Shown here piece after piece: positions 1 to 64,000 of a DNA stretch of 64,000 nucleotides. A program made the translations under genes and the position numbers. The DNA comes from Nemertoderma westbladi (lineage: Eukaryota > Animalia > Xenacoelomorpha), in NCBI GenBank assembly GCA_032718475.1, contig JAUCBJ010002711.1:1-64000 (forward strand). The letters are read 5' to 3'. Positions within the stretch are counted from its first letter, which is position 1; each line of letters begins with the position of its first letter. The notes beneath the pieces were generated by a model that was given only the letters and a program-made list of their open reading frames with translations, did no database searches and had not been told where the DNA came from.

Positions 1-7
1 CATACCG

Positions 8-3000
8 GTGGGGGGGGGACAGGGTGACATTCCCCCATCACAATATCAACAATATACCCCAACAGGAACAAGAACAACGAGACCCCTAGATGAAAACAGG
101 TCGTGTGATACAGACATATGGAGGGGGCCGCTACCCCCGATGACATATCCGAGTCAGAGAAGATCAAGAAATAGGACGGACGAACCGCACCAGACAGGGG
201 AAACTATACAGCACCCGTCGAATCCATTGGAAGCGCAGGCAATGGGGATGGCCACGTTGATCGATGCGTTGAAGACAAGGATCGAACTACCACCCGTGGA
301 ACCATTCAAATTCGATGGGAGTAGGCCGGAAGAATACTTGCAGTTTCGGCGAATGTATAGTAACGAAATACTAACAAAAAACTTGACGCAGGCGGAGTGC
401 CTAAAGTATCTACAAGTGTACACGGGAGGCCCAGCATACGACATCGTGAGGCAATACCAAGGAATAGAGGGCGGCTTCACGACAGCATGGCGGGCACTGG
501 ATAGGGAATACGGGCACCCGGCCAAGATCATCAGGCAAACGCTGAGAGGCATAACATCGGGTGGCCTACAGGATAATCCCGTTAGCATTAAGACGTTTGC
601 TAACAAAGTCGAGAAGGCGCTGATCGTGCTGAAGACGCTAGACGCGCCATACGAGCTCAACGCGTCCAATAACATCACCACGATAGCGCAGGCACTACCG
701 AGCTGGCTGCGCAACAAATGGAGGAAGATCGCTTTCTCCACCCGAGACAAGAAGGGTGCGGAACCAGGTTTAGAAGAAATGTCAAACTTCTTAAATTACG
801 AGGCTGAACTAATAACGGACCCAGTCTATAGTGAAGATAGCCTGGGAAAGGCACCAAAGACAGATCACTACAGGCCCAAGCCAGAGCACAATACATCAAA
901 CGCATTGCCGAGGCTCAGACAATCATTGCCATACGCAGCGACGCAGGGGACTACAAGTCCACAGACAAACGAAGATAAGACAACATCAAGGGACGGACAG
1001 GGGAACAATAACAACATAAATAAACATAACCCCAGTACGTCCAGTAGGCCAAATCCAGTCAATAAGAACAGTAGGGACTTTGGTACAAATATAACTGCGA
1101 TACGCAACGCATTGTATAAAGAGGGCTACGACCCAAAGAGCAAATGCCAGTTACACGCAAATGCGCTTCATAAAACCATGAACTGCAGGTACTGGCAGGC
1201 GCTACCGAGGCAAGATCAGATAGATTACGCGTCGAGCAATAAAATCTGCTCGCGATGTGTAAAGAGTGGACACAAGGCCAGGGAATGCCAAGAGAAGCCG
1301 GTCAAGTTTGGCCAAAGGAGAGGCCAGACGATGGCAACGAGCACAGTAGGGGCGAAGAAGAGAGGAACAGTGCTACTTGGAGTAGTACCAGTACGAGTGA
1401 TCGGAGAAGGCAATCGATCAGTAACAACACTAATGCTGGTTGATAGTGGAGCTGCCTTCACACTAGTTGAGGAATGGATAGCCGAAGAAATTGGGTTGAG
1501 AACGAGGCCAAGCAGGATGGCGGTGACAACCATCTCTAGCAAGGACGAGGTCCTAGAGATGAGGACAGGACGGTGCGCAATTGCAGCAGTGGCACCAGGA
1601 TGCGATTATGGGGCAACCATTGACCCCATCCAAGTAATAGAGTCAATTAACATCAATGCCAGGCGGCCAACCAACATCGAGGTCGAGCAATACAAATTCC
1701 TGGACAACATTGACTTCTCAATCCCAGACGTGGACGTTAGGAAGGTATCCATCATAGTAGGCATGGACTGCCCAACGGCCCACGAGAGAATGCAAACGGT
1801 CTTCGGAGAAGACAAGCAGAGCGACCCGGTGGCCATATTAACGCCTTTCGGGTGGACGCTGAGTGGTCCAATTAAGAGCAAGATACCATTCAGGATGTCG
1901 GAGACATCAGGATGCATGTTCGCGGGAACAATGCAGGAAATGGGTGATGAGGGAGCAGAGGAGCAGCTTAAAAGACTGCTCAGGCAGGACTTCGAGGGAC
2001 TGAAAGAGACCGGGGTCGGGACCTCGGTAGAAGACAAACAGGCTCTACAGAGCGTGGAGGAATCGATGACGTGTGATGAGGGGCGGTATACAATAGGAAT
2101 GGTATGGAAGCTACCGAAGATACCGCTACCCGATAATAGAGGGATGGTACTCACGAGACTCCGAAAGCTGAAACAAACACTACAACGGAGCCCCGAGAAG
2201 AACGAGTACATTCACAAAACCATTAAGAAGTACGTCGAGAAAGGATGGGCCGTGGAGTTACCGGTCGACGAACCGAACACTGACAGGACATACTACCTGC
2301 CACTCCACGTAGCATTAGACCCAAAGAAAGGTAAACTGAGGATGGTAGTCGATGCATCGGCAAAGACCGACGGAAAGTGCTTAAACGATTACCTACTAGA
2401 GGGCCCAAACATATACAATTCGGGCATAGAAGTGTTACTTAGGTTTCGGAATGGGAAACACGCCTTCACCTGTGACATAGAAGGCATGTTCAACCAAGTC
2501 CGAGTAACAGAGGAAGATAGCGATAGTCAACGCTTCTTATGGTATAACGGCGAGGAAGAACCGCCTATAATACCGGCATATAAGATGGTAGTACAAAACA
2601 TGGGGGCCAAGTCGTCCTCATTTACGACGACTATGGCAGTGAGAGATACGGTAAAAGGGAAGGAAGATAGATATAGCAGTAGGGCCGTCGATATGATCAG
2701 ACGCGGCTTCTACGTAGACGACGGTATGGAGTCTGGAAATACGGTTGAGGAGATACTGGAAACAGGGCGCGAGGTTCGCGACATCCTGAAAGGATCCGGC
2801 TTCAACCTGACCAAATTCCAATCCAGTTCAGAAGAATTTATCAGGGAAATAGAAGACAAGAAACCAGAATCGACCATGGACAACCCTACAACAGCCAAAG
2901 GACAGGACATGGCGATTAAGAGAACGGAATCCCAGCAGAAGGCGTTGGGAATCGTGTGGGATAGGAAAACAGACGAACTGAAGTATCAGCTGAGTCAGGA

Positions 3001-5347
3001 GGGCGCGGACACCCATACGAAGAGGGGTTATGTATCGTATATAGCAAGGATATACGATCCCCTAGGCCTAGCATCCCCACTACTAGTCACGGGGAAACAG
3101 ATACTCAAGAGAGTATATAAATTAAAGGATGAGTGGGATGTAGAGGTACCAGAGGACATCAAGAAACAGTGGAGCAAATGGACAGGAGACTTGGAGAGGA
3201 TGGGAACATACAACATGCCGCGAGTGTATTTTCCGGACGGAAACATGACGAATCTGGACTTACATATGTTCTCCGACGCGTCGTTAGAGGCATACGGAGC
3301 GGCACTCTATTTAGTACAACGAGAGGGGCCTCACAAGCCCAGACTAGCCTTTAGCAAAGCTAAGTCAACGCCGCCAGATTCAGCATCTGTTCCCAAGTTA
3401 GAATTGACAGCTGCGAGACTAGGAGTCAGAGCCACAGCCTACCTAGTGGATACAATTCCCAACATAGTGGAGACACACTACTGGACGGACTCCATGGTAG
3501 TGCTTGGTTGGCTACACAACGAAAAGACGAGATACCCGATATTCGTCGCGAATAGAGTGGACGAAATAAGGGCGAGCACAGAACTGGAAAGGTGGCACTA
3601 CTGCCCAACGGATCAGAACCCAGCGGACTTACTGTCGAGGGGCGTGGAACGCCACACTTTCCTGAAGAAGGAAGTATTGTGGCAACATGGGCCACAATTC
3701 CTGAGCGATAGGGAGGCCTGGCCGCCGATGAGGAAGGTGGACCCGGGCTCGGAAGTAATATCAGAAGGAGAGGGAGATTCAGAGGGAGAAGAGATATACT
3801 CCCAGATGGTGAGGGAGATTAGGGACGTGCAACCAGGAAGGGAACTATGCGACAACCCGACGGATAAACTCCTCAGCTACAGTTCCAGTTGGTATAAGAC
3901 CAAGAAACTAGTGGCGTACTGGAGAGCCTTTGGGAATTTCCCTGCGGGAGTCGGCAAGGACAAGAAGACCAGGATAACCATAGATCTGGAAGGAGCGGCC
4001 AAGGCAGTGATCCGCTATGAACAACGCAAGAACTACGGCGACGAGGTGGAACGTATCGGTAACCAACAACATCTCCGACGGGATAGCGAGTTGATCACGC
4101 TGTCGCCACAACTAAACGAGGATGGGATCCTAGTAATGAATTCTAGGGTGGGATATAACAACAGTATAGTCGTGCCACCGAAACCCATCATCATTCCCAC
4201 AGGATCGCCTATAGTCCACCAGATCATATGGGACTCCCACAAATCGATACTGCATGGGGGCACCAACCGAACCCTCACAGAGATAAGAAGGACCTATTGG
4301 GTCAAACAATTAAGGAAGAAGGTGAAAGCGGTAGTGGGACAGTGCCAGACCTGCCGACGAGCAAAGAAGGAGCGAGCCGTACAGGAGATGGCGCCACTAC
4401 CGGCGAGTAGGGTAAGACAGCACGACCCGCCATTTACGCATTGCGGTGTGGACATGTTCGGGCCGATAAAGATCAAGGTGATGCGACACACGGAGAAACG
4501 CTACGGTATTATCTTCGTATGCAACAATACGCGGGCGGTAGGAATAGAACTCGCCCAAGATGCAACCGCATCAGCGTTCATTAACGCCTTAGAAAGGTTT
4601 AGGGACCGCAAAGGTGGGACGATAGCAGTGATATACAGCGACAACGGCACCAACTTTGTGGGCGCAGAGAGCGAGATGGCAGAGGCCTTAGACATCTTGG
4701 AGGGAGAAGAAGTCAGGGCGGCCATGAGGAGACGACAAGTGAAGTGGGAGAGAAGGACGCCGTATGCACCACATACATTAGGATGCGTCGAGAGACTTGT
4801 GGGCAGTTCAAAACGTCTAATGACGAAGCTGATGAACACCCACATGGTCACTGAAGACGTCTTACGGACAGTACTTGCGAAGTGCGAGGGGATCATTAAT
4901 AGCAGACCGCTATACCCAGAGAATGATGACCCTGAGTCATTAGACGTGTTGACGCCTAGCCATTTCCTGACGGAAAGGCCAGCGACCATAGATATGCGGG
5001 GTGTAGACCCAGATGATATACACTCCCGCCAAAGTTGGAAAGTAGCTAAAGCAATTAGCGCAGAGTATTGGAGGAGGTGGGTAGAAGAATACCTACCCAC
5101 GCTCCATAAGCGAAGCAAGTGGAGGAAGCCAAACAGGGAGTTGAGAGAGGGAGATCTCGTAATCGTCACGGATGATACTATCATCAACAACCAATGGCGG
5201 TTGGCGAGAGTTGTAGGCACCTACTCCGACGAGGACGGAAGAGTCCGATCGGTAGAAGTGCGAATAGGTGGAAAGATAGGTGCGAAGGACAGAAAAACCT
5301 ACAGGAGAGCGGTAGGTAAATGCTGTCTTCTAGAAGGGGCACCTTAA
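8..5347 (+). CDS. Gag-Pol polyprotein of BEL/Pao family A (N-terminus lies upstream of the window)
   Basis: Gag FDG motif, Cys/His knuckles, protease LVDSGA, RT DIEGMF and FYVDDG, Pao-type RNase H FSDAS and WTDS, integrase H..H..CxxC, GVDMFGP and YSDNGTNF, C-terminal GDLV/WRLARV. Confidence 0.96.
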   Translation: MGGGQGDIPPSQYQQYTPTGTRTTRPLDENRSCDTDIWRGPLPPMTYPSQRRSRNRTDEPHQTGETIQHPSNPLEAQAMGMATLIDALKTRIELPPVEPFKFDGSRPEEYLQFRRMYSNEILTKNLTQAECLKYLQVYTGGPAYDIVRQYQGIEGGFTTAWRALDREYGHPAKIIRQTLRGITSGGLQDNPVSIKTFANKVEKALIVLKTLDAPYELNASNNITTIAQALPSWLRNKWRKIAFSTRDKKGAEPGLEEMSNFLNYEAELITDPVYSEDSLGKAPKTDHYRPKPEHNTSNALPRLRQSLPYAATQGTTSPQTNEDKTTSRDGQGNNNNINKHNPSTSSRPNPVNKNSRDFGTNITAIRNALYKEGYDPKSKCQLHANALHKTMNCRYWQALPRQDQIDYASSNKICSRCVKSGHKARECQEKPVKFGQRRGQTMATSTVGAKKRGTVLLGVVPVRVIGEGNRSVTTLMLVDSGAAFTLVEEWIAEEIGLRTRPSRMAVTTISSKDEVLEMRTGRCAIAAVAPGCDYGATIDPIQVIESININARRPTNIEVEQYKFLDNIDFSIPDVDVRKVSIIVGMDCPTAHERMQTVFGEDKQSDPVAILTPFGWTLSGPIKSKIPFRMSETSGCMFAGTMQEMGDEGAEEQLKRLLRQDFEGLKETGVGTSVEDKQALQSVEESMTCDEGRYTIGMVWKLPKIPLPDNRGMVLTRLRKLKQTLQRSPEKNEYIHKTIKKYVEKGWAVELPVDEPNTDRTYYLPLHVALDPKKGKLRMVVDASAKTDGKCLNDYLLEGPNIYNSGIEVLLRFRNGKHAFTCDIEGMFNQVRVTEEDSDSQRFLWYNGEEEPPIIPAYKMVVQNMGAKSSSFTTTMAVRDTVKGKEDRYSSRAVDMIRRGFYVDDGMESGNTVEEILETGREVRDILKGSGFNLTKFQSSSEEFIREIEDKKPESTMDNPTTAKGQDMAIKRTESQQKALGIVWDRKTDELKYQLSQEGADTHTKRGYVSYIARIYDPLGLASPLLVTGKQILKRVYKLKDEWDVEVPEDIKKQWSKWTGDLERMGTYNMPRVYFPDGNMTNLDLHMFSDASLEAYGAALYLVQREGPHKPRLAFSKAKSTPPDSASVPKLELTAARLGVRATAYLVDTIPNIVETHYWTDSMVVLGWLHNEKTRYPIFVANRVDEIRASTELERWHYCPTDQNPADLLSRGVERHTFLKKEVLWQHGPQFLSDREAWPPMRKVDPGSEVISEGEGDSEGEEIYSQMVREIRDVQPGRELCDNPTDKLLSYSSSWYKTKKLVAYWRAFGNFPAGVGKDKKTRITIDLEGAAKAVIRYEQRKNYGDEVERIGNQQHLRRDSELITLSPQLNEDGILVMNSRVGYNNSIVVPPKPIIIPTGSPIVHQIIWDSHKSILHGGTNRTLTEIRRTYWVKQLRKKVKAVVGQCQTCRRAKKERAVQEMAPLPASRVRQHDPPFTHCGVDMFGPIKIKVMRHTEKRYGIIFVCNNTRAVGIELAQDATASAFINALERFRDRKGGTIAVIYSDNGTNFVGAESEMAEALDILEGEEVRAAMRRRQVKWERRTPYAPHTLGCVERLVGSSKRLMTKLMNTHMVTEDVLRTVLAKCEGIINSRPLYPENDDPESLDVLTPSHFLTERPATIDMRGVDPDDIHSRQSWKVAKAISAEYWRRWVEEYLPTLHKRSKWRKPNRELREGDLVIVTDDTIINNQWRLARVVGTYSDEDGRVRSVEVRIGGKIGAKDRKTYRRAVGKCCLLEGAP

Positions 5348-5483
5348 AGCGGAGTTAGAGTGAAGTTTAGTCGTCCAAATTTTGGACTGAGGGGGGTGGG
5401 ATTGAGGGCGAGACGCCCTTCCCACACAAATAAAAATAAAATAAAATAAAAATAATAGTACATAGTAGGCAGAAATTAGCTAA

Positions 5484-6320
5484 GAGGTACGTAGTACCTA
5501 GTTAGTTAGTTAATAGGTACGTAGTACCTAGTTAGAGTTAGTTAGTTAATAGGTACGTAGTACCTAGTTAGAGTTAGAGAGTTAGTAGGTACGTAATACC
5601 TAGTTAGAGTTAGAGAGTTAGTAGGTACGTAGTACCTAGTTAGAGTTAGAGAGTTAGTAGGTACGTAGTACCTAGTTAGAGTTAGAGAGTTAGTAGGTAC
5701 GTAGTACCTAGAGTTAGAGAGTTAGTAGGTACGTAGTACCTAGTTAGAGTTAGAGAGTTAGTAGGTACGTAGTACCTAGAGTTAGGGAGTTAGTAGGTAC
5801 GTAGTACCTAGAGTTAGAGAGTTAGTAGGTACGTAGTACCTAGAGTTAGGGAGTTAGTAGGTACGTAGTACCTAGAGTTAGGGAGTTAGTAGGTACGTAG
5901 TACCTAGAGTTAGTTAGAGTTAGAGTTAGTAGGTACGTAGTACCGATAGAGTTAGAGTTAGTAGGTACGTAGTACCGATAGAGTTAGAGTTAGTAGGTAC
6001 GTAGTGCCAATAGTTAGAGTTAGAGTTAGAGGGTACGTAATGCCTAGTTAGAGTTAGAGTTAGAGGGTAGGTAGTACCGATAGAGTTAGAGTTACTAGGT
6101 ACGTAGTACCAATAGTTAGTTAGAGTTGGAGGGTACGTAGTACCGATAGTTAGAGAGTTAGTAGGTACGTAGTACCTAGTTAGAGTTAGAGTTAGAGGGT
6201 ACGTAATGCCTAGTTAGAGTTAGAGTTAAAGGGTAGGTAGTACCGATAGAGTTAGAGTTAGTAGGTACGTGGTACCTAGTCAGAGTTAGAGTTAGTAGGT
6301 ACGTAGTACCATTAGTTAGA
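5484..6320 (+). repeat. Tandem array of about 25 units of 29-40 bp, each a TAGGTAC-GTA-GTACCTA inverted repeat plus (GTTAGA)n linkers
   Basis: Directly visible. TAGGTAC is the reverse complement of GTACCTA, and units diverge toward the 3' end. Confidence 0.95.
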
Positions 6321-6825
6321 GAGAGAGAGTAAGAGGTAAAAGGGGTAAAAATAGGATATAGATATTAGATAGCAGTAAGTAGAGTTAGTAGCGAGAGGGG
6401 GGCATATGAGTGCAGCTGGATAAATCGTGTGGCCACACGACGCATACTGCTGTACTGCATAGGCCCACTGAGTAGGCCAGAATATGGATCAGAGAGAGAA
6501 TAGAATAAATCCATAGGCAGTAGTAAGTACTAGGACAGTAGAATCAAAGCAAAATAAATAAATAAATAGAATAGGGCTAAAAAATCGAAAATAGTGGTAA
6601 CACAAAGAAAGTCGTTCTAGAACATAATAAAAGTAACGGACGGAAATTGTAAATTAGGCTGATTTACTAGCTCCGAAATTAATTAGGTTAAATTAAGCTT
6701 GAAAGGCGCAGTTAAGTAGAAAAGTAGGCCATTATCGAACTGTAGGAAACATCTCAATACATCACTCATCTGTATTGCGCCTTGGTAAGGCACCACCCTA
6801 CAGGTGAGCGAGTGTAGTGTTCGGA

Positions 6826-7884
6826 ATGGCGAGTAAGCTGATCAGGAAGAGAAAGGCGGAGTCGGGAGGAAAAGAAATATTGGTGGATTTCACCGAAAGA
6901 CACCCGGAGGAGAAGACGAGAGGATACTACGAGAGGTTGGAAAGGGGTCACGCGGCACGAGCGCTGCAGGATCACTTCCGGGAGGCGCACGAACAGCGGT
7001 TGGTCGGGACCTACGGGACGCCGTCGCTGGACAACGCGATCTTCCAACACTTCCACTACGTGGTGAAAGGGGACGAGGCGAAGTTCGGGATTCCGAAGTA
7101 TCCGAGGGAATCGCCGAGGAAGGACTGGAAAAGATTCATAGAGTCCGTCAACAGAGGAGGATATATGATCCTAGATGACGAGGGAACCGTGGAAGACGAA
7201 GCGGGTTCGAGACGAGGAACGGCAGGGTCGGCCAGGACCATACTCTTGCATTTGGCAGCGCCAAATGGGGACATCTTCTTATTCGACCTAGGGACGTATG
7301 GGAAGAAGGACGGGCCGAAATTAGATCGACTACCGAAAGCGGTACAGGTCTTAGTAAGAGAGAAGTCGACGATGAAAGTGGGATCGGCGATCCGCGAGGA
7401 CGCGGAGAGGATCATCGGTCCGGACGCCACCAACCTCCTGGATATGCAGAAAGTCTTTATGGCTATGACGGCACCGGATGGATTGGGGGTGGTCGAGAAC
7501 TCAGGCCAATGCGGGGCGGTGGCGATGGGCCAATTATTGGGGCTCGTATGCCACAAACCAATGGATTGGGGGAAGTTTAGGGAAGAATACGGAGCAGAAC
7601 TAGCGAACTCGCTGAAGTGGGGAGCGAGACCGGGAAAGCAGGAGGTATATCAGTTTCGCAGAGGAGCGATAAAGGTATATCAGAAGCGATATATCCTGCA
7701 GGAGGACTGGATGATGATAAGTTTACTTAACTTATTCATGACCGTAGTTATTGAAAGAGAACCAGGGGCATTTCTGTTATCGGGATCACCCCTAAGCTAC
7801 AGGAGAGCCTTTAAAGTGGCCTTTGACGGTCTGGTAGACCACCCGGGGCTGAGTGGGTGTACTACAACAGCCGACATCTGGTAG
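6826..7884 (+). CDS. ORF3 N-terminal part: DEDDy (RNase D/WRN-like) 3'-5' exonuclease domain
   Basis: ExoI-like MILDDEG, ExoII-like KVGSAIREDA, LLDMQ, and ExoIII-like QKRYILQED in the expected order. First ATG is at 6826. Confidence 0.78.
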   Translation: MASKLIRKRKAESGGKEILVDFTERHPEEKTRGYYERLERGHAARALQDHFREAHEQRLVGTYGTPSLDNAIFQHFHYVVKGDEAKFGIPKYPRESPRKDWKRFIESVNRGGYMILDDEGTVEDEAGSRRGTAGSARTILLHLAAPNGDIFLFDLGTYGKKDGPKLDRLPKAVQVLVREKSTMKVGSAIREDAERIIGPDATNLLDMQKVFMAMTAPDGLGVVENSGQCGAVAMGQLLGLVCHKPMDWGKFREEYGAELANSLKWGARPGKQEVYQFRRGAIKVYQKRYILQEDWMMISLLNLFMTVVIEREPGAFLLSGSPLSYRRAFKVAFDGLVDHPGLSGCTTTADIW

Positions 7885-9353
7885 ACGGGGAGACAGACAC
7901 ACCGTATCAGAGATGGGAGCAGCTAGAGATGGATAGACGGGAAGCAAAGCGACTGGAAGAAGTCGCTAGACGGGAGAGGATAGAAGCAGAGGAGAGGGAG
8001 GAGGAGGCCAGGACACAGAGTTATGGCTTCGAGGAACAGGCGGGCCTAGACGAACTTCATTGGACTTCGTCGGGGAGTTCGGGGGAGTCTCTAGGGCGAG
8101 AATTGGGATGGACGGTGGGATCGCCGAAACAGTCGACGTCGGGGTTGCACGCGATGCCCATACCAGCGGGCGCCGAGGGCGACCAACCGCCAAGGAAGTT
8201 AAGGGAGCTAGAGGGATGGAGAGCTACGGGCGAGAGCCAAGGCGGGAAGGGACATAGTGGATCCATCGGGATACCGGGATTGGAGACACTACCAGAAGAG
8301 GAGGACGACGACGACGAGTTCGGAGAGATGCCGCCCATCGAAAGGATAGGCCACTCGGACACGGACTGGGTTGGCGGGAGGGTGGTGACGGCCAGTGGGG
8401 CGAGGGCCTTCTGGAATAGATCCGGCAAGCGGACCTGGGTGCACGAGGGGCCGGCGATGGATTTCGCGGGGAGCACCATCAGGTTGGGCGAGCAACCGGG
8501 AACGGCACCACGGATAGTATTCGGGGAGACAATGCCCGAGAGGGGCGGAGAGATCGACGTAAACAGGGAGAGCAACGTGGAGAAGTTTGCCTACCAGCGA
8601 CTCCATAGACCGCGGAGATCGCTTGGGACAAAGGACGAGGTGGGACGCGAGACATTGGTACTCGGCTGTGACTACTGTGGGAGACAGACCCATCAGGAAA
8701 GCAGCTGCCTATACCGGTTCCAACGGGGAACCTTTTGTCTCTATTGTAGAGAACCGAGTCACAGGATGGGGGCGTGTCCACGGTTGCATAACCGATGTCC
8801 AAAGTGCCACTTTCGGGGACACTACGGACGCGAGTGCGACTGGATGAGCGACGAGGAGAAGTTCACGAGGTTCGAGGAGTGGGCCGACGTCGGGGCCATG
8901 ACGCGCCAGCGCATGAAGGCCCAAGAGTTCAAGTGGGGTTTCTTCCTCATAAACCAGGAGACCCACATGGAAATCATAAAGCGAAGGTTACTGTTTACCT
9001 ATCAAGAGGTAGCTACGGCGGCATCGTTCGCCGGAGTTATGAACACGCAACGGTACCTGGACAGGTGGACACCAGAGAACCGGAGGGAGTTTAGGGATTT
9101 CTTGGCGGAACACGTGCCAAAGGCAATGAAGATGATTCTATGGGACGCCACACGAGGGAAACAACCAGGCCATTCTGAGGGGCCACCGGCGAAGCGGTAT
9201 CGGGCTTTAATAACACCAGCGCCCAAGGAGCCGACGACCGGGATCAGCAAGGAAGTGGCAGCAAAGGTCCGGAAACAGAAAGCGGATGATGCCAGAGGAG
9301 CAGTGATAACCAAGAAACGGGCCAGGGAAGAGGACGTGAGGAGGAACAGATAA
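7857..9353 (+). CDS. ORF3 C-terminal part: three CCHC-like zinc knuckles; probably a frameshifted continuation of 6826-7884
   Basis: CDYCGRQTHQESSC, CLYCREPSHRMGAC and CPKCHFRGHYGREC. It overlaps the previous ORF in the -1 frame, and the family-E homologue is a single ORF. Confidence 0.72.
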   Translation: MYYNSRHLVDGETDTPYQRWEQLEMDRREAKRLEEVARRERIEAEEREEEARTQSYGFEEQAGLDELHWTSSGSSGESLGRELGWTVGSPKQSTSGLHAMPIPAGAEGDQPPRKLRELEGWRATGESQGGKGHSGSIGIPGLETLPEEEDDDDEFGEMPPIERIGHSDTDWVGGRVVTASGARAFWNRSGKRTWVHEGPAMDFAGSTIRLGEQPGTAPRIVFGETMPERGGEIDVNRESNVEKFAYQRLHRPRRSLGTKDEVGRETLVLGCDYCGRQTHQESSCLYRFQRGTFCLYCREPSHRMGACPRLHNRCPKCHFRGHYGRECDWMSDEEKFTRFEEWADVGAMTRQRMKAQEFKWGFFLINQETHMEIIKRRLLFTYQEVATAASFAGVMNTQRYLDRWTPENRREFRDFLAEHVPKAMKMILWDATRGKQPGHSEGPPAKRYRALITPAPKEPTTGISKEVAAKVRKQKADDARGAVITKKRAREEDVRRNR

Positions 9354-10050
9354 GTTCCCGGAGACGAGGGAATGAAACTGAGACTGGGAAGTGGTGCGCC
9401 TGGAAGGCGCCGCATGTAACGTACGAACTATTAAGTATAAATTTAATTAATGCAAATAACCATATAAGTGCAATTTGTATGTACGTACGTAGTGATTAGC
9501 AGTAAATACATACGTTTGGAGTAAGTACTATAGTCATACAACCCTTCTCAATTAGCTACTGGGACTGGGGGACAATTGACTATGGCACTATGGACGAGAC
9601 GCCAGACAATTTCACACTTCTTGAGTGCGACGGCACGAGAGGGGGGGGAGATTCGTCAGAAGGAAAGAGACAGTCAAAGTGGGGTTGAGAATCGGAATAA
9701 GAGTGCGAAGTGCGGAGAGAGTGCGAACGCAATTCTAGTGTGGGGGGGGGGAGAATAAGAGGCTGAGTGAGGGACGGGGAGGTCCGGGGGTATGAGAGAG
9801 TTAGAGTGAGAGTGGAGGTGGAGTAGGGCGAAAGTGTTGGGGAAACAAAGGTCGTGTGAAGAGGTGAGCGCGATCGGCCCGACATGAGACGCCAGGCACA
9901 GGGTAGCGTTATCATACCCATAGGGGGCGGCCTGGAAAGCCGGCTCCAAGAGAAAAGAATTCCACCCCACACCCGATACTAGATCGGGATCCAGCGGGAT
10001 TGTAGCGCACTTTTTAGGTTGATGCTATCTTCTTACCGGGAAGATAGCAT

Positions 10051-10059
10051 GGGGGGGAG
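10051..10059 (+). other. Polypurine tract of element A
   Basis: GGGGGGGAG immediately precedes the TGT start of the 3' LTR. Confidence 0.85.
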
Positions 10060-10597
10060 TGTTAGCTTATTCAATCCCGCCAACACCCCATAAAGTTGTA
10101 AGCCGATAAGCAATATTGGGAGCCGCGAGATTGGGCAATTAACCAACTCGCGCCATCCCAATAAGAGTGGGAAGGAAGCACACAATAGAGGGTCAGGGGC
10201 CAAACCCCTAACCCAAGGAGAACAGGTGGAGTGAACGGGAATACTCCACGGGGCGCCAACGAGGGTATTAACCAATCAGAGGGGGGAATGGCATCGATTG
10301 AGTAGCAATTAGGCCAACCGTGCAGTATAGCCACTTGGCAGTAATATTACCTATTCAGTTATCACAGTGCAGCAGTGCTAGCGTAGGGTACAGCCAATTA
10401 GTTTAGTTAGGGGATCACGGGACTTTAGTTACCGTATCCCGCCTTGTACACATTCACGATATCTATATCTTATAACTTCCTATTATACACCGAACTTCAG
10501 AACTCAGTCACTTTATTTCATCCTTATACACGGCGGGGACGCGTGGACTAAATTACCACAACCGGATAAATCGGGATCCCTCTTGGATCCCGTCACA
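10060..10597 (+). repeat. 3' LTR of element A (538 bp)
   Basis: TGTTAGCTTAT...GATCCCGTCACA, homologous to the split LTR at 28794-28843 plus 60062-60571. Confidence 0.9.
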
Positions 10598-12990
10598 GTC
10601 TGCCACCGCTTACGTGGAAGATCTGATTCCACAATAAGAACCATGTCTCCGGCGCTGATGTTTTCTTGCTGCGCAAACCACTTGGTTCAAAGTTGTAGCG
10701 TAGGCAGATAATGTTTTTCGAAATGGTCAGCGAAACGACGGGAAAATAACTGCATAAGTTGCCAAGTTTGTCGGCAGTATTTGTCTCCGTCCGTGATTTC
10801 CGATCGTGGGAGCATGCCTACAGGTTTCTTCAGTAGGAAATGCGCGGGTGTTAGCGCTTCTAGGGAGTCGGGACTCAATGAGACTGGCATAAGCAGTCTC
10901 TCGTTAAGATAGGCGGCGATTTCCTCCATTAACGTCCGCAAAAGTTAGTCGGTGAGATACGCGCGGCAAGGCACTATAAAGTGAAATGCGGTCTTCACGC
11001 TCCTTATTAATCTCTCCCAACTTCATCCCCACCAAGGGGTGTTGGCGGCGTAGAAGGTCCATCTAGATGCGGTTACTCTCAGCTGATTGTCCACCTGTCT
11101 TTGATTCCAATCTTTAACGTAAGCCTTGATTTCATTATTGGCGCCAATGAAGTTCGTTCCCTTATCAGATCTCATCGTGTTGCTAGTTCCAAAGCGAGCG
11201 ATCTGTCAGCGTAAACTCAGTATGAAGCTGTTGGTAGATAGATCGTTCACCATATCTAGATGGATCGCTCTACAACTCATACAGACAAAGATGACACACC
11301 ATTGCTTGACTATAGTCCTAGCACGATATACTTCAATAGGGCCAAATAATTCCACACCGGTATTAGTAAAGGGTAGTTCATAGAAGCTTACTCGTTCCCT
11401 AGGTAATTCTGCCTCTCGCTGTGTTAAAGGCCTACTGAATGCTTTCCTACAGGGTATACAGTTCCTAAGAACTTGGTTCAGAGCTCTACGGGGTTTATGA
11501 AAATAATAGCGAGTTCGAATTTCGCTAAGAACTCGTTTTCTACCAGCATGGTAAAGCTTACTGTGAACATCTACAATCATCTTGATTTGTATTTCAAGAT
11601 TTCTAATGAGTATAGGAAACTTAGTGTCAAAGGATAATGGAGCATTAGTTAGTCTCCCTCCAACACGTATTAACCCATCTATCATTGTGCTAGAGAAACG
11701 ATCCCTTAAGCGCATCTGTGGATTTCTCAACAACAGGAAATACTTATCGGAATCCTCATAGCATTGCAGGAGTCTCAGTATCTGCTTACTGGTTTCTTCA
11801 TGCTCCTGGTAACTGATCTTCTCTGTCAGAAACCGCTCCGATACCTTGTATTTGGGAAGATCTTTAATGGCATGGACCTACGCAGATGTCAGTGGAGCGG
11901 CATCACTAGTGATCTTAGTCCTGGAGTAGTGATGATGGAAGCATCGCTTTAAATATACAACGGCCTTGCAAAGCCAATTCCAGGAGCTATAGTGATTGAT
12001 CGCTCTCTGCAGAAGAGGTGAGAGTCCCTGCGAGACGTTTGGTGTTCCAGATTTCCAGTCGCTCTCTCTAATCTCCACAACCAATTTATTTGTGGCGGGA
12101 GAGTCTCGATCCACAGCGTCATCCCCGGAGATGTGTAGTACAGACAGATCTATCGCGGGTTTAAATAACTTTGATTTACTCGCCCGGATTTTAGGTTTGA
12201 CTTTCTCCGCTCCCTTGGCTTGTCTAATCTCAGCCGTGGTAAGATGAGGAGGCCATTCATCTTCTTCTTTACTTAGGAAGTCGGGTTCACCTAACCAGTC
12301 TGGAGTATCTATCAGTTCTTGAGGAGTTGCTCCTCTGGAGGCAATGTCGGCTGGATTAATCATCCCAGGGCAATGTCTCCATTGATCTACATTAGTGCGA
12401 CTAAGTATAATGGCTACTCTGTTGGTAACGAAGACGCTGAACTGACAGACTTCATTGGTTATATACTCCAACACGAGTAAAGCGTCGGTCCAATAAAAAG
12501 TTTTCTCCAGTGGATAGTCAATCTGTTCTGTTACATTCCGGCCGATGGCTGTAGCGTATAGAGTCGATTTTAACTCCGCTCGAGGAACTCGTAGTTTGTT
12601 GTTTATCAAGGCCTTAGAGGTAACCAAGGCAACTTTGATTCCATCCGGAGTTTCAACCCTCAGGTAGGCTACTATACCTATTCCCATATCGCTGGCATCT
12701 CCAAACACATGGAGTTGATAGGAATACGTGGGGAGAACGTGACCAAAATATGAACGGGAAATTGTAATGTTCTCGATGGATGGTAGAGAATCTTCCCATT
12801 TCATCCACTTCTTTAGTAGTTCTCCCTTAAGTGGATCGTCCCACGAGTGGTTTTCAAGCCACATTTGTTGCACTAATCTCCGAGCAACCAATATAACTGG
12901 GCTAATAAATCCCAATGGATCGAAATAAGTGCTCAGGATACTTAGACAAATCCTTTTAGTTCGAACTGGATTATCTAATGCTATTTCATA
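10598..12990 (-). pseudogene. Degenerate family-B pol 3' half (end of RT, RNase H, integrase)
   Basis: Fragments FDPLGFISP, FGDAS, WTDA, NPADIASRG, HAG...CIPC, GVELFGP, LTPAHFLL and YLPTLQ, interrupted by stops and frameshifts. Confidence 0.9.
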
Positions 12991-15706
12991 GATACTACAT
13001 GAGTCAATTGCTGTTCTCTTTATGTATGGTCAAATTCAGTGACTGTCGGCAGATCAGTGTGCAGTATTGTGCGATACCGGTAGTGTGCATGATTGTGACT
13101 GATAACTAAGCATCTCCTAAAGAATGCGCCTTATACGTGAATCATAAGCCATACCGTTGTGTTTAGTATAAGTCATAGCTCTGTTTACATATTTAGAGCG
13201 CCACGTCCTAAAGGAACTGTTAATATTTCCCGAAAGTAAATAATATTTGTCAGAGATTATATATTAACGATCAATCGAATAATACAGTAGGCTTACACCG
13301 CAATAAGGTCTAAGCATCCGAATCCAGTCTCCCGGGTATATCCAGCGGGTGAATGATCGCGCATTGGCTGGCTTCGGCTAATGTAGTGCATCAAATAATT
13401 GTCATAGGCTAAAGTCGATTTACAAACTAAAAGACATATAAATTAGCGGGTTAAACCGCTAAAGGTCTAAAAGCGCGAACAATAACAGTTATTGCTTTCT
13501 TTATTGCAGTAAGCAATAAAGCTGAAGTACCGGTCGACCGGTAACCTGTAGGCCCAACTGCTCGAACTGGTACTGCTGTAGGCCTGTAGGCCCAACTGCC
13601 TGAACCGGTACTGCTGTAGGCCTGTAGGCCCAACTGCCCTAATTATTCAATTTTGATTATTATATACCGGTAGGTCTTGGTAATTAATCAGGGACTGCAG
13701 CCCTGGTTTTTTATTGAGATTTTACTTATTTCTGTCGGTTTTATTTACATGTAAGTTAATATTGAGCAGAAGATGTGTGAGTCTGCTCAGATTGTTCAGA
13801 TAATTGTAGGCTGGACTGTTGTCTGACTGTTGTTAGGTCTGGAGAGATTGCGGCGTGTGTAGAGTCTGTCCGATAAAGTGCCAGTTAGGAAAGTAGGGGC
13901 ATCTTGAGTTGTAAGGTAAACCCCCTCTGAAAGAATAAGTCGTCCTACTCGGTTAGAACGCATACTAACTAACCATTTCGGAATCTGCATATACTGTAGT
14001 TTATTTAGGCTTGATAGTAGTCTGCCAGCGTTTAGTCTGTATTTGTTTGTGTAGTCTGTTCAGGTACCGTAATATTATTCAGATAATTTTTTTTAGGCTG
14101 GATTGTTGTCTGGCTGTTGTTAGGTCTGAAGAGATTGCTGTGTGTGTAGAGTCTGTCCGATAAAGTACCAGTTAGGAACGTAGGGGCATCTTGAGTTGTA
14201 AGGTAAACCCCCTCCGAAAGAATAAGTCGTCCTACTCGGTTAGAACGCTTACTAACTAACCATTTTGGAATCTGCACATACTGTAGTTTATTTAGGCTTG
14301 ATAGTAGTCTGCCAGCATTTAGTCTGTATTTTGTTTGAGTATTCTGTACGGGTAGCGTAAGATTTATTATTCAGAGTTTATGCGATTATTCGCAACATTC
14401 ATATCCCCAAGTTTATTCCTACAGTAATTGTGCTTGTTATACATACCGTTATAGTTAAATTAACCCCGGTACTACACGGGCTGCTTGGCGTAGGTAAAGA
14501 CTGGTGATTTTGTGCTCCGGTCACTCCAGCAGATACCGTGGTTCTTTTGGCTGTTCAAGTATATTTAACTGCTGGTTATCTGTTATACAAGTACTTGTAC
14601 CTAATTTAGGGTTTAGTGTACAGTCCTTTCCAAGAGTAATTAGTGTGTAGGCGGTATATTTGTGTTGTAAAGTGGTTAATAGGCACGTTGGTTCTGGTAG
14701 ACCGCGGTAATTAACTTCTAGGTAGGAACACTCCGTGAAACATAACGTAGTACTTATAGCAATACGGCTATAAGTCGTCAGGCGGTGGTATTTTTCCTAT
14801 CTGGACAACGTAGTATATTTACTACTGCTTTATTATTCTCAAATACCGTAGTATCCTATCTGTTGTAATAACCAGATATTCTAACCCTTTGTTAGGCTGG
14901 TTAGTAGTTCCCTGTCAAATTACCCTAAAAATTCGTACGTGTAATTGTTGTGTTTATTTAGAGATTGTAATCTCACCCTATATTGTACGTATTCGTAGAT
15001 AAGTAACTTAGGCCAGTAGAATTATTTGTTTTAGTGTCCAACAAGTAGCACCGCACTAAGAGCGTATAGCTTATGTGCAGTGACTCCTTCTCAGAAATAA
15101 TAACATTTATTTCAAATATTGTAACAAAACCCCTTAAACGGGTATATATATATATATTATAAATCAACTCCAATAGATTTATAAACTAAGTAGGCCTGTC
15201 ATACAACAATTAGGTCTTAACATCAGTTGGACTACTGCTTGAATAACGGTAATAGAGTAAATTAAAGTAACTAAGTAACCCTGAAATTTCAGAAATTAAA
15301 TTATTCTAAAATAATTGACATACCGGTATCTATAATAGGCTTATTATATATTTGTATATATTTGCGCTGAAATTATATACCGGTATTCTGTGAAAAACCT
15401 AGTCTGCAATAATACTTATATACCGTATACTATAAGTGTATACCGGTATTCTAATATATTGTAATTAATTACCGGTACTAGGCTAACAGTCATACTGAAT
15501 TACTAGACTTGCTTTAACTGTAACTATAGCAGTAGGCATTCAACTGTATAAACAAATATGTCTGACACAAAGCAAAACCTGTCAGACAGTCTAATTGATA
15601 CAACCATCTGTGACCCAGATAGGAGTGTGGAACGTTTAAGACCGAAGTTCAGCTCACCTCCTACTGTAAGAAAAGTCATCCCTCCAGTAGTAGTATCAGA
15701 CCCTAG
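12991..15706 (+). mobile_element. Family-B element B0: truncated 5' LTR (ends 13481), about 2 kb leader and start of gag (ATG 15558)
   Basis: Diverged homology to the B LTR 3' part ending AAGCGCGAACA and to the leader 16935-19196. Interrupted at 15706 by B1. Confidence 0.82.
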
Positions 15707-16934
15707 TGTAAAAGCTTTTGCGTAATTAGCCGGTTATTATCCCCGTAAAGTACTCTGTGGTTGGTTTACCAGGCATAAAAAGGCCGTGTCCTTGCTGTAC
15801 TCGTGTTTTGGAGGACATAAAAGCCATTTCTTCTGTATTTGTACTTTAGAGGACATAATCTGCAATTTCGTGACGTAAAAGCTCGATACTCTTGAAAACA
15901 GTGTCGCTACCATGACGACGGCTAACGGCTGATATTGCCACGTTGCACCATAGCCCTGCTTTCTGTATCTGCCAATAGGATTTGAGTTGGTTTTGATTTT
16001 GACCTATCACAGATCTACTGAACTGAATTTCCTATCTGTATGCTCATTCTCTGTGGTGGGTGGAAGCCTTTGTAAATAAGGTTATTCTTATCAGTTTTTC
16101 AGTGTTGTTGGTGATTCTAAGCCAGGAAGAACGGCTTTAGAGTATTTTGTGCTTTTCTGCTTTAGCCTTACACTAGTAGGCTTAATTATAAGGACATATA
16201 TCCGTTATCTGATTGTCTTAACTCAAAACAAACTGGTTAATTGGCCCATACTGTGCAACTTAACTTAACATTACTGCTTTGCTGTCGGTTATTCATTATA
16301 TTTGTGGATGAATTATTATATTTGGAATAACGAGAAATAACCCCGAAACCCAATATTCTTGATATACCGAAGGTAAGAGAGAGAGGTTACAGATAAACGA
16401 TTGTGACTTATGTTAAAGTGGTTTGAAGTGAATCTAATGTTATTTGATAGACCCTACATGATTCGGTCCGTGTTCCTTTTATATGTGACTAAAATCAGTG
16501 AAGATCGGCAGATCAGTGTGCAGTATTGTGCGGCATTGTGTATGAGTGAGACTGATAACGAAGCATTCCTAAAGAATGCGCCATATATGTGAATTGTAAC
16601 TAAGCCATATCGTTGTGAGTAGTTTAAGTCATAACTCTGTTTATATAGATAGAGCGCCACGTCCTAAAGGAACTGTTAATATTCCCCGAAGGTGAATAAT
16701 ATTGTCAGAGATTATATAATACTGTCAGTCGAATAATACATTAGGCTTACATAGCAATAAGATTAAGCTGTCGAAATCAATCTCCCGGGTATATCCAACG
16801 GGTGAATGATCGCGCACAGATTGGTTTCAACTAGTGTAGTGAATCAAATACTTGTTAGAGGCTAAAGCGATTTATTATCTAGAAGACATCCCAATTTGGC
16901 GGGTTAAACTGCCAAAGGTCTGAAAGCGCGAACA
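15707..16934 (+). repeat. 5' LTR of B1 (1228 bp)
   Basis: TGTAAAAGC...GCGCGAACA, near-identical to 57663-58891. Confidence 0.95.
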
Positions 16935-16974
16935 ATAATGGATATTGCTTCTTTATTGCAGTAAGCAATAAAGT

Positions 16975-17130
16975 TGAAAGTACCGGTCTACCGGTAAACC
17001 TGAACGGTACTTCAGTAGGTCAGTAGGCCCAACCGCCAGAACCGGTACTGCCGTAGGTCCGTAGGTCCAACTGCCAGAACCGGTACTTCTGTAGGTCCGT
17101 AGGCCCAACTGTCCTAACCGGTACTTCCAG
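16975..17130 (+). repeat. Short tandem repeats (about 33 bp; GTAGGCCCAACTGCCAGAACCGGTACT) in the family-B leader
   Basis: 3-4 copies visible. Also present at about 13530-13640 and 32480-32630. Confidence 0.85.
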
Positions 17131-17294
17131 TATAAGTACATTAGTATTATTCGATTGTGATATATTGTATATTGTAGGCTGCTAAGGGATTAGGGATTGA
17201 TCACCCCTTATTCCTTTGTATGGTTTACTTATTTCTGCAAGTTTTATTTATTTGTAGGCCAGTATTGAGCAGAAGGCGTGTAAGCCTGCTCAGA

Positions 17295-17885
17295 TTGTAC
17301 AGATAATTTGTAGGCTTGACTGTTGGCTGACTGTTGATTAGGTCTGAACGGATTGCAGTGCATGTAGAGTGTATGTCCGATAAAGAACGGTTAGGAAGTA
17401 GGGGCAGCCATCGCGGTAAGGTAAACCCCCATCTAAAGAATAAGTCGTACTACTGGGTTAGAACGCATACTACTTAACCATTTTGGAGTCTGCATGTCCT
17501 TTAGTTTATTTAGGCTTGAGAGTAGTCTGCCATCGTTTAGTCTGTACTTTGTTTGTGTAAGTCTGTACGGGTAGCGTATAATATTTATTTAGATAATTTG
17601 TAGGCTGGATAGTTGTCTGGCTGTTATTGGGTCTGAACGGATTGCAGTGTGTGTAGAGCATCTGTCCGATAAAGAACGGTTAGGAAGTAGGGGCAGCCAA
17701 TGCTGTAAGGTAAACCCCCGTCTAAAGAATAAGTCGTACTACTGGGTTAGAACGCATACTACTTAATCATTTCGGAGTCTGCATATACCGTAGTTTGTTT
17801 AGGCTTGATAGTAGTCTGTCAGTATTTGGTCTGCATTTTGTTTGAGTGGTTTGTACGCGTAGCGTAATATTTATTATTCAGAGTT
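17295..17885 (+). repeat. Tandem duplication of about 290 bp in the family-B leader
   Basis: Two copies beginning CAGATAATTTGTAGGCT/TAGATAATTTGTAGGCT. The equivalent duplication is seen in B0 (about 13800-14370) and in C. Confidence 0.85.
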
Positions 17886-19196
17886 TATGCTATTATTCGC
17901 AACATTCATTCCCCAAGTTTGTTCCTACAGTAATTGTGTTTGTTATACATACCGTTATAGTTAAACTAACCCCGGTACTACACGGGCTGCTTGGCGTAGG
18001 TAAAGACTGGTGATTTTGTGCACCGGTCACTCCAGCAGATGCCGTGGTTCTTTTAGCTGTTCAAGTATTTTTAACTACTGATTATCTGTTGTACAAGTAC
18101 TCGTACCTAATTTAGGGTTTAGTGTACAGTGCTTTCCGAAAGTAATTGGTGTAGGCATTATATTTGTGTTGTAAAGTGGTTGATAGGCACGTTCGATTAG
18201 CTCTATTAGCTTCTAGGTAGGAACACTCCGTGATACATAACGTAGAACCTATAGCGATACGGCTATAGGTCGTCAGGCGGTGGTATTTTCCTATCTGGAC
18301 AACGCAGTGTATTTACTACCACTTATTATTTCAAATACCGTAGTACCCTGTCCGTTGTAATAACCAGATTTCTAACCCTTTGTTAGGCTGGTTTGTAGAC
18401 TTCTTGTAAAATTACCTTAAAAATTCGTATTTTGTGTTTTTTTTGTAAATTTTTGTGTTTATTTAGAGATTGTAATCTCAACCCGAATCGTACGTAATTT
18501 GTAGTATTAAGTAACTTAGGTAAATTAGAATTATTTGTTTTAGTGTCCTATAAGTAACACTTCACTGAAAGCGCACCGCTTTGTGTAGTGATTACTCCCC
18601 AGAAATAATAACATTTATTTCAACATTGACAAAACCCATTAAACGGGTATATATATATTATAAATCAACTCAAACGATTTATAAATAGTAGGCCTGCCAT
18701 ACAACAATTAGGTCTCAATATCAGTTGGACTACTGCTTAAATAACGGTAATAAAGTAAGTTAAAGTAACCAAGTAACCCTTAAAATTCAGAAATTCAATT
18801 ATTTAAAATAATTGACATACCGGTATTTAAAATAGGCTTATTATATTTATTTCTATAAATTTTAGGTTGAAATCATACCGGTATTCTGTAATTAATTTTA
18901 GTTAATAATTATACTTATATATACTACAAACTGTAAGCTGTATACCAGTATTCCCGATAGGCCTATTATATATTTATATATATTTGTGCTAAAATTATAC
19001 CGGTATTCTGTGATAAACCTAGTCTGTAATAATACTTATATATACTATAAGCATACCGGTATACTAATATTATATATATATCACGCTACCCTGAGTAGCA
19101 GTATCGGTAATTAATTACTAGGCTAACAGTGATACTGAATTACTAGACTTGCTTTAACTGTAATATAGCAGTAGGCATTCAACTGTACCATCAAAC

Positions 19197-22100
19197 ATGT
19201 CTGACACAACCCAATCACTGTCGGATAGTCTCCTAGAAAGTGCTAGAATGAGTGTTAGACAGGGTCTTAAAAAGATCTGGGACTCAGCTAAGAGTATAGA
19301 GCGTCTAAGACCAAAGTCCAAGTCCCCTCCTACTGTAAGCAAGGTCATCCCTACAGTAGTAATAACAGAACCGAGGCTGGTCCAACATCGTAGGTCTATC
19401 ATAGGCACTCGAGCTCAAGTCAAGCGGGATCAGGAAGCAGCTGTCAAACAGCAGCAACATCCTAGCCAAGAACCTAGTTTTCAGCCGTCCGATTGCTCCA
19501 GTAGTTCGGATACTGATGAGCGGACGCCCGAACGCGGAGCGAAGATGGCGGATAAGGTTTATGATGAGCAGCCAACCTATGAAGAATCAACCGACGCCAC
19601 TTTTTCTCAAGAAGAAAGCGAAGGGACAGCGGAGGGGCCGCATTAGAGGGATGCTATTGACATCTATCTGTCAGACTATCAACGCTTTGTAGGAGATGAA
19701 GAGTTGAGGAGAAGGTTGGAGGGGCTTAGCCCTAATAGTGAAGGAACCAAGCTTGTGTTGGACGCAATCGATGCGGAAATGTTAGCTGCGAAAAGAAGAA
19801 CAAGTCAAGAAAAAACGTATAGAAGATAGAAAGACAACAGCAGCGGCAGTGGCAGCGGCAGAAGCGGAACGAAAAGCGGCAGAAGTGGATAGAAAAGCGG
19901 CAGAGGCGGCGGCAGAGGCAAAAGCGGCAGCGGCAGAGGCAAAAGCGGCAGCTGCAGCAGTAGAAGCCGAAAGAAAGGCGGCTGGAGCGGAAAGAAAAGT
20001 GGCAGCAGCAGAAGCGGAAAGAAAGGCGGCCGAAGCGGAAAGAAAAATAGCAGTGGCAGAAGCAGAACGGAGGGCATCTGAAGAGACAACCCAACTAGAG
20101 TTGGAAAATCTTCAAGAGAGACAAGACAATTTTAATAAACAGTTAACAGCTAGTAATATGCAGATGATGAATCGATCTACTCCCAAACGACAAGGTTATA
20201 CATCATCTGAGGAAGGCGATACCACCGACACTGAAGGCGGAGGAAATCGATCTCACCTAAGCAGACGCAAAAGAACATCCCACCGTCAAAAATTGCCTGA
20301 TTTGCCTCCAGCTGTTAGAAGGCAACTAAATAACACCAACTTAGGTAGTACAGAACCCACAGACCAAATAATTACAATAGAGAGACTCCCTACTATAGTA
20401 GATGAGCCCGAAATAGTTAGGTCTGTTCCCGAAGCCACCCTTTCGGTCGTAGAGACACCTGTACTCACCGAACCTACCTCTCAATTCCCGTTGCACAGCA
20501 CTAAGCTACCTGTGCCCAGCAGAACAGCCCATGAGACAGTTCATGCTCTGGACTCCGAGCGAAATATTCATGGTTTGTCGCCCGTTGTCCCTCGTCCGCC
20601 CGCTACAACGTTGGCGGATCCCGTTTCGGCGGTTGATTGGGTAGACGAGAGACGGCGGGGGATGGACATTCTCCTCGGAAAGATGGAGGAGAATCAAATA
20701 CGCTCCTCCCAACAGGTCCGAGAGTTAGAAGGGACTGTTCAACAGTTAAAGGGAACCGTAAAGGAAAGTAGGTTAGAGTTGCAGCAAGTGCAGCAAAATA
20801 TCGCGCTAGAACGCGATAAATTAGTAAATTTACAAAAGGGTATACCACCACCCCTTGTAACAATGTGTCAACCTGTTAGGTCTGAAGTATCTCATGCGCA
20901 AGGTGTGGAGCCTACACGCATATATACTGCTAGCGAAGTAGAAACTCCTATAGTAAACCCTATTAAGGGTGATTATAAACCTGTTGATAATAATATTCCA
21001 TATAGACCTGATAATAATCCGAGAAATTTATATACCGATAATTCGATATTCAATAATACGATGGCTCAAGAAAGTTTTACACGCCAAATGGCTAGAACCG
21101 AAGCCCGACAAGCGGTAAAGGTTGGAGAGATCGTCAAGTTCAATGGAGATGAGGTGAAATGGTTACCTTTTAATGAATATTACAAGGATAACATACGGGA
21201 CTCTGTGCTATCCAACGGAGAGAAACTTAGATTCCTCATCGAATGTTTGGAAGGACCTCCCAAGTCAATGGCGTTAAAATTTATTGGACATCCAGATGGA
21301 TTAAGACAAGTTTGGGATACACTAAACATCAGGTATGGTAATAGGACTAACATAGCTAGGTATTTATATGCGAAATTAATGGCGCCCCGAAAGTTTCTTA
21401 GCAGCGGGATTATAGAGTTTTCCGATGAGATTCAAGAGATCTGTAGACAACTAGATTGGTTAGGTAAGTCTCATGAATACCAGAATTCTATGGTTGTAGG
21501 AGCCTTAGCATCTACTTTGCCCAAGGGTGGAGTAGGTACACGCTGGGACAAGAAAGTGTTATATATGATGGAACAACAACAACGAGACCCTACCATGGCT
21601 GATCTCATGTCATTCTTGGATAGCGAGGTGAAATTACAGCTCATAAAGCAGTCCAGAGAGAAGACAGCGGAAAGTAAGGTAAGTGAGAAACCCGTTTCTA
21701 GGAGAAGGGTAACACCAGTATGTTATACCGACGACGGTGAAAGCCAAACCTCTCAAGGAGAGGACTGCGGGAAAGACACTGACAGGTCTTATTATGTCAA
21801 TAAAATGCCTAAAGATCAGGTAAGTAAATCCAAGTCTCGACCCAATGACAGAAGGGAACCGGTACAAAAAACCCCTCCTACGTCTCCTAAAAGAATTCAG
21901 GTGAGAAAGCCCGAGGAAAGAACAAGTGTGCACCACATAGCACAGGTTAAAGTAAGTAACATCAAGCCGAAATGTGTGCTGTGCGACGGGCCCCACCGTT
22001 TAAATGTGTGTGATAAATTCCTGAGGAAATCACTAAAGGATAGACGTGAAGTCATGTGGGATAAGCGGTTGTGTTATAATTGCCTCAGACGAGGACACCA

Positions 22101-23712
22101 ACGGCGAACCTGTTACTCCGACGCAAGGTGTGCAAAGTGCGGCGCAAAACATAATATCTTGTTGCACACGGAATTCGAACGAAACAGCCCGAGTCAGGTA
22201 AGTGAGTCCGAACTACATGTCCAATTCAGTGATGTGAACGACACTGATCAATCTGAGATGGAAGGATTCTATACGGACGAGTTCTCCGACGAAAACGAAT
22301 CCTGTTACTTAATAAACACCACCGCAGTGTATCGAGCACTCATGTATGAGAAAGACACAGACAGCGACCTCACCCTAACTACTTCAGATCAACAACCATC
22401 TTGGAAAGCGCCAACTTCCAATATAGGAATCCGAGAATTTCCTGTAGTCCAGTTACGGGTCCACGGACCTCAGAAGAGCTATATAGTGAACGCCCTCCTG
22501 GACTCCGGTAGCACAGGAACATTCATCGATAAAGAACTAGCCGAAGTCATCTTTGCTGGACAACCCAAGTTCCGAACCAAGCTAAACATGTCAGGGATCA
22601 TGCAGGTTTGGAATTCTACTGTAGCTGCCGATTATTATATAGGTGAGTTGTCCACTCCACAGGATAAACTAGGAGAATACAGTATAAGGTCAGTCAAAAT
22701 GGTGGCAATAAAGAACTTCGCTACCACCCAAGTGGAACCTTATAATTGGGACGAAGATGATCATGCCCAACAACTTAACATCCCTAGATTCGACACCGAT
22801 TATCCTGGAGTACAAATATTAATCGGTCAAAACGCGCATGAGGCGCTGGAGACATTGGAGAAACGACCTGCTCAACCGCAACCACTTCAGACCTATGCGG
22901 TAAGAACTAGAGTAGGTTGGTACCTTACTGGACCTTCCCGAAGAACGCTCAGGGAAAGACTGCTTCAAGATCGCGTCTGCCAGGTGAGTGAATGGGAAGA
23001 CGATACTAGTGAGGGAGACGACCCAACTGAGGGAACACCACACTCCTCAGATAATGACAATCTTAACTCCAATGTAGATCAACGGAGATATTGCCCCAAG
23101 ACGATGAATATAGCCGACATCGCTTCCGGAGGAGCAACTCCTCAAGAACTGACAGATACTCCAGACCGGCTAGGTGAACCCGACTTCCTGAATAAGGAGG
23201 ATGAATGGCCTCCCCATCTTATTCCGACTGAGATTAGACCAGCCAAGGGAGCGGAGAAAGTCAAACCTAAAACCCGGACGGGTGGATCGGAGTTATTTGA
23301 ACCCGGGATAGATCTGTCGGTATTACATATTGCCAGGGACGACGCCGTGGATCTGGACCTCCCCACCGCGAGTGGATCCTTCATGAAGATCAGAGGGAGC
23401 GATTGGAGCTCTAGAACATCAGACGTCTCGCAGGGACTCTTACCTCTCCTGCAGGGAGCGACGGACCACTATAGCTCCTGGAATCGGCTTTGTAAGGCCG
23501 TCGTGTATCTAGAGCGATGTTTCTATCGTCACTATTCCAGGACGAAGAGGAAACCTGGAATTGTATTCGGGATGCAGCGACTCAATCACCCAGTCGGTCG
23601 TTTGTGTTTACCGGAAGGGAATGGAGGACTCTCCGGAAACTGTGGAAGGCAAGATTCTCTTCCCACGACCACCTCCCTTATCCTTCAAACATCTAGGGAC
23701 TCCATAACGTAA
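19197..23712 (+). pseudogene. Family-B Gag-protease fused in frame to an RNase H remnant; disrupted near the 5' end (ORFs 19197-19646 and 19849-23712)
   Basis: KFNGD, three BEL-type knuckles (CVLCDGPH..C, CYNCLRRGH..C, CAKCGAKH..H), LLDSGS, then ADIASGG matching 11878-12915. Stop at 19646. Confidence 0.88.
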
Positions 23713-25631
23713 CAACATATGGAGTGGGTGTGTGACTCTATTATTTTATATTATTTTATTATTTTTATATTTCTGTATGTATTACTATGTAATTTTATTA
23801 TAATCGTTTTCTTTAATTTTATTCAGTAGAATGTTATTTTAGCGATTATTTAGTAGATTAGTGCAATATATATTCGCGTTTATTACTTAATTACGTATAT
23901 ATTATATTTAATGCGACGGCAAGAAATAATTATTTTTCTCTTTCCTTACTGTCCGTATTATATTATAAATACGTAACTACAGTAAGATGAAATGTCCGTA
24001 CTTATTAAAGTACAATAAAGCCACTACTATATTCAAGTATTATTGGTAGGCAGAGTATTAGGAATGCAAAGTTCAGATCCTCGTGTCTCGGCTAAACCAA
24101 GCTCTGGGTAGACCTTGGAAACGACTTGCCTCTTCACACTGACATTGCTTCGTGCGATATTGCTCTCATACCGTATATTAAATAATACATATAGTAGCGT
24201 GATGTCCCTTTAACAGTAGCGTATAACGCAAAATAAATCTGTTAAACCCTTTGACCATCTGTAATTCTAGTCGATTAAGATATCGCGGCACCCACCGATA
24301 TCCTTGAAAGACAAATTCTAGAATCAGTGGTTAACGTCCCCAGACAAGTTCTGGAATAAATCGGTGCCCATCTCAAATATTAATTATTTAATATTTGCAA
24401 ATCTAATAAGTCAAAATCTGTAAAATTCAGATCCTTCAACAATTCTAGTCAATTAAGATATCGTAGCATTTACCGATATTCTTAAAAGGACAATTTTCAT
24501 AGAGTTAAGGATCTTGTGTCCCCAGACATGTTCTAGAATCAAAATATGTCAATTTAATTATCAAATAATAAAATTTCAGGGAATAAATTTAAATTCATGT
24601 CTTTTAATGAATTTAATAAATTGCCATTTTACGCAATTTATAACATTCCCAAAATTTCATTAATTAATAGATCAAGGGAGCGGATATATTATATAATTAT
24701 ATAATATATTATTATGCGTATGCGTGTACGAAAGTCTCCCAAACATAGTCAATAGCCGATAAAATTCATAAAGTCATGTATAAAACAGGACATTGACTAT
24801 TAAAGAATTACTATTAAATTCGAAATCGACTCGAAAGAAAAGACATTAAAGAAACAAATAAACGCGGTAATTCCAACATATATTTGGAATTCTTGATCAT
24901 TGTAACAACAAATAAATATCATCCGCGTTTCCCTTACAAGACGTGCGTCTTTGGTATTATTACGATAAATGCCCTAGACCCAGCCAATAAACGGAAAGAC
25001 ATAAACATCCACGGAAACGTTGTGTTAAACACAGTTGTGCTCATTATATTTACTGGAGTTTCGAGCGAAACTTGTTTGACGTATCACTTATGCTCACTCG
25101 GCTCGAACGATCCTGGAGTAAACCTACGATCAGAGTCCCGGAATACTCGGTCAAACCTCCTCATTCCTTAGTTGGACCTCAGACCTGTGATCCTGGTGGT
25201 GTCGCGGATCCTCGCGGACTGTATTCACTGTTCAAAGATCTAGTGCTACCCTAACAATTAATCGGTAACACTCCGACAGTGATTTCTAGCTAGCCGCCCA
25301 TCTTACCTAGCCGGATTGTGACGCGGACCCCTAATATCACTATCCAACCGTATGGTCGTTCCCGTTTAACGCGATACAACCCTTCATCAAGGTGAAGGAG
25401 AGCGTTGTACAAAACGAGTTAAACGCTATTCTATAAAGATCAAAAAAGAAATCTGCGTTTGTTCAGATAAACGTAAGTTGTGACAGTAAGTCCAATCGAT
25501 AAACGAATTGGCCTTATCTCAGTTCGATTGGGAAATCTCGAATCTCTAAGAAGATATCAAGCTTAGAAAACCCTATTCTCTGCGAGAGTTTTGGACGAAC
25601 GTATCCCATGACAAGCGGAGGAAAGCTCGAG

Positions 25632-28455
25632 GGTAATAGAGTTTTCCGATGAGATTCAGGAAATCTGTAGACATCTAGATTGGTTAGGTAAGTCTCATGA
25701 ATATGAAAATTCTATGGTTGTAGGAGCCTTAGCCTCAGCTTTGCCAAAGGGTGGAGTGGGTACTCGTTGGGACAAAAGAGTACTATATATGATGGAACAA
25801 CAACAAAGAGACCCTACCATGGCTGATCTCATCTCATTCTTAGATGGAGAGGTAAAATTACAACTCATAAAGCAGTCCAGAGAGAAAACACCGGAAAATA
25901 AGGTAAGTGAGAAACCCGTTTCTAGGAGAAAAGTAACCCCAGTGTGTTATACTGACGAGGGCAAAAGCCAAGCTTCTCAAGAAGATGACAGCGGAAAAGA
26001 CACTGAACGATCTTACTATGTTAACAAAACGCAAAAGGATGTAAGTAAATACAAGTCTCGAACCAATGATAGGAGAGAACAGGTTGCCAAGACTCCTCCT
26101 CAGTCTCCTAACAAAATTCACGGAAGAAAGCCCGAATAAAGAACGAGAGTGCATAACGTTATCCAAGGTAAAGTGAGTAACATCAAACCAAAATGTGCGT
26201 TGTGCGACGGGCCCCACCGTTTGAGTGCGTGTGCTGAATTTCTAAAGAAATCCCTGGTAGACAGACGTGAAGTCATGTGGGATAAGCGGTTATGTTATAA
26301 TTGCCTCAGACAAGGACACCAACGGCGAACCTGTTACTCCGACGTAAGGTGTGCAAAGTGCGGTGCAAAACATCACATCTTGTTACACAGTGAATTCGAA
26401 CGAAACAGCCAGAGTCAGGTAAGTGAGCCCGAACTACATGTCCAAATCAGTGATGTAAATGACACTGATCAAGGTTCTGAGATGGAAGGATTCTATACGG
26501 ACGAATTCTCCAATGCCAACGAATCCTGTTACCTAATAAATACCGCAGTGTATCGAGCACTTACGTATGAAAAGGATACAGATAATGAGTTCCCCCCAAC
26601 TACTTTTGACAGACAACCATCTTGGAAAGCACCAACCTCCAACGTAGGAATCCGAGAGTTTCCTGTAGTGCAGGTAAGAGTCCACGGTCCTGACAAAAGT
26701 TACATAGTGAACGCCCTCCTTGATTCCGGCAGCACAGGAACATTCATTGACCAAGAACTAGCCGAAGACATCTTTGCTGGACAACCCAAATTCCGAACTA
26801 AGTTAAACATGTCAGGAATTATGCAGGTTTGGAAATCTACCATAATCGCAGATTATTATGTAGGTGCGTTGTCCACCCCCCAGGATAAATTAGGAGAACA
26901 AAGTATAAGGTCAGTAAAAATGGTGGCAATAAAGAACTTCGCTACTACCCAAGTAGAACCTTATAACTGGGACGAGGACGAGTGCATCCAGCAGCTTAAG
27001 ATACCTCGATTCCACACAGATTATCCTGGAGTGCAAGTACTCATCGGCCAAAACGCGCATGAGGCGCTAGAGACATTGGAGAAACGGCCCGCTCAACCGC
27101 AGCCACTACAAACCTATGCGGTAAGAACTCGAGTAGGTTGGTACTTTACTGGCCCTTCCCGTAGAACTCTCAAAGAGAGATTACCCCAAGAACAGGTATA
27201 CCAAGTAAATGAATGGGAAGTAGAGAGCAGTGAGGTGGACGACCCAACTGAGGGAACACCATACTCCTCAGATAATGACGACATCTACCAACTCTTCGAC
27301 GAAGAGAATGCAATCGACCTACTTACGGAAAACGAAACTTGGCAAAACCAGGTGAACCTATGTCAACTCGTTCGCCCATCAGGACAAATTAACTACAATG
27401 ACGAACTGAACGATGTGATAGATCGCTACAACGCAAGGACTCGGGACGAACTCGCCGTACGATTCTTTACTCAAGAGGCTGTAGAGCCCAATTCCTACGA
27501 TAAGGCCCTATCGGTAAAAGAAGAAAGAGCCAAGCAGATCCAGGAGACAACTACACGTTTTCTAAAAGATCAAGGTAGATATGAAATAGGTCTGCCGTTT
27601 CGAAAACGAGAACCTAGATTTATAAACAACCGACCCTTGGCGGAGAAAAGAATCACTCAATTACATCGACGCCTTACGGCAAATGCTTCAGCTAAAGAAA
27701 TGTACCAAACACAGCTGAAGAAATTTATTACAAAGGGATACGCGGAGCGAGTACCGGAAGGAACACCAATAACTGAGAGAACGTATTACTTAACACATCA
27801 TTACGTTCCCAAACCCGGTAAACCACATGAAGTACGAGTCGTATTCGATGGCTCTGCTCTATATATGGGACAATCCCTCAATTCCGAGTTATTACCAGGA
27901 CCCAACTTACTCCAATCCTTGTTGGGAATACTTTTAAGATTAAGACAATATTCCATCGCGTTCGCCTCCGATATAGAAGGAATGTTCTTACAAGTCAAGG
28001 CGCTGGATAGAGACAGAGACAGCCTAAGATTTCTGTGGTGGCCTGAGGGAGATCTCAACCAGAAACCGGTAGAGTACTGGATGACCATCCAGGCCTTTGG
28101 GATCATATCAAGCCCTTCCAACGCCTGCTCCGTGGGGCGGACCACTGCGAATGACAACCGGGACGCCTTCTCAAAAGAGGTGATAGACAATATCAAGTGT
28201 AATATATACATGGACGACAATTTAAAGTCCCTTCCATCAGTAGAGGAAGCCATTGATGTCGCGAAAGGAACGGTAGAGTGTTTGAAAAGAGGTGGATTTC
28301 GACTGACGAAATTCACCAGCAACTCCCGTGAGTTTCTGGAAGCGATACCGGCAGAAGACCGAGGAACGAAAGACCTGGACTTAATAAAGGACAATCTTCC
28401 AGAAACCAAGACGCTTGGCTTGAAGTGGGACACAGAAAGAGATATCCTAGCGTAA
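25632..28455 (+). pseudogene. Family-B gag C-terminus, protease and RT (probably the remainder of B0)
   Basis: Knuckles, LLDSGS, VFDGS, GPNLL, SDIEGMF, YMDD and KTLGLKWD. In-frame stop at 26139, truncated at 28455. Confidence 0.9.
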
Positions 28456-28465
28456 ACCTAGATAT

Positions 28466-28793
28466 CCTTACGGCAAATGCTTCAGCTAAGGAAATGTACC
28501 AAACTCAGTTGAAGAAATTTATTAACAAAGGATATGCGGAGCGAGTTCCGGAAGATACACCCATAACTGAAAGAACGTACTATCTAACACATCATTACGT
28601 TCCCAAACCCGTTAAACCCCATGAAGTACGGGTCGTATTTGATGGCTCCGCCCTATATATGGGCCAATCCCTTAATTCCGAGTTGTTACCAGGACCCAAC
28701 TTACTCCAATCTTTGTTGGGAATACTTTTAAGATTAAGACAATATTCCATCGCGTTCGCCTCCGATATAGAAGGAATGTTCTTACTACAAGTC
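28466..28793 (+). pseudogene. Second, slightly diverged family-B RT fragment
   Basis: Repeats about 27673-27997 with several substitutions and ends at the D LTR. Confidence 0.85.
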
Positions 28794-28843
28794 TGTTAGC
28801 TTATCCAATTCCGCTAACATGAACCCACAAAGTAAGCCGTTAA
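28794..28843 (+). repeat. First 50 bp of the 5' LTR of family-A element D
   Basis: TGTTAGCTTATCCAATTCCGC...GTAAGCCGTTAA aligns to the start of LTR 10060. The alignment resumes at 60062. Confidence 0.85.
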
Positions 28844-29169
28844 CCCTATTAAACCCGGGGGGGGGGGTCAATATGACCCCTCCCGTGGTTTTTTTTATTA
28901 TAATTCTGAAACTAACGCAGTTGGGAATCTGAAATTTTATGACTTTTCCTAAAAATATAATGTCTTCCTAGTAGTGAAAACCGTTTTCAAAAATATTGGG
29001 TACTTTTCGAGTTATAGCACCATTTTTTAACCCTACTTTTGGCACTTTTTTTGAGACGTTTTTTGAAAATTACATTTCATTAAATATTAATTGTAACATC
29101 TCTATTTTTGATTTACACCGGTTTTTTGGTGTTAGAAATTTGATGGAATTCATATAAATTGATTTAGAA

Positions 29170-29900
29170 ATTTCAAACTTGTTTTTTTCGGTGGGTGCCA
29201 AATTTTGGTGCCAGCACCAAATTTTGAAATAAGTCCATTTTGTAAATTGATCGTTTGAAACTTGTTTTTTACGCAATTGGGGTTTTTTGGGTTTCCGGAT
29301 TCGATGAAATATATACGAGTTGCACCAAGCGTATCAAACTTGTATTTTTCGGTGCTGTGTGCAAATTTTGGTGCTAGCACGAAATTTTGAAAATCTGTTC
29401 AATAGATAAAATTGCTTGTGACAATTTATTTCTTGCGTTTTAGAGGTTTATGGCTGTTCTGAATTCAATGGAAAATATAATTATCGAACTAGACTTATCA
29501 TACTTGTATTTTTCGGATGTGGGCGCAAAATGTGGTGCTGGCACCAAATTTTAAAAACCATCAAATATATCAATTGATTGTGTCACCTTGTTTCTTGCGT
29601 TATACGGGTTTGTGATGGTTCTAAATTTAATGGAATAAGTAAAAATTTCATAAGAGTTCTCAAACTTGTATTTTTCGCCGGTGGGTGAAAATTGTTGTGC
29701 CAGCACCAAATTTTGGAAAATATGCAAATTAATAAGTAGATAGTATCACCTTGTTTCTTGCGTTATACGGGTTTATGAGGGTCCTGAATCCGATGGAATC
29801 AATAAAAACAGCACTGGACATCGCAAACTTGTACTTTTTGGTGATGGGTACGAAATTTGGTGCAAGCACCAAAATTTGCCAAATTACGCCGAAAAATACA
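29170..29900. repeat. About 5 diverged units of about 160 bp inside the piggyBac-like element
   Basis: Recurring AAACTTGTATTTTTCGG...TGGTGC(C/T)AGCACCAAATTTT near 29175, 29335, 29500, 29660 and 29825. Confidence 0.75.
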
Positions 29901-31250
29901 AGTAGCAATGATCTGGCATATTAGAAATGTATTCCATTAGAATCAGCGCCCTCGAAAACCTGAAAATGTGAATTTATAGCATCGTATAAGGCTCATTCCA
30001 AAGTAAAGTACGGGACATTCGTACACAATTTTGAACTTTGATTGCCTGTACAATGTTATCCACAGCACATATGTGCTCAAAATTGTGCTTGGATTAAACA
30101 TTCGAATATCAGCTTTGATTTCGTGAAGCTTATGGCGGGACTTAGTCACTTTTGAGAAAACGCCAGCTTGTCCAATTAAGGTAAAGTACGGATTCGTACG
30201 AAATGGTTTTTTTTATCTTATGATTTCAATTCTAAAATTTAGCGAATTGTGCGCAGGTACGGTGTTGAGTTGATGTTTAGGATAAAGCTGTATTATTAAG
30301 CTTAAATAAAAATATAAATATAAGAAGAATTGCTGCATTGCTAATTTTTTACAGTGTGGTTTGTGTGGTAAAGTATGGGACATTGCTAAGTAAAGTACGG
30401 GACCTGTACGAATTTTATGGTCAAAATGGTCTCTTACACTTAACCTAACAGTAATTTCTGGATAATTAGTGATAATAAAGTGCAACTAAGTATTTCCAAC
30501 CAAGATATGGATACAAAATGTGGGGCGGCCCACAAATTGACCCGAAGTCTTAGCATATGGGTGCCCTTAGGAGTTGTATGTCATCTGTCTAATTTTTGAT
30601 CGCTAATACTGTATATCTCGGTCATTTTTAGATGAAATTAAACCAAATCTGGTACGTATGAAGTCTGTCAAAAGTTTGGAAAGAATCTGAAGTTTAAGGA
30701 ATCAAAGGTCACATATCAGACAGTCTGTCTGTTGGTATCGATAGTTTCAAAATTTTGATAAAAACCGAAATAAGTCCGCCAATCATTGATGAAATATAAC
30801 CAAACTTGGTATGTAGTCTGTAAAAAGTTTAGAATTTCTTTCCATTTTTCTGAAAATGTATCAATTACTGTACTTACCGATCTTCTTATCTGATAAAAAA
30901 CTAAATTCTTTGAAATTTGTTGTAAAGTACGGGACTTTACATGCATAAACTCAAAGATTACTTAATTGAGGAATGATTCTTAGTTCAAATACATACTTCT
31001 ATGCTTCCCCCTACTATCACCCTAAAGCATTATAACACTACTGCCCTCCAGGTTTCATATTATTACATTAATACAGTGCACTAATGTAATTGCCATTATA
31101 ATGGTAAAGTATGGGACAATTTTCAATTGGCCGTTATGATGTTTCTGAGGGAGTAGATTATGAAACTACAGGTAATTGTTTCTTAAGATGACGCAACACA
31201 AACGTGCTTTGCATTCCACTGGGTGATTTGGCTGAGTTAGACTACTTCTC

Positions 31251-32436
31251 TGTAAAAGCTTTTGCGTAATTAGCCGGTTATTATCCCCGTAAAGTACTCT
31301 GTGGTTGGTTTACCAGGCATAAAAAGGCCGTGTCCTTGCTGTACTCGTGTTTTGGAGGACATAAAAGCCATTTCTTCTGTATTTGTACTTTAGAGGACAT
31401 AATCTGCAATTTCGTGACGTAAAAGCTCGATACTCTTGAAAACAGTGTCGCTACCATGACGACGGCTAACGGCTGATATTGCCACGTTACACCATAGCCC
31501 TGCTTTCTGTATCTGCCAATAGGATTTGAGTTGGTTTTGATTTTGACCTATCACAGATCTACTGAACTGAATTTCCTATCTGTATGCTCATTCTCTGTGG
31601 TGGGTGGAAGCCTTTGTAAATAAGGTTATTCTTATCAGTTTTTCAGTGTTGTTGGTGATTCTAAGCCAGGAAGAACGGCTTTAGAGTATTTTGTGCTTTT
31701 CTGCTTTAGCCTTACACTAGTAGGCTTAATTATAAGGACATATATCCGTTATCTGATTGTCTTAACTCAAAACAAACTGGTTAATTGGCCCATACTGTGC
31801 AACTTAACTTAACATTACTGCTTTGCTGTCGGTTATTCATTATATTTGTGGATGAATTATTATATTTGGAATAACGAGAGAGAAAGGTTACAGATAAACG
31901 ATTGTGACTTATGTTAAAGTGGTTTGAAGTGAATCTAATGTTATTTGATAGACCCTACATGAGTCGGTCTGTGTTCCTTTTATATGTGACTAAAATCAGT
32001 GAAGATCGGCAGATCAGTGTGCAGTATTGTGCGGTATTGTGTATGAGTGAGACTGATAACGAAGCATTTCCTAAAGAATGCGCCATATATGTGAATTGTA
32101 ACTAAGCCATATCGTTGTGAGTAGTTTAAGTCATAACTCTGTTTATATAGATAGAGCGCCATGTCCTAAAGGAACTGTTAATATTCCCCGAAGGTGAATA
32201 ATATTGTCAGAGATTATATAATACTGTCAGTCGAATAATACATTAGGCTTACATAGCAATAAGATTAAGCTGTCGAAATCAATCTCCCGGGTATATCCAA
32301 CGGGTGAATGATCGCGCATAGATTGGTTTCAACTAGTGTAGTGAATCAAATACTTGTTAGAGGCTAAAGCGATTTATTATCTAGAAGACATCCTAATTTG
32401 GCGGGTTAAACTGCCAAAGGTCTGAAAGCGCGAACA
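31251..32436 (+). repeat. 5' LTR of element C
   Basis: TGT...ACA, nearly identical to the 3' LTR apart from a deletion of about 40 bp near 31880. Confidence 0.95.
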
Positions 32437-32890
32437 ATAACGGATATTGCTTCTTTATTGCAGTAAGCAATAAAGTTGAAAGTACCTGTTGACCGGTAAA
32501 CCTGAACCGGTACTTCTGTAGGTCAGTAGGCCCAACTGCCAGAACCGGTACTGCTGTAGGTCCGTAGGTCCAACTGCCAGAACCGGTACTTCTGTAGGTC
32601 CGTAGGCCCAACTGTCCTAACCGGTACTTCCAGTATAAGTACATTAGTATTATTCGATTTGATTATTGTATACTGTAGGCTGCCAGGGGAATAGGGATTG
32701 ATCACCCCTCATTCTTTTGTATAGTTTACTTATTTCTGCCAGTTTTATTTACTAGTAGGTTGATATTGAGCAGAAGGCGTGTAACCCTGCTCAGATTGTA
32801 CAGATAATTTGTAGGCTTGACTGTTGGCTAACTGTTGATTAGGTCTGAACGGATTACAGTGCATGTAGAGTGTATGTCCGATAAAGAACG

Positions 32891-34476
32891 TGTTCGCGGT
32901 ATTTCAACTTTCCATAACGCGAGTTGAATATTTTTGTATTTTATTAAAATTGATTATTCCGATATTACTACTGGGTGCGGGACCATGGGTTTTGGGCACA
33001 TTCAATAAACTGGGGGCGATTTATGGGCGAACGTTGGGGCAACTTACAGGGTACGGGAATAATTTCATAGTTATAAGGGCCAGGGGGGATGGAAAATGCA
33101 AGCAGTATTCAGGTTAGCCTGAGTACTATTAGGCCCTGGCCAACTTCCTGCTGCCTGTAGGGGTGGATTTGGTAATGCGCCAGGCCTAAAGGACAAGGAC
33201 TGCCCTTAGCGGTCCCTGGCCAACGGCAGCTACTACGAGACTGAAAAGAACTCGGAACGCTGACTGCTTGTGTCAGGGATTTGCGACGGGCACCGACGGC
33301 CCCTTAGTAGCCAAGCCGTTCTGGTTCTCGATGATCGAACCCCGGGGTTCATGAGGGGTGGAGCGGACACGCGAACAGGTGGCCAACTTAAGACTGCCCC
33401 CTGACCTAAGCCGTACTGGTTCTTGATGACCGATCCCTTCGGGGTTCGTGAGGGGTGGGACGGACATGCGAAAGGGCTGGCCACAGGACTGGTTTGACAA
33501 GGACTGCCCTTAGCGGTCTCGGGTCAACTGCAGCTACTACGAGCCTGAAAAGAACTCGGAACGCTGACTGCTTGACTGGGATTTGCGACGGGAACCGACG
33601 ACAGACCCCTTAGCCAAGCCGTTCTGGTTCTCGATGATCGCTCCCTTCGGGGTTTGTGAGGGGTGGAACGGACACGCGATGGGGTCGAAAGACAAAGGAC
33701 TAGACTCGACTAGACTCTACTGGCCTACCGACCGTTCGGAGCAGTTTCTCGGCTGCCGAAGCGACTACGAGCCTGAAACGGACTCGGAAAGCCTAGGTGG
33801 TTGGGTTTCTGTAATGAACTGACGGACCCCTAGCCAAGCCGTTCTGGTTCTCGATGATCGAACCCTTCGGGGTTCGTGAGGGGTGGAACGGACACGCGAA
33901 CGGGTCCACCGACACGATAGACTCTTAGCCAAGCCGTACTGGTTCTCGATGACCGAACCCTTCGGGGTTCGAGAGGGGTGGTACGGATACGCGACAGAGT
34001 CTACCGACTGGACCGACCCTTAGCCAAGCCGGGCTGGTTCTCGATGATCGTTCCCTTCGGGGTTCGTGAGGGGTGGAACGGACACACGACAGGGTCGACC
34101 GACACCGACACTACGGCACTAAGACTGGGACTGAGGGAAAATCTGGGGAACATTAGGTAGGCTAAAATTCTGAGCGAACAGTGGGTTATTAAATAATATA
34201 CCGTAGGGATTTATATTATCGTGTATAATTATTGTGAATATTTGGTGTATATTGATTTGGGGAAGCCCAAAATTATTCTTAATCAGGTTTTCAACTATAG
34301 GAAGTTACATTAAAGAGTATATCCAACTAATGCAGCTTTTCTCAACCGCAAACTTGCATCTTAGAAATATTCCCTCCCCACAATCAATATCCGGTGACTG
34401 GCCGGGGCTCGGTGGTCTGTTAAGTCACGTCTCCAGCATCGGCGTTTTTCCCCCTGGTGTAGGAATAACGGCAACA
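32891..34476 (+). repeat. 5' LTR of element E with internal hairpin repeats
   Basis: TGTTCGCGG...GGCAACA. Only scattered substitutions versus the 3' LTR. Confidence 0.97.
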
Positions 34477-34727
34477 AAATTAAGAATAATTAATGCGGTT
34501 AATTTTGACACGGTGTCAAAATTAAGGATAATTACGGTCAACTTCAACTGGTGGAAGTTGAGAATCCTTCAATACTCTTCAAAAACTCTCTACGTGCTTG
34601 CCAGCACCCACTATGAGGAAACTCTGGTATTTGAGTTGAGACAAAGTCGTGGTTTAATTAAACAACAAACTCGATCTAACCAACTCGTAGTCGGCAGATC
34701 ACAATTCGGGAGAGTTGTTAACAGGGA

Positions 34728-34919
34728 ATGGAAGTATCGATCACACCCATTGATATAATTCAAGTTGAGCCAGGAATCTGGCACGTCGAAGTTGAGGTAC
34801 AAGGAACGAACGTTGGACGATTCAGGATTACTGTTCGGGTGGTCCAAGCTGAGTACAATACCTACGAAGAACTGTTTTACGACATCGCGTATCTCGCCAT
34901 CGACGAGGCGTTACAATGA
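34728..34919 (+). CDS. Putative 63-aa upstream ORF overlapping the gag start (ATGA)
   Basis: ATG start, protein-like composition, and its TGA (34917-34919) overlaps the gag ATG (34916). Confidence 0.45.
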   Translation: MEVSITPIDIIQVEPGIWHVEVEVQGTNVGRFRITVRVVQAEYNTYEELFYDIAYLAIDEALQ

Positions 34920-37900
34920 CCACAAATAACGTATCCGATACCGACGAGATGGATCACCACACAGACTCGGAAGCCGACGAGGTACCAAACGTCAAGAACA
35001 TGACCCGTCGGTTAGGGGCTCTTAAAGGCGGAGTAACCCGAGCGTATCAACGGATGGAGAAACAACTCAAGGGAGTTAAAACCCCCCTCAATGAGGTACA
35101 AACTCAGCTTCAAAGTATCCGAAATATCCTACAGCGGTACGAAAGAATGATACAGGCGTACCAAGAGCTCGTTCCCCCCACCGATCTGGAAAACTACCCC
35201 AAGTTGGAAGAACACGTTGTACATCTAGATGGGTTCCGCAAACAACACCGGAGGACCCTCAGCCTTGTGAGAGGCTATGAGGAACAGTATTACAAGAGGG
35301 CCGAAAGAACAGACGCGGAATCGGTACGATCCTCCAGCATCAGGACAGCAGTACATCGAAAGAGAACGGGGTCCGTTAGAGATCAGCACTCCAGCGCTAG
35401 GAGCGAAATATCCGGCTCAGCGCGCAGTTCTCAAGGGGCGCCGCCACTCCGAGACCAACTGCGAGAACGGAAGGCATTAGCCCTCAAAGCTCGGATGGAA
35501 GATGAGTATATTCAACTGCAAGCCGAGCAAGATGTATTAGCCGCCGAGACACAAAAGCGAGAGGCCGAACAAGCGGCCGAACGGCAGGCCGAACAACGCG
35601 AACAGGAGGCCGAACAACATAGACGAGAGGCCGAACGACAGGTCGAACAACGTAGACTAGAGGCCGAACGACAGGCCGAACAACGTAAACTAGAGGCCGA
35701 ACGACAGGCCGAACAACATAGACTAGAGGCCGAACGACAGGCCGAACAACGTAAACTAGAGGCCGAACGACAGGCCGAACAACATAGACTAGAGGCCGAA
35801 CGACAGGCCGAACAACGTAAACTAGAGGCCGAACGACAGGCCGAACAACATAGACTAGAGGCCGAACAACATAGACTAGAGGCCGAACAACGCAGACAGG
35901 AGGCCGAACAACGCGGACGAGAGGCCGAACGAGAGATCGAACAACGTAAATGGGAAGCGGAAATGCGTAAACAACACGCCGAGGCCCAAGCAATTCTCAT
36001 CCACAAAAAGAATGCGGATATTGCAAAACTCGCAGAATACGAAGCCGCACTTATAGAACGAGATATTCAACTCTACGAGGACTGGGAAAGGGATATAGAT
36101 CAGGAATATGAACCAATTCCGGTACCGGAGTTAGAAAAGTCATTTACACCGACAGCGGCGAAGCCTCCGAAACCCGAGATCCCGCCCACCAAACAGTCTA
36201 CGCTATCGGCACAAGCCCCGGTGTTCCATCCCCCACCGGCTACGTTAAAGAATGAGGAACCCTATTTCCCATCCAACACCACGACAGCGAGTGTACCCAA
36301 GTACGAGCCTGAAAAGGACTCGGAACGGGACGCCACTCCCCGATCAAACAACCCATTTACATCAACACCACAAACTCGCAGCCGCGTCATTATCAAAACT
36401 CCGCCTATCATTGATCCATCAAGTATGGGAGTGAGTGCCAATAACTATAACCCTCCGAGTCACTCCAGTTCAGACGACGTCAGCATCATCCGGGCGTTGG
36501 AGAACCGCCTTGCCATGCCGAAGATGGAGATTCGCACCTTCGAAGGAGATCCCGTCGATTACCTCAGATTCAAGAAACGGTTCTTCGCGCAGATTGGATC
36601 AACGGACATAGCCGACGCACAGAAATTGGTATATTTATCGCAATACCTGGGTGACAAACCACGCAGAATTGTTGCATGTTTTGAAGGAGGTTCTCATGAG
36701 GCATACTATGATGCATGGAAAACTCTGGATAAAAGATACGGAAATACCGGAACTATAATTAATAAAACTCTAGAGAGACTGATACAGGACGCGGGATCAC
36801 TAGGAGACCCACAGAACATACAGGAATTCTCCGACTCTATGAAGGATGCCTACTATACTCTGAAACCCTTGAATAAGAAGGACCAGGTGAACAACATTCT
36901 AAACCTCCGACAGATCGCCCGGAAGTTCCCCGGATGGCTACAAAGTAAGTAGGCTTATAAATGTGTAGACCTCCGGCGCAGACATCCAGATCGAGATCCT
37001 AGCTTCCTTGAGATGTCGGCATTCCTGGACGATATCTCCGAAGCCATGAATGACTCGATGTTTTCCAAACAAAGTCTCGCAAAGTTGGACGGAATAGAGA
37101 GCAACTCCAGGGGTAAGATAACCCCTCCGAAACCGAGATTCCGCCCCCCACCGGTGAGTACGATGGCCATCACCATGGCTGAGGATTCCGACGACGAAGA
37201 CTACGAGGAACCGACATCCGCCGAGGAATGGGCATGTTATCTCGCGAATTGGGCACCCGAAAGGGAAGGCATCACAAATTCCCTACTCTGTCTCTTCTGT
37301 GGGGAGAAACATAAAGTGGAATTCTGCAGAAAGTTTCAGTTCGCCGACCTCGTCCCACGCTTCGAGGCGATAATGAAACACCGAGGATGCTTCCGGTGTC
37401 TTGGAACAGGTCACTACGTTCGGGATTGCGACCAAAGGTCGTGCTGTGCTGTCTGTAACGACCAACGCCATCACACGCTCCTCCACATCCCCGCGAACTT
37501 CGACTTTACTACCCTCCCCTTTCGGATCGAAGCCAGGCGAAGAGGAGAAACAAACCACGTCTTCAAAGGAACCCGGACAACCCAACGGAGAGAAACCAAC
37601 CCGTTTAAAATCTCCACCGATACACCACAAGTAACAAATATTTCGGCCACGATTAATCTTATAAATCGCCGTTACATGGTTTTCGCAAAGGTAATCCCAG
37701 TAAGGATCCAAGGAGTCGGTAAATCTTTGACGACACTCGCGTTCCTCGATAACGGGTCTGACGGAACCATCATCGACCGGGATTTTCTCGAGCAACTCGG
37801 ACTAGAATACGAGCCTTGTAAACGGCCCATACAAACCATCACCGATAACAGAGAGGTAGAGTCCGGGGAGGTGCAACTCCAGATGGAAGGAGTGATGAAG

Positions 37901-40900
37901 GGCTACGAAACGGCTAAGTTAACTATAAAGAACGCCTTGGTACACACAGACCTCCGGGTGCGGTTCCGACAATCAGCCGAGTACGCCCCCCTCATACAAT
38001 TGGACCGGGACGATGTAGACCTGAGGTGTCCGCAGCTGGACGTAAACCGTATCACCCTACTGATCGGACTTGATACACCGGAACTACACATCCCCACCGG
38101 AGATATCGCCCGATCTATAAACCAGGATGACGGATTTTATGCTGAACGAACAATAATGGGATGGACACTCTGCGGCATTAAGGAGGAAACTACGGACACC
38201 TATACCTACCTTCCCAAATGTCAGATTAAAGAGAATGTAACCTCCGTGGGTTATTGCTCGGCTTCGGATCTTGACGAGGATTTGTTTCTGGAATCCGAGA
38301 AAACTCAACGAGAGATGACGAAATATTTTAATTTGGAGACCCAGGAGTTCGCGGAAAAGGACGAAAACCCATCCGAAGAGGACCAATATTGTATGGACGT
38401 TCTCGACCAGGCCACGTTTAAAGACGGACATTGGTGTTCACCTATGTTATGGAAGGATCCAAACAAACCAATGGCAAACAACGCCAGCATGGCACTTAAA
38501 TGACTTAAAGGGATTCTACGCCGGCTGAATGACCAACCTGAAATAAAGGAGAAATATAATACCGTAATCCAAGGATATCTCGATGATGGATTAGCAGAAA
38601 TGGTACCACGGAATGAACTGCAAGGTGGTAAAAGAACATATTATCTCCCAACCCACTATGTAGTAGAAGCCCGCAAAGGTGGGAAAATCCGAGTGGTAAA
38701 TGATGCTGCCGCTATGTACCAGGGCGAATCCCTAAACAGTCAACTTTACACGGGACCCAACATATATAGCACACTCATCGGCGTATTGATCAGGTTCAGG
38801 GAAAACCGGGTAGCATTCACCTGTGACATCAAGGCCATGTTTCATCAGGTTCGTACGTTACCAAGAGACTCGGACTGTCTACGTATCCTATGGACGGATA
38901 AAACGCTTACTCAACAGGAGATTAGCCAACTCATGATACGGGACGTAGACGTAATGCGTATGGTCGTCAGGATCTTCGGTGCTAAGGACTCGCCGGTAGC
39001 ATGCAGTGACATGCTAAAGAGGACGGCAACTATGTGCGAAAACGAGTTCCCTCCAACCGTCATAGAAACCATTCGACGATGCTTCTACGTGGACGACGGA
39101 TGCGCCGGCGCGGATAACGTGGATGAGGCACATCGGCTAGCAATGGGGATGGTGGAATGTCTAAAGAAAGGAGGGTTTCCGCTCGTAAAGTTCAGATCCC
39201 ATGACAAAACACTTATGGAAAAGTTTCCGGAGGACATCCGGCTGGAAGATAACAAAATGTATTCGGAGGATGTGGAACATCGTGTACTTGGGATTGAATG
39301 GGACATAGAATCAGACGAATTCATCTTCAAGTATAAACCCCTACCCAAGCCTATGACAAAAAGGGGATGTTTGTCGATAAAAAGCGCCATCTTCGACCCA
39401 TTAAATTTCATATCTCCAGTAACCTTGGCCGGAATGAACCTGATTAAGGAAATGTGGATAGAAGGACTGGGATGGGACGAAGAGCTTCCCCCATACCTTA
39501 GCGTCAAATGGAGAAAATGGACGGAGCAGCTCGAACATCTACATCTTATGCGGATACCTAGACCGTTCTTCCTCGATAAACTGCCCACCGATATCTTCCA
39601 GCTCCACACCTTTTCGGATGCTTCAAATACCGGAATCGGCGTAGTAACCTTCTTACGGAGACTAAGTAGCGATGGAAACGGCGATACAAGCTTCTTATTC
39701 TCCAAAGCAAAGACAGTATCCGGGGAATTCGTAGCAACGATTCCGAGACTCGAGCTACAAGCTGCAGTTTGGGCAGTAAGACAGAATCGCATGGCCATGC
39801 GGAACCTACGGATCCCCATAGAATCTCAACACTTCTGGGTAGATTCGAGTATAGTTCTCTATTATCTCCACTCTCCATCACGGTGTCACACCACGTTTGT
39901 TGCAAACCGAGCCACGGAGATTAAACAGTGTACCGGCCGAGAACAGTGGCATCACGTGAACGGGAAGGAAAACCCAGCGGACTTATCAAGCCGAGGCGCC
40001 ACCCCAAAACAACTCGGTAAAAGTAAACTCTGGCTTACAGGCCCGGAATTCCTACGGCAGCCACAGTTGACATGGAGTACCCGATTCGACCCCGAACTCG
40101 ATAGTGGAAAATACTCCGAGGACGATAAAGAGATCCGTAAAATCCATCGAAGCAACGCGGTGGAAATTTATAGTTGCCTGACTGAGCCTGCAAAGGACTC
40201 GGGCAGGCACTATAACGTCGCGACGATCACTCAACTAGCGGCGTCTTTACATCAGTTGATCGAGCGAACTTCATCCATGAGACGGCTCGTCTATCACGTT
40301 ATAACCCTTCGCAACTTCCTACGGTGGAAAAACAACAAACCGATAGTTCAACGGAATATACAAGAACTCATTATTGCGGAGAAGTGTATTGTCAGATATG
40401 TCCAGAAAGAAAGTTTCCCCGATGAATGGGAACAACTTAGTGCGGGCAAAACGTTGAAACCGGACAGCCCAGTCTACCAACTGAGACCAATGATGGGAGA
40501 GGACGGACTGATCCGACTGAATACCCGGATGGCAAACGCCCCGGTCGAATATGAGGTTAAATACCCGGCGCTTCTGCCCGGAACGTCGACACTAGCTAAG
40601 CTATTAATTCTACAATGCCATGAGGACAACCACCACGCAGGACAGAATTGGATTATAGCTAATATAAGACAAAGATATTGGATCACCCACATCCAGCCAC
40701 TGATCCGGAAAGTGTTGAAACGTTGCTTCACCTGCAGACGTTACCTAGCGCCACCAATCGCCCAAAAGATGGCCGACTTACCGGCCACCCGTCTACAAGC
40801 GGATTCCCCACCATTCTACGTCACCGGAGTGGACTGTTTCGGACCGTTCACGGTTATTGAACGACGATCCAACATCAAATGCTGGGGAGCCATCTTCACC

Positions 40901-41791
40901 TGCCTGAGGTCTAGGGCAATTTACCTAGATATCGTGGTAAATCTGACACAACACGCATTCATCAACGCTCTGCGTCGGTTCGTGGCAAACAACGGGACAT
41001 GCCGCCACATGTATTCCGATAATGGTACAAACTTTGTGGGAGGAGAAAGGGAACTTAGAGAGGCGATCGAGGGATGGTTTACCGATAACACTGCATCCCA
41101 AGTCTGGAAGGAACACCAGATACAGTGGCACTTCCAGACCCCCTTAGCACCCCATACGAGCGGGGTATGGGAGAAACTAATCGACCTAGTGAAACGGTCC
41201 ATGCGCGTCGCTCTAGGCGATACCCGGGTAACCCATGACACCCTCCGCACAACATTTTGCGAGATCACGGCTACCCTGAACAACCGACCCATTGTTCCTA
41301 TCCGCGACGACCCCACAGACCTGGAACCCCTCACTCCTAACCACTTACTGGGGAGACCCAAAACCCACCTCCTCCCGGAAACCATGTTCCCGGATCCCAA
41401 CGAGATCGCGAAACATACAAACTGGAAAAAGGCCCAAGCATTGGCAGCGCATTGGTGGAGGATTTGGGCCCAGGAATATCTCATAACCCTCCGGACCAGG
41501 AGGAAATGGAACAACACCCACCGGAACGTTGCAGTTGGCGACATGGTACTAGTTAGAGAAGATCTCAAAGACCGCGTTCACTGGCCTGTGGCGCGGGTCG
41601 TGACCATACACCCAAGCAAAGACGGACTTGCGAGGACTGTGACGATACGAACGAAAGCGGGCCACTACCAACGCCCCATCCAGAAGCTGTGCCTTCTTGA
41701 AGGCAATGACAGTGGTGATTCTACAAGAGGTGATAAGTTCCCTACTACGGATCCTGCTGCAGACATCGGTGACAATGACAAATGCGTTTAA
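34916..41791 (+). pseudogene. Family-E Gag-Pol in one frame, with two in-frame stops (36950-36952, 38501-38503)
   Basis: The three track ORFs share a frame. Motifs FEGDP, three knuckles, FLDNGS, DIKAMF, FYVDDG, FSDAS, WVDS, GVDCFGP and YSDNGTNF. Confidence 0.93.
35555..35950 (+). repeat. Coding tandem repeat, mostly 33-nt units (EAERQAEQ[H/R][R/K]L), predicted coiled coil in Gag
   Basis: Repeated GAGGCCGAACGACAGGCCGAACAAC. Confidence 0.92.
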
Positions 41792-42069
41792 ACCCTTCTC
41801 ATCATGTTGACAAACTCTTTATAAACTGTGATTTATCGACAATGAGTTATGGACCCCCCTTTAAACCAACTGTAACCACGCAATGGTATTTGTGTTTCCT
41901 CGTGTGTTATGTGGAGTCCAGCATCACCCTGCAGATGTTTCGGCTGACGCAGGGTCGTTTATGCATTGTTTACCCTGATTTTGGTCATCAGGACCTACGA
42001 TATTGGATTATTGGAAATGGAAGAGATTTGAAGTGGAATTCATTGTATTCATTGCAGTATGTTATGTTG

Positions 42070-42490
42070 TCCGTTGCGTGCGCAGTTCGGGGCGTAGGCG
42101 GTGTAACGAGTCCAGCTGTAGATCCCGGATTGCCGCGCAACACCCCCTCTATCCCGTTATTCTGGTGGGTCCATGGTGCATCCACGTGACTTCGACGATA
42201 GAGGGTTTTATGTTCTCAGTCGCGTTATTCTGGTGGGACCGTTGCGTGGATTTTGGGGCGTAGGCGGTGTAACGAGTCCAGCTGTAGATCCCAGAATGTT
42301 GCGTAACCCCATCCCACATGACTTCGTCGACTGAGCTTTATGTTGTTGGGAGAGTTATTCTGGTGGGTCCCTGGTGCACCCACGTGACTTCACTCCCAGC
42401 GTCTTCATTGTCCGTTACGTGCGCAGTTTGGGGCGTAGGCGGTGTAACGAGTCCAGCTGTAGATCCCAGATTGCCGCGTAACACCCCTTC
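42070..42490 (+). repeat. Three diverged units of about 170 bp between pol and ORF3 of element E
   Basis: GGGGCGTAGGCGGTGTAACGAGTCCAGCTGTAGATCCC near 42089, 42255 and 42430. GTTATTCTGGTGGG near 42157, 42224 and 42354. Confidence 0.88.
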
Positions 42491-43036
42491 CACGACAAAG
42501 ATTAAACAAAGAAAATGATTCAATATAGTTGGAAATGATGAAAAGGATCAGACAACTCTGCTATAAACCTGAATGATGACGCGTATACTGATGAAAATGA
42601 AATGATGCGCACCCTGGTGCTGCGCTTATAACAATGATGATAGCCGGGGGGCTATAAACCCAATGATGATGTGGAAATAAATAAATGTGAAATAAATGGT
42701 GGAAATAAATGTGTTGAAATATATGTGGAAATAAATGAAATGAGATGAAATAATAATGAAATGAAAAAAGACAAAAAAAAGGTATAAAAAAGGTCAAAGA
42801 AAAGAATTGGAAAAAAAAGGACAAAAAAGTCATAAAAAACTGGTTGGATATTATGTATAGCTATAGTAACTGTAAATGCTGAATGTATTAGCAATAAGAT
42901 GATAGATGCCTATATAGCAATGTTATTTAATAAACTGAATTCAATAAAAAACTGAATTATTCTGCTATCGCTATAGTTTCAGACTTTCTGGACTTATAAT
43001 TAACTGATCTAATTTGTAACGGATATAATCGTAAAT

Positions 43037-45637
43037 ATGGACCCAAATCGCCAAATTATCGGCGAATTACGTAACACGATAGATCTACTGGAATATTCGC
43101 AACCCGGATCCCCTGACTTTGATACAAATTGGAACATTCTGCTAAATGAGAACGTACGAGAAATTAAATTCACCGGGCGAGAGGGACCGGATTCTAAGAA
43201 TCTACGAGCCCTCCGGTTAGCCGATGCTAGTACGAGACTGAAAAGAACTCGGAACGCAAAGGCAACCGGAGGGGACGATTCGTCGTTTTGGGAAACGTTC
43301 TGGCAGAGCGTCTACAGATCCCGATGTTTGATCTACGACAACGAGGGAAACGCGACGCCCACCTCGAAGGCGATTACGTTGGCGAGATGTCAGAGTTTCG
43401 TCGACGACAAGAGTACGTACCTCGCCCACTGGGGAAACCTGTCGGAGTGTACGGTGACGCTTCGAGAGGAACGCGTATCGATTATCCAAAACCGCGACGA
43501 CTACCAGGAAAAGTACGGGGCGAAAGAATACGGTCGATCCTTAGTCGTCGTCCTCGGAACCCTGGACGGTTTGGTACTGGTGTGCCGAATATTCCCGACA
43601 CCCAGACATGAAGTGCAGGCAGCCGGAGCGATCTGGTTGCTGCCTCCGGATATCCAAAAGATCCTCTTCGACTTCGACGTCATTAAAATCGGGTCGGATA
43701 TCAAGGCGGACGTCCGGAACGACTACGCGAACGCTCCCGCAGGAAGAAACCGACGAAATGACCTCAACGCACTTAGCCATTGCATCGACACTCAAACGCT
43801 GCTAGCCTGGTTACGATTCGCCGAGTTCATGCGAGGATTCCAAAAAGTGAGACCGACGAAATCCGGGATCGGCTACCTCGCTGTGCTCAACGGCGGTATC
43901 GACTTCAAACCCCAGAAATTCCGGGACTATAATAAAATATACGGCGGATACCCGGGATTAGAGATAAAGAGCGAGCGAGAGGGTCGATGGAAGGACGTCG
44001 ATCGGAAGTGGACGATACACCAAAGGTGGGAGAATCCCGATCGACGGAGCTATATCTACGTCGTTATGGAATGCTACACCGTCGCTAAGTTTATCTGCAA
44101 GACTCTAGATAACTTCATCACGGCGGTCCCCCTTTCCTTCGTCGACTACGACTGGAACGAGGTTATAAACCACGCGTTTAAAGCGGTCGAGAACATTACA
44201 CCGGGAGAATCAAAAACGCCCGCCGTTATCGATTCCTGGGACGAGAGCGGACCTTACGACATCCCTACGATTACCGAACTTCTCGGTGCGGAGGAGCCTC
44301 TGATCTCCTCGGAAGGGGAAGAGATATGGCTAAACGAGGGTGTTCTACTCTCCACCCCGAAGCGACAACTCGAACCGGAGGCCGCGTACGGACCGGCCGC
44401 CAAACGGGTTGCCTCGGCCGAACCGGTGAAGAGAGCAGGCGTCTACACCCCACGCGGCTCCGGTAGCCCCGCGAGAGAGGTAGCCACTACGGCTGCATTG
44501 AGCGACTTCGGCGACATATGCCAACGGTTATCCCCGTATCCTTTCCCGGGCGGCGAAGATTGGTCGTCGGAGATTCCGAGTACCAGCCACCAACGGACCC
44601 GCTCAGCGATACTGGTCGAGGAAGGCCCCAGCGATGCGCCGACACCCGACGATCTCCTCGGTATCCCTCCGTCGAAAACCCCGGCACCTCTTCGCCGACC
44701 AGCGGTGGCTACTACACCCGCCATTCCTCAGGACCCTATGCGACTAACCCGTTGGTACGCCGAGCAAACTGAATGGATCCACCGCCAGAAACGGTCGTCC
44801 GAGTTGAGACCATCGGGACATAAAGAGGGTTATCGAAGCGAGAACATACTACGCAAGAGCCCAGCATTCCGCGGGCTACCGACCACCGAGAATATTCCGA
44901 AGAGCGACCGACGTCTCGAATACTACGCCGGCGTCCCGATTCCGATATTCCCCGGTCGAGAGATGCAGTTGGAGGTATGCGGCGACTGCGGTTCGGAGCA
45001 GTGCCCACGCGGCAGAAGGAATCGGGTTACCGATTCTTGCCTCCAGCTCCTCGTGATACTCTATTGCCCATACTGCGCGATATCGGGCCACGACGTTTCG
45101 GTCTGTCCGATCCTTTATAACCTCTGCACCACGTGCGGTTTCCGTGGACATTCCACTAGCCCCCGCTGCTATATTAAATGTCCAACCAAAGACGTTACCG
45201 CTATGGGCAATATGGTCATGTTTGAGACATACGCAAACAGCCATTTAAAGACCAAGTTTCGGAGAAACGCTCGGAATATCGCGCAGGAGATGGCGTGCGG
45301 ATATTTCTCCTTCCCGGAACGCCTCCACACGTCGGCCTCGCTACCCTTCCATTACGTGGATCTGCTACTGAGCGCCGGATTATTCGGTCCATTCGAAGTT
45401 ATTAGACGATTATATTCGTATAAAGAGGAGTTCGGTGACGGAGAATGGTTCCTAGAGGCACGCAACTCCGAGTTGGAAAGACGAACCGACATGATCCCGT
45501 TGCCTTCAAAAGGAAGAGCCGCCAGGAGACAAGCCGAAGCGTTACTCACGATGGATGTTGACGCTCCTCTACCAGCCATAGCGATCGATGAGAGTCGACG
45601 GGCGAAGAGACGGAAGGCGTATCAGAAAAAGAAATAG
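43037..45637 (+). CDS. ORF3: DEDDy-like 3'-5' exonuclease, Pro-rich linker, CCHC-like zinc knuckles, basic tail (866 aa, intact)
   Basis: LIYDNEG, LPPDIQKILFD..VIKIGSDIKADV, CIDTQ, SGIGYLA and YIYVVMEC. Then CGDC, CPYCAISGHDVSVC and CTTCGFRGHSTSPRC, ending RRAKRRKAYQKKK. Confidence 0.82.
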   Translation: MDPNRQIIGELRNTIDLLEYSQPGSPDFDTNWNILLNENVREIKFTGREGPDSKNLRALRLADASTRLKRTRNAKATGGDDSSFWETFWQSVYRSRCLIYDNEGNATPTSKAITLARCQSFVDDKSTYLAHWGNLSECTVTLREERVSIIQNRDDYQEKYGAKEYGRSLVVVLGTLDGLVLVCRIFPTPRHEVQAAGAIWLLPPDIQKILFDFDVIKIGSDIKADVRNDYANAPAGRNRRNDLNALSHCIDTQTLLAWLRFAEFMRGFQKVRPTKSGIGYLAVLNGGIDFKPQKFRDYNKIYGGYPGLEIKSEREGRWKDVDRKWTIHQRWENPDRRSYIYVVMECYTVAKFICKTLDNFITAVPLSFVDYDWNEVINHAFKAVENITPGESKTPAVIDSWDESGPYDIPTITELLGAEEPLISSEGEEIWLNEGVLLSTPKRQLEPEAAYGPAAKRVASAEPVKRAGVYTPRGSGSPAREVATTAALSDFGDICQRLSPYPFPGGEDWSSEIPSTSHQRTRSAILVEEGPSDAPTPDDLLGIPPSKTPAPLRRPAVATTPAIPQDPMRLTRWYAEQTEWIHRQKRSSELRPSGHKEGYRSENILRKSPAFRGLPTTENIPKSDRRLEYYAGVPIPIFPGREMQLEVCGDCGSEQCPRGRRNRVTDSCLQLLVILYCPYCAISGHDVSVCPILYNLCTTCGFRGHSTSPRCYIKCPTKDVTAMGNMVMFETYANSHLKTKFRRNARNIAQEMACGYFSFPERLHTSASLPFHYVDLLLSAGLFGPFEVIRRLYSYKEEFGDGEWFLEARNSELERRTDMIPLPSKGRAARRQAEALLTMDVDAPLPAIAIDESRRAKRRKAYQKKK

Positions 45638-45794
45638 TGGATTGGGATATTCCAGGAACATTTATCGAACATTTATTTTTATACAAACTCTAGGCCAAAT
45701 TAATTAAAAACTATGCAATATTAAATTTGGGATTTTTTATATTGGGAATGACCTACGCAAACTCAATCGACCGACAGACTTCACGAAGGTCATT

Positions 45795-45803
45795 GGGGGG
45801 GAC
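45795..45803 (+). other. Polypurine tract of element E
   Basis: GGGGGGGAC lies directly before the 3' LTR TGT. Confidence 0.85.
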
Positions 45804-47389
45804 TGTTCGCGGTATTTCAACTTTCCATAACGCGAGTTGAATATTTTTGTATTTTATTAAAATTGATTATTCCGATATTACTACTGGGTGCGGGACCATG
45901 GGTTTTGGGCACATTCAATAAACTGGGGGCGATTTATGGGCGAACTTTGGGGCAACTTACAGGGTACGGGAATAATTTCATAGTTATAAGGGCCAGGGGG
46001 GATGGAAAATGCAAGCAGTATTCAGGTTAGCCTGAGTACTATTAGGCCCTGGCCAACTTCCTGCTGCCTGTAGGGGTGGATTTGGTAATGCGCCAGGCCT
46101 AAAGGACAAGGACTGCCCTTAGCGGTCCCTGGCCAACGGCAGCTACTACGAGACTGAAAAGAACTCGGAACGCTGACTGCTTGTGTCAGGGATTTGCGAC
46201 GGGCACCGACGGCCCCTTAGTAGCCAAGCCGTTCTGGTTCTCAATGATCGAACCCCGGGGTTCGTGAGGGGTGGAGCGGACACGCGAACAGGTGGCCAAC
46301 TTAAGACTGCCCCCTGACCTAAGCCGTACTGGTTCTCGATGACCGATCCCTTCGGGGTTCGTGAGGGGTGGGACGGACATGCGAAAGGGCTGGCCACAGG
46401 ACTGGTTTGACAAGGACTGCCCTTCGCGGTCTCGGGTCAACTGCAGCTACTACGAGCCTGAAAAGAACTCGGAACGCTGACTGCTTGACTGGGATTTGCG
46501 ACGGGAACCGACGACAGACCCCTTAGCCAAGCCGTTCTGGTTCTCGATGATCGCTCCCTTCGGGGTTCGTGAGGGGTGGAACGGACACGCGATGGGGTCG
46601 AAAGACAAAGGACTAGACTCGACTAGACTCTACTGGCCTACCGACCGTTCGGAGCAGTTTCTCGGCTGCCGAAGCGACTACGAGCCTGAAACGGACTCGG
46701 AAAGCCTAGGTGGTTGGGTTTCTGTAATGAACTGACGGACCCCTAGCCAAGCCGTTCTGGTTCTCGATGATCGAACCCTTCGGGGTTCGTGAGGGGTGGA
46801 ACGGACACGCGAACGGGTCCACCGACACGACAGACTCTTAGCCAAGCCGTACTGGTTCTCGATGACCGAACCCTTCGGGGTTCGAGAGGGGTGGTACGGA
46901 TACGCGACAGAGTCTACCGACTGGACCGACCCTTAGCCAAGCCGGGCTGGTTCTCGATGATCGTTCCCTTCGGGGTTCGTGAGGGGTGGAACGGACACGC
47001 GACAGGGTCGACCGACACCGACACTACGGCACTAAGACTGGGACTGAGGGAAAATCTGGGGAACATTAGGTAGGCTAAAATTCTGAGCGAACAGTGGGTT
47101 ATTAAATAATATACCGTAGGGATTTATATTATCGTGTATAATTATTGTGAATATTTGGTGTATATTGATTTGGGGAAGCCCAAAATTATTCTTAATCAGG
47201 TTTTCAACTATAGGAAGTTACATTAAAGAGTATATCCAACTAATGCAGCTTTTCTCAACCGCAAACTTGCATCTTAGAAATATTCCCTCCCCACAATCAA
47301 TATCCGGTGACTGGCCGGGGCTCGGTGGTCTGTTAAGTCACGTCTCCAGCATCGGCGTTTTTCCCCCTGGTGTAGGAATAACGGCAACA
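45804..47389 (+). repeat. 3' LTR of element E
   Basis: Copy of 32891-34476, followed by TSD GAACG. Confidence 0.97.
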
Positions 47390-49189
47390 GAACGGTTAGG
47401 AAGTAGGGGCAGCCATCGCTGTAAGGTAAACCCCCGTCTAAAGAATAAGTCGTACTACTGGGTTAGAACGCATACTACCTAATCATTTCGGAGTCTGCAT
47501 GTCCTGTAGTTTATTTAGGCTTGAGAGTAGTCTGCCATCGTTTAGTCTGTACTTTGTTTGTGTAAGTCTGTACGGGTAGCGTATAATATTTATTTAGATA
47601 ATTTGTAGGCTGGATAGTTGTCTGGCTGTTATTAGGTCTGAACGGATTGCAGTGTGTGTAGAGCCTCTGTCCGATAAAGAACGGTTAGGAAGTAGGGGCA
47701 GCCAATGCTGTAAGGTAAACCCCCATCTAAAGAATAAGTCGTACTACTGAGTTAGAACGCATACTACCTAATCATTTCGGAGTCTGCATATACCGTAGTT
47801 TGTTTAGGCTTGATAGTAGTCTGTCAGTATTTGGTCTGCATTTTGTTTGAGTGGTTTGTACGCGTAGCGTAATATTTATTATTCAGAGTTTATGCGATTA
47901 TTCGCAACATTCATTCCCCAAGTTTGTTCCTACAGTAATTGTGTTTGTTATACATACCGTTATAGTTAAACTAACCCCGGTACTACACGGGCTGCTTGGC
48001 GTAGGTAAAGACTGGTGATTTTGTGCACCGGTCACTCCAGCAGATGACGTGGTTCTTTTAGCTGTTCAAGTATATTTAACTTCTGATTATATGTTGTACA
48101 AGTACTCGTACCTAATTTAGGGTTTAGTGTACAGTGCTTTCCGAAAGTAATTAGAGTAGGTATTATATTTGTGTTGTAAAGTGGTTGATAGGCACTTTCG
48201 ATTAGCTCTATTAACTTCTAGGTAGGAACACTCCGTGATACATAACGTAGTACCTATAGCGATACGGCTATAGGTCGTCAGGCGGTGGTATTTTCCCATC
48301 TGGACAACGCAGTGTATTTACTACTACATATTATTTTCAAATACCGCAGTACCCTGTCCGTTGTAATAACCAGATTTCTAACCCTTTGTTAGGCTGGTTT
48401 GTAGACTTCTTGTAAAATTACCCTAAAAATTCGTATTTTGTGTTTTTTGTAAATTTTTGTGTTTATTTAGAGATTTTAATCTCACCCGAATTGTACGTAA
48501 TTTGTAGTATTAAGTAACTTAGGTAAATTAGAATTATTTGTTTTAGTGTCCTATAAGTAACACTTCACTGAAAGCGCACCGCTTTGTGTAGTGATTACTC
48601 CCCAGAAATAATAACATTTATTTCAAACATTGACAAAACCCATTAAAACGGGTATATATATTATAAATCAAATCTAACGATTTATAAATAGTAGGCCTAC
48701 CATACAACCATTAGGTCTCAATATCAGTTGGACTACTGCTCAAATAACGGTAATAAAGTAAGTAAAGTAACCAAGTAACCCTAAAATTCAGAAATTCAAT
48801 TATTTAAAATAATTGATATACCGGTATTTACGATAGGCCTATTATCTTTATTTCTATAAATTTAGGCTGAAATTATACCGGTACTGGTAATTAATTCTAG
48901 TCCAGAATTATATATACTACAAACTGTAAACTGTATACCGGTATTCCCGATAGGCCTATTATATATTTATATATATTTGTGCTAAAATTATACCGGTATT
49001 CTGTGATAAACCTAGTCTGTAATAATACTTATATATACTATAAGCATACTGGTATACTAATATTATATATATATCACGCTACATTGAGTAGCAGTATCGG
49101 TAATTAATTACTAGGCTAACAGTGATACTGAATTACTAGACTTGCTTTAACTGTAATATAGCAGTAGGCATTCAACTGTACAATCAAAC

Positions 49190-52100
49190 ATGTCTGACTC
49201 ACAACAAACACTGTCTGATAGTCTCATAGAAAGTGTTAGAATGACTGTTAGACAGTGCCTTAACGCCACTTCTTCTCAAGAAGAAAGCGAAGGGACAGCG
49301 GAGGGGCCGCAAAAGAGAGATGCCATTGACATCTATCTGTCAGACTATCAACGTTTTTTAGGTGATGACAAGTTGAGGAGAAGGTTAGATGGACTTAGCC
49401 CTAATAGTGAAGGAACCAAGCTTGTGCTGGACGCAATCGATGCGGAAATGTTAGCGGCGAACCAGGCTAAATTCGATGAACAACTCCGCATCGCTAGAGA
49501 CCAAGAAGAACAAGTAAGGAAAAAACGTATAGAAGACAGAAAGATAGCAGCAGTGGCAGAGGCAGAAAGAAAAGCGGCAGCAGCAGAAGCAGAGGCAGAA
49601 AGAAAAGCGGCAGCAGCAGAAGCAGAGGCAAAGGCAAAAGCGGCAGCAGCAGAAGCAGCGGCAGAGGCAAAAGCGGCAGCGGCAGAGGCAAAAGCGGCAG
49701 CGGTGGCGGAAGCAGAACGGAGAGCGGCTGAAGAGATCGCCCAACTGGAGTTGGAAAATCTTCAAGAGAAGCAAGACGACTTCAGTAAACAGTTAACAGC
49801 TAGTAATATGCAGATGATGAATCGATCTACTCCCAAAAGACAGGGTTATACATCATCTGAGGAAGGCGATACCACCGATACTGAAGGCAAAGGAAATCGA
49901 TCTCGCCTAAGCAGACGCAAAAGAACATCCCACCGTCAAAAATTGCCTGATTTGCCTCCAGCTGTTAGAAGGCAACTAAATAACACCAACTTAGGTAGTA
50001 CAGAACCCACAGACCAAATAATTACAATAGAGAGACTCCCTACTATAGTAGATGAGCCCGAAATAGTTAGGTCTGTTCCCGAAGCCACCCTTTCGGTCGT
50101 AGAGACACCTGTACTCCCTGAACCTACCTCTCAATTCCCTTTGCACAGCACTAAGCTACCTGTGCCCAGCAGAACAGTCCGTGAGACAGTTCATGCCCTG
50201 GACTCCGAGCGAAATATCCATGATTTGTCGCCCGTTGTCCCTCGTCCGCCCGCTACAACGTTGGCGAATCCCGCTTCGGCGGTTGAATGGGTGGATGAGA
50301 GACGACGGGGGATGGATCTCCTGCTCGGACAGATGCAGGAGACCGTTCAGCAATTCAAGGGCACAGTAAGGGAAAGTAGGCTAGAGTTGCAAGAAGTGCA
50401 GCAAAGTATCGCGCTAGAACGCGATAAATTAGTAAATACACAAAGGGGTATACCACCACCCCCTGTAACAATGTGTCAACCTGTTAGGTCTGAAGTATCA
50501 CATGCACAAGGTGTGGAGCCTACACGCATCTATACTGCTAGCGAAGTAGAAACTCCTATAGTGAACCCTATTAAGGGTAGTTATAGACCTGTTGATAATG
50601 ATATTCCCTATAGACCGGATCATAATCCGAGAAATTTATATACCGATAACTCGATATTAAATAACACGATGGCCCAAGAAAGTTTTACGCGTCAAATGGC
50701 TAGAACCGAAGCCCGGCAAGCGGTAAAGGTGGGAGAGATCGTCAAGTTCAATGGAGATGAGATGAAATGGTTACCTTTTAATGAATATTACAAAGATAAC
50801 ATACAGAACTCTGTGCTATCTAATGGAGAGAAACTTAGATTCCTCATCGAGTGCTTGGAAGGATCTCCCAAGTTAATGGCGTTAAAGTTTATTGGACATC
50901 CAGACGGATTAAGACAAGTTTGGGATACACTAAACATCAGGTATGGTAATAGGACTAACATAGCTAGGTATTTATATGCGAAATTAATGGCGCCCCGAAA
51001 GTTTCTTAGCAGCGGGATTATAGAGTTTTCCGATGAGATTCAGGAGATCTGTAGACAACTAGATTGGTTAGGTAAGTCTCATGAATACCAGAATTCTATG
51101 GTTGTAGGAGCCTTAGCATCTACTTTGCCCAAGGGTGGAGTAGGTACACGCTGGGACAAGAAGGTGTTATATATGATGGAACAACAACAACGAGACCCTA
51201 CCATGGCTGATCTCATGTCATTCTTGGATAGTGAGGTGAAATTACAGCTCATAAAGCAGTCCAGAGAGAAGACAGCGGAAAGTAATGTAAGTAAGAAACC
51301 CGTTTCTAGGAGAAGGGTAACACCAGTATGTTATACCGACGACGGTGAAAGCCAAACCTCTCAAGGAGAGGACAGCGGGAAAGACACTGACAGGTCTTAT
51401 TATGTCAATAAAATGCCTAAAGATCAGGTAAGTAAATCCAAGTCTCGACCCAATGACAGAAGGGAACCGGTACAAAAAACCCCTCCTACGTCTCCTAAAA
51501 GAACTCAGGTGAGAAAGCCCGAGGAAAGAACAAGTGTGCACCACATAGCACAGGTTAAAGTAAGTAACATCAAGCCGAAATGTGTGCTGTGCGACGGGCC
51601 CCACCGTTTAAATGCGTGTGATAAATTCCTGAGGAAGTCACTAAAGGATAGACGTGAAGTCATGTGGGATAAGCGGTTGTGTTATAATTGCCTCAGACGA
51701 GGACACCAACGGCGAACCTGTTACTCCGATGCAAGGTGTGCAAAGTGCGGCGCAAAACATCATATCTTGTTGCACACGGAATTCGAACGAAACAGCCCGA
51801 GTCAGGTAAGTGAGTCCGAACTACATGTCCAATTCAGTGATGTGAACGACACTGATCAATCTGAGATGGAAGGATTCTATACGGACGAGTTCTCCGACGA
51901 AAACGAATCCTGTTACTTAATAAACACCACCGCAGTGTATCGAGCACTCATGTATGAGAAAGACACAGACAGAGACCTCACCCTAACTACTTCAGATCAA
52001 CAACCATCTTGGAAAGCGCCAACTTCCAATATAGGAATCCGAGAATTTCCTGTAGTCCAGTTACGGGTCCACGGACCTCAGAAGAGCTATATAGTGAACG

Positions 52101-52705
52101 CCCTCCTGGACTCCGGTAGCACAGGAACATTCATCGATAAAGAACTAGCCGAAGTCATCTTTGCTGGACAACCCAAGTTCCGAACCAAGCTAAACATGTC
52201 AGGGATCATGCAGGTTTGGAATTCTACTGTAGCTGCCGACTATTATATAGGTGAGTTGTCCACTCCACAGGATAAACTAGGAGAATACAGTATAAGGTCA
52301 GTAAAAATGGTGGCAATAAAGAACTTCGCTACCACCCAAGTGAAACCTTATAATTGGGACGAAGATGATCATGTCCAACAACTTAACATCCCTAGATTCG
52401 ACACCGATTATCCTGGAGTACAAATATTAATCGGTCAAAACGCGCATGAGGCGCTGGAGACATTAGAGAAACGACCTACTCAACCGCAACCACTTCAGAC
52501 CTATGCGGTAAGAACTAGAGTAGGTTGGTACCTTACTGGACCTTCCCGTAGAACGCTCAGGGAAAGACTGCTTCAAGATCGCGTCTGCCAGGTGAGTGAA
52601 TGGGAAGACGATACTAGTGAGGAAGACGACCCAACTGAGGGAACACCATACTCCTCAGATAATGACGATATTAGCTCCAATGTAGATCAATGGAGAGATG
52701 CCTAA
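49190..52705 (+). CDS. Family-B Gag-protease of element C (1171 aa open frame)
   Basis: Ala/Glu/Lys repeat region, KFNGD, three BEL knuckles and LLDSGS. Terminates at the 52699 insertion. Confidence 0.9.
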   Translation: MSDSQQTLSDSLIESVRMTVRQCLNATSSQEESEGTAEGPQKRDAIDIYLSDYQRFLGDDKLRRRLDGLSPNSEGTKLVLDAIDAEMLAANQAKFDEQLRIARDQEEQVRKKRIEDRKIAAVAEAERKAAAAEAEAERKAAAAEAEAKAKAAAAEAAAEAKAAAAEAKAAAVAEAERRAAEEIAQLELENLQEKQDDFSKQLTASNMQMMNRSTPKRQGYTSSEEGDTTDTEGKGNRSRLSRRKRTSHRQKLPDLPPAVRRQLNNTNLGSTEPTDQIITIERLPTIVDEPEIVRSVPEATLSVVETPVLPEPTSQFPLHSTKLPVPSRTVRETVHALDSERNIHDLSPVVPRPPATTLANPASAVEWVDERRRGMDLLLGQMQETVQQFKGTVRESRLELQEVQQSIALERDKLVNTQRGIPPPPVTMCQPVRSEVSHAQGVEPTRIYTASEVETPIVNPIKGSYRPVDNDIPYRPDHNPRNLYTDNSILNNTMAQESFTRQMARTEARQAVKVGEIVKFNGDEMKWLPFNEYYKDNIQNSVLSNGEKLRFLIECLEGSPKLMALKFIGHPDGLRQVWDTLNIRYGNRTNIARYLYAKLMAPRKFLSSGIIEFSDEIQEICRQLDWLGKSHEYQNSMVVGALASTLPKGGVGTRWDKKVLYMMEQQQRDPTMADLMSFLDSEVKLQLIKQSREKTAESNVSKKPVSRRRVTPVCYTDDGESQTSQGEDSGKDTDRSYYVNKMPKDQVSKSKSRPNDRREPVQKTPPTSPKRTQVRKPEERTSVHHIAQVKVSNIKPKCVLCDGPHRLNACDKFLRKSLKDRREVMWDKRLCYNCLRRGHQRRTCYSDARCAKCGAKHHILLHTEFERNSPSQVSESELHVQFSDVNDTDQSEMEGFYTDEFSDENESCYLINTTAVYRALMYEKDTDRDLTLTTSDQQPSWKAPTSNIGIREFPVVQLRVHGPQKSYIVNALLDSGSTGTFIDKELAEVIFAGQPKFRTKLNMSGIMQVWNSTVAADYYIGELSTPQDKLGEYSIRSVKMVAIKNFATTQVKPYNWDEDDHVQQLNIPRFDTDYPGVQILIGQNAHEALETLEKRPTQPQPLQTYAVRTRVGWYLTGPSRRTLRERLLQDRVCQVSEWEDDTSEEDDPTEGTPYSSDNDDISSNVDQWRDA

Positions 52706-53975
52706 GGAGGTGAGGTCTCTATAGGGGTGTCTCCAACAGGCGGCGGCGGACTCGTGAGGGTCTGGGGGCACGTTAAATTGATCTATAGTGCAAGGGAGTT
52801 ACTGAAGGCCCTCGTGTCTAGCGAACCATGAATTGACATGGTGCCGTGGTACCGTCTAGTCGGCCTGTTGCCGTACTGCCAGTCCTGTACACAGTAGGGG
52901 TGGTGGCTTAGTGTGATCTGTGGTTTATGTGGTCTATGTGGTAGGTCTATGTTTGGTATGTATGAGTTGACTAGACTCTTTACTGTCTCCGATCGGTTGC
53001 CAAAACGTGTCTTTTCCCAGGGTAGCACTATTGGAATGGAGGTGTTGCATCGGAATGGACAGGTTCCTGATGATTCTGTTGGTACTACTATTGGAATGGA
53101 GGTGGCACCCGGAATATCGGCTGCAAGGAGGGGTTGGTGTTGTAGTGTGGTCCGAGTGAATGATACTCTGGAATCTGTGGTTTGTATGTGTACGTGGTAT
53201 ACGTGAGTGTATGTATGGCCACTGCGAGTGGGTATGGGAACCCTTACCGGTTGGTTCAGTCGCCGCTGGTTATTAGTAGGACCATATTTTACTGCGCCCC
53301 AGCATACTTTGTGCACACAAAGTTATTTTACCCTGTCGGTAAAATAAAGTACTCTCGACTTTTTATTAGTCGATACAATTTTGTCCCCTCTGATTTTGTC
53401 ATCGATTTTGTCTTCCCCGATTATGTCCTCTGTGTGTGCGTGGTATGCGTCAGAATTTGTGTTTACCGTAGTGTACTTGATATTGTGAACATCTATTGAG
53501 TACACGTGTACAGTGACTGGTAAGTGGTTACTTGTTCCTAGCTTTCGAGCTAGTCAGTATTGTTTGCGGAACCGACTTCCCCTCAATACTGCCGGCGAGG
53601 CGGGTGAAAACGGTCAATATTCCATGTGGGTAGCGCAAGCCCGCTTGGGACAAGACCGTCGGTTTGGCTCAAGGGCGACCTTGATGCTCGATCGCTATCG
53701 ACTGGTCCACCCGCCGGTTGACTCTCTGAGTTGGCTCAATGTACAGTCAGGCCACAGTAAGTTGACAGTAGGCGAATGCCATTCTATTCGGCTACACACG
53801 ACGAGCTGTGCCGGTGTGATCGGGGGATTGAAAAGTGAACCCGGGAAGCATCGGGCTACCCTCCGGCCCAGTCTGATAAAAACGGAGTCGGACTGGCCCC
53901 AAGGGTGGTGGGACAGCGTCCGCCTCATGGGTGCGCCTCGGAGTCATCAGAGAGGAGCCCAGAAGGACGCAAGCG
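52699..53975. other. Insertion of about 1.28 kb of unknown origin in element C
   Basis: Absent at the equivalent point of B1 (about 23090) and bounded by TGCC microhomology. Confidence 0.75.
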
Positions 53976-54596
53976 TGCCCCAAGAAGTTTAATCCAACTG
54001 ACATCGCTTCCAGAGGAGCAACTCCTCAAGAACTGACAGATACTACAGACCGGTTAGGTGAACCCGACTTCCTGAGTAAGGAGGATGAATGGCCTCCCCA
54101 TCTTACTCCGACTGAGATTAGATCAGCCAAGGGAGCGGAGAAAGTAAAACCTAAAACCCTGACGGGTGGATCGGAGTTATTTGAGCCCGGGATAGATTTG
54201 TCGGTATTACATATTGCCAGGGACGACGCCGTGGATCTGGACCTCCCCACCGCGAGTGGATCCTTCATGAAGATCAGAGGGAGCGATTGGAACTCTGGAA
54301 CATCAGACGTCTCGCAGGGACTCTTACCTCTCCTGCGGGGAGCGACGGGCCACTATAGCTCCTGGAATCGGCTTTGTAACGCCGTCATATACTTTGAGCG
54401 ATGTTTCTATCGTCACTATTCCAGGACGAAGAGGAAACCTGGAATTATATTCGAGATGCAGCGACTCAATCACCCAGTCGGTCGTTTGTGTTTACCGGAA
54501 GGGAATGGAGGACTCTCCGGAAACTGTGGAAGGCAAGATTCTCTTCCCACGACCACCTCCCTAATCCTTCAAACATCTAGGGACTCCATAACGTAA
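53976..54596 (+). pseudogene. RNase H/tether remnant of family B
   Basis: NPTDIASRGATPQEL...HYSSWNRLC, matching 23090-23712 and minus-strand 11878-12915. Confidence 0.85.
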
Positions 54597-57500
54597 CAAC
54601 ATATGGAGTGGGTGTGTGACTCTATTATTTTATATTATTTTATTATTTTTATATTTCTGTATGTATTACTATGTAATTTTATTATAATCGTTTTATTTAA
54701 TTTTATTTAGTAGAATATTATTTAGCGATTATTTAGTAGAATAGTGCAATATATTCGTGTTTATTGCGTACGTAATTACTTATAATATATTTAGTGCGAC
54801 GGCGAAGAAATAATTATTTTTTCTCTTTCCTTACTGTCCGTATTATATTATAAATACGTAACTACAGTAAGATGAAATGTCCGTACTTATTAAAGTACAA
54901 TAAAGCCACTACTATATTTAAGTATTATTGGTAGGCAGAGTATTAGGAATGCAAAGTTCAGATCCTCGTGTCTCGGCTAAACCAAGCTCTGGGTAGACCT
55001 TGGAAACGACTTGCCTCTTCACACTGACATTGCTTCGTGCGATATTGCTCTCATACCGTATATTAAATAATACATATAGTAGCATGATGTCCCTTTAACA
55101 GTAGCGTATAACGCAAAATAAATCTGTTAAACCCTTCGACCATCTGTAATTCTAGTCGATTAAGATATCGCGGCACCCACCGATATACTTGAAAGACAAA
55201 TTCTAGAATCAGTGGTTAACGTCCCCAGACAAGTTCTGGAATAAACCGGTGCCCATCTCAAATATTAATTATTTAATATTTGCAAATCTAATAAATCAAA
55301 TCTGTAAAATTCAGATCCTTCAACAATTCTAGTCGATTAAGATATCGTAGCATTTACCGATATTCTTAAAAAGACAATTTTTATAGAATTAAGGATCTTG
55401 TGTCCCCAGACATGTTCTAGAATCAAAATATGTCAATTTAATTATCAAATAATAAAATTTCAGGGAGTAAATTTAAATTCATGCCTTTTAATGAATTTAA
55501 TAAATTGCCATTTTTACGCAATTTATAACATTCCCAAAATTCCATTAATTAATAGATCAAGGGAGCGGAGATTTATCTTATTATGCGTATGAGTGTGCGA
55601 AAGTCTCCCAAACATAGTCAATAGCCGATAAAATTCATAAAGCCATGTATAAAACAGGACATTGACCATTAAAGAATTACTATTAAATAACATCCCAGAT
55701 CTGTATGCATTGGAATTACCCTAATTCTACCGCTAGCTTTGCATAATGTCACCATAGCAACAACCACGCTAGAATTAGAATTGAGTTAAAAGAACAATAG
55801 AAAGCTTGTCCCATTGAATAGCATAGGGAATAAATAGTGCACTGATAGTATCCAAGGATACATAATAATACAGTGACATTTTGGAAGGCATTGACTAACG
55901 GACAAGTGACCCGAGTGTGTGTAATTTGTGACAAGTTGTGTGTGTGGTATTTGTGAGTTTATAGGCGAATGTTACTACTAAGGTGTGTTTACAGTAGCGA
56001 GTCGCAATTGTGAAAGTAACCCTAACTCTCCAGTAAGAACCTGAGGTGTATCTAAGCCTTTGGGACGGACAGTCGAGTGACTTGTACCGGTTGTCGTTGT
56101 CGTTGTGCGGCTACGTCGTTGGCGAAAGTACAGCGGCGACGACACATCGGCGCTGAGGATCTCGCACTGTCCGGGGGCTGATTGGGGTAGGCAGCGACGC
56201 TCGCTAGCCTAAATATAAACTCATTATAATATGAATAAACTCATATATAGCAGATATGACGGAGTTGATAGAAGATGGTCTTGGTATCAGGGAGCGATAT
56301 ACTCTACTTTCAAGCGTTTGTTGATAGCTTGATACGCGGTGATACTAGTCCAACTACTACGAAGGATGATGGTCGTTATATCGAACCTACGATTTCCTGG
56401 AAGTAACTTACGCGTGAATTGGACTATGGAAAATTCACCGCTCGCTACACGCATTGTAATGGTATGTATATGGACTTCTTAACCATTGGCCATTCTATCG
56501 ATTTACACGATACGGACTATGTCGAACATATCCTACCCAGAGGAGTCGAAACGATAAACCAAAATTCTAATGCGAAAATCCTATTCGAAATCGACTCGAA
56601 AGAAAAGACATTAAAGAAACAAATAAACGCGGTAACTCCAACATATATTTGGAATTCTTGATAGAAGCATTGTAACAACAAATAAATATCATCCGCGTTT
56701 CCCCTACCAGACGTGCGTCTTTGGTATTATTACGATAAATGCCCTAGACCCAGCCAATAAACGGAAAGACATAAACATTCACGGAAACGTTGTGTTAAAC
56801 ACAGTTGTGCTCGTTATATTTACTGGAGTTTCGAGCGAAACTTGTTTGACGTATCACTTATGCTCACTCGGCTCGAACGATCCTGGAGTAAACCTACGAT
56901 CAGAGTCCCGGAATACTCGGTCAAACCTCCTCATTCCTTAGTTGGACCTCAGACCTGCGATCCTGGTGGTGTCGCGGATCCTCGCGGACTGTATTCACTG
57001 TTCAAAGATCTAGTGCTACCCTAACAATTAATCGGTAACACTCCGACAGTGATTTCTAGCTAGCCGCCCATCTTACCTAGCCGGATTGTGACGCGGACAC
57101 CTAATATCACTATCCAACCGTATGGTCGTTCCCGTTTAACGCGATACAACCCTTCATCAAAGTGAAAGAGAGCATTGTACAAAACGAGTTAAACGCTATT
57201 CTATAAAGATCAAAAAAGAAATCTGCGTTTGTTCAGATAAACGTAAGTTATAACAGTAAGTCCAATCGATAAACGAATTGGCCTTATCTCAGTTCGATTG
57301 AGAAATCTCGAATCTCTAAGAAGATATCAAGCTTAGAAAACCCTATTCTCTGCGAGAGTTTTGGACGAACGTATCCCATGACAAGCGGAGGAAAATCAGC
57401 TCGAGGAGAAGCATATCGAAATGGACGAGACTCCGACCGTAAACCCAAACCTTCTAATGCAATTGTATTGCACCCTTTACCCAGGAGTTATAGCCTTTCT

Positions 57501-57662
57501 AGTAAAGTGGCTCGCCCCAAAGAGAAAAGGACTCTTGCTGGCCTCGGGAAACTGCGTGAACGCCGTCCGCGCAAGAAAAACTAACTGTTTAGAGTATCTT
57601 TATATTTTAGAAACTGTGATTTGTTATATTTTATAGACTTAAATCCCATTTTCTGGGAGCGG

Positions 57663-58891
57663 TGTAAAAGCTTTTGCGTAATTAGCCGGTTATTATCCCC
57701 GTAAAGTACTCTGTGGTTGGTTTACCAGGCATAAAAAGGCCGTGTCCTTGCTGTACTCGTGTTTTGGAGGACATAAAAGCCATTTCTTCTGTATTTGTAC
57801 TTTAGAGGACATAATCTGAAATTTCGTGACGTAAAAGCTCGATACTCTTGAAAACAGTGTCGCTACCATGACGACGGCTAACGGCTGATATTGCCACGTT
57901 GCACCATAGCCCTGCTTTCTGTATCTGCCAATAGGATTTGAGTTGGTTTTGATTTTGACCTATCACAGATCTACTGAACTGAATTTCCTATCTGTATGCT
58001 CATTCTCTGTGGTGGGTGGAAGCCTTTGTAAATAAGGTTATTCTTATCAGTTTTTCAGTGTTGTTGGTGATTCTAAGCCAGGAAGAACGGCTTTAGAGTA
58101 TTTTGTGCTTTTCTGCTTTAGCCTTACACTAGTAGGCTTAATTATAAGGACATATATCCGTTATCTGATTGTCTTAACTCAAAACAAACTGGTTAATTGG
58201 CCCATACTGTGCAACTTAACTTAACATTACTGCTTTGCTGTCGGTTATTCATTATATTTGTGGATGAATTATTATATTTGGAATAACGAGAAATAACCCC
58301 GAAACCCAATATTCTTGATATACCGAAGGTAAGAGAGAAAGGTTACAGATAAACGATTGTGACTTATGTTAAAGTGGTTTGAAGTGAATCTAATGTTATT
58401 TGATAGACCCTACATGAGTCGGTCTGTGTTCCTTTTATATGTGACTAAAATCAGTGAAGATCGGCAGATCAGTGTGCAGTATTGTGCGGTATTGTGTATG
58501 AGTGAGACTGATAACGAAGCATTTCCTAAAGAATGCGCCATATATGTGAATTGTAACTAAGCCATATCGTTGTGAGTAGTTTAAGTCATAACTCTGTTTA
58601 TATAGATAGAGCGCCACGTCCTAAAGGAACTGTTAATATTCCCCGAAGGTGAATAATATTGTCAGAGATTATATAATACTGTCAGTCGAATAATACATTA
58701 GGCTTACATAGCAATAAGATTAAGCTGTCGAAATCAATCTCCCGGGTATATCCAACGGGTGAATGATCGCGCATAGATTGGTTTCAACTAGTGTAGTGAA
58801 TCAAATACTTGTTAGAGGCTAAAGCGATTTATTATCTAGAAGACATCCTAATTTGGCGGGTTAAACTGCCAAAGGTCTGAAAGCGCGAACA
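57663..58891 (+). repeat. 3' LTR of element C (1229 bp)
   Basis: Preceded by GGGAGCGG (weak PPT) and followed by TSD TTCTC. Confidence 0.95.
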
Positions 58892-60061
58892 TTCTCTGTG
58901 TATAAATTAAAAATTTCACTATTTTTTGGTAAAGTATGGGACTTTACATGCATAAACCCAAAGATTTCTTGACTGAGGAATGATTCTCAGTTCAAATATA
59001 GACTCATATTCTTACGACCGACTATGACCTTAGAGTATTATATCACTCATGGTTTCACATATTACATTAATACAGTGCACTAATATAATCGCCATTTTGA
59101 TGGTAAAGTATGGGACAATTTTCAATTGGCCGCCATGATATTTCTGAGGGAGTGAAGATGAAACTAATTGTTTTATACGATGACGCAACACAAACGTGCT
59201 TTGCATTCCACTGGGTGATTAGTCTGAGTTACATCTCTGTGAATAAACTAAAAATTTCACTATTTTAGGTAAAGTATGGGACATCACAAGATTAACTTTA
59301 TAGATTTCATTACAGAGGAACGAAACACTGGTGAAATTAAATAAAACCAAAAAAATTCGAAAATGGATTTGTTTTTGATTTGGTACATGCTCAGAAATGT
59401 TAATTTATTGGTCATAGGAAGTGCCTACAGGAAACGAAACTTTTGCACACTTTTATTCACATTTTGTGCAGAGCAGGTGCATAATTTGTAATTCGACTAT
59501 TTTTGATAAACCACCTGTGTTGATACAATTTTTAGCACTGAATTCATGAAGTACGATAAATTTTGACCTAAAATAAGTATAAATTCAAAGCTACATCTCA
59601 TTTTTAAAAATTAGTGGGGAGGTTGACCTTTTCATGGAATGAGCCATAAGTGAATTAAAAATTTTGTGTTCTAACTGAAAAGTGCTGGTTACTTGTTTTT
59701 TTCATTTTTTTTCCTACGCAGAGAGGACTAAACAGCTATTTATAGTAATCATATCATTTTTTAATATTTTGCAATGTATTTTGCACCCCAGAAAACCTGT
59801 ATTGAAAAATAATTAGCCGAAAATGTAACTTTCAAATTTTGTGAAAATTGTGCACTACTTGTAATTTTGGTGCTGCAATATAACCACCCCAGTACATTTT
59901 TTCGAAATTTTTTTTTATCGGTCGGATCCAGACAAGTGATATCTACGCACAAACAAAAAATCAGCCGTTTTCGTAAATATTTGTAGATTTTAGACGGGGG
60001 GGGGTCAATATGACCCCCTCCCGGTATTTGTACAACATTTTATAGCCCGGTACTAATAGGG

Positions 60062-60571
60062 TTAAGCAATATTGAGAGCACGAGGTTGATTACCAATCAA
60101 CCTCGTGTCATCCCAGTAAACGGGGACAATAGGCCCCAAAGGAGACACACACAATAAGGGTCAGGGGCCAAACCCCTAACAGAGAGAGAACAGCAAGGGC
60201 GAAGGGAAGCACTTCAGAGGGGGGCAAAGGGTGACAAGTAGGATACCAGCCAATGGGGGGACAGCATCGACTAGGTACAGTAATATGGCCAACTGTGCAG
60301 TATATATTACCTGTTGGTGCTTCCCTATTCAGTTAGTTTACTCAGTTAGTCCAGTAGGGTGGAACGGTGACTTCTATCACCGTCCACGTCCGCTACCGCC
60401 ATCATACTTATCTCCCGGTAACCGTGCCATACTATACTATAGCCTATATATCAACTATATTATACCTTATACATATAACCGAACATCAGAACTCTTTTAC
60501 CTTTCACACACGGCGGGGACGCGTAGATAGAAAACCCAACGGATAAACCGGGATCCGTAGATCCCGTCACA
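60062..60571 (+). repeat. Remainder of the 5' LTR of family-A element D
   Basis: Aligns to about 10107-10597 (AAGCAATATTG, GGGTCAGGGGCCAAACCCCTAAC, CACGGCGGGGACGCGT, GATCCCGTCACA). Confidence 0.88.
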
Positions 60572-60652
60572 GTGATAGAATCAGATCCACCCAGCTGCCC
60601 TGACAGTGATAGAACTAGATCCAGCCAACTGCCCTGACAGACAGAAGACAAG

Positions 60653-63529
60653 ATGAGTAGAGGAGGAGAAACGACGCCGCCGCGGACCCCGGACGACGAC
60701 CTAACGATCCGCGAGGCCACGGCGAGACGATACGAACCCACGACGCCGGTCAATGCTACGCCGACCACGTCGACGCAGGTTGACGCCACGTCGATAACGA
60801 GCAACACGGCGAACCAAGATGTGGGGGGTCGTCTACCAGGAGAGAGCGAGTCGAGTAGAGGAGACGAGTCGGGAGGAGAAGAGAAAGATGAGTCGACGCG
60901 GAGCGAGGGTCGACGTACCGATGTCACCGGTCAGCCACAGGCTGAGGACAACGAACGGCCCACTGTAACGGCGACGGTGGTGGGGCCGACGGTACGACGT
61001 CGGACCCGGAGAGACGGAGGAGGGGTCGGCGACGAGGACGTCGGGGTTTCTGATCGACTTCGACGGGCCTACAACGCGACCCGGGAACTACTAAAGGAGG
61101 CCAAAGGAGGGGCGAAGATAGACGAGGTGAGATTGATGAAACGACTAGGTGAGTCGGACAGATACTTTGATTACCTAGTGCGTTCTGGGCAGAGAGAACT
61201 AGCCGAGGAGAGAGCGAGGGGGGTTGCCAACGAACTGTCAGATTTATGGGAGTGTATGAGTATGCAACTATGCTATATAAGAGTGTACATAGGGCCATAC
61301 TTAGTCGATGCCCAGGGTGTAAAATTAGTGGGTTGGAGGAGACCGCAGGAGGGCGAATCCGAGGTTAACTCCGAGGATTCGGTCTCGTTGGTTGGAGGAA
61401 ACCCCGGAAAGCGGGGGAAAGTTGGTGGGACGGAGGGGCGACGGGAGTCCGTCGCAACCGATAAGTCTGCTACATCCCCCGCAAAAGAAAGACGGGTGCG
61501 AGAGTGTGAACGCATGGCGTATAAATTAGAAATGGTTGCGACAGAGCAGAATGAGTTAGAGAGACAATTGAGAGAGGAAACCGCATTCTCAGAGAAATTA
61601 GGAGAGTTTGCGAGGGATTATAGAGAAAAGGCCGAGGAGTGTAGAGAGAGAGCCGAGGAGTGTAGAGAGCGGGAGATGAGAGTAGAGAGCGAGACGGCGA
61701 GGTGGTATGAGACGGTTGCGAGAAAGGCAGAGTTGGCCGGGCAGAATATACGAGAGAGAGAGATAGAGAGTAAGCGCGTGCGGGATGATTTGCGTGCCCA
61801 GCTAGAGAGGCTTGCGCAATATCAAGCCAAACTGAATCAGCGCCGACTAGAACTGGCGCGGTTGGAACTATCAGAGAGTGAGACCCCACTTACAGGCACC
61901 GGGCGAGAGAACCAGAACTGGTGTAGCCGTACGGGCGGGGGGGGGGGGGGGGGTAGTAGTAGTACGTTAGAAGTAGTTAATATTAATAGTACCGTAGTAA
62001 ATAACCCTAATCCCTTTATTGCAGGAAATATTTTACCTAGTGGTAGTAATTTAAATTTAAATACGGATAATCTAAATAATAATATTAATTCAAATATTCA
62101 GAATAATTCAAATAATTCTAATTTAAATAATTTAAATCCCGTTTCAAATTCTAATAATTTAATTGATTCAGCAGATAATATTGGGAGTGGTGCTATTAAT
62201 ATGAATGTGTCAGACGTGTATAGCCCGGCAGACGGCGGCCTGGTAGGCCACGTAGTTAGTAGGCAGGAAGTGGCAGGGTTGAGCCAACCCGACGGCGGCC
62301 TGGTAGGCCACGTAGTTGGTAGGCAGGAGGTAGCGGGGTTGAGCCAACCCGAGGTGGGCCTGGTGGGCCATGCAGTAGTAGAGAGAGAGGCGGGGGTGAA
62401 TAGACCCAGCAGTAGTAGAGACAGTGCGTCGACTAGAGAGGGGTGTAGAGACGAAGTAAGAGATAGTGAAGTTAGATGTGGCGAGTGGGGGGGGGGGGGG
62501 GCTACAGGCGCCCCACCACATAAGATTAGCGGCGAGAGAGGGGGGGCAGAGAATGCCCCACGAGAGGGGTGTAGAAGTGTAGTAAGAGGTAGTGAAGTTA
62601 GAAGTGGCGGGTGGGGGGGGGGGGCTACGAGCACCCCACCGCGAGAAGTTAGTAGCGAGAGAGGGGGGGCAGAGAGTGTCCCACAGGCGTCGGCAGATAA
62701 TGCGCGGGCCGAACTAGGTAAACCGCAACACCCGGCGATGGAGAGTAGTAGGGGGATTGCGAGTATCCCCAGCGGCGTGCGATCGAGCAGAGAGAGACAG
62801 GTTGACGTCGCGAGAGGGCGGACGAAGCGTCAAGCCCGATCAGAAGAGGGAAGAAGAACAGTGGAGTTTAACCGGGGGGTCGACGAGAGACCTCACGAAC
62901 CGGAATACTACACAGAAAAGAGAAGAAGAGAAGATAGTAGAAAGAGTGTCGCCGCGAACGATAGGGGTGCGAGGACGGATAGCAGATTGTCGACAGTAGA
63001 GATGGAGTTAGGGAGTCAGTGGGGTGGAACTTCGGGAGATTGCCGTCGCCCCGGAGAAACGCACCGCACGCCAAGAGAGGGGTACAGGACGTACCAATGC
63101 AAAGTCGAGAACAGGAGAGGGGATCGAAGAGAAGCTTCCCGACGGAATATACCTACCGATCGAGAATACGGTAGCCGCGGGGAGGATTATTCGAGAAGAA
63201 TAAACTTCGATCCCGAGCGACACATGCAGACTGTAGGACATACTGTAGGCCTTACTGCACATACCATAGGCCATACTGAGAGAGGCTATGTAGGCGATAG
63301 GATAGCGCGGACGACGGGATTAAACCCGGAAGTCGCAGAATACATACCGGCGAGTAGGCCAGAAGCTGATAGGCCTATACTGGTACCAGTACAGCAGTAT
63401 GACTACAGCATGCAGGGACATAACATATACCCAGGGGAGGGGGGAATTATTGCGGATAGGTGTATGGGCCCCAACGTATTAACATCAACCCCAGTACCAA
63501 ACATACCGGTGGGGGGGGGGGCAGGGTGA
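60653..63529 (+). CDS. Long N-terminal Gag region of family A (element D), truncated
   Basis: Begins 81 nt after the LTR, with coiled-coil and low-complexity segments. Its end (CATACCGGTG..CAGGGTGACAT, 63502-63532) matches window positions 1-30, i.e. it leads into the family-A Gag-Pol. Confidence 0.85.
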   Translation: MSRGGETTPPRTPDDDLTIREATARRYEPTTPVNATPTTSTQVDATSITSNTANQDVGGRLPGESESSRGDESGGEEKDESTRSEGRRTDVTGQPQAEDNERPTVTATVVGPTVRRRTRRDGGGVGDEDVGVSDRLRRAYNATRELLKEAKGGAKIDEVRLMKRLGESDRYFDYLVRSGQRELAEERARGVANELSDLWECMSMQLCYIRVYIGPYLVDAQGVKLVGWRRPQEGESEVNSEDSVSLVGGNPGKRGKVGGTEGRRESVATDKSATSPAKERRVRECERMAYKLEMVATEQNELERQLREETAFSEKLGEFARDYREKAEECRERAEECREREMRVESETARWYETVARKAELAGQNIREREIESKRVRDDLRAQLERLAQYQAKLNQRRLELARLELSESETPLTGTGRENQNWCSRTGGGGGGGSSSTLEVVNINSTVVNNPNPFIAGNILPSGSNLNLNTDNLNNNINSNIQNNSNNSNLNNLNPVSNSNNLIDSADNIGSGAINMNVSDVYSPADGGLVGHVVSRQEVAGLSQPDGGLVGHVVGRQEVAGLSQPEVGLVGHAVVEREAGVNRPSSSRDSASTREGCRDEVRDSEVRCGEWGGGGATGAPPHKISGERGGAENAPREGCRSVVRGSEVRSGGWGGGATSTPPREVSSERGGAESVPQASADNARAELGKPQHPAMESSRGIASIPSGVRSSRERQVDVARGRTKRQARSEEGRRTVEFNRGVDERPHEPEYYTEKRRREDSRKSVAANDRGARTDSRLSTVEMELGSQWGGTSGDCRRPGETHRTPREGYRTYQCKVENRRGDRREASRRNIPTDREYGSRGEDYSRRINFDPERHMQTVGHTVGLTAHTIGHTERGYVGDRIARTTGLNPEVAEYIPASRPEADRPILVPVQQYDYSMQGHNIYPGEGGIIADRCMGPNVLTSTPVPNIPVGGGAG

Positions 63530-63563
63530 CATGATTATCCTTATTGCTACTTATTACTTATTG

Positions 63564-63738
63564 CCTTATTGCTACTCAATCGATGCCTTTCCCCCCCCCC
63601 CCTGATTGGTTGATACCCTTGTTGGCACCCTTTGGAGTGATCCCGTTCACTCCACCTGTTCTCTCTGGGTTAGGGGTTTGGCCCCTGACCCTTGTTGTGT
63701 GGTTCTCCTTCCCATTCTCATTGGGATGGCACGAGTTG
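63564..63738 (-). repeat. Inverted fragment of a family-A LTR
   Basis: Reverse complement of about 10143-10313. Confidence 0.85.
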
Positions 63739-63744
63739 TAAGTT

Positions 63745-64000
63745 GTAGTAAAATACATACGTTCGGAGAAAAATAAAAATATGGAGGGGAAGCGACTGGA
63801 AGAAGTCGCCAGGCGAGAAAGGCGGAGAAAGAGTAGTGGGTAGTAGGAATGAAGCGCGTTATGTAGACGAGCATATAATATAATACATATAATAATAATA
63901 ATTATAATATTATAAAAGAACTATACAATGACTCGTATATATATATATTATACAGTATGTACCGTAGTCAAGCACAACCTTTTCCAATTAGCTACTGGGA
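63745..64000 (+). mobile_element. Patchwork of family-A ORF3 and 3' UTR sequence
   Basis: AATACATACGTT (cf. about 9505), AAGCGACTGGAAGAAGTCGC (cf. about 7947) and CAATTAGCTACTGGGA (cf. 9549-9564). Confidence 0.7.

Follow-up and report, generated by a model that had tools for sequence, protein, structure and literature searches.

BEL/Pao retrotransposons of Nemertoderma westbladi with putative primer-binding sites complementary to their own LTRs: a candidate case of self-priming

Three families of BEL/Pao retrotransposons (E, B and A/D) in a 64,000-nt stretch of a Nemertoderma westbladi contig (JAUCBJ010002711.1, positions 1–64000 of the forward strand; hereafter the window) carry, at the edge of the LTR, a putative primer-binding site complementary to a segment of that same LTR. 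We confirmed this self-complementarity in all three families, and we consider it reasonably probable (roughly 60%, judged from sequence) that it reflects self-priming, i.e. that an LTR-derived RNA segment, freed by a cut, primes minus-strand DNA synthesis in elements without a tRNA-type site. The ICTV profile of the Belpaoviridae, in contrast, describes tRNA-primed and poorly understood replication, an 18-nt site where tRNA-Arg or tRNA-Gly primes with its 3′ end, genomes of 4.2–10 kb and LTRs of 0.2–1.2 kb (PMC8742986). A site of that type is absent here, and element E measures 14.5 kb with LTRs of 1.6 kb. The initial annotation had stated that no TGG begins the region behind the 5′ LTRs; this holds for E, D and the B copies B2 and B0, but not for copy B1, in which a single private C-to-T change creates TGG at offset 4.

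Family E is represented by one complete element:

32891–34476, forward strand: 5′ LTR, 1586 nt, TG..CA, paired with the 3′ LTR
34218–34244, forward strand: imperfect upstream partner of the primer site, preferred when folding begins upstream of about 34240
34271–34283, forward strand: candidate primer segment, ending in ..AT followed by C
34479–34491, forward strand: putative primer-binding site, 2 nt after the LTR, perfect 13-nt complement of the segment
34521–34533, forward strand: second copy of the primer site, preceded by CA and 2 nt, its single change pairing as G:U
34853–41791, forward strand: gag-pol, a single frame with two in-frame stops and Pfam domain matches
43013–45637, forward strand: third ORF, 874 aa, its N-terminal part likely 3′-5′ exonuclease-like and its C-terminal part Cys/His-rich
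45804–47389, forward strand: 3′ LTR, preceded by a purine tract, with the segment repeated at 47184–47196

Its LTRs are identical at 1578 of 1586 positions (99.5%) and the target duplication is GAACG. Family B comprises three copies:

12973–13492, forward strand: diverged copy B0, 84% to B1, 3′ part of the LTR and a primer site at 13482–13492 carrying 2 changes, the segment lying outside the window
15707–16945, forward strand: B1 LTR and primer site, with the segment at 16198–16208 and the primer site at 16935–16945, one G:U pair
31251–32436, forward strand: B2 5′ LTR, paired with 57663–58891, target duplication TTCTC
31742–31752, forward strand: candidate primer segment of B, ending in ..AT followed by C
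32437–32447, forward strand: putative primer-binding site of B2, abutting the LTR, perfect 11-nt complement, with a further 7-bp helix possible
57663–58891, forward strand: B2 3′ LTR, with a copy of the segment at 58154–58164

The remaining family consists of the two subfamilies A and D, the 5′ LTR of D being split by a large insertion that contains B2 and E:

221–9353, forward strand: A internal region, with a broken BEL gag-pol (221–5338), a tandem array and a third ORF (6808–9353)
10060–10597, forward strand: A 3′ LTR, with TATA at 10326, TCAGT at 10355 and the segment at 10424–10432
28794–28844, forward strand: first part of the D 5′ LTR, interrupted at TTAA by the insertion
60066–60571, forward strand: remainder of the D 5′ LTR, with TATA at 60301, a TCAGT initiator at 60329 and a predicted start at about 60331
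60357–60380, forward strand: candidate primer end of D (60372–60380, 9 pairs; 60371, bulged C; 60368–60370, 3 pairs)
60572–60614, forward strand: putative primer-binding site region of D, with the site at 60572–60583, the partner of a second helix at 60586–60592 and a repeated site at 60606–60614

The families share with canonical BEL/Pao elements (Belpaoviridae, Semotivirus) the Gag domain DUF1759, the Pao peptidase A17 region and the PR-RT-RH-IN order, and E and B2 also show the canonical TG..CA LTRs, purine tract and 5-nt target duplication. The gag-pol of E matches DUF1759, zf-CCHC, aspartyl protease, Peptidase_A17, integrase H2C2 and DUF5641; in family B, DUF1759 is present and A17 occurs in an inverted B-like pol with 79–82% DNA identity to the pol remnants of B. 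The proteins are about 40% identical to coral, fish, mollusc and echinoderm proteins, and the pols of A and E are 34% identical to each other. The ORF of D has no Pfam match, and D is assigned to BEL/Pao only through its LTR, because this resembles the A LTR (78.5% identity over aligned columns) and A carries a BEL pol.

All eight sequence strings quoted in the initial annotation were recovered at their positions, with the reverse complementarity described. LTR ends were set independently of the complementarity, from paired LTRs, target duplications and the correspondence of the D LTR end (60571) to the A 3′ LTR end (10597). When the longest Watson-Crick run beginning 0–3 nt after the LTR was compared with 2000 dinucleotide shuffles of the LTR, the 13 nt of E were reached in 0/2000, the 11 nt of B2 in 2/2000 and the 9 nt of D in 8/2000; the same lengths are attained at 0.04%, 0.09% and 0.8% of random window positions, and the flanks of the three 3′ LTRs have a longest run of only 6–7. 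Chance matching in A+T-rich sequence could be argued from the shortness of every match and from D, for which p taken alone is near 0.004–0.007, but the recurrence in three independent families, a prediction that came true and seven of eight loci outside the window (see below) contradict it, and we count it as refuted. The copy B1 is weak evidence for self-priming, because its pairing, said to be kept through a G:U, comprises 11 pairs with G:U but only 6 Watson-Crick pairs, and because of its TGG. The D complement, given as 9 nt or 12 with a bulge, is present as such, but the duplex continues beyond 12 nt through the second helix (60357–60363), and the candidate primer end also forms a local hairpin. 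The D segment ends in ..AC followed by C and lies 191 nt before the LTR end, compared with 193 nt in E; in B the distance is 684 nt, against 86–203 in all others. The “correct polarity” of the LTR segment adds nothing, being a property of any inverted repeat with its upstream arm in the LTR.

That the pairing itself is maintained is indicated by A and D. We predicted that the A-type LTR end would precede the reverse complement of 10424–10432, and this was then found in public contigs. An A-matching primer site is present in run X4 (4 contigs, agreement 0.95, clean, segment and site not phased) and in run X2 (6 contigs, agreement 0.5, mixed), and the mixtures in X1 and X3 show 1 and 2 deviations, respectively, with G:U pairing retained; two of the four runs are low-agreement mixtures, and the unphased test is clean only in one run. 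Between A and D, 4/9 letters of the primer site are changed, and each change is compensated in the LTR segment, the two segments lying within the same type of hairpin, from which their homology was set by eye because the global A–D alignment is gappy there. No variants are listed at 10400–10444 in any of the four runs, versus 30 further downstream. The read layout at 9900–17100 is highly variable, and B-type segment variants are not readable there. Together with the unrelated letters in the three families, the compensatory change agrees with the proposal that complementarity rather than sequence is conserved.

The same architecture extends to distant BEL/Pao relatives. Ten related loci bear repeats, two of which (L015 and L046) were excluded since their repeats are not LTR ends; among the eight with repeat-defined LTR ends, seven have a self-complement of 10–15 nt and none has a TGG start. 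The exception, L005, has no self-complement, and its boundary is unsure; the LTR end of L063 reads TA instead of CA. In five of these seven the self-complement spans a splice junction within the LTR, in four of them matching only across a GTAAGT..pyrimidine-AG intron, and in L025 the intron is present in one LTR and precisely lost from the other. In the sister pairs L048/L063, L011/L029 and L060/L061 the pairing is retained and the letters differ. These pairs are the sole use made of a quick tree without outgroup, in which the three window pols, all with long-branch warnings, stand on long branches apart from the 92 other rows. Segments end in AC throughout, except for AT in E and B. Junction matches in L028, L059 and L080 were discarded as index wrap-around artefacts; for the window families, the best junction matches (11 in E, 10 in B and 5 in D) do not reach the length of the contiguous matches and depend on weak splice sites, and we rejected spliced primers there. 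No relatives were found in the viral contigs scanned.

These comparisons also bear on the idea that a host tRNA fragment or other small host RNA is the primer, the match to the LTR being secondary. In its favour, copia lineages are known to use half-tRNA primers without TGG (PMC6317226). A fixed host RNA, however, cannot track sites that all differ among the relatives while each matches its own LTR, nor the four changed letters in subfamilies with LTRs 78% alike, and we regard this idea as highly improbable. ARAGORN finds no tRNA gene in the 64-kb window.

A Tf1-like position of the segment at the 5′ end of the RNA, implied by the initial annotation, does not agree with the promoter motifs of A and D. 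TATA and the TCAGT initiator are spaced by 30–31 nt in both, and with the start predicted from them the segment would lie at about +42..50 in D and +68..76 in A, so that the 3′ end of the primer would have to arise inside the RNA. In whole-region folds from the predicted start, the D pairing has a probability of 0.86–0.89. The E pairing is at 0–0.2 if the RNA begins at or before 34242 and at 0.09–0.95 if it begins at 34255 or 34271, the value varying with the end point and the pairing falling in part on the second site, and the B pairing is at 0 for starts at 31590–31700 and reaches 0.77 only from 31742 (a single B fold from 31630 appeared paired, which repeat folding did not reproduce). Predicted folding of the whole region thus favours the pairing in D, only partly in E and mostly not in B.

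Could the pairing instead be a conserved RNA structure serving packaging, dimerisation or translation control, with priming by other means? The D pairing spans about 50 nt and competes with the hairpin in a switch-like manner, the sites are duplicated in E and D, and E has an alternative partner, all of which would suit such a role. Yet the helix always starts within 0–5 nt of the LTR edge, the very place at which a primer has to end, it always ends at A-C or A-T, no alternative primer site is visible, and sites matching an exon junction letter for letter are most easily explained as copies of a primer that was spliced. We therefore hold a purely structural role to be distinctly unlikely.

Returning to self-priming, and starting from the pairing observed at the LTR edge, which exceeds chance expectation and covaries, we propose the following course. 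Transcription would start 40–75 nt upstream of the A/D segment, and the primer would be a capped 5′ piece of 50–76 nt (about 50 nt in D, 76 nt in A) rather than 11 nt. The A/D segment would be held in its local hairpin, which in D, according to the predicted folds, loses out to the leader together with the primer site. In analogy to Tf1, the 3′-OH would be freed by a cut on the 3′ side of the conserved A-C/A-T end, usually before C; the agent would probably be the RNase H of the element, acting where the pairing ends. No match to Rfam was obtained at gathering score, and thus no known ribozyme beside the segments. The predicted cut sites are 60380|60381 (D), 34283|34284 (E) and 31752|31753 (B). 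Reverse transcriptase would then copy 165–684 nt up to the cut, which would become the working start of R. Retroviral plus-strand synthesis copies the primer, and the primer site may likewise be rewritten from the segment in every cycle, which would explain both several letters changing together and the exon-exon-junction sites.

A variant of self-priming takes the primer from the segment copy in the 3′ LTR by 3′-5′ trimming, or from a short LTR transcript acting in trans, with the exonuclease-like third ORF found in A and E as a possible trimming agent. The segment is indeed internal and found in both LTRs, E has ATTAAA 25 nt past it, and the third ORFs of A (split over two frames) and E, 27% identical over 170 aa, have exonuclease-like features with motif-like acidic residues noted by eye. 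The E protein scores 0.91 in Atlas features against a PF01612 cluster; it matched no Pfam family, a search among 1.84 billion representatives gave a single, repetitive match, and its single-sequence fold is unusable (pLDDT 30.8). The exonuclease assignment is thus a lead only. Moreover, none of 80 related loci matches the third ORF, several having no room for it, yet the same pairing occurs there, and no ORF of this type was found for family B in the window. Juno and Vesta of bdelloid rotifers are Ty3/gypsy-like, and not BEL/Pao. Behind pol they, too, have a third ORF, a DEDDy exonuclease with Cys/His motifs, likened to those of A and E by description only, and the available part of the source states no link of such ORFs to priming (PMC5408684). 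We consider this variant unlikely, and prefer a primer cut from the 5′ part of the transcript.

Tf1-type Ty3/gypsy elements are self-primed by an 11-nt 5′ segment, and work by Levin in 1996 reportedly revealed an RNase H requirement. In Tf1 and Tf2 of Schizosaccharomyces pombe, Tj1, Tosmo1-3 and the Tf1/sushi group, the primer site after the 5′ LTR likewise complements RNA from the LTR of the same element, the core duplex is comparable in length, and a cut is needed to free the primer end (PMC4600332, PMC10085805). The Tf1/sushi elements are, however, chromoviruses, whereas the elements here have BEL/Pao domains and no chromodomain match in Pfam. The Tf1 segment lies at the RNA 5′ end and its “pretzel” draws on LTR sequence that lies downstream of the primer, whereas here the segment would be internal, with extra predicted helices pairing the leader with RNA upstream of it; unlike Tf1, the BEL/Pao relatives assemble the segment by splicing. 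Self-priming has also been predicted, from similar sequence evidence, in the TAR lineage of Ty1/copia (Houba, Osr-1) and in plant Tcn1, which are plant copia or gypsy elements, unlike the families here; the criterion stated in the available text, at least 10 complementary letters within 0–5 nt of the LTR (PMC6317226), compares with 13 letters in E, 11 in B2 and, just short of it, 9, a bulge and 3 in D. No description of BEL/Pao self-priming was found in the papers searched.

The initial reading of self-priming is thus retained on the A/D compensatory change and the shared architecture of distant relatives, and not on polarity or a Tf1-like placement. That a large and mostly aquatic portion of BEL/Pao normally primes itself without tRNA is, in our estimate, as likely as not; the primer would then be a long capped 5′ piece, with a conserved AY|C end within the transcript as its cut site, and the segment would be spliced in some families and intron-less and hairpin-switched in those of the window. 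The primer length and cut site are predicted to the nucleotide. If true, self-priming would extend to a third superfamily, BEL/Pao, along a route that differs from the Tf1 one, and the textbook description of the family would be overturned. Hairpin priming has been proposed to predate tRNA priming in LTR elements (PMC3601003), and this question would gain a third superfamily as a test case. LTR finders requiring a tRNA site would undercount such elements. Fragments of tRNAs can control tRNA-primed elements, and many animal BEL/Pao elements would escape both dependence on host tRNAs and this control.

Judged by their proteins, the window elements are BEL/Pao retrotransposons, and they lie nested in one another across the window. 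The main elements, with the third ORF carried by two of them, are as follows.

Element E, 32891-47389: LTRs of 1586 nt (1578/1586 identical), target duplication GAACG
Element B2, 31251-58891: target duplication TTCTC, host of element E
Element D, 5' LTR, 28794-28844, continuing near 60066: split at TTAA by the insertion holding B2
Element A, left in the window: broken BEL pol, third ORF, 3' LTR at 10060-10597
Third ORF behind pol, 43013-45637 in E and 6808-9353 in A: large, with 3'-5' exonuclease-like features

The gag-pol frame of E is interrupted by two stops and accompanied by the third ORF; the nearest matches of the E proteins are ~40% identical, the species-named ones coming from corals, sea anemones, fish, bivalves and echinoderms. 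Family B has two additional copies, B1 and B0, the latter diverged (84%). Pol identity among A, E and a B-like inverted copy is only 31-34%, so these are deep, separate families; the A 3' LTR and the LTR of D are 78.5% alike over aligned columns and have their last 12 letters in common. The insertion at 28845-60065, which lies at TTAA, splits the D LTR, houses B2 and E, and has CCC..GGG ends and internal repeats of 162-163 nt, is presumably piggyBac-like. Two inverted fragments point to local rearrangements, namely a B-like pol piece adjoining the A LTR and the cut LTR of B0 (10546-12972) and an A-type LTR piece in which the first ORF of D ends (63530-63738). The identical large RT/RNase H loss in B1 (19594-25632) and B2 (49263-57406), together with near-identical B2 LTRs, indicates recent movement of a non-autonomous B subfamily. 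A carries a tandem array of about 25 copies of 32-36 nt units (5485-6321) that separates its pol from its third ORF, and each E LTR contains at least five repeats of 88-95 nt (33298-34110 and 46211-47023), the majority bearing a stem capped by C(UUCG)G, without a match in Rfam.

The family is described as having an 18-nt primer site for tRNA-Arg or tRNA-Gly (PMC8742986), a feature that the window elements lack. The initial annotation proposed that three of the families self-prime with their own LTR RNA, and all eight strings it quoted are indeed in place. Scoring the longest perfect complement starting 0-3 nt behind the LTR against 2000 dinucleotide shuffles, we recovered the claimed 13 nt in E (LTR segment 34271-34283, primer site 34479-34491; reached in 0/2000 shuffles), 11 nt in B2 (31742-31752 and 32437-32447; 2/2000) and 9 nt in D (60372-60380 and 60572-60583; 8/2000, or 14/2000 with the unbroken LTR piece alone), and the flanks of the three 3' LTRs score only 6-7. 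The pairing is a real feature, and a chance match is extremely improbable. In B1 the 11 pairs hold when G:U is counted, with only 6 in Watson-Crick pairs; the 'correct polarity' originally cited in support carries no weight, as any inverted repeat of such layout shows it.

The surroundings of the primer sites have further peculiarities. E and D repeat the site 42 nt (34521-34533) and 34 nt (60606-60614) downstream, each copy preceded by CA, so that priming there could yield a longer LTR still ending in CA. A perfect 12-bp hairpin (34493-34519) separates the two E copies, and a 9-bp hairpin (32452-32474) lies just past the B site. The B0 site (13482-13492) forms a small inverted repeat on its own; set against the B1/B2 segment it would leave two mismatches, and the window has lost the segment belonging to B0.

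Segment and primer site covary between subfamilies A and D, a relation that the initial annotation had suggested checking. The A LTR 9-mer at 10424-10432 occupies the same hairpin context as the D segment with four letters different, a homology assigned by eye where the global alignment is gappy. From it we predicted the A primer site before aligning public contigs to 10400-10625. Behind the A LTR end, runs X4 (4 contigs, agreement 0.95) and X2 (6 contigs, agreement 0.5) have exactly the predicted letters, while X1 (11 contigs, agreement 0.49) has one difference and X3 (11 contigs, agreement 0.57) two, all still G:U-paired; X1 and X2 represent one sample, and segment and site are unphased, no contig spanning both. 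The variants listed number 0 at 10400-10444 versus 30 downstream.

Related loci came from one metagenome-contig scan (pol alignment of 30 sequences; best 80 of 552 confirmed loci kept), ten of the 80 showing an internal repeat boundary and eight being retained as LTR ends. None of the eight has a TGG start behind the LTR, nor does TGG occur within 5 nt of any of 25 listed LTR ends, which were partly picked by the match itself. Two loci have contiguous self-complements (L048, 10 nt; L063, 12 nt), and in four the match exists only across a splice junction (L002, 12 nt; L012, 15; L023, 12; L035, 13; 0-1 of 60 shuffles each), their LTR introns being of the GTAAGT..pyrimidine-AG type and 72-139 nt long. 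L025 has an 11-nt contiguous match in one LTR, from which the intron is exactly lost; its 3' end is kept in the other LTR, and the donor is seen in the sister locus L010.

L025, 1-326 and 6515-7103, with L010, 6725-6745: intron-loss evidence, the primer site pairing with the sequence formed where the exons are joined

Such exact loss is DNA evidence of splicing and reverse transcription, on a short-read contig that may be chimeric. In the remaining retained locus, L005, no self-complement was found. Of 61 loci scanned blind, 17 reached p <= 0.05 versus about 3 expected; two pairs of near-duplicates are among the 17, as are two doubtful rows, and the needed LTR part is absent from many other contigs. 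Within the window families, no junction match was better than the contiguous one. The segment's 3' end is A-C in every well-supported case (A-T in E and B), the next letter being most often C. Within the sister pairs L048/L063, L011/L029 and L060/L061 the letters differ and the pairing is preserved. We regard a host RNA fragment as primer as very unlikely.

We favour, with a probability of about 0.6, cis self-priming: a putative enzyme would cut the RNA at the helix end, and the 5' piece with the segment would prime in cis. As in retroviruses generally, plus-strand synthesis would copy the primer and so rewrite the primer site from it, and, with this happening each time, covariation and junction matches would be automatic. 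TATA-to-TCAGT initiator spacing (31 nt in A, 30 nt in D) is kept despite intervening indels, and the placement of these motifs suggests transcription starts near 10357 in A and 60331 in D, putting the segments at a predicted +68..76 and +42..50. Folded from the predicted start, D pairs with probability 0.86-0.89 and forms further helices across the first 50 nt. Counter-evidence comes from the folds of E and B. E pairs at 0-0.2 in folds that begin no later than 34242, since there the site prefers an imperfect partner upstream, and at 0.09-0.95 from 34255 or 34271, sometimes using the second site at 34521. B pairs at 0 from 31590-31700 and at 0.77 only when the fold starts at the segment itself, which lies 684 nt from the LTR end, an outlier against 86-203 nt elsewhere. 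Beside cis self-priming, priming by the 3' copy of the segment, or in trans, is rather unlikely, and a purely structural role for the pairing more so.

In A and E the third ORF resembles an exonuclease, with DxE / D / YxxxE motifs recognized by eye, Cys/His knuckles and, as a lead, an atlas score of 0.91 to a PF01612 cluster; it had no match in Pfam, and comparing the A part with 1.84 billion representatives brought up no close relative. Rotifer elements carry DEDDy third ORFs (PMC5408684). The ORF was found neither in the best 80 of 552 related loci nor in family B, and is thus not needed for the pairing signature.

In the portions consulted, self-priming is described for Tf1/sushi, Tcn1 and TAR copia only (PMC6317226, PMC4600332, PMC10085805, PMC3601003), and a word search of PMC554778, PMC3118150 and PMC6238403 gave no mention of PBS or tRNA. 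Among the papers searched by title and abstract, none was on a self-priming BEL/Pao element. The mechanism already has a precedent in Tf1, and the elements described here likely work like Tf1, though outside the Tf1 group.

What the first reader, a model, noticed from the sequence alone, without database searches (positions are those of the whole stretch)
43037..45637. Intact accessory ORF3 in family E: DEDDy exonuclease plus zinc knuckles in the env position
Seen in sequence: an 866-aa ORF between pol and the PPT with ExoI (YDNEG), ExoII (KIGSDIKAD) and a variant ExoIII (YVVME) motif, a cluster of Cys/His knuckles and an NLS-like tail. There is no signal peptide or transmembrane segment. It is intact although gag-pol has two stops. 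From memory, DEDDy ORFs have precedent in nematode Cer and bdelloid rotifer LTR elements, so capture itself is not unprecedented. The exonuclease-plus-knuckle architecture together with a non-tRNA PBS is not something I recognise. Inference: it may trim an RNA 3' end back to the PBS duplex to create the primer, proofread cDNA, or degrade host small RNAs.
Basis: partly seen in the sequence, partly recalled or inferred. Interest (0 to 1): 0.8.

Follow-up and report, generated by a model that had tools for sequence, protein, structure and literature searches.

The report
Retrotransposon-borne RNA exonuclease with zinc knuckles
A BEL/Pao jumping gene of an animal carries, where a viral envelope gene would sit, an old and conserved extra gene whose protein joins a predicted RNA-trimming nuclease fold to zinc knuckles; many relatives keep the gene with a dead nuclease site and an ordinary tRNA-type primer site, so it likely works as an RNA-binding helper, probably against host silencing, and is likely not there to make the primer.

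Summary
ORF3 (43037-45637, 866 aa) lies between pol and the PPT of a young BEL/Pao element. Its N-terminal half has a DEDDy fold (Nibbler Z 11.9; family profile hits EXD2 at 4e-12) with D101, E103, D225 and E345. Its C-terminal half has three zinc knuckles. The gene is not a one-off: a second family in the window has it, and so do dozens of metagenome contigs (BEL pol upstream in 36 of 40 loci with room). It co-diverges with RT and is under purifying selection. The self-complementary PBS is real here (13 nt, 0 of 1000 shuffles) and in a second family, but ORF3 does not depend on it. Best reading: an accessory RNA-binding protein with dispensable 3'-5' trimming, likely counter-silencing. DEDDy ORF3s are published for rotifer Juno and Vesta. 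This scan earlier noted similar ORF3s and self-priming BEL elements in other genomes.

The parts
32886..32890 (+). left target-site duplication (5 bp)
   Evidence: same 5 bases at 47390-47394
32891..34476 (+). 5' LTR, TG...CA, 1586 bp, with five 88-nt hairpin repeats
   Evidence: 8 differences to the 3' LTR; repeat family D6
34271..34283 (+). 13-nt stretch complementary to the PBS, 206 nt before the LTR end (candidate self-primer; second copy at 47184-47196)
   Evidence: 0 of 1000 shuffles
34479..34491 (+). non-TGG primer-binding site, 2 nt after the LTR end
34499..34525 (+). perfect leader hairpin just after the PBS
   Evidence: z -2.5 for 34477-34580
34916..41791 (+). BEL/Pao gag-pro-pol in one frame, with in-frame stops at 36950-36952 and 38501-38503
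   Evidence: Pfam DUF1759, Asp_protease_2, Peptidase_A17, Integrase_H2C2, DUF5641 above cut-off, zf-CCHC just under it
41792..43036 (+). pol-ORF3 spacer: three G+C-rich repeats, an A-rich stretch, a TATA-like box near 42783 and a candidate splice acceptor near 42982 (both untested)
   Evidence: sequence read directly; no Rfam match worth noting
43037..45637 (+). ORF3, 866 aa
43250..44140 (+). DEDDy 3'-5' exonuclease domain; D101 (43337), E103 (43343), D225 (43709), Y341 (44057), E345 (44069)
44978..45376 (+). three zinc knuckles followed by a conserved FE-x2-A...T...G-[YF]-F module
45596..45634 (+). basic C-terminal tail (NLS-like, untested)
45795..45803 (+). polypurine tract
45804..47389 (+). 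3' LTR
6826..9353 (+). homologous ORF3 of a second, distant BEL/Pao family (A), frameshifted between 7827 and 7884; same D-E-D-E acidic set
   Evidence: (E 2e-11)
60372..60580 (+). family B (LTR 72% like family A): non-TGG PBS 60572-60580, complementary to 60372-60380, 200 nt before the LTR end
   Evidence: (3 of 1000 shuffles)

Best explanation
ORF3 is an old accessory gene of one BEL/Pao lineage that encodes a DEDDy exonuclease fold joined to three zinc knuckles, and it likely works as an RNA-binding protein that probably shields the element from host small-RNA silencing, with 3'-5' trimming as a dispensable extra. Shown: the fold, the knuckles, the position after pol in many elements, co-divergence with RT, purifying selection, survival of the gene with a dead active site in one clade and with no detectable nuclease domain in another, and its presence beside ordinary TGG primer sites. 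Inferred: the knuckles would grip single-stranded RNA and feed a 3' end to the nuclease, as in trypanosome RNase D. The protein would be made from its own spliced or internally started mRNA. Active forms would trim, and dead forms would bind or act as decoys on, silencing small RNAs or their precursors. Whether this copy, with Glu in place of the ExoIII Asp, is catalytically active is untested.
For: Fold: all 50 entries listed from a search of 48,161 chains are DnaQ-like nucleases or polymerases with such a domain, led by Nibbler (Z 11.9, rmsd 4.1, 200 aligned), with Rrp6, EXD1, TbRND, RNase D, Egalitarian and WRN at Z 9.2-10.1. Profiles hit TbRND (2e-8) and Egalitarian (1e-5) and EXD2 (4e-12). 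Pfam DNA_pol_A_exo1 matches 2 of 34 members, best 2e-7. BEL pol lies upstream on the same strand in 41 of the 80 loci with flanks, and in 36 of the 40 with at least 3.5 kb upstream. Peptidase_A17 and DUF5641 were confirmed in 5 of 5 pol ORFs of relatives scanned. Vertical descent: the exonuclease and RT trees share 14 of 20 splits (random mean 0.2, max 3; Mantel rho 0.89), the knuckle and RT trees 16 of 24. Selection: dN/dS 0.03-0.52 in 19 of 23 exonuclease pairs (4 saturated) and 0.03-0.72 in 18 of 21 knuckle pairs (3 saturated). Catalysis is dispensable: of 51 complete domains, 30 keep four acidic residues, 15 lost both ExoI residues and 6 have other losses. The dead forms make one clade in the exonuclease tree (18 rows, support 100) and in the RT tree (11 rows, 100/99), are homologous to the live ones (HHalign 99.6%), and still show dN/dS 0.03-0.45 (10 pairs). 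L042, L052, L071 and L054 keep the knuckles with no exonuclease detected. In TbRND the zinc-finger domain boosts RNA binding and cleavage (PMC7797062 passages). That Nibbler, Mut-7 and EXD1 act in small-RNA pathways, and that Egalitarian uses its domain to bind RNA, is established knowledge, partly stated in PMC5408684.
Against: No result here shows a substrate, an activity or a target; counter-silencing is inferred from the nearest folds and from tolerance of catalytic loss. The Z values of Nibbler, polymerase exonuclease domains and NrnC-like enzymes lie within about 1.5 of each other, so the fold does not tell RNA from DNA substrates. The model is weak overall (mean pLDDT 46.9, 11-row alignment; knuckle region under 50), and Foldseek gave no hit at E 0.001 or better (best 0.028). 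The loci were found through the knuckle motif, so the constancy of the knuckles is partly built into the search. The dN/dS pairs were hand-picked, overlap, and come from relatives only 12-28% identical to this protein. For family E itself, low-depth fragments gave 4 synonymous and 6 non-synonymous codon changes, which is inconclusive. Rodriguez et al. found no link of rotifer ORF3s to copy number and neutral within-genome variation. Methylated 3' ends of piRNAs resist many such enzymes (recalled).
Confidence: 0.45

Rival explanations
1. ORF3 is a cis-acting RNP factor. It binds the element's own genomic RNA (3' UTR or LTR hairpins), protects or matures its 3' end, and helps transport or packaging, much as Egalitarian uses its exonuclease-like domain to hold RNA cargo.
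For: Egalitarian is a profile and fold hit. The knuckles resemble nucleocapsid and Lin28 fingers. Catalysis is dispensable. The dead clade carries a conserved 3' UTR element (20 of 23 loci against 0 of 43) that could be its binding site. Rodriguez et al. proposed 3'-end processing of element RNA for rotifer ORF3s.
Against: Gag already supplies knuckles. ORF3 is a separate ORF after a 1.2-kb spacer in this element. The 3' UTR element marks one clade, so it is a single event and not independent support.
Confidence: 0.3
2. One reading: in the self-complementary lineage (families E, A and B) ORF3 trims an RNA 3' end back to the 13-nt PBS duplex and so makes the primer for reverse transcription.
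For: E and B have non-TGG PBSs complementary to their own LTR at 206 and 200 nt before its end, with different letters. E meets the 10-bp self-primer rule of PMC6317226. E and A keep four acidic residues, share Glu at ExoIII, and group in the RT tree (long branches). L069, near them in that tree, shows no clear TGG and a 10-nt low-complexity complement at 201 nt.
Against: 24 firm and 3 candidate leaders of 28 readable in ORF3-bearing relatives have TGG sites, among them L008 and L074, which lie nearest to E and A in the trees. None of 17 TGG leaders tested has an upstream complement over 8 nt. So the gene is kept without self-priming. Tf1-type self-priming uses a 5' segment of the mRNA and needs a cut (PMC4600332); a 3'-5' exonuclease cannot make the first cut, and in Tf1 RNase H does (recalled). 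In E the predicted lowest-energy fold of 34260-34580 does not contain the PBS duplex. B's own ORF3 is not in the window, and A's PBS is outside it.
Confidence: 0.12
3. ORF3 acts on DNA: it proofreads RT products or trims cDNA ends before integration.
For: Exonuclease domains of family A polymerases and WRN score nearly as well as Nibbler (Z 10.8, 10.5, 10.2, 9.2). The basic tail suggests nuclear entry.
Against: A dead enzyme cannot proofread, yet dead domains stay under selection. The LTR ends are ordinary TG...CA with a 5-bp TSD. The knuckles best match RNA binders.
Confidence: 0.06
4. ORF3 is a recently captured host fragment that rides along without function.
For: Intactness in this copy is uninformative (p = 0.51). 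Family A's copy is frameshifted.
Against: Tree congruence with RT, low dN/dS, conserved motifs at under 30% identity.
Confidence: 0.03

Closest known systems
DEDDy (RNase D-like) ORF3 of bdelloid rotifer LTR retrotransposons Juno and Vesta, and of Athena/Terminon elements (Rodriguez, Kenefick, Arkhipova 2017, PMC5408684; parts 1-3 of 5 read plus a word search of the whole text; supplement not seen)
   Same: A DEDDy exonuclease ORF after pol, in place of env, without TM or coiled coil. Function untested there too. A variant acidic set (DEED there).
   Different: The host elements here are BEL/Pao (Peptidase_A17, DUF5641). ORF3 carries three zinc knuckles and a conserved tail module; only a Maelstrom-like Cys-His-Cys motif is noted for Vesta2 and Vesta5. 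Here the gene is old and co-diverges with RT, whereas the paper reads the rotifer ORFs as recent, repeated gains. A dead-enzyme clade exists here. Homology to the rotifer ORFs beyond the shared fold was not tested.
Trypanosoma brucei RNase D (TbRND; PDB 7C42/7C45; PMC7797062, passages read)
   Same: DEDDy exonuclease followed by tandem CCHC fingers. Profile hit 2e-8 over both parts, fold Z 9.9.
   Different: A cellular enzyme with four fingers close to the nuclease, trimming U-tails of guide RNAs. ORF3 has a linker of about 280 poorly conserved residues, three knuckles and an extra module. Common descent of the fusion is not shown; convergence is likely.
EXD2 / Nibbler (Mut-7, EXD3) / WRN / EXD1 / Egalitarian group of DEDDy domains
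   Same: Best sequence-profile hit is EXD2 (4e-12) and best fold hit is Nibbler. The group includes non-catalytic RNA-binding members, as does the ORF3 family.
   Different: Only 9-16% identity in the structural alignments. No donor gene could be named, since no cellular sequence was put in a tree.
Tf1/sushi-type self-priming (Tf1, Tj1, Tcn1, TAR; PMC4600332 and PMC6317226, passages read)
   Same: A PBS complementary to a stretch of the element's own LTR instead of a tRNA.
   Different: Described there for Ty3/gypsy and some copia elements. The ICTV profile gives tRNA priming for Belpaoviridae (PMC8742986, whole text). The passages read mention no accessory exonuclease. The start site of the RNA is unknown here.

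Membership tests
BEL/Pao LTR retrotransposon (Belpaoviridae) | LTRs with TG...CA ends, short TSD, PPT | tested here: met
BEL/Pao LTR retrotransposon (Belpaoviridae) | gag-PR-RT-RH-IN order with Pao-type domains (DUF1759, Peptidase_A17, DUF5641) | tested here: met
BEL/Pao LTR retrotransposon (Belpaoviridae) | 18-nt PBS complementary to the 3' end of a host tRNA (ICTV profile) | tested here: not met
   No TGG after the LTR, and a self-complement instead. Host tRNA genes were not available, so pairing to an internal tRNA fragment is not excluded. This is a departure in one trait; the protein domains place the element in the group.
BEL/Pao LTR retrotransposon (Belpaoviridae) | placement in a named lineage (BEL, Pao, Tas, Suzu, Sinbad and others) | not tested
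   no reference RT sequences were fetched
DEDDy 3'-5' exonuclease (DnaQ-like) | DnaQ-like fold | tested here: met
   Z 11.9 to Nibbler EXO, rmsd 4.1 over 200 residues; profile to EXD2 4e-12
DEDDy 3'-5' exonuclease (DnaQ-like) | ExoI D-x-E and ExoII D | tested here: met
   D101, E103, D225 on conserved columns
DEDDy 3'-5' exonuclease (DnaQ-like) | ExoIII Y-x3-D | tested here: inconclusive
   Y341 is present, but position 345 is Glu here and in 3 other rows; 26 of the 30 four-acid rows have Asp. Whether Glu supports catalysis is untested.
DEDDy 3'-5' exonuclease (DnaQ-like) | metal-dependent 3'-5' exonuclease activity | not testable with these tools
   needs an assay
env-type ORF3 | signal peptide, TM anchor, fusion-protein homology | tested here: not met
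   polar N-terminus; the only hydrophobic window is a core beta hairpin; no Pfam hit
Tf1-type self-primed element | at least 10 bp complement in the LTR to the sequence starting 0-5 nt after the LTR | tested here: met
   13 bp at +2; rule from PMC6317226. Family B has 9 bp, just under the rule.
Tf1-type self-primed element | the complement lies at the 5' end of the transcript and is released by a cut | not testable with these tools
   no RNA run with raw reads was listed
Bdelloid Juno/Vesta DEDDy ORF3 group | clusters with the rotifer retroelement DEDDy ORFs in a tree | not tested
   rotifer sequences were not fetched

The most novel reading that the evidence does not exclude
ORF3 is a primer-handling protein of a BEL/Pao lineage that has twice begun to encode its own primer. 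In the E/A/B branch the element primes on its own LTR RNA and the live exonuclease trims that RNA back to the PBS duplex. In the dead-nuclease clade the 3' UTR carries a tRNA-sense copy of the primer's 3' part that can pair with the PBS, and ORF3 binds it without cutting.
Probability: 0.12. Interest if true: 0.85.

Novelty: new variant of a known kind. Interest (0 to 1): 0.52.

Why it matters
Enzymatic ORF3s in LTR elements were described as a rotifer oddity with no sign of selection. Here a whole BEL/Pao lineage has carried one exonuclease-knuckle gene since before its RTs diverged beyond easy alignment. It comes in live, dead and nuclease-less versions and beside two kinds of primer site. 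That natural series makes the open question of what retrotransposon DEDDy ORFs do directly testable with purified proteins, and it points to a possible class of transposon-encoded silencing suppressors built from the same fold that hosts use for piRNA trimming. The self-complementary PBS in two families of the window adds to the case that some BEL/Pao elements do not use tRNA. I found no paper on this ORF3 family or on self-priming BEL/Pao in the library searched. Older subscription papers on nematode Cer elements are not held and may hold a precedent.

Tried and rejected
Single-sequence searches with ORF3 found nothing: Pfam, PDB sequences, the 5.8-billion set. A profile search of that set added only family fragments. 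The single-sequence AlphaFold model was unusable (pLDDT 30). The ESM Atlas gave leads only: DNA_pol_A_exo1 on 42% of members of a 0.91 cluster, DUF8363 and zf-CCHC under 0.9 for the knuckles. No whole genome is held, so family E copies could not be compared. No RNA holder was listed; the one run (X1, kind guessed, contigs only) gave scattered low-depth pieces and none across the LTR-PBS junction, so expression, splicing, start site and the family-wide state of the PBS stay open. Viral contigs gave no motif match and no pol relative. Prokaryote genomes gave 6 motif matches: 2 true ORF3s on short contigs of MAGs, likely eukaryotic contamination, and 4 without a convincing family domain. Rfam and ARAGORN found no ribozyme or tRNA in the element. 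An energy scan for anti-PBS sites in relatives was swamped by G+C-rich matches. A consensus fold of 12 copies of the 3' UTR element showed no covariation. Rows left out of the PBS count: loci whose LTR-leader junction is not on the contig, or is degraded or unclear (such as L010, L017, L035). No fold could be assigned to the knuckle and tail region, because it was not folded alone. Rejected: env function, neutral passenger, intactness as evidence of selection, exonuclease-plus-knuckle as unprecedented, ORF3 as a general partner of non-tRNA PBSs. Literature: Malik et al. 2000 is not held, so a 3'-5' exonuclease in nematode Cer elements is recalled only. PMC3118150 (passages) has 0 hits for 'exonuclease'. 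PMC12440569 (abstract and outline), PMC11662393, PMC6431247 and PMC5718144 (passages) added nothing beyond the rotifer precedent. No supplements were opened; the supplement of PMC5408684 is a primer table by its own description.
Full report
1. The observation. The window is a nest of BEL/Pao retrotransposons; no genome is held, and an animal host is inferred from the host range of the group (PMC8742986). Element E spans 32891-47389. Its LTRs are 1586 bp with 8 differences, end in TG...CA, and are flanked by a 5-bp TSD. Gag-pro-pol runs in one frame with stops at 36950-36952 and 38501-38503 and carries DUF1759, protease, Peptidase_A17, integrase and DUF5641 domains. ORF3 runs from 43037 to 45637 (866 aa) and ends about 160 nt before the PPT. 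The N-terminus is polar, and the single hydrophobic window is a beta hairpin of the nuclease core. That both stops fall in gag-pol is expected with p = 0.51, so this copy's intact ORF3 says nothing by itself.

2. What the protein is. Alone it matched nothing in Pfam, PDB or 5.8 billion proteins. An exhaustive search gave 8 relatives, and the window holds a further, frameshifted one in family A at 6826-9353. A profile of these hit T. brucei RNase D (2e-8) and Egalitarian (1e-5); a 34-row profile hit EXD2 at 4e-12. An AlphaFold model from 11 rows (mean pLDDT 46.9; about 60-86 over much of the nuclease core) matched DnaQ-like nucleases throughout, with Nibbler first (Z 11.9, rmsd 4.1, 200 residues). 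Foldseek ranked the same group first but without significance. D101, E103 and D225 sit on conserved columns; ExoIII has Tyr but Glu instead of Asp, as in family A, P0001 and P0003. The C-terminal domain has three knuckles, the middle one a canonical CX2CX4HX4C, followed by a conserved module. The exonuclease-plus-CCHC design is published for TbRND, where the fingers boost RNA binding and cleavage (PMC7797062, passages).

3. A lineage-wide gene. BEL pol lies upstream on the same strand in 41 of 80, and in 36 of the 40 with at least 3.5 kb upstream. An iterated profile found the exonuclease in 57 frames of 54 loci. RT and exonuclease trees of 23 elements share 14 of 20 splits (random maximum 3), RT and knuckle trees of 27 share 16 of 24. 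This shows long vertical descent; it does not name a donor or a root. dN/dS is 0.03-0.52 in 19 of 23 exonuclease pairs and 0.03-0.72 in 18 of 21 knuckle pairs, the rest saturated (pairs hand-picked, not independent). For family E only 10 changed codons from low-depth fragments were seen, 4 synonymous, which is inconclusive.

4. Catalysis is dispensable. Of 56 non-redundant domains 5 are partial. Of the other 51, 30 keep four acidic residues, 15 lost both ExoI residues and 6 lost others. The dead forms are one clade in both trees, remain homologous over the whole domain and stay under selection. Another clade has knuckles but no detectable nuclease. Because the loci were found through the knuckles, their constancy is partly built in.

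5. The primer site. E has no TGG after its LTR. Bases 34479-34491 are the exact complement of 34271-34283 (0 of 1000 shuffles); family B shows the same design with other letters, 9 nt at 200 nt distance (3 of 1000). E meets a published rule for self-primers (PMC6317226). The ICTV profile lists only tRNA priming for this group. But ORF3 does not travel with this trait. Among relatives whose leader could be read, 24 have TGG just upstream of gag (L005, L008, L018, L021, L024, L026, L028, L029, L030, L031, L033, L034, L041, L046, L048, L053, L055, L058, L059, L062, L065, L067, L076, L079), 3 more are candidates without a visible gag (L061, L074, L080), and 1 (L069) has no clear TGG and a weak 10-nt self-complement. 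These include live and dead ORF3s and the nearest neighbours of E, though E's place in the trees is unsure (long branches). Many loci are related and come from few assemblies, so 27 of 28 stands for a handful of clades. It is still possible as a secondary use in the E/A/B branch, where the tools reached no close relatives.

6. How it most likely works. Shown: fold, knuckles, position, antiquity, selection, dispensable catalysis, independence from PBS type. Inferred: the knuckles bind single-stranded RNA and the DEDDy domain holds, and in live forms trims, a 3' end. The nearest folds are small-RNA trimming and RNA-binding proteins, and a dead copy remains useful, which fits a suppressor or decoy of host silencing (0.45) or a chaperone of the element's own RNA (0.30) better than primer making (0.12) or cDNA proofreading (0.06). 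No call shows a substrate. Expression could not be tested. A candidate acceptor and a TATA-like box in the spacer are read by eye.

7. Comparison and novelty. DEDDy ORF3s are published for rotifer Juno, Vesta and Terminons (PMC5408684); that paper does not mention nematodes, Cer elements or a PBS. A Cer exonuclease is recalled only. Nine searches of the held library for this ORF3 or this kind of priming found no description in BEL/Pao. Earlier notes of this scan report Rrp6-like ORF3s in other invertebrate elements and self-priming BEL/Pao elements in other genomes. They are unchecked AI notes, seen after the fold and the self-complement had been found here; none matched this sequence. Verdict: a new variant of a known kind, interest 0.52. 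The side finding most worth a follow-up is the tRNA-sense anti-PBS in the 3' UTR of the dead-nuclease clade (20 of 23 against 0 of 43), a single-clade trait of unknown role.

Noticed in passing
3' UTRs of L079, L059, L053, L058, L072, L061, L049, L032 and others, between the ORF3 stop and the PPT: A stretch that is the reverse complement of the full 18-nt PBS seen in L033, that is, a tRNA-sense copy of the primer's 3' part (the label tRNA-Lys is recalled). At least 11 of 13 matches in 20 of 23 loci of the dead-nuclease clade and in 0 of 43 others. Most PBSs of these elements match only about 11 nt of the L033 form.
   Followed up: partly
window 60372-60380 and 60572-60580: A second BEL family has a non-TGG PBS complementary to its LTR at nearly the same distance as in E (200 against 206 nt), with different letters. 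The PBS is repeated 34 nt downstream. The long-range pairing is part of the lowest-energy fold.
   Followed up: partly
window 33298-34104 and 46211-47017: Five 88-nt hairpin repeats in the LTR of E (z about -2, no Rfam match). A contig of run X1 skips 713 nt of this array, so LTR length varies among copies.
   Followed up: partly
window 42085-42490: Three G+C-rich repeats in the pol-ORF3 spacer; one folds at z -2.3, another does not. Family A has a long tandem array of 32-36-nt units at the same place (5480-6323).
   Followed up: partly
L126:250-3780: An ORF3 with a long N-terminal extension that by eye has GDSL/SGNH-like motifs before the exonuclease and knuckles, recalling the fused GDSL-DEDDy ORF3 of Adineta sp. 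11. Pfam did not confirm it.
   Followed up: partly
L042, L052, L071, L054: A well-supported RT clade (L042, L052, L071) and L054 whose ORF3 keeps the knuckles and tail module but has no detectable exonuclease domain.
   Followed up: partly
P0002: An ORF3 relative with a tandem duplication of the whole knuckle module and an altered ExoI.
   Followed up: no
window 15707-25632 and 31251-58891: Element E sits inside the LTR of another BEL family (D) whose copies here lack most of pol. No TGG primer site was seen by eye and no clear self-complement was found; its LTR end could not be fixed.
   Followed up: partly
relatives: Synonymous divergence in ORF3 (pS about 0.5) is regularly lower than in RT (about 0.75) for the same pairs; cause unexplained (codon bias, overlapping open frames or recombination).
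   Followed up: no
window about 58900-60065: An A+T-rich insert ending in a GGG-TTAA junction interrupts the 5' LTR of family B; it looks like a piggyBac-type end (recalled pattern).
   Followed up: no
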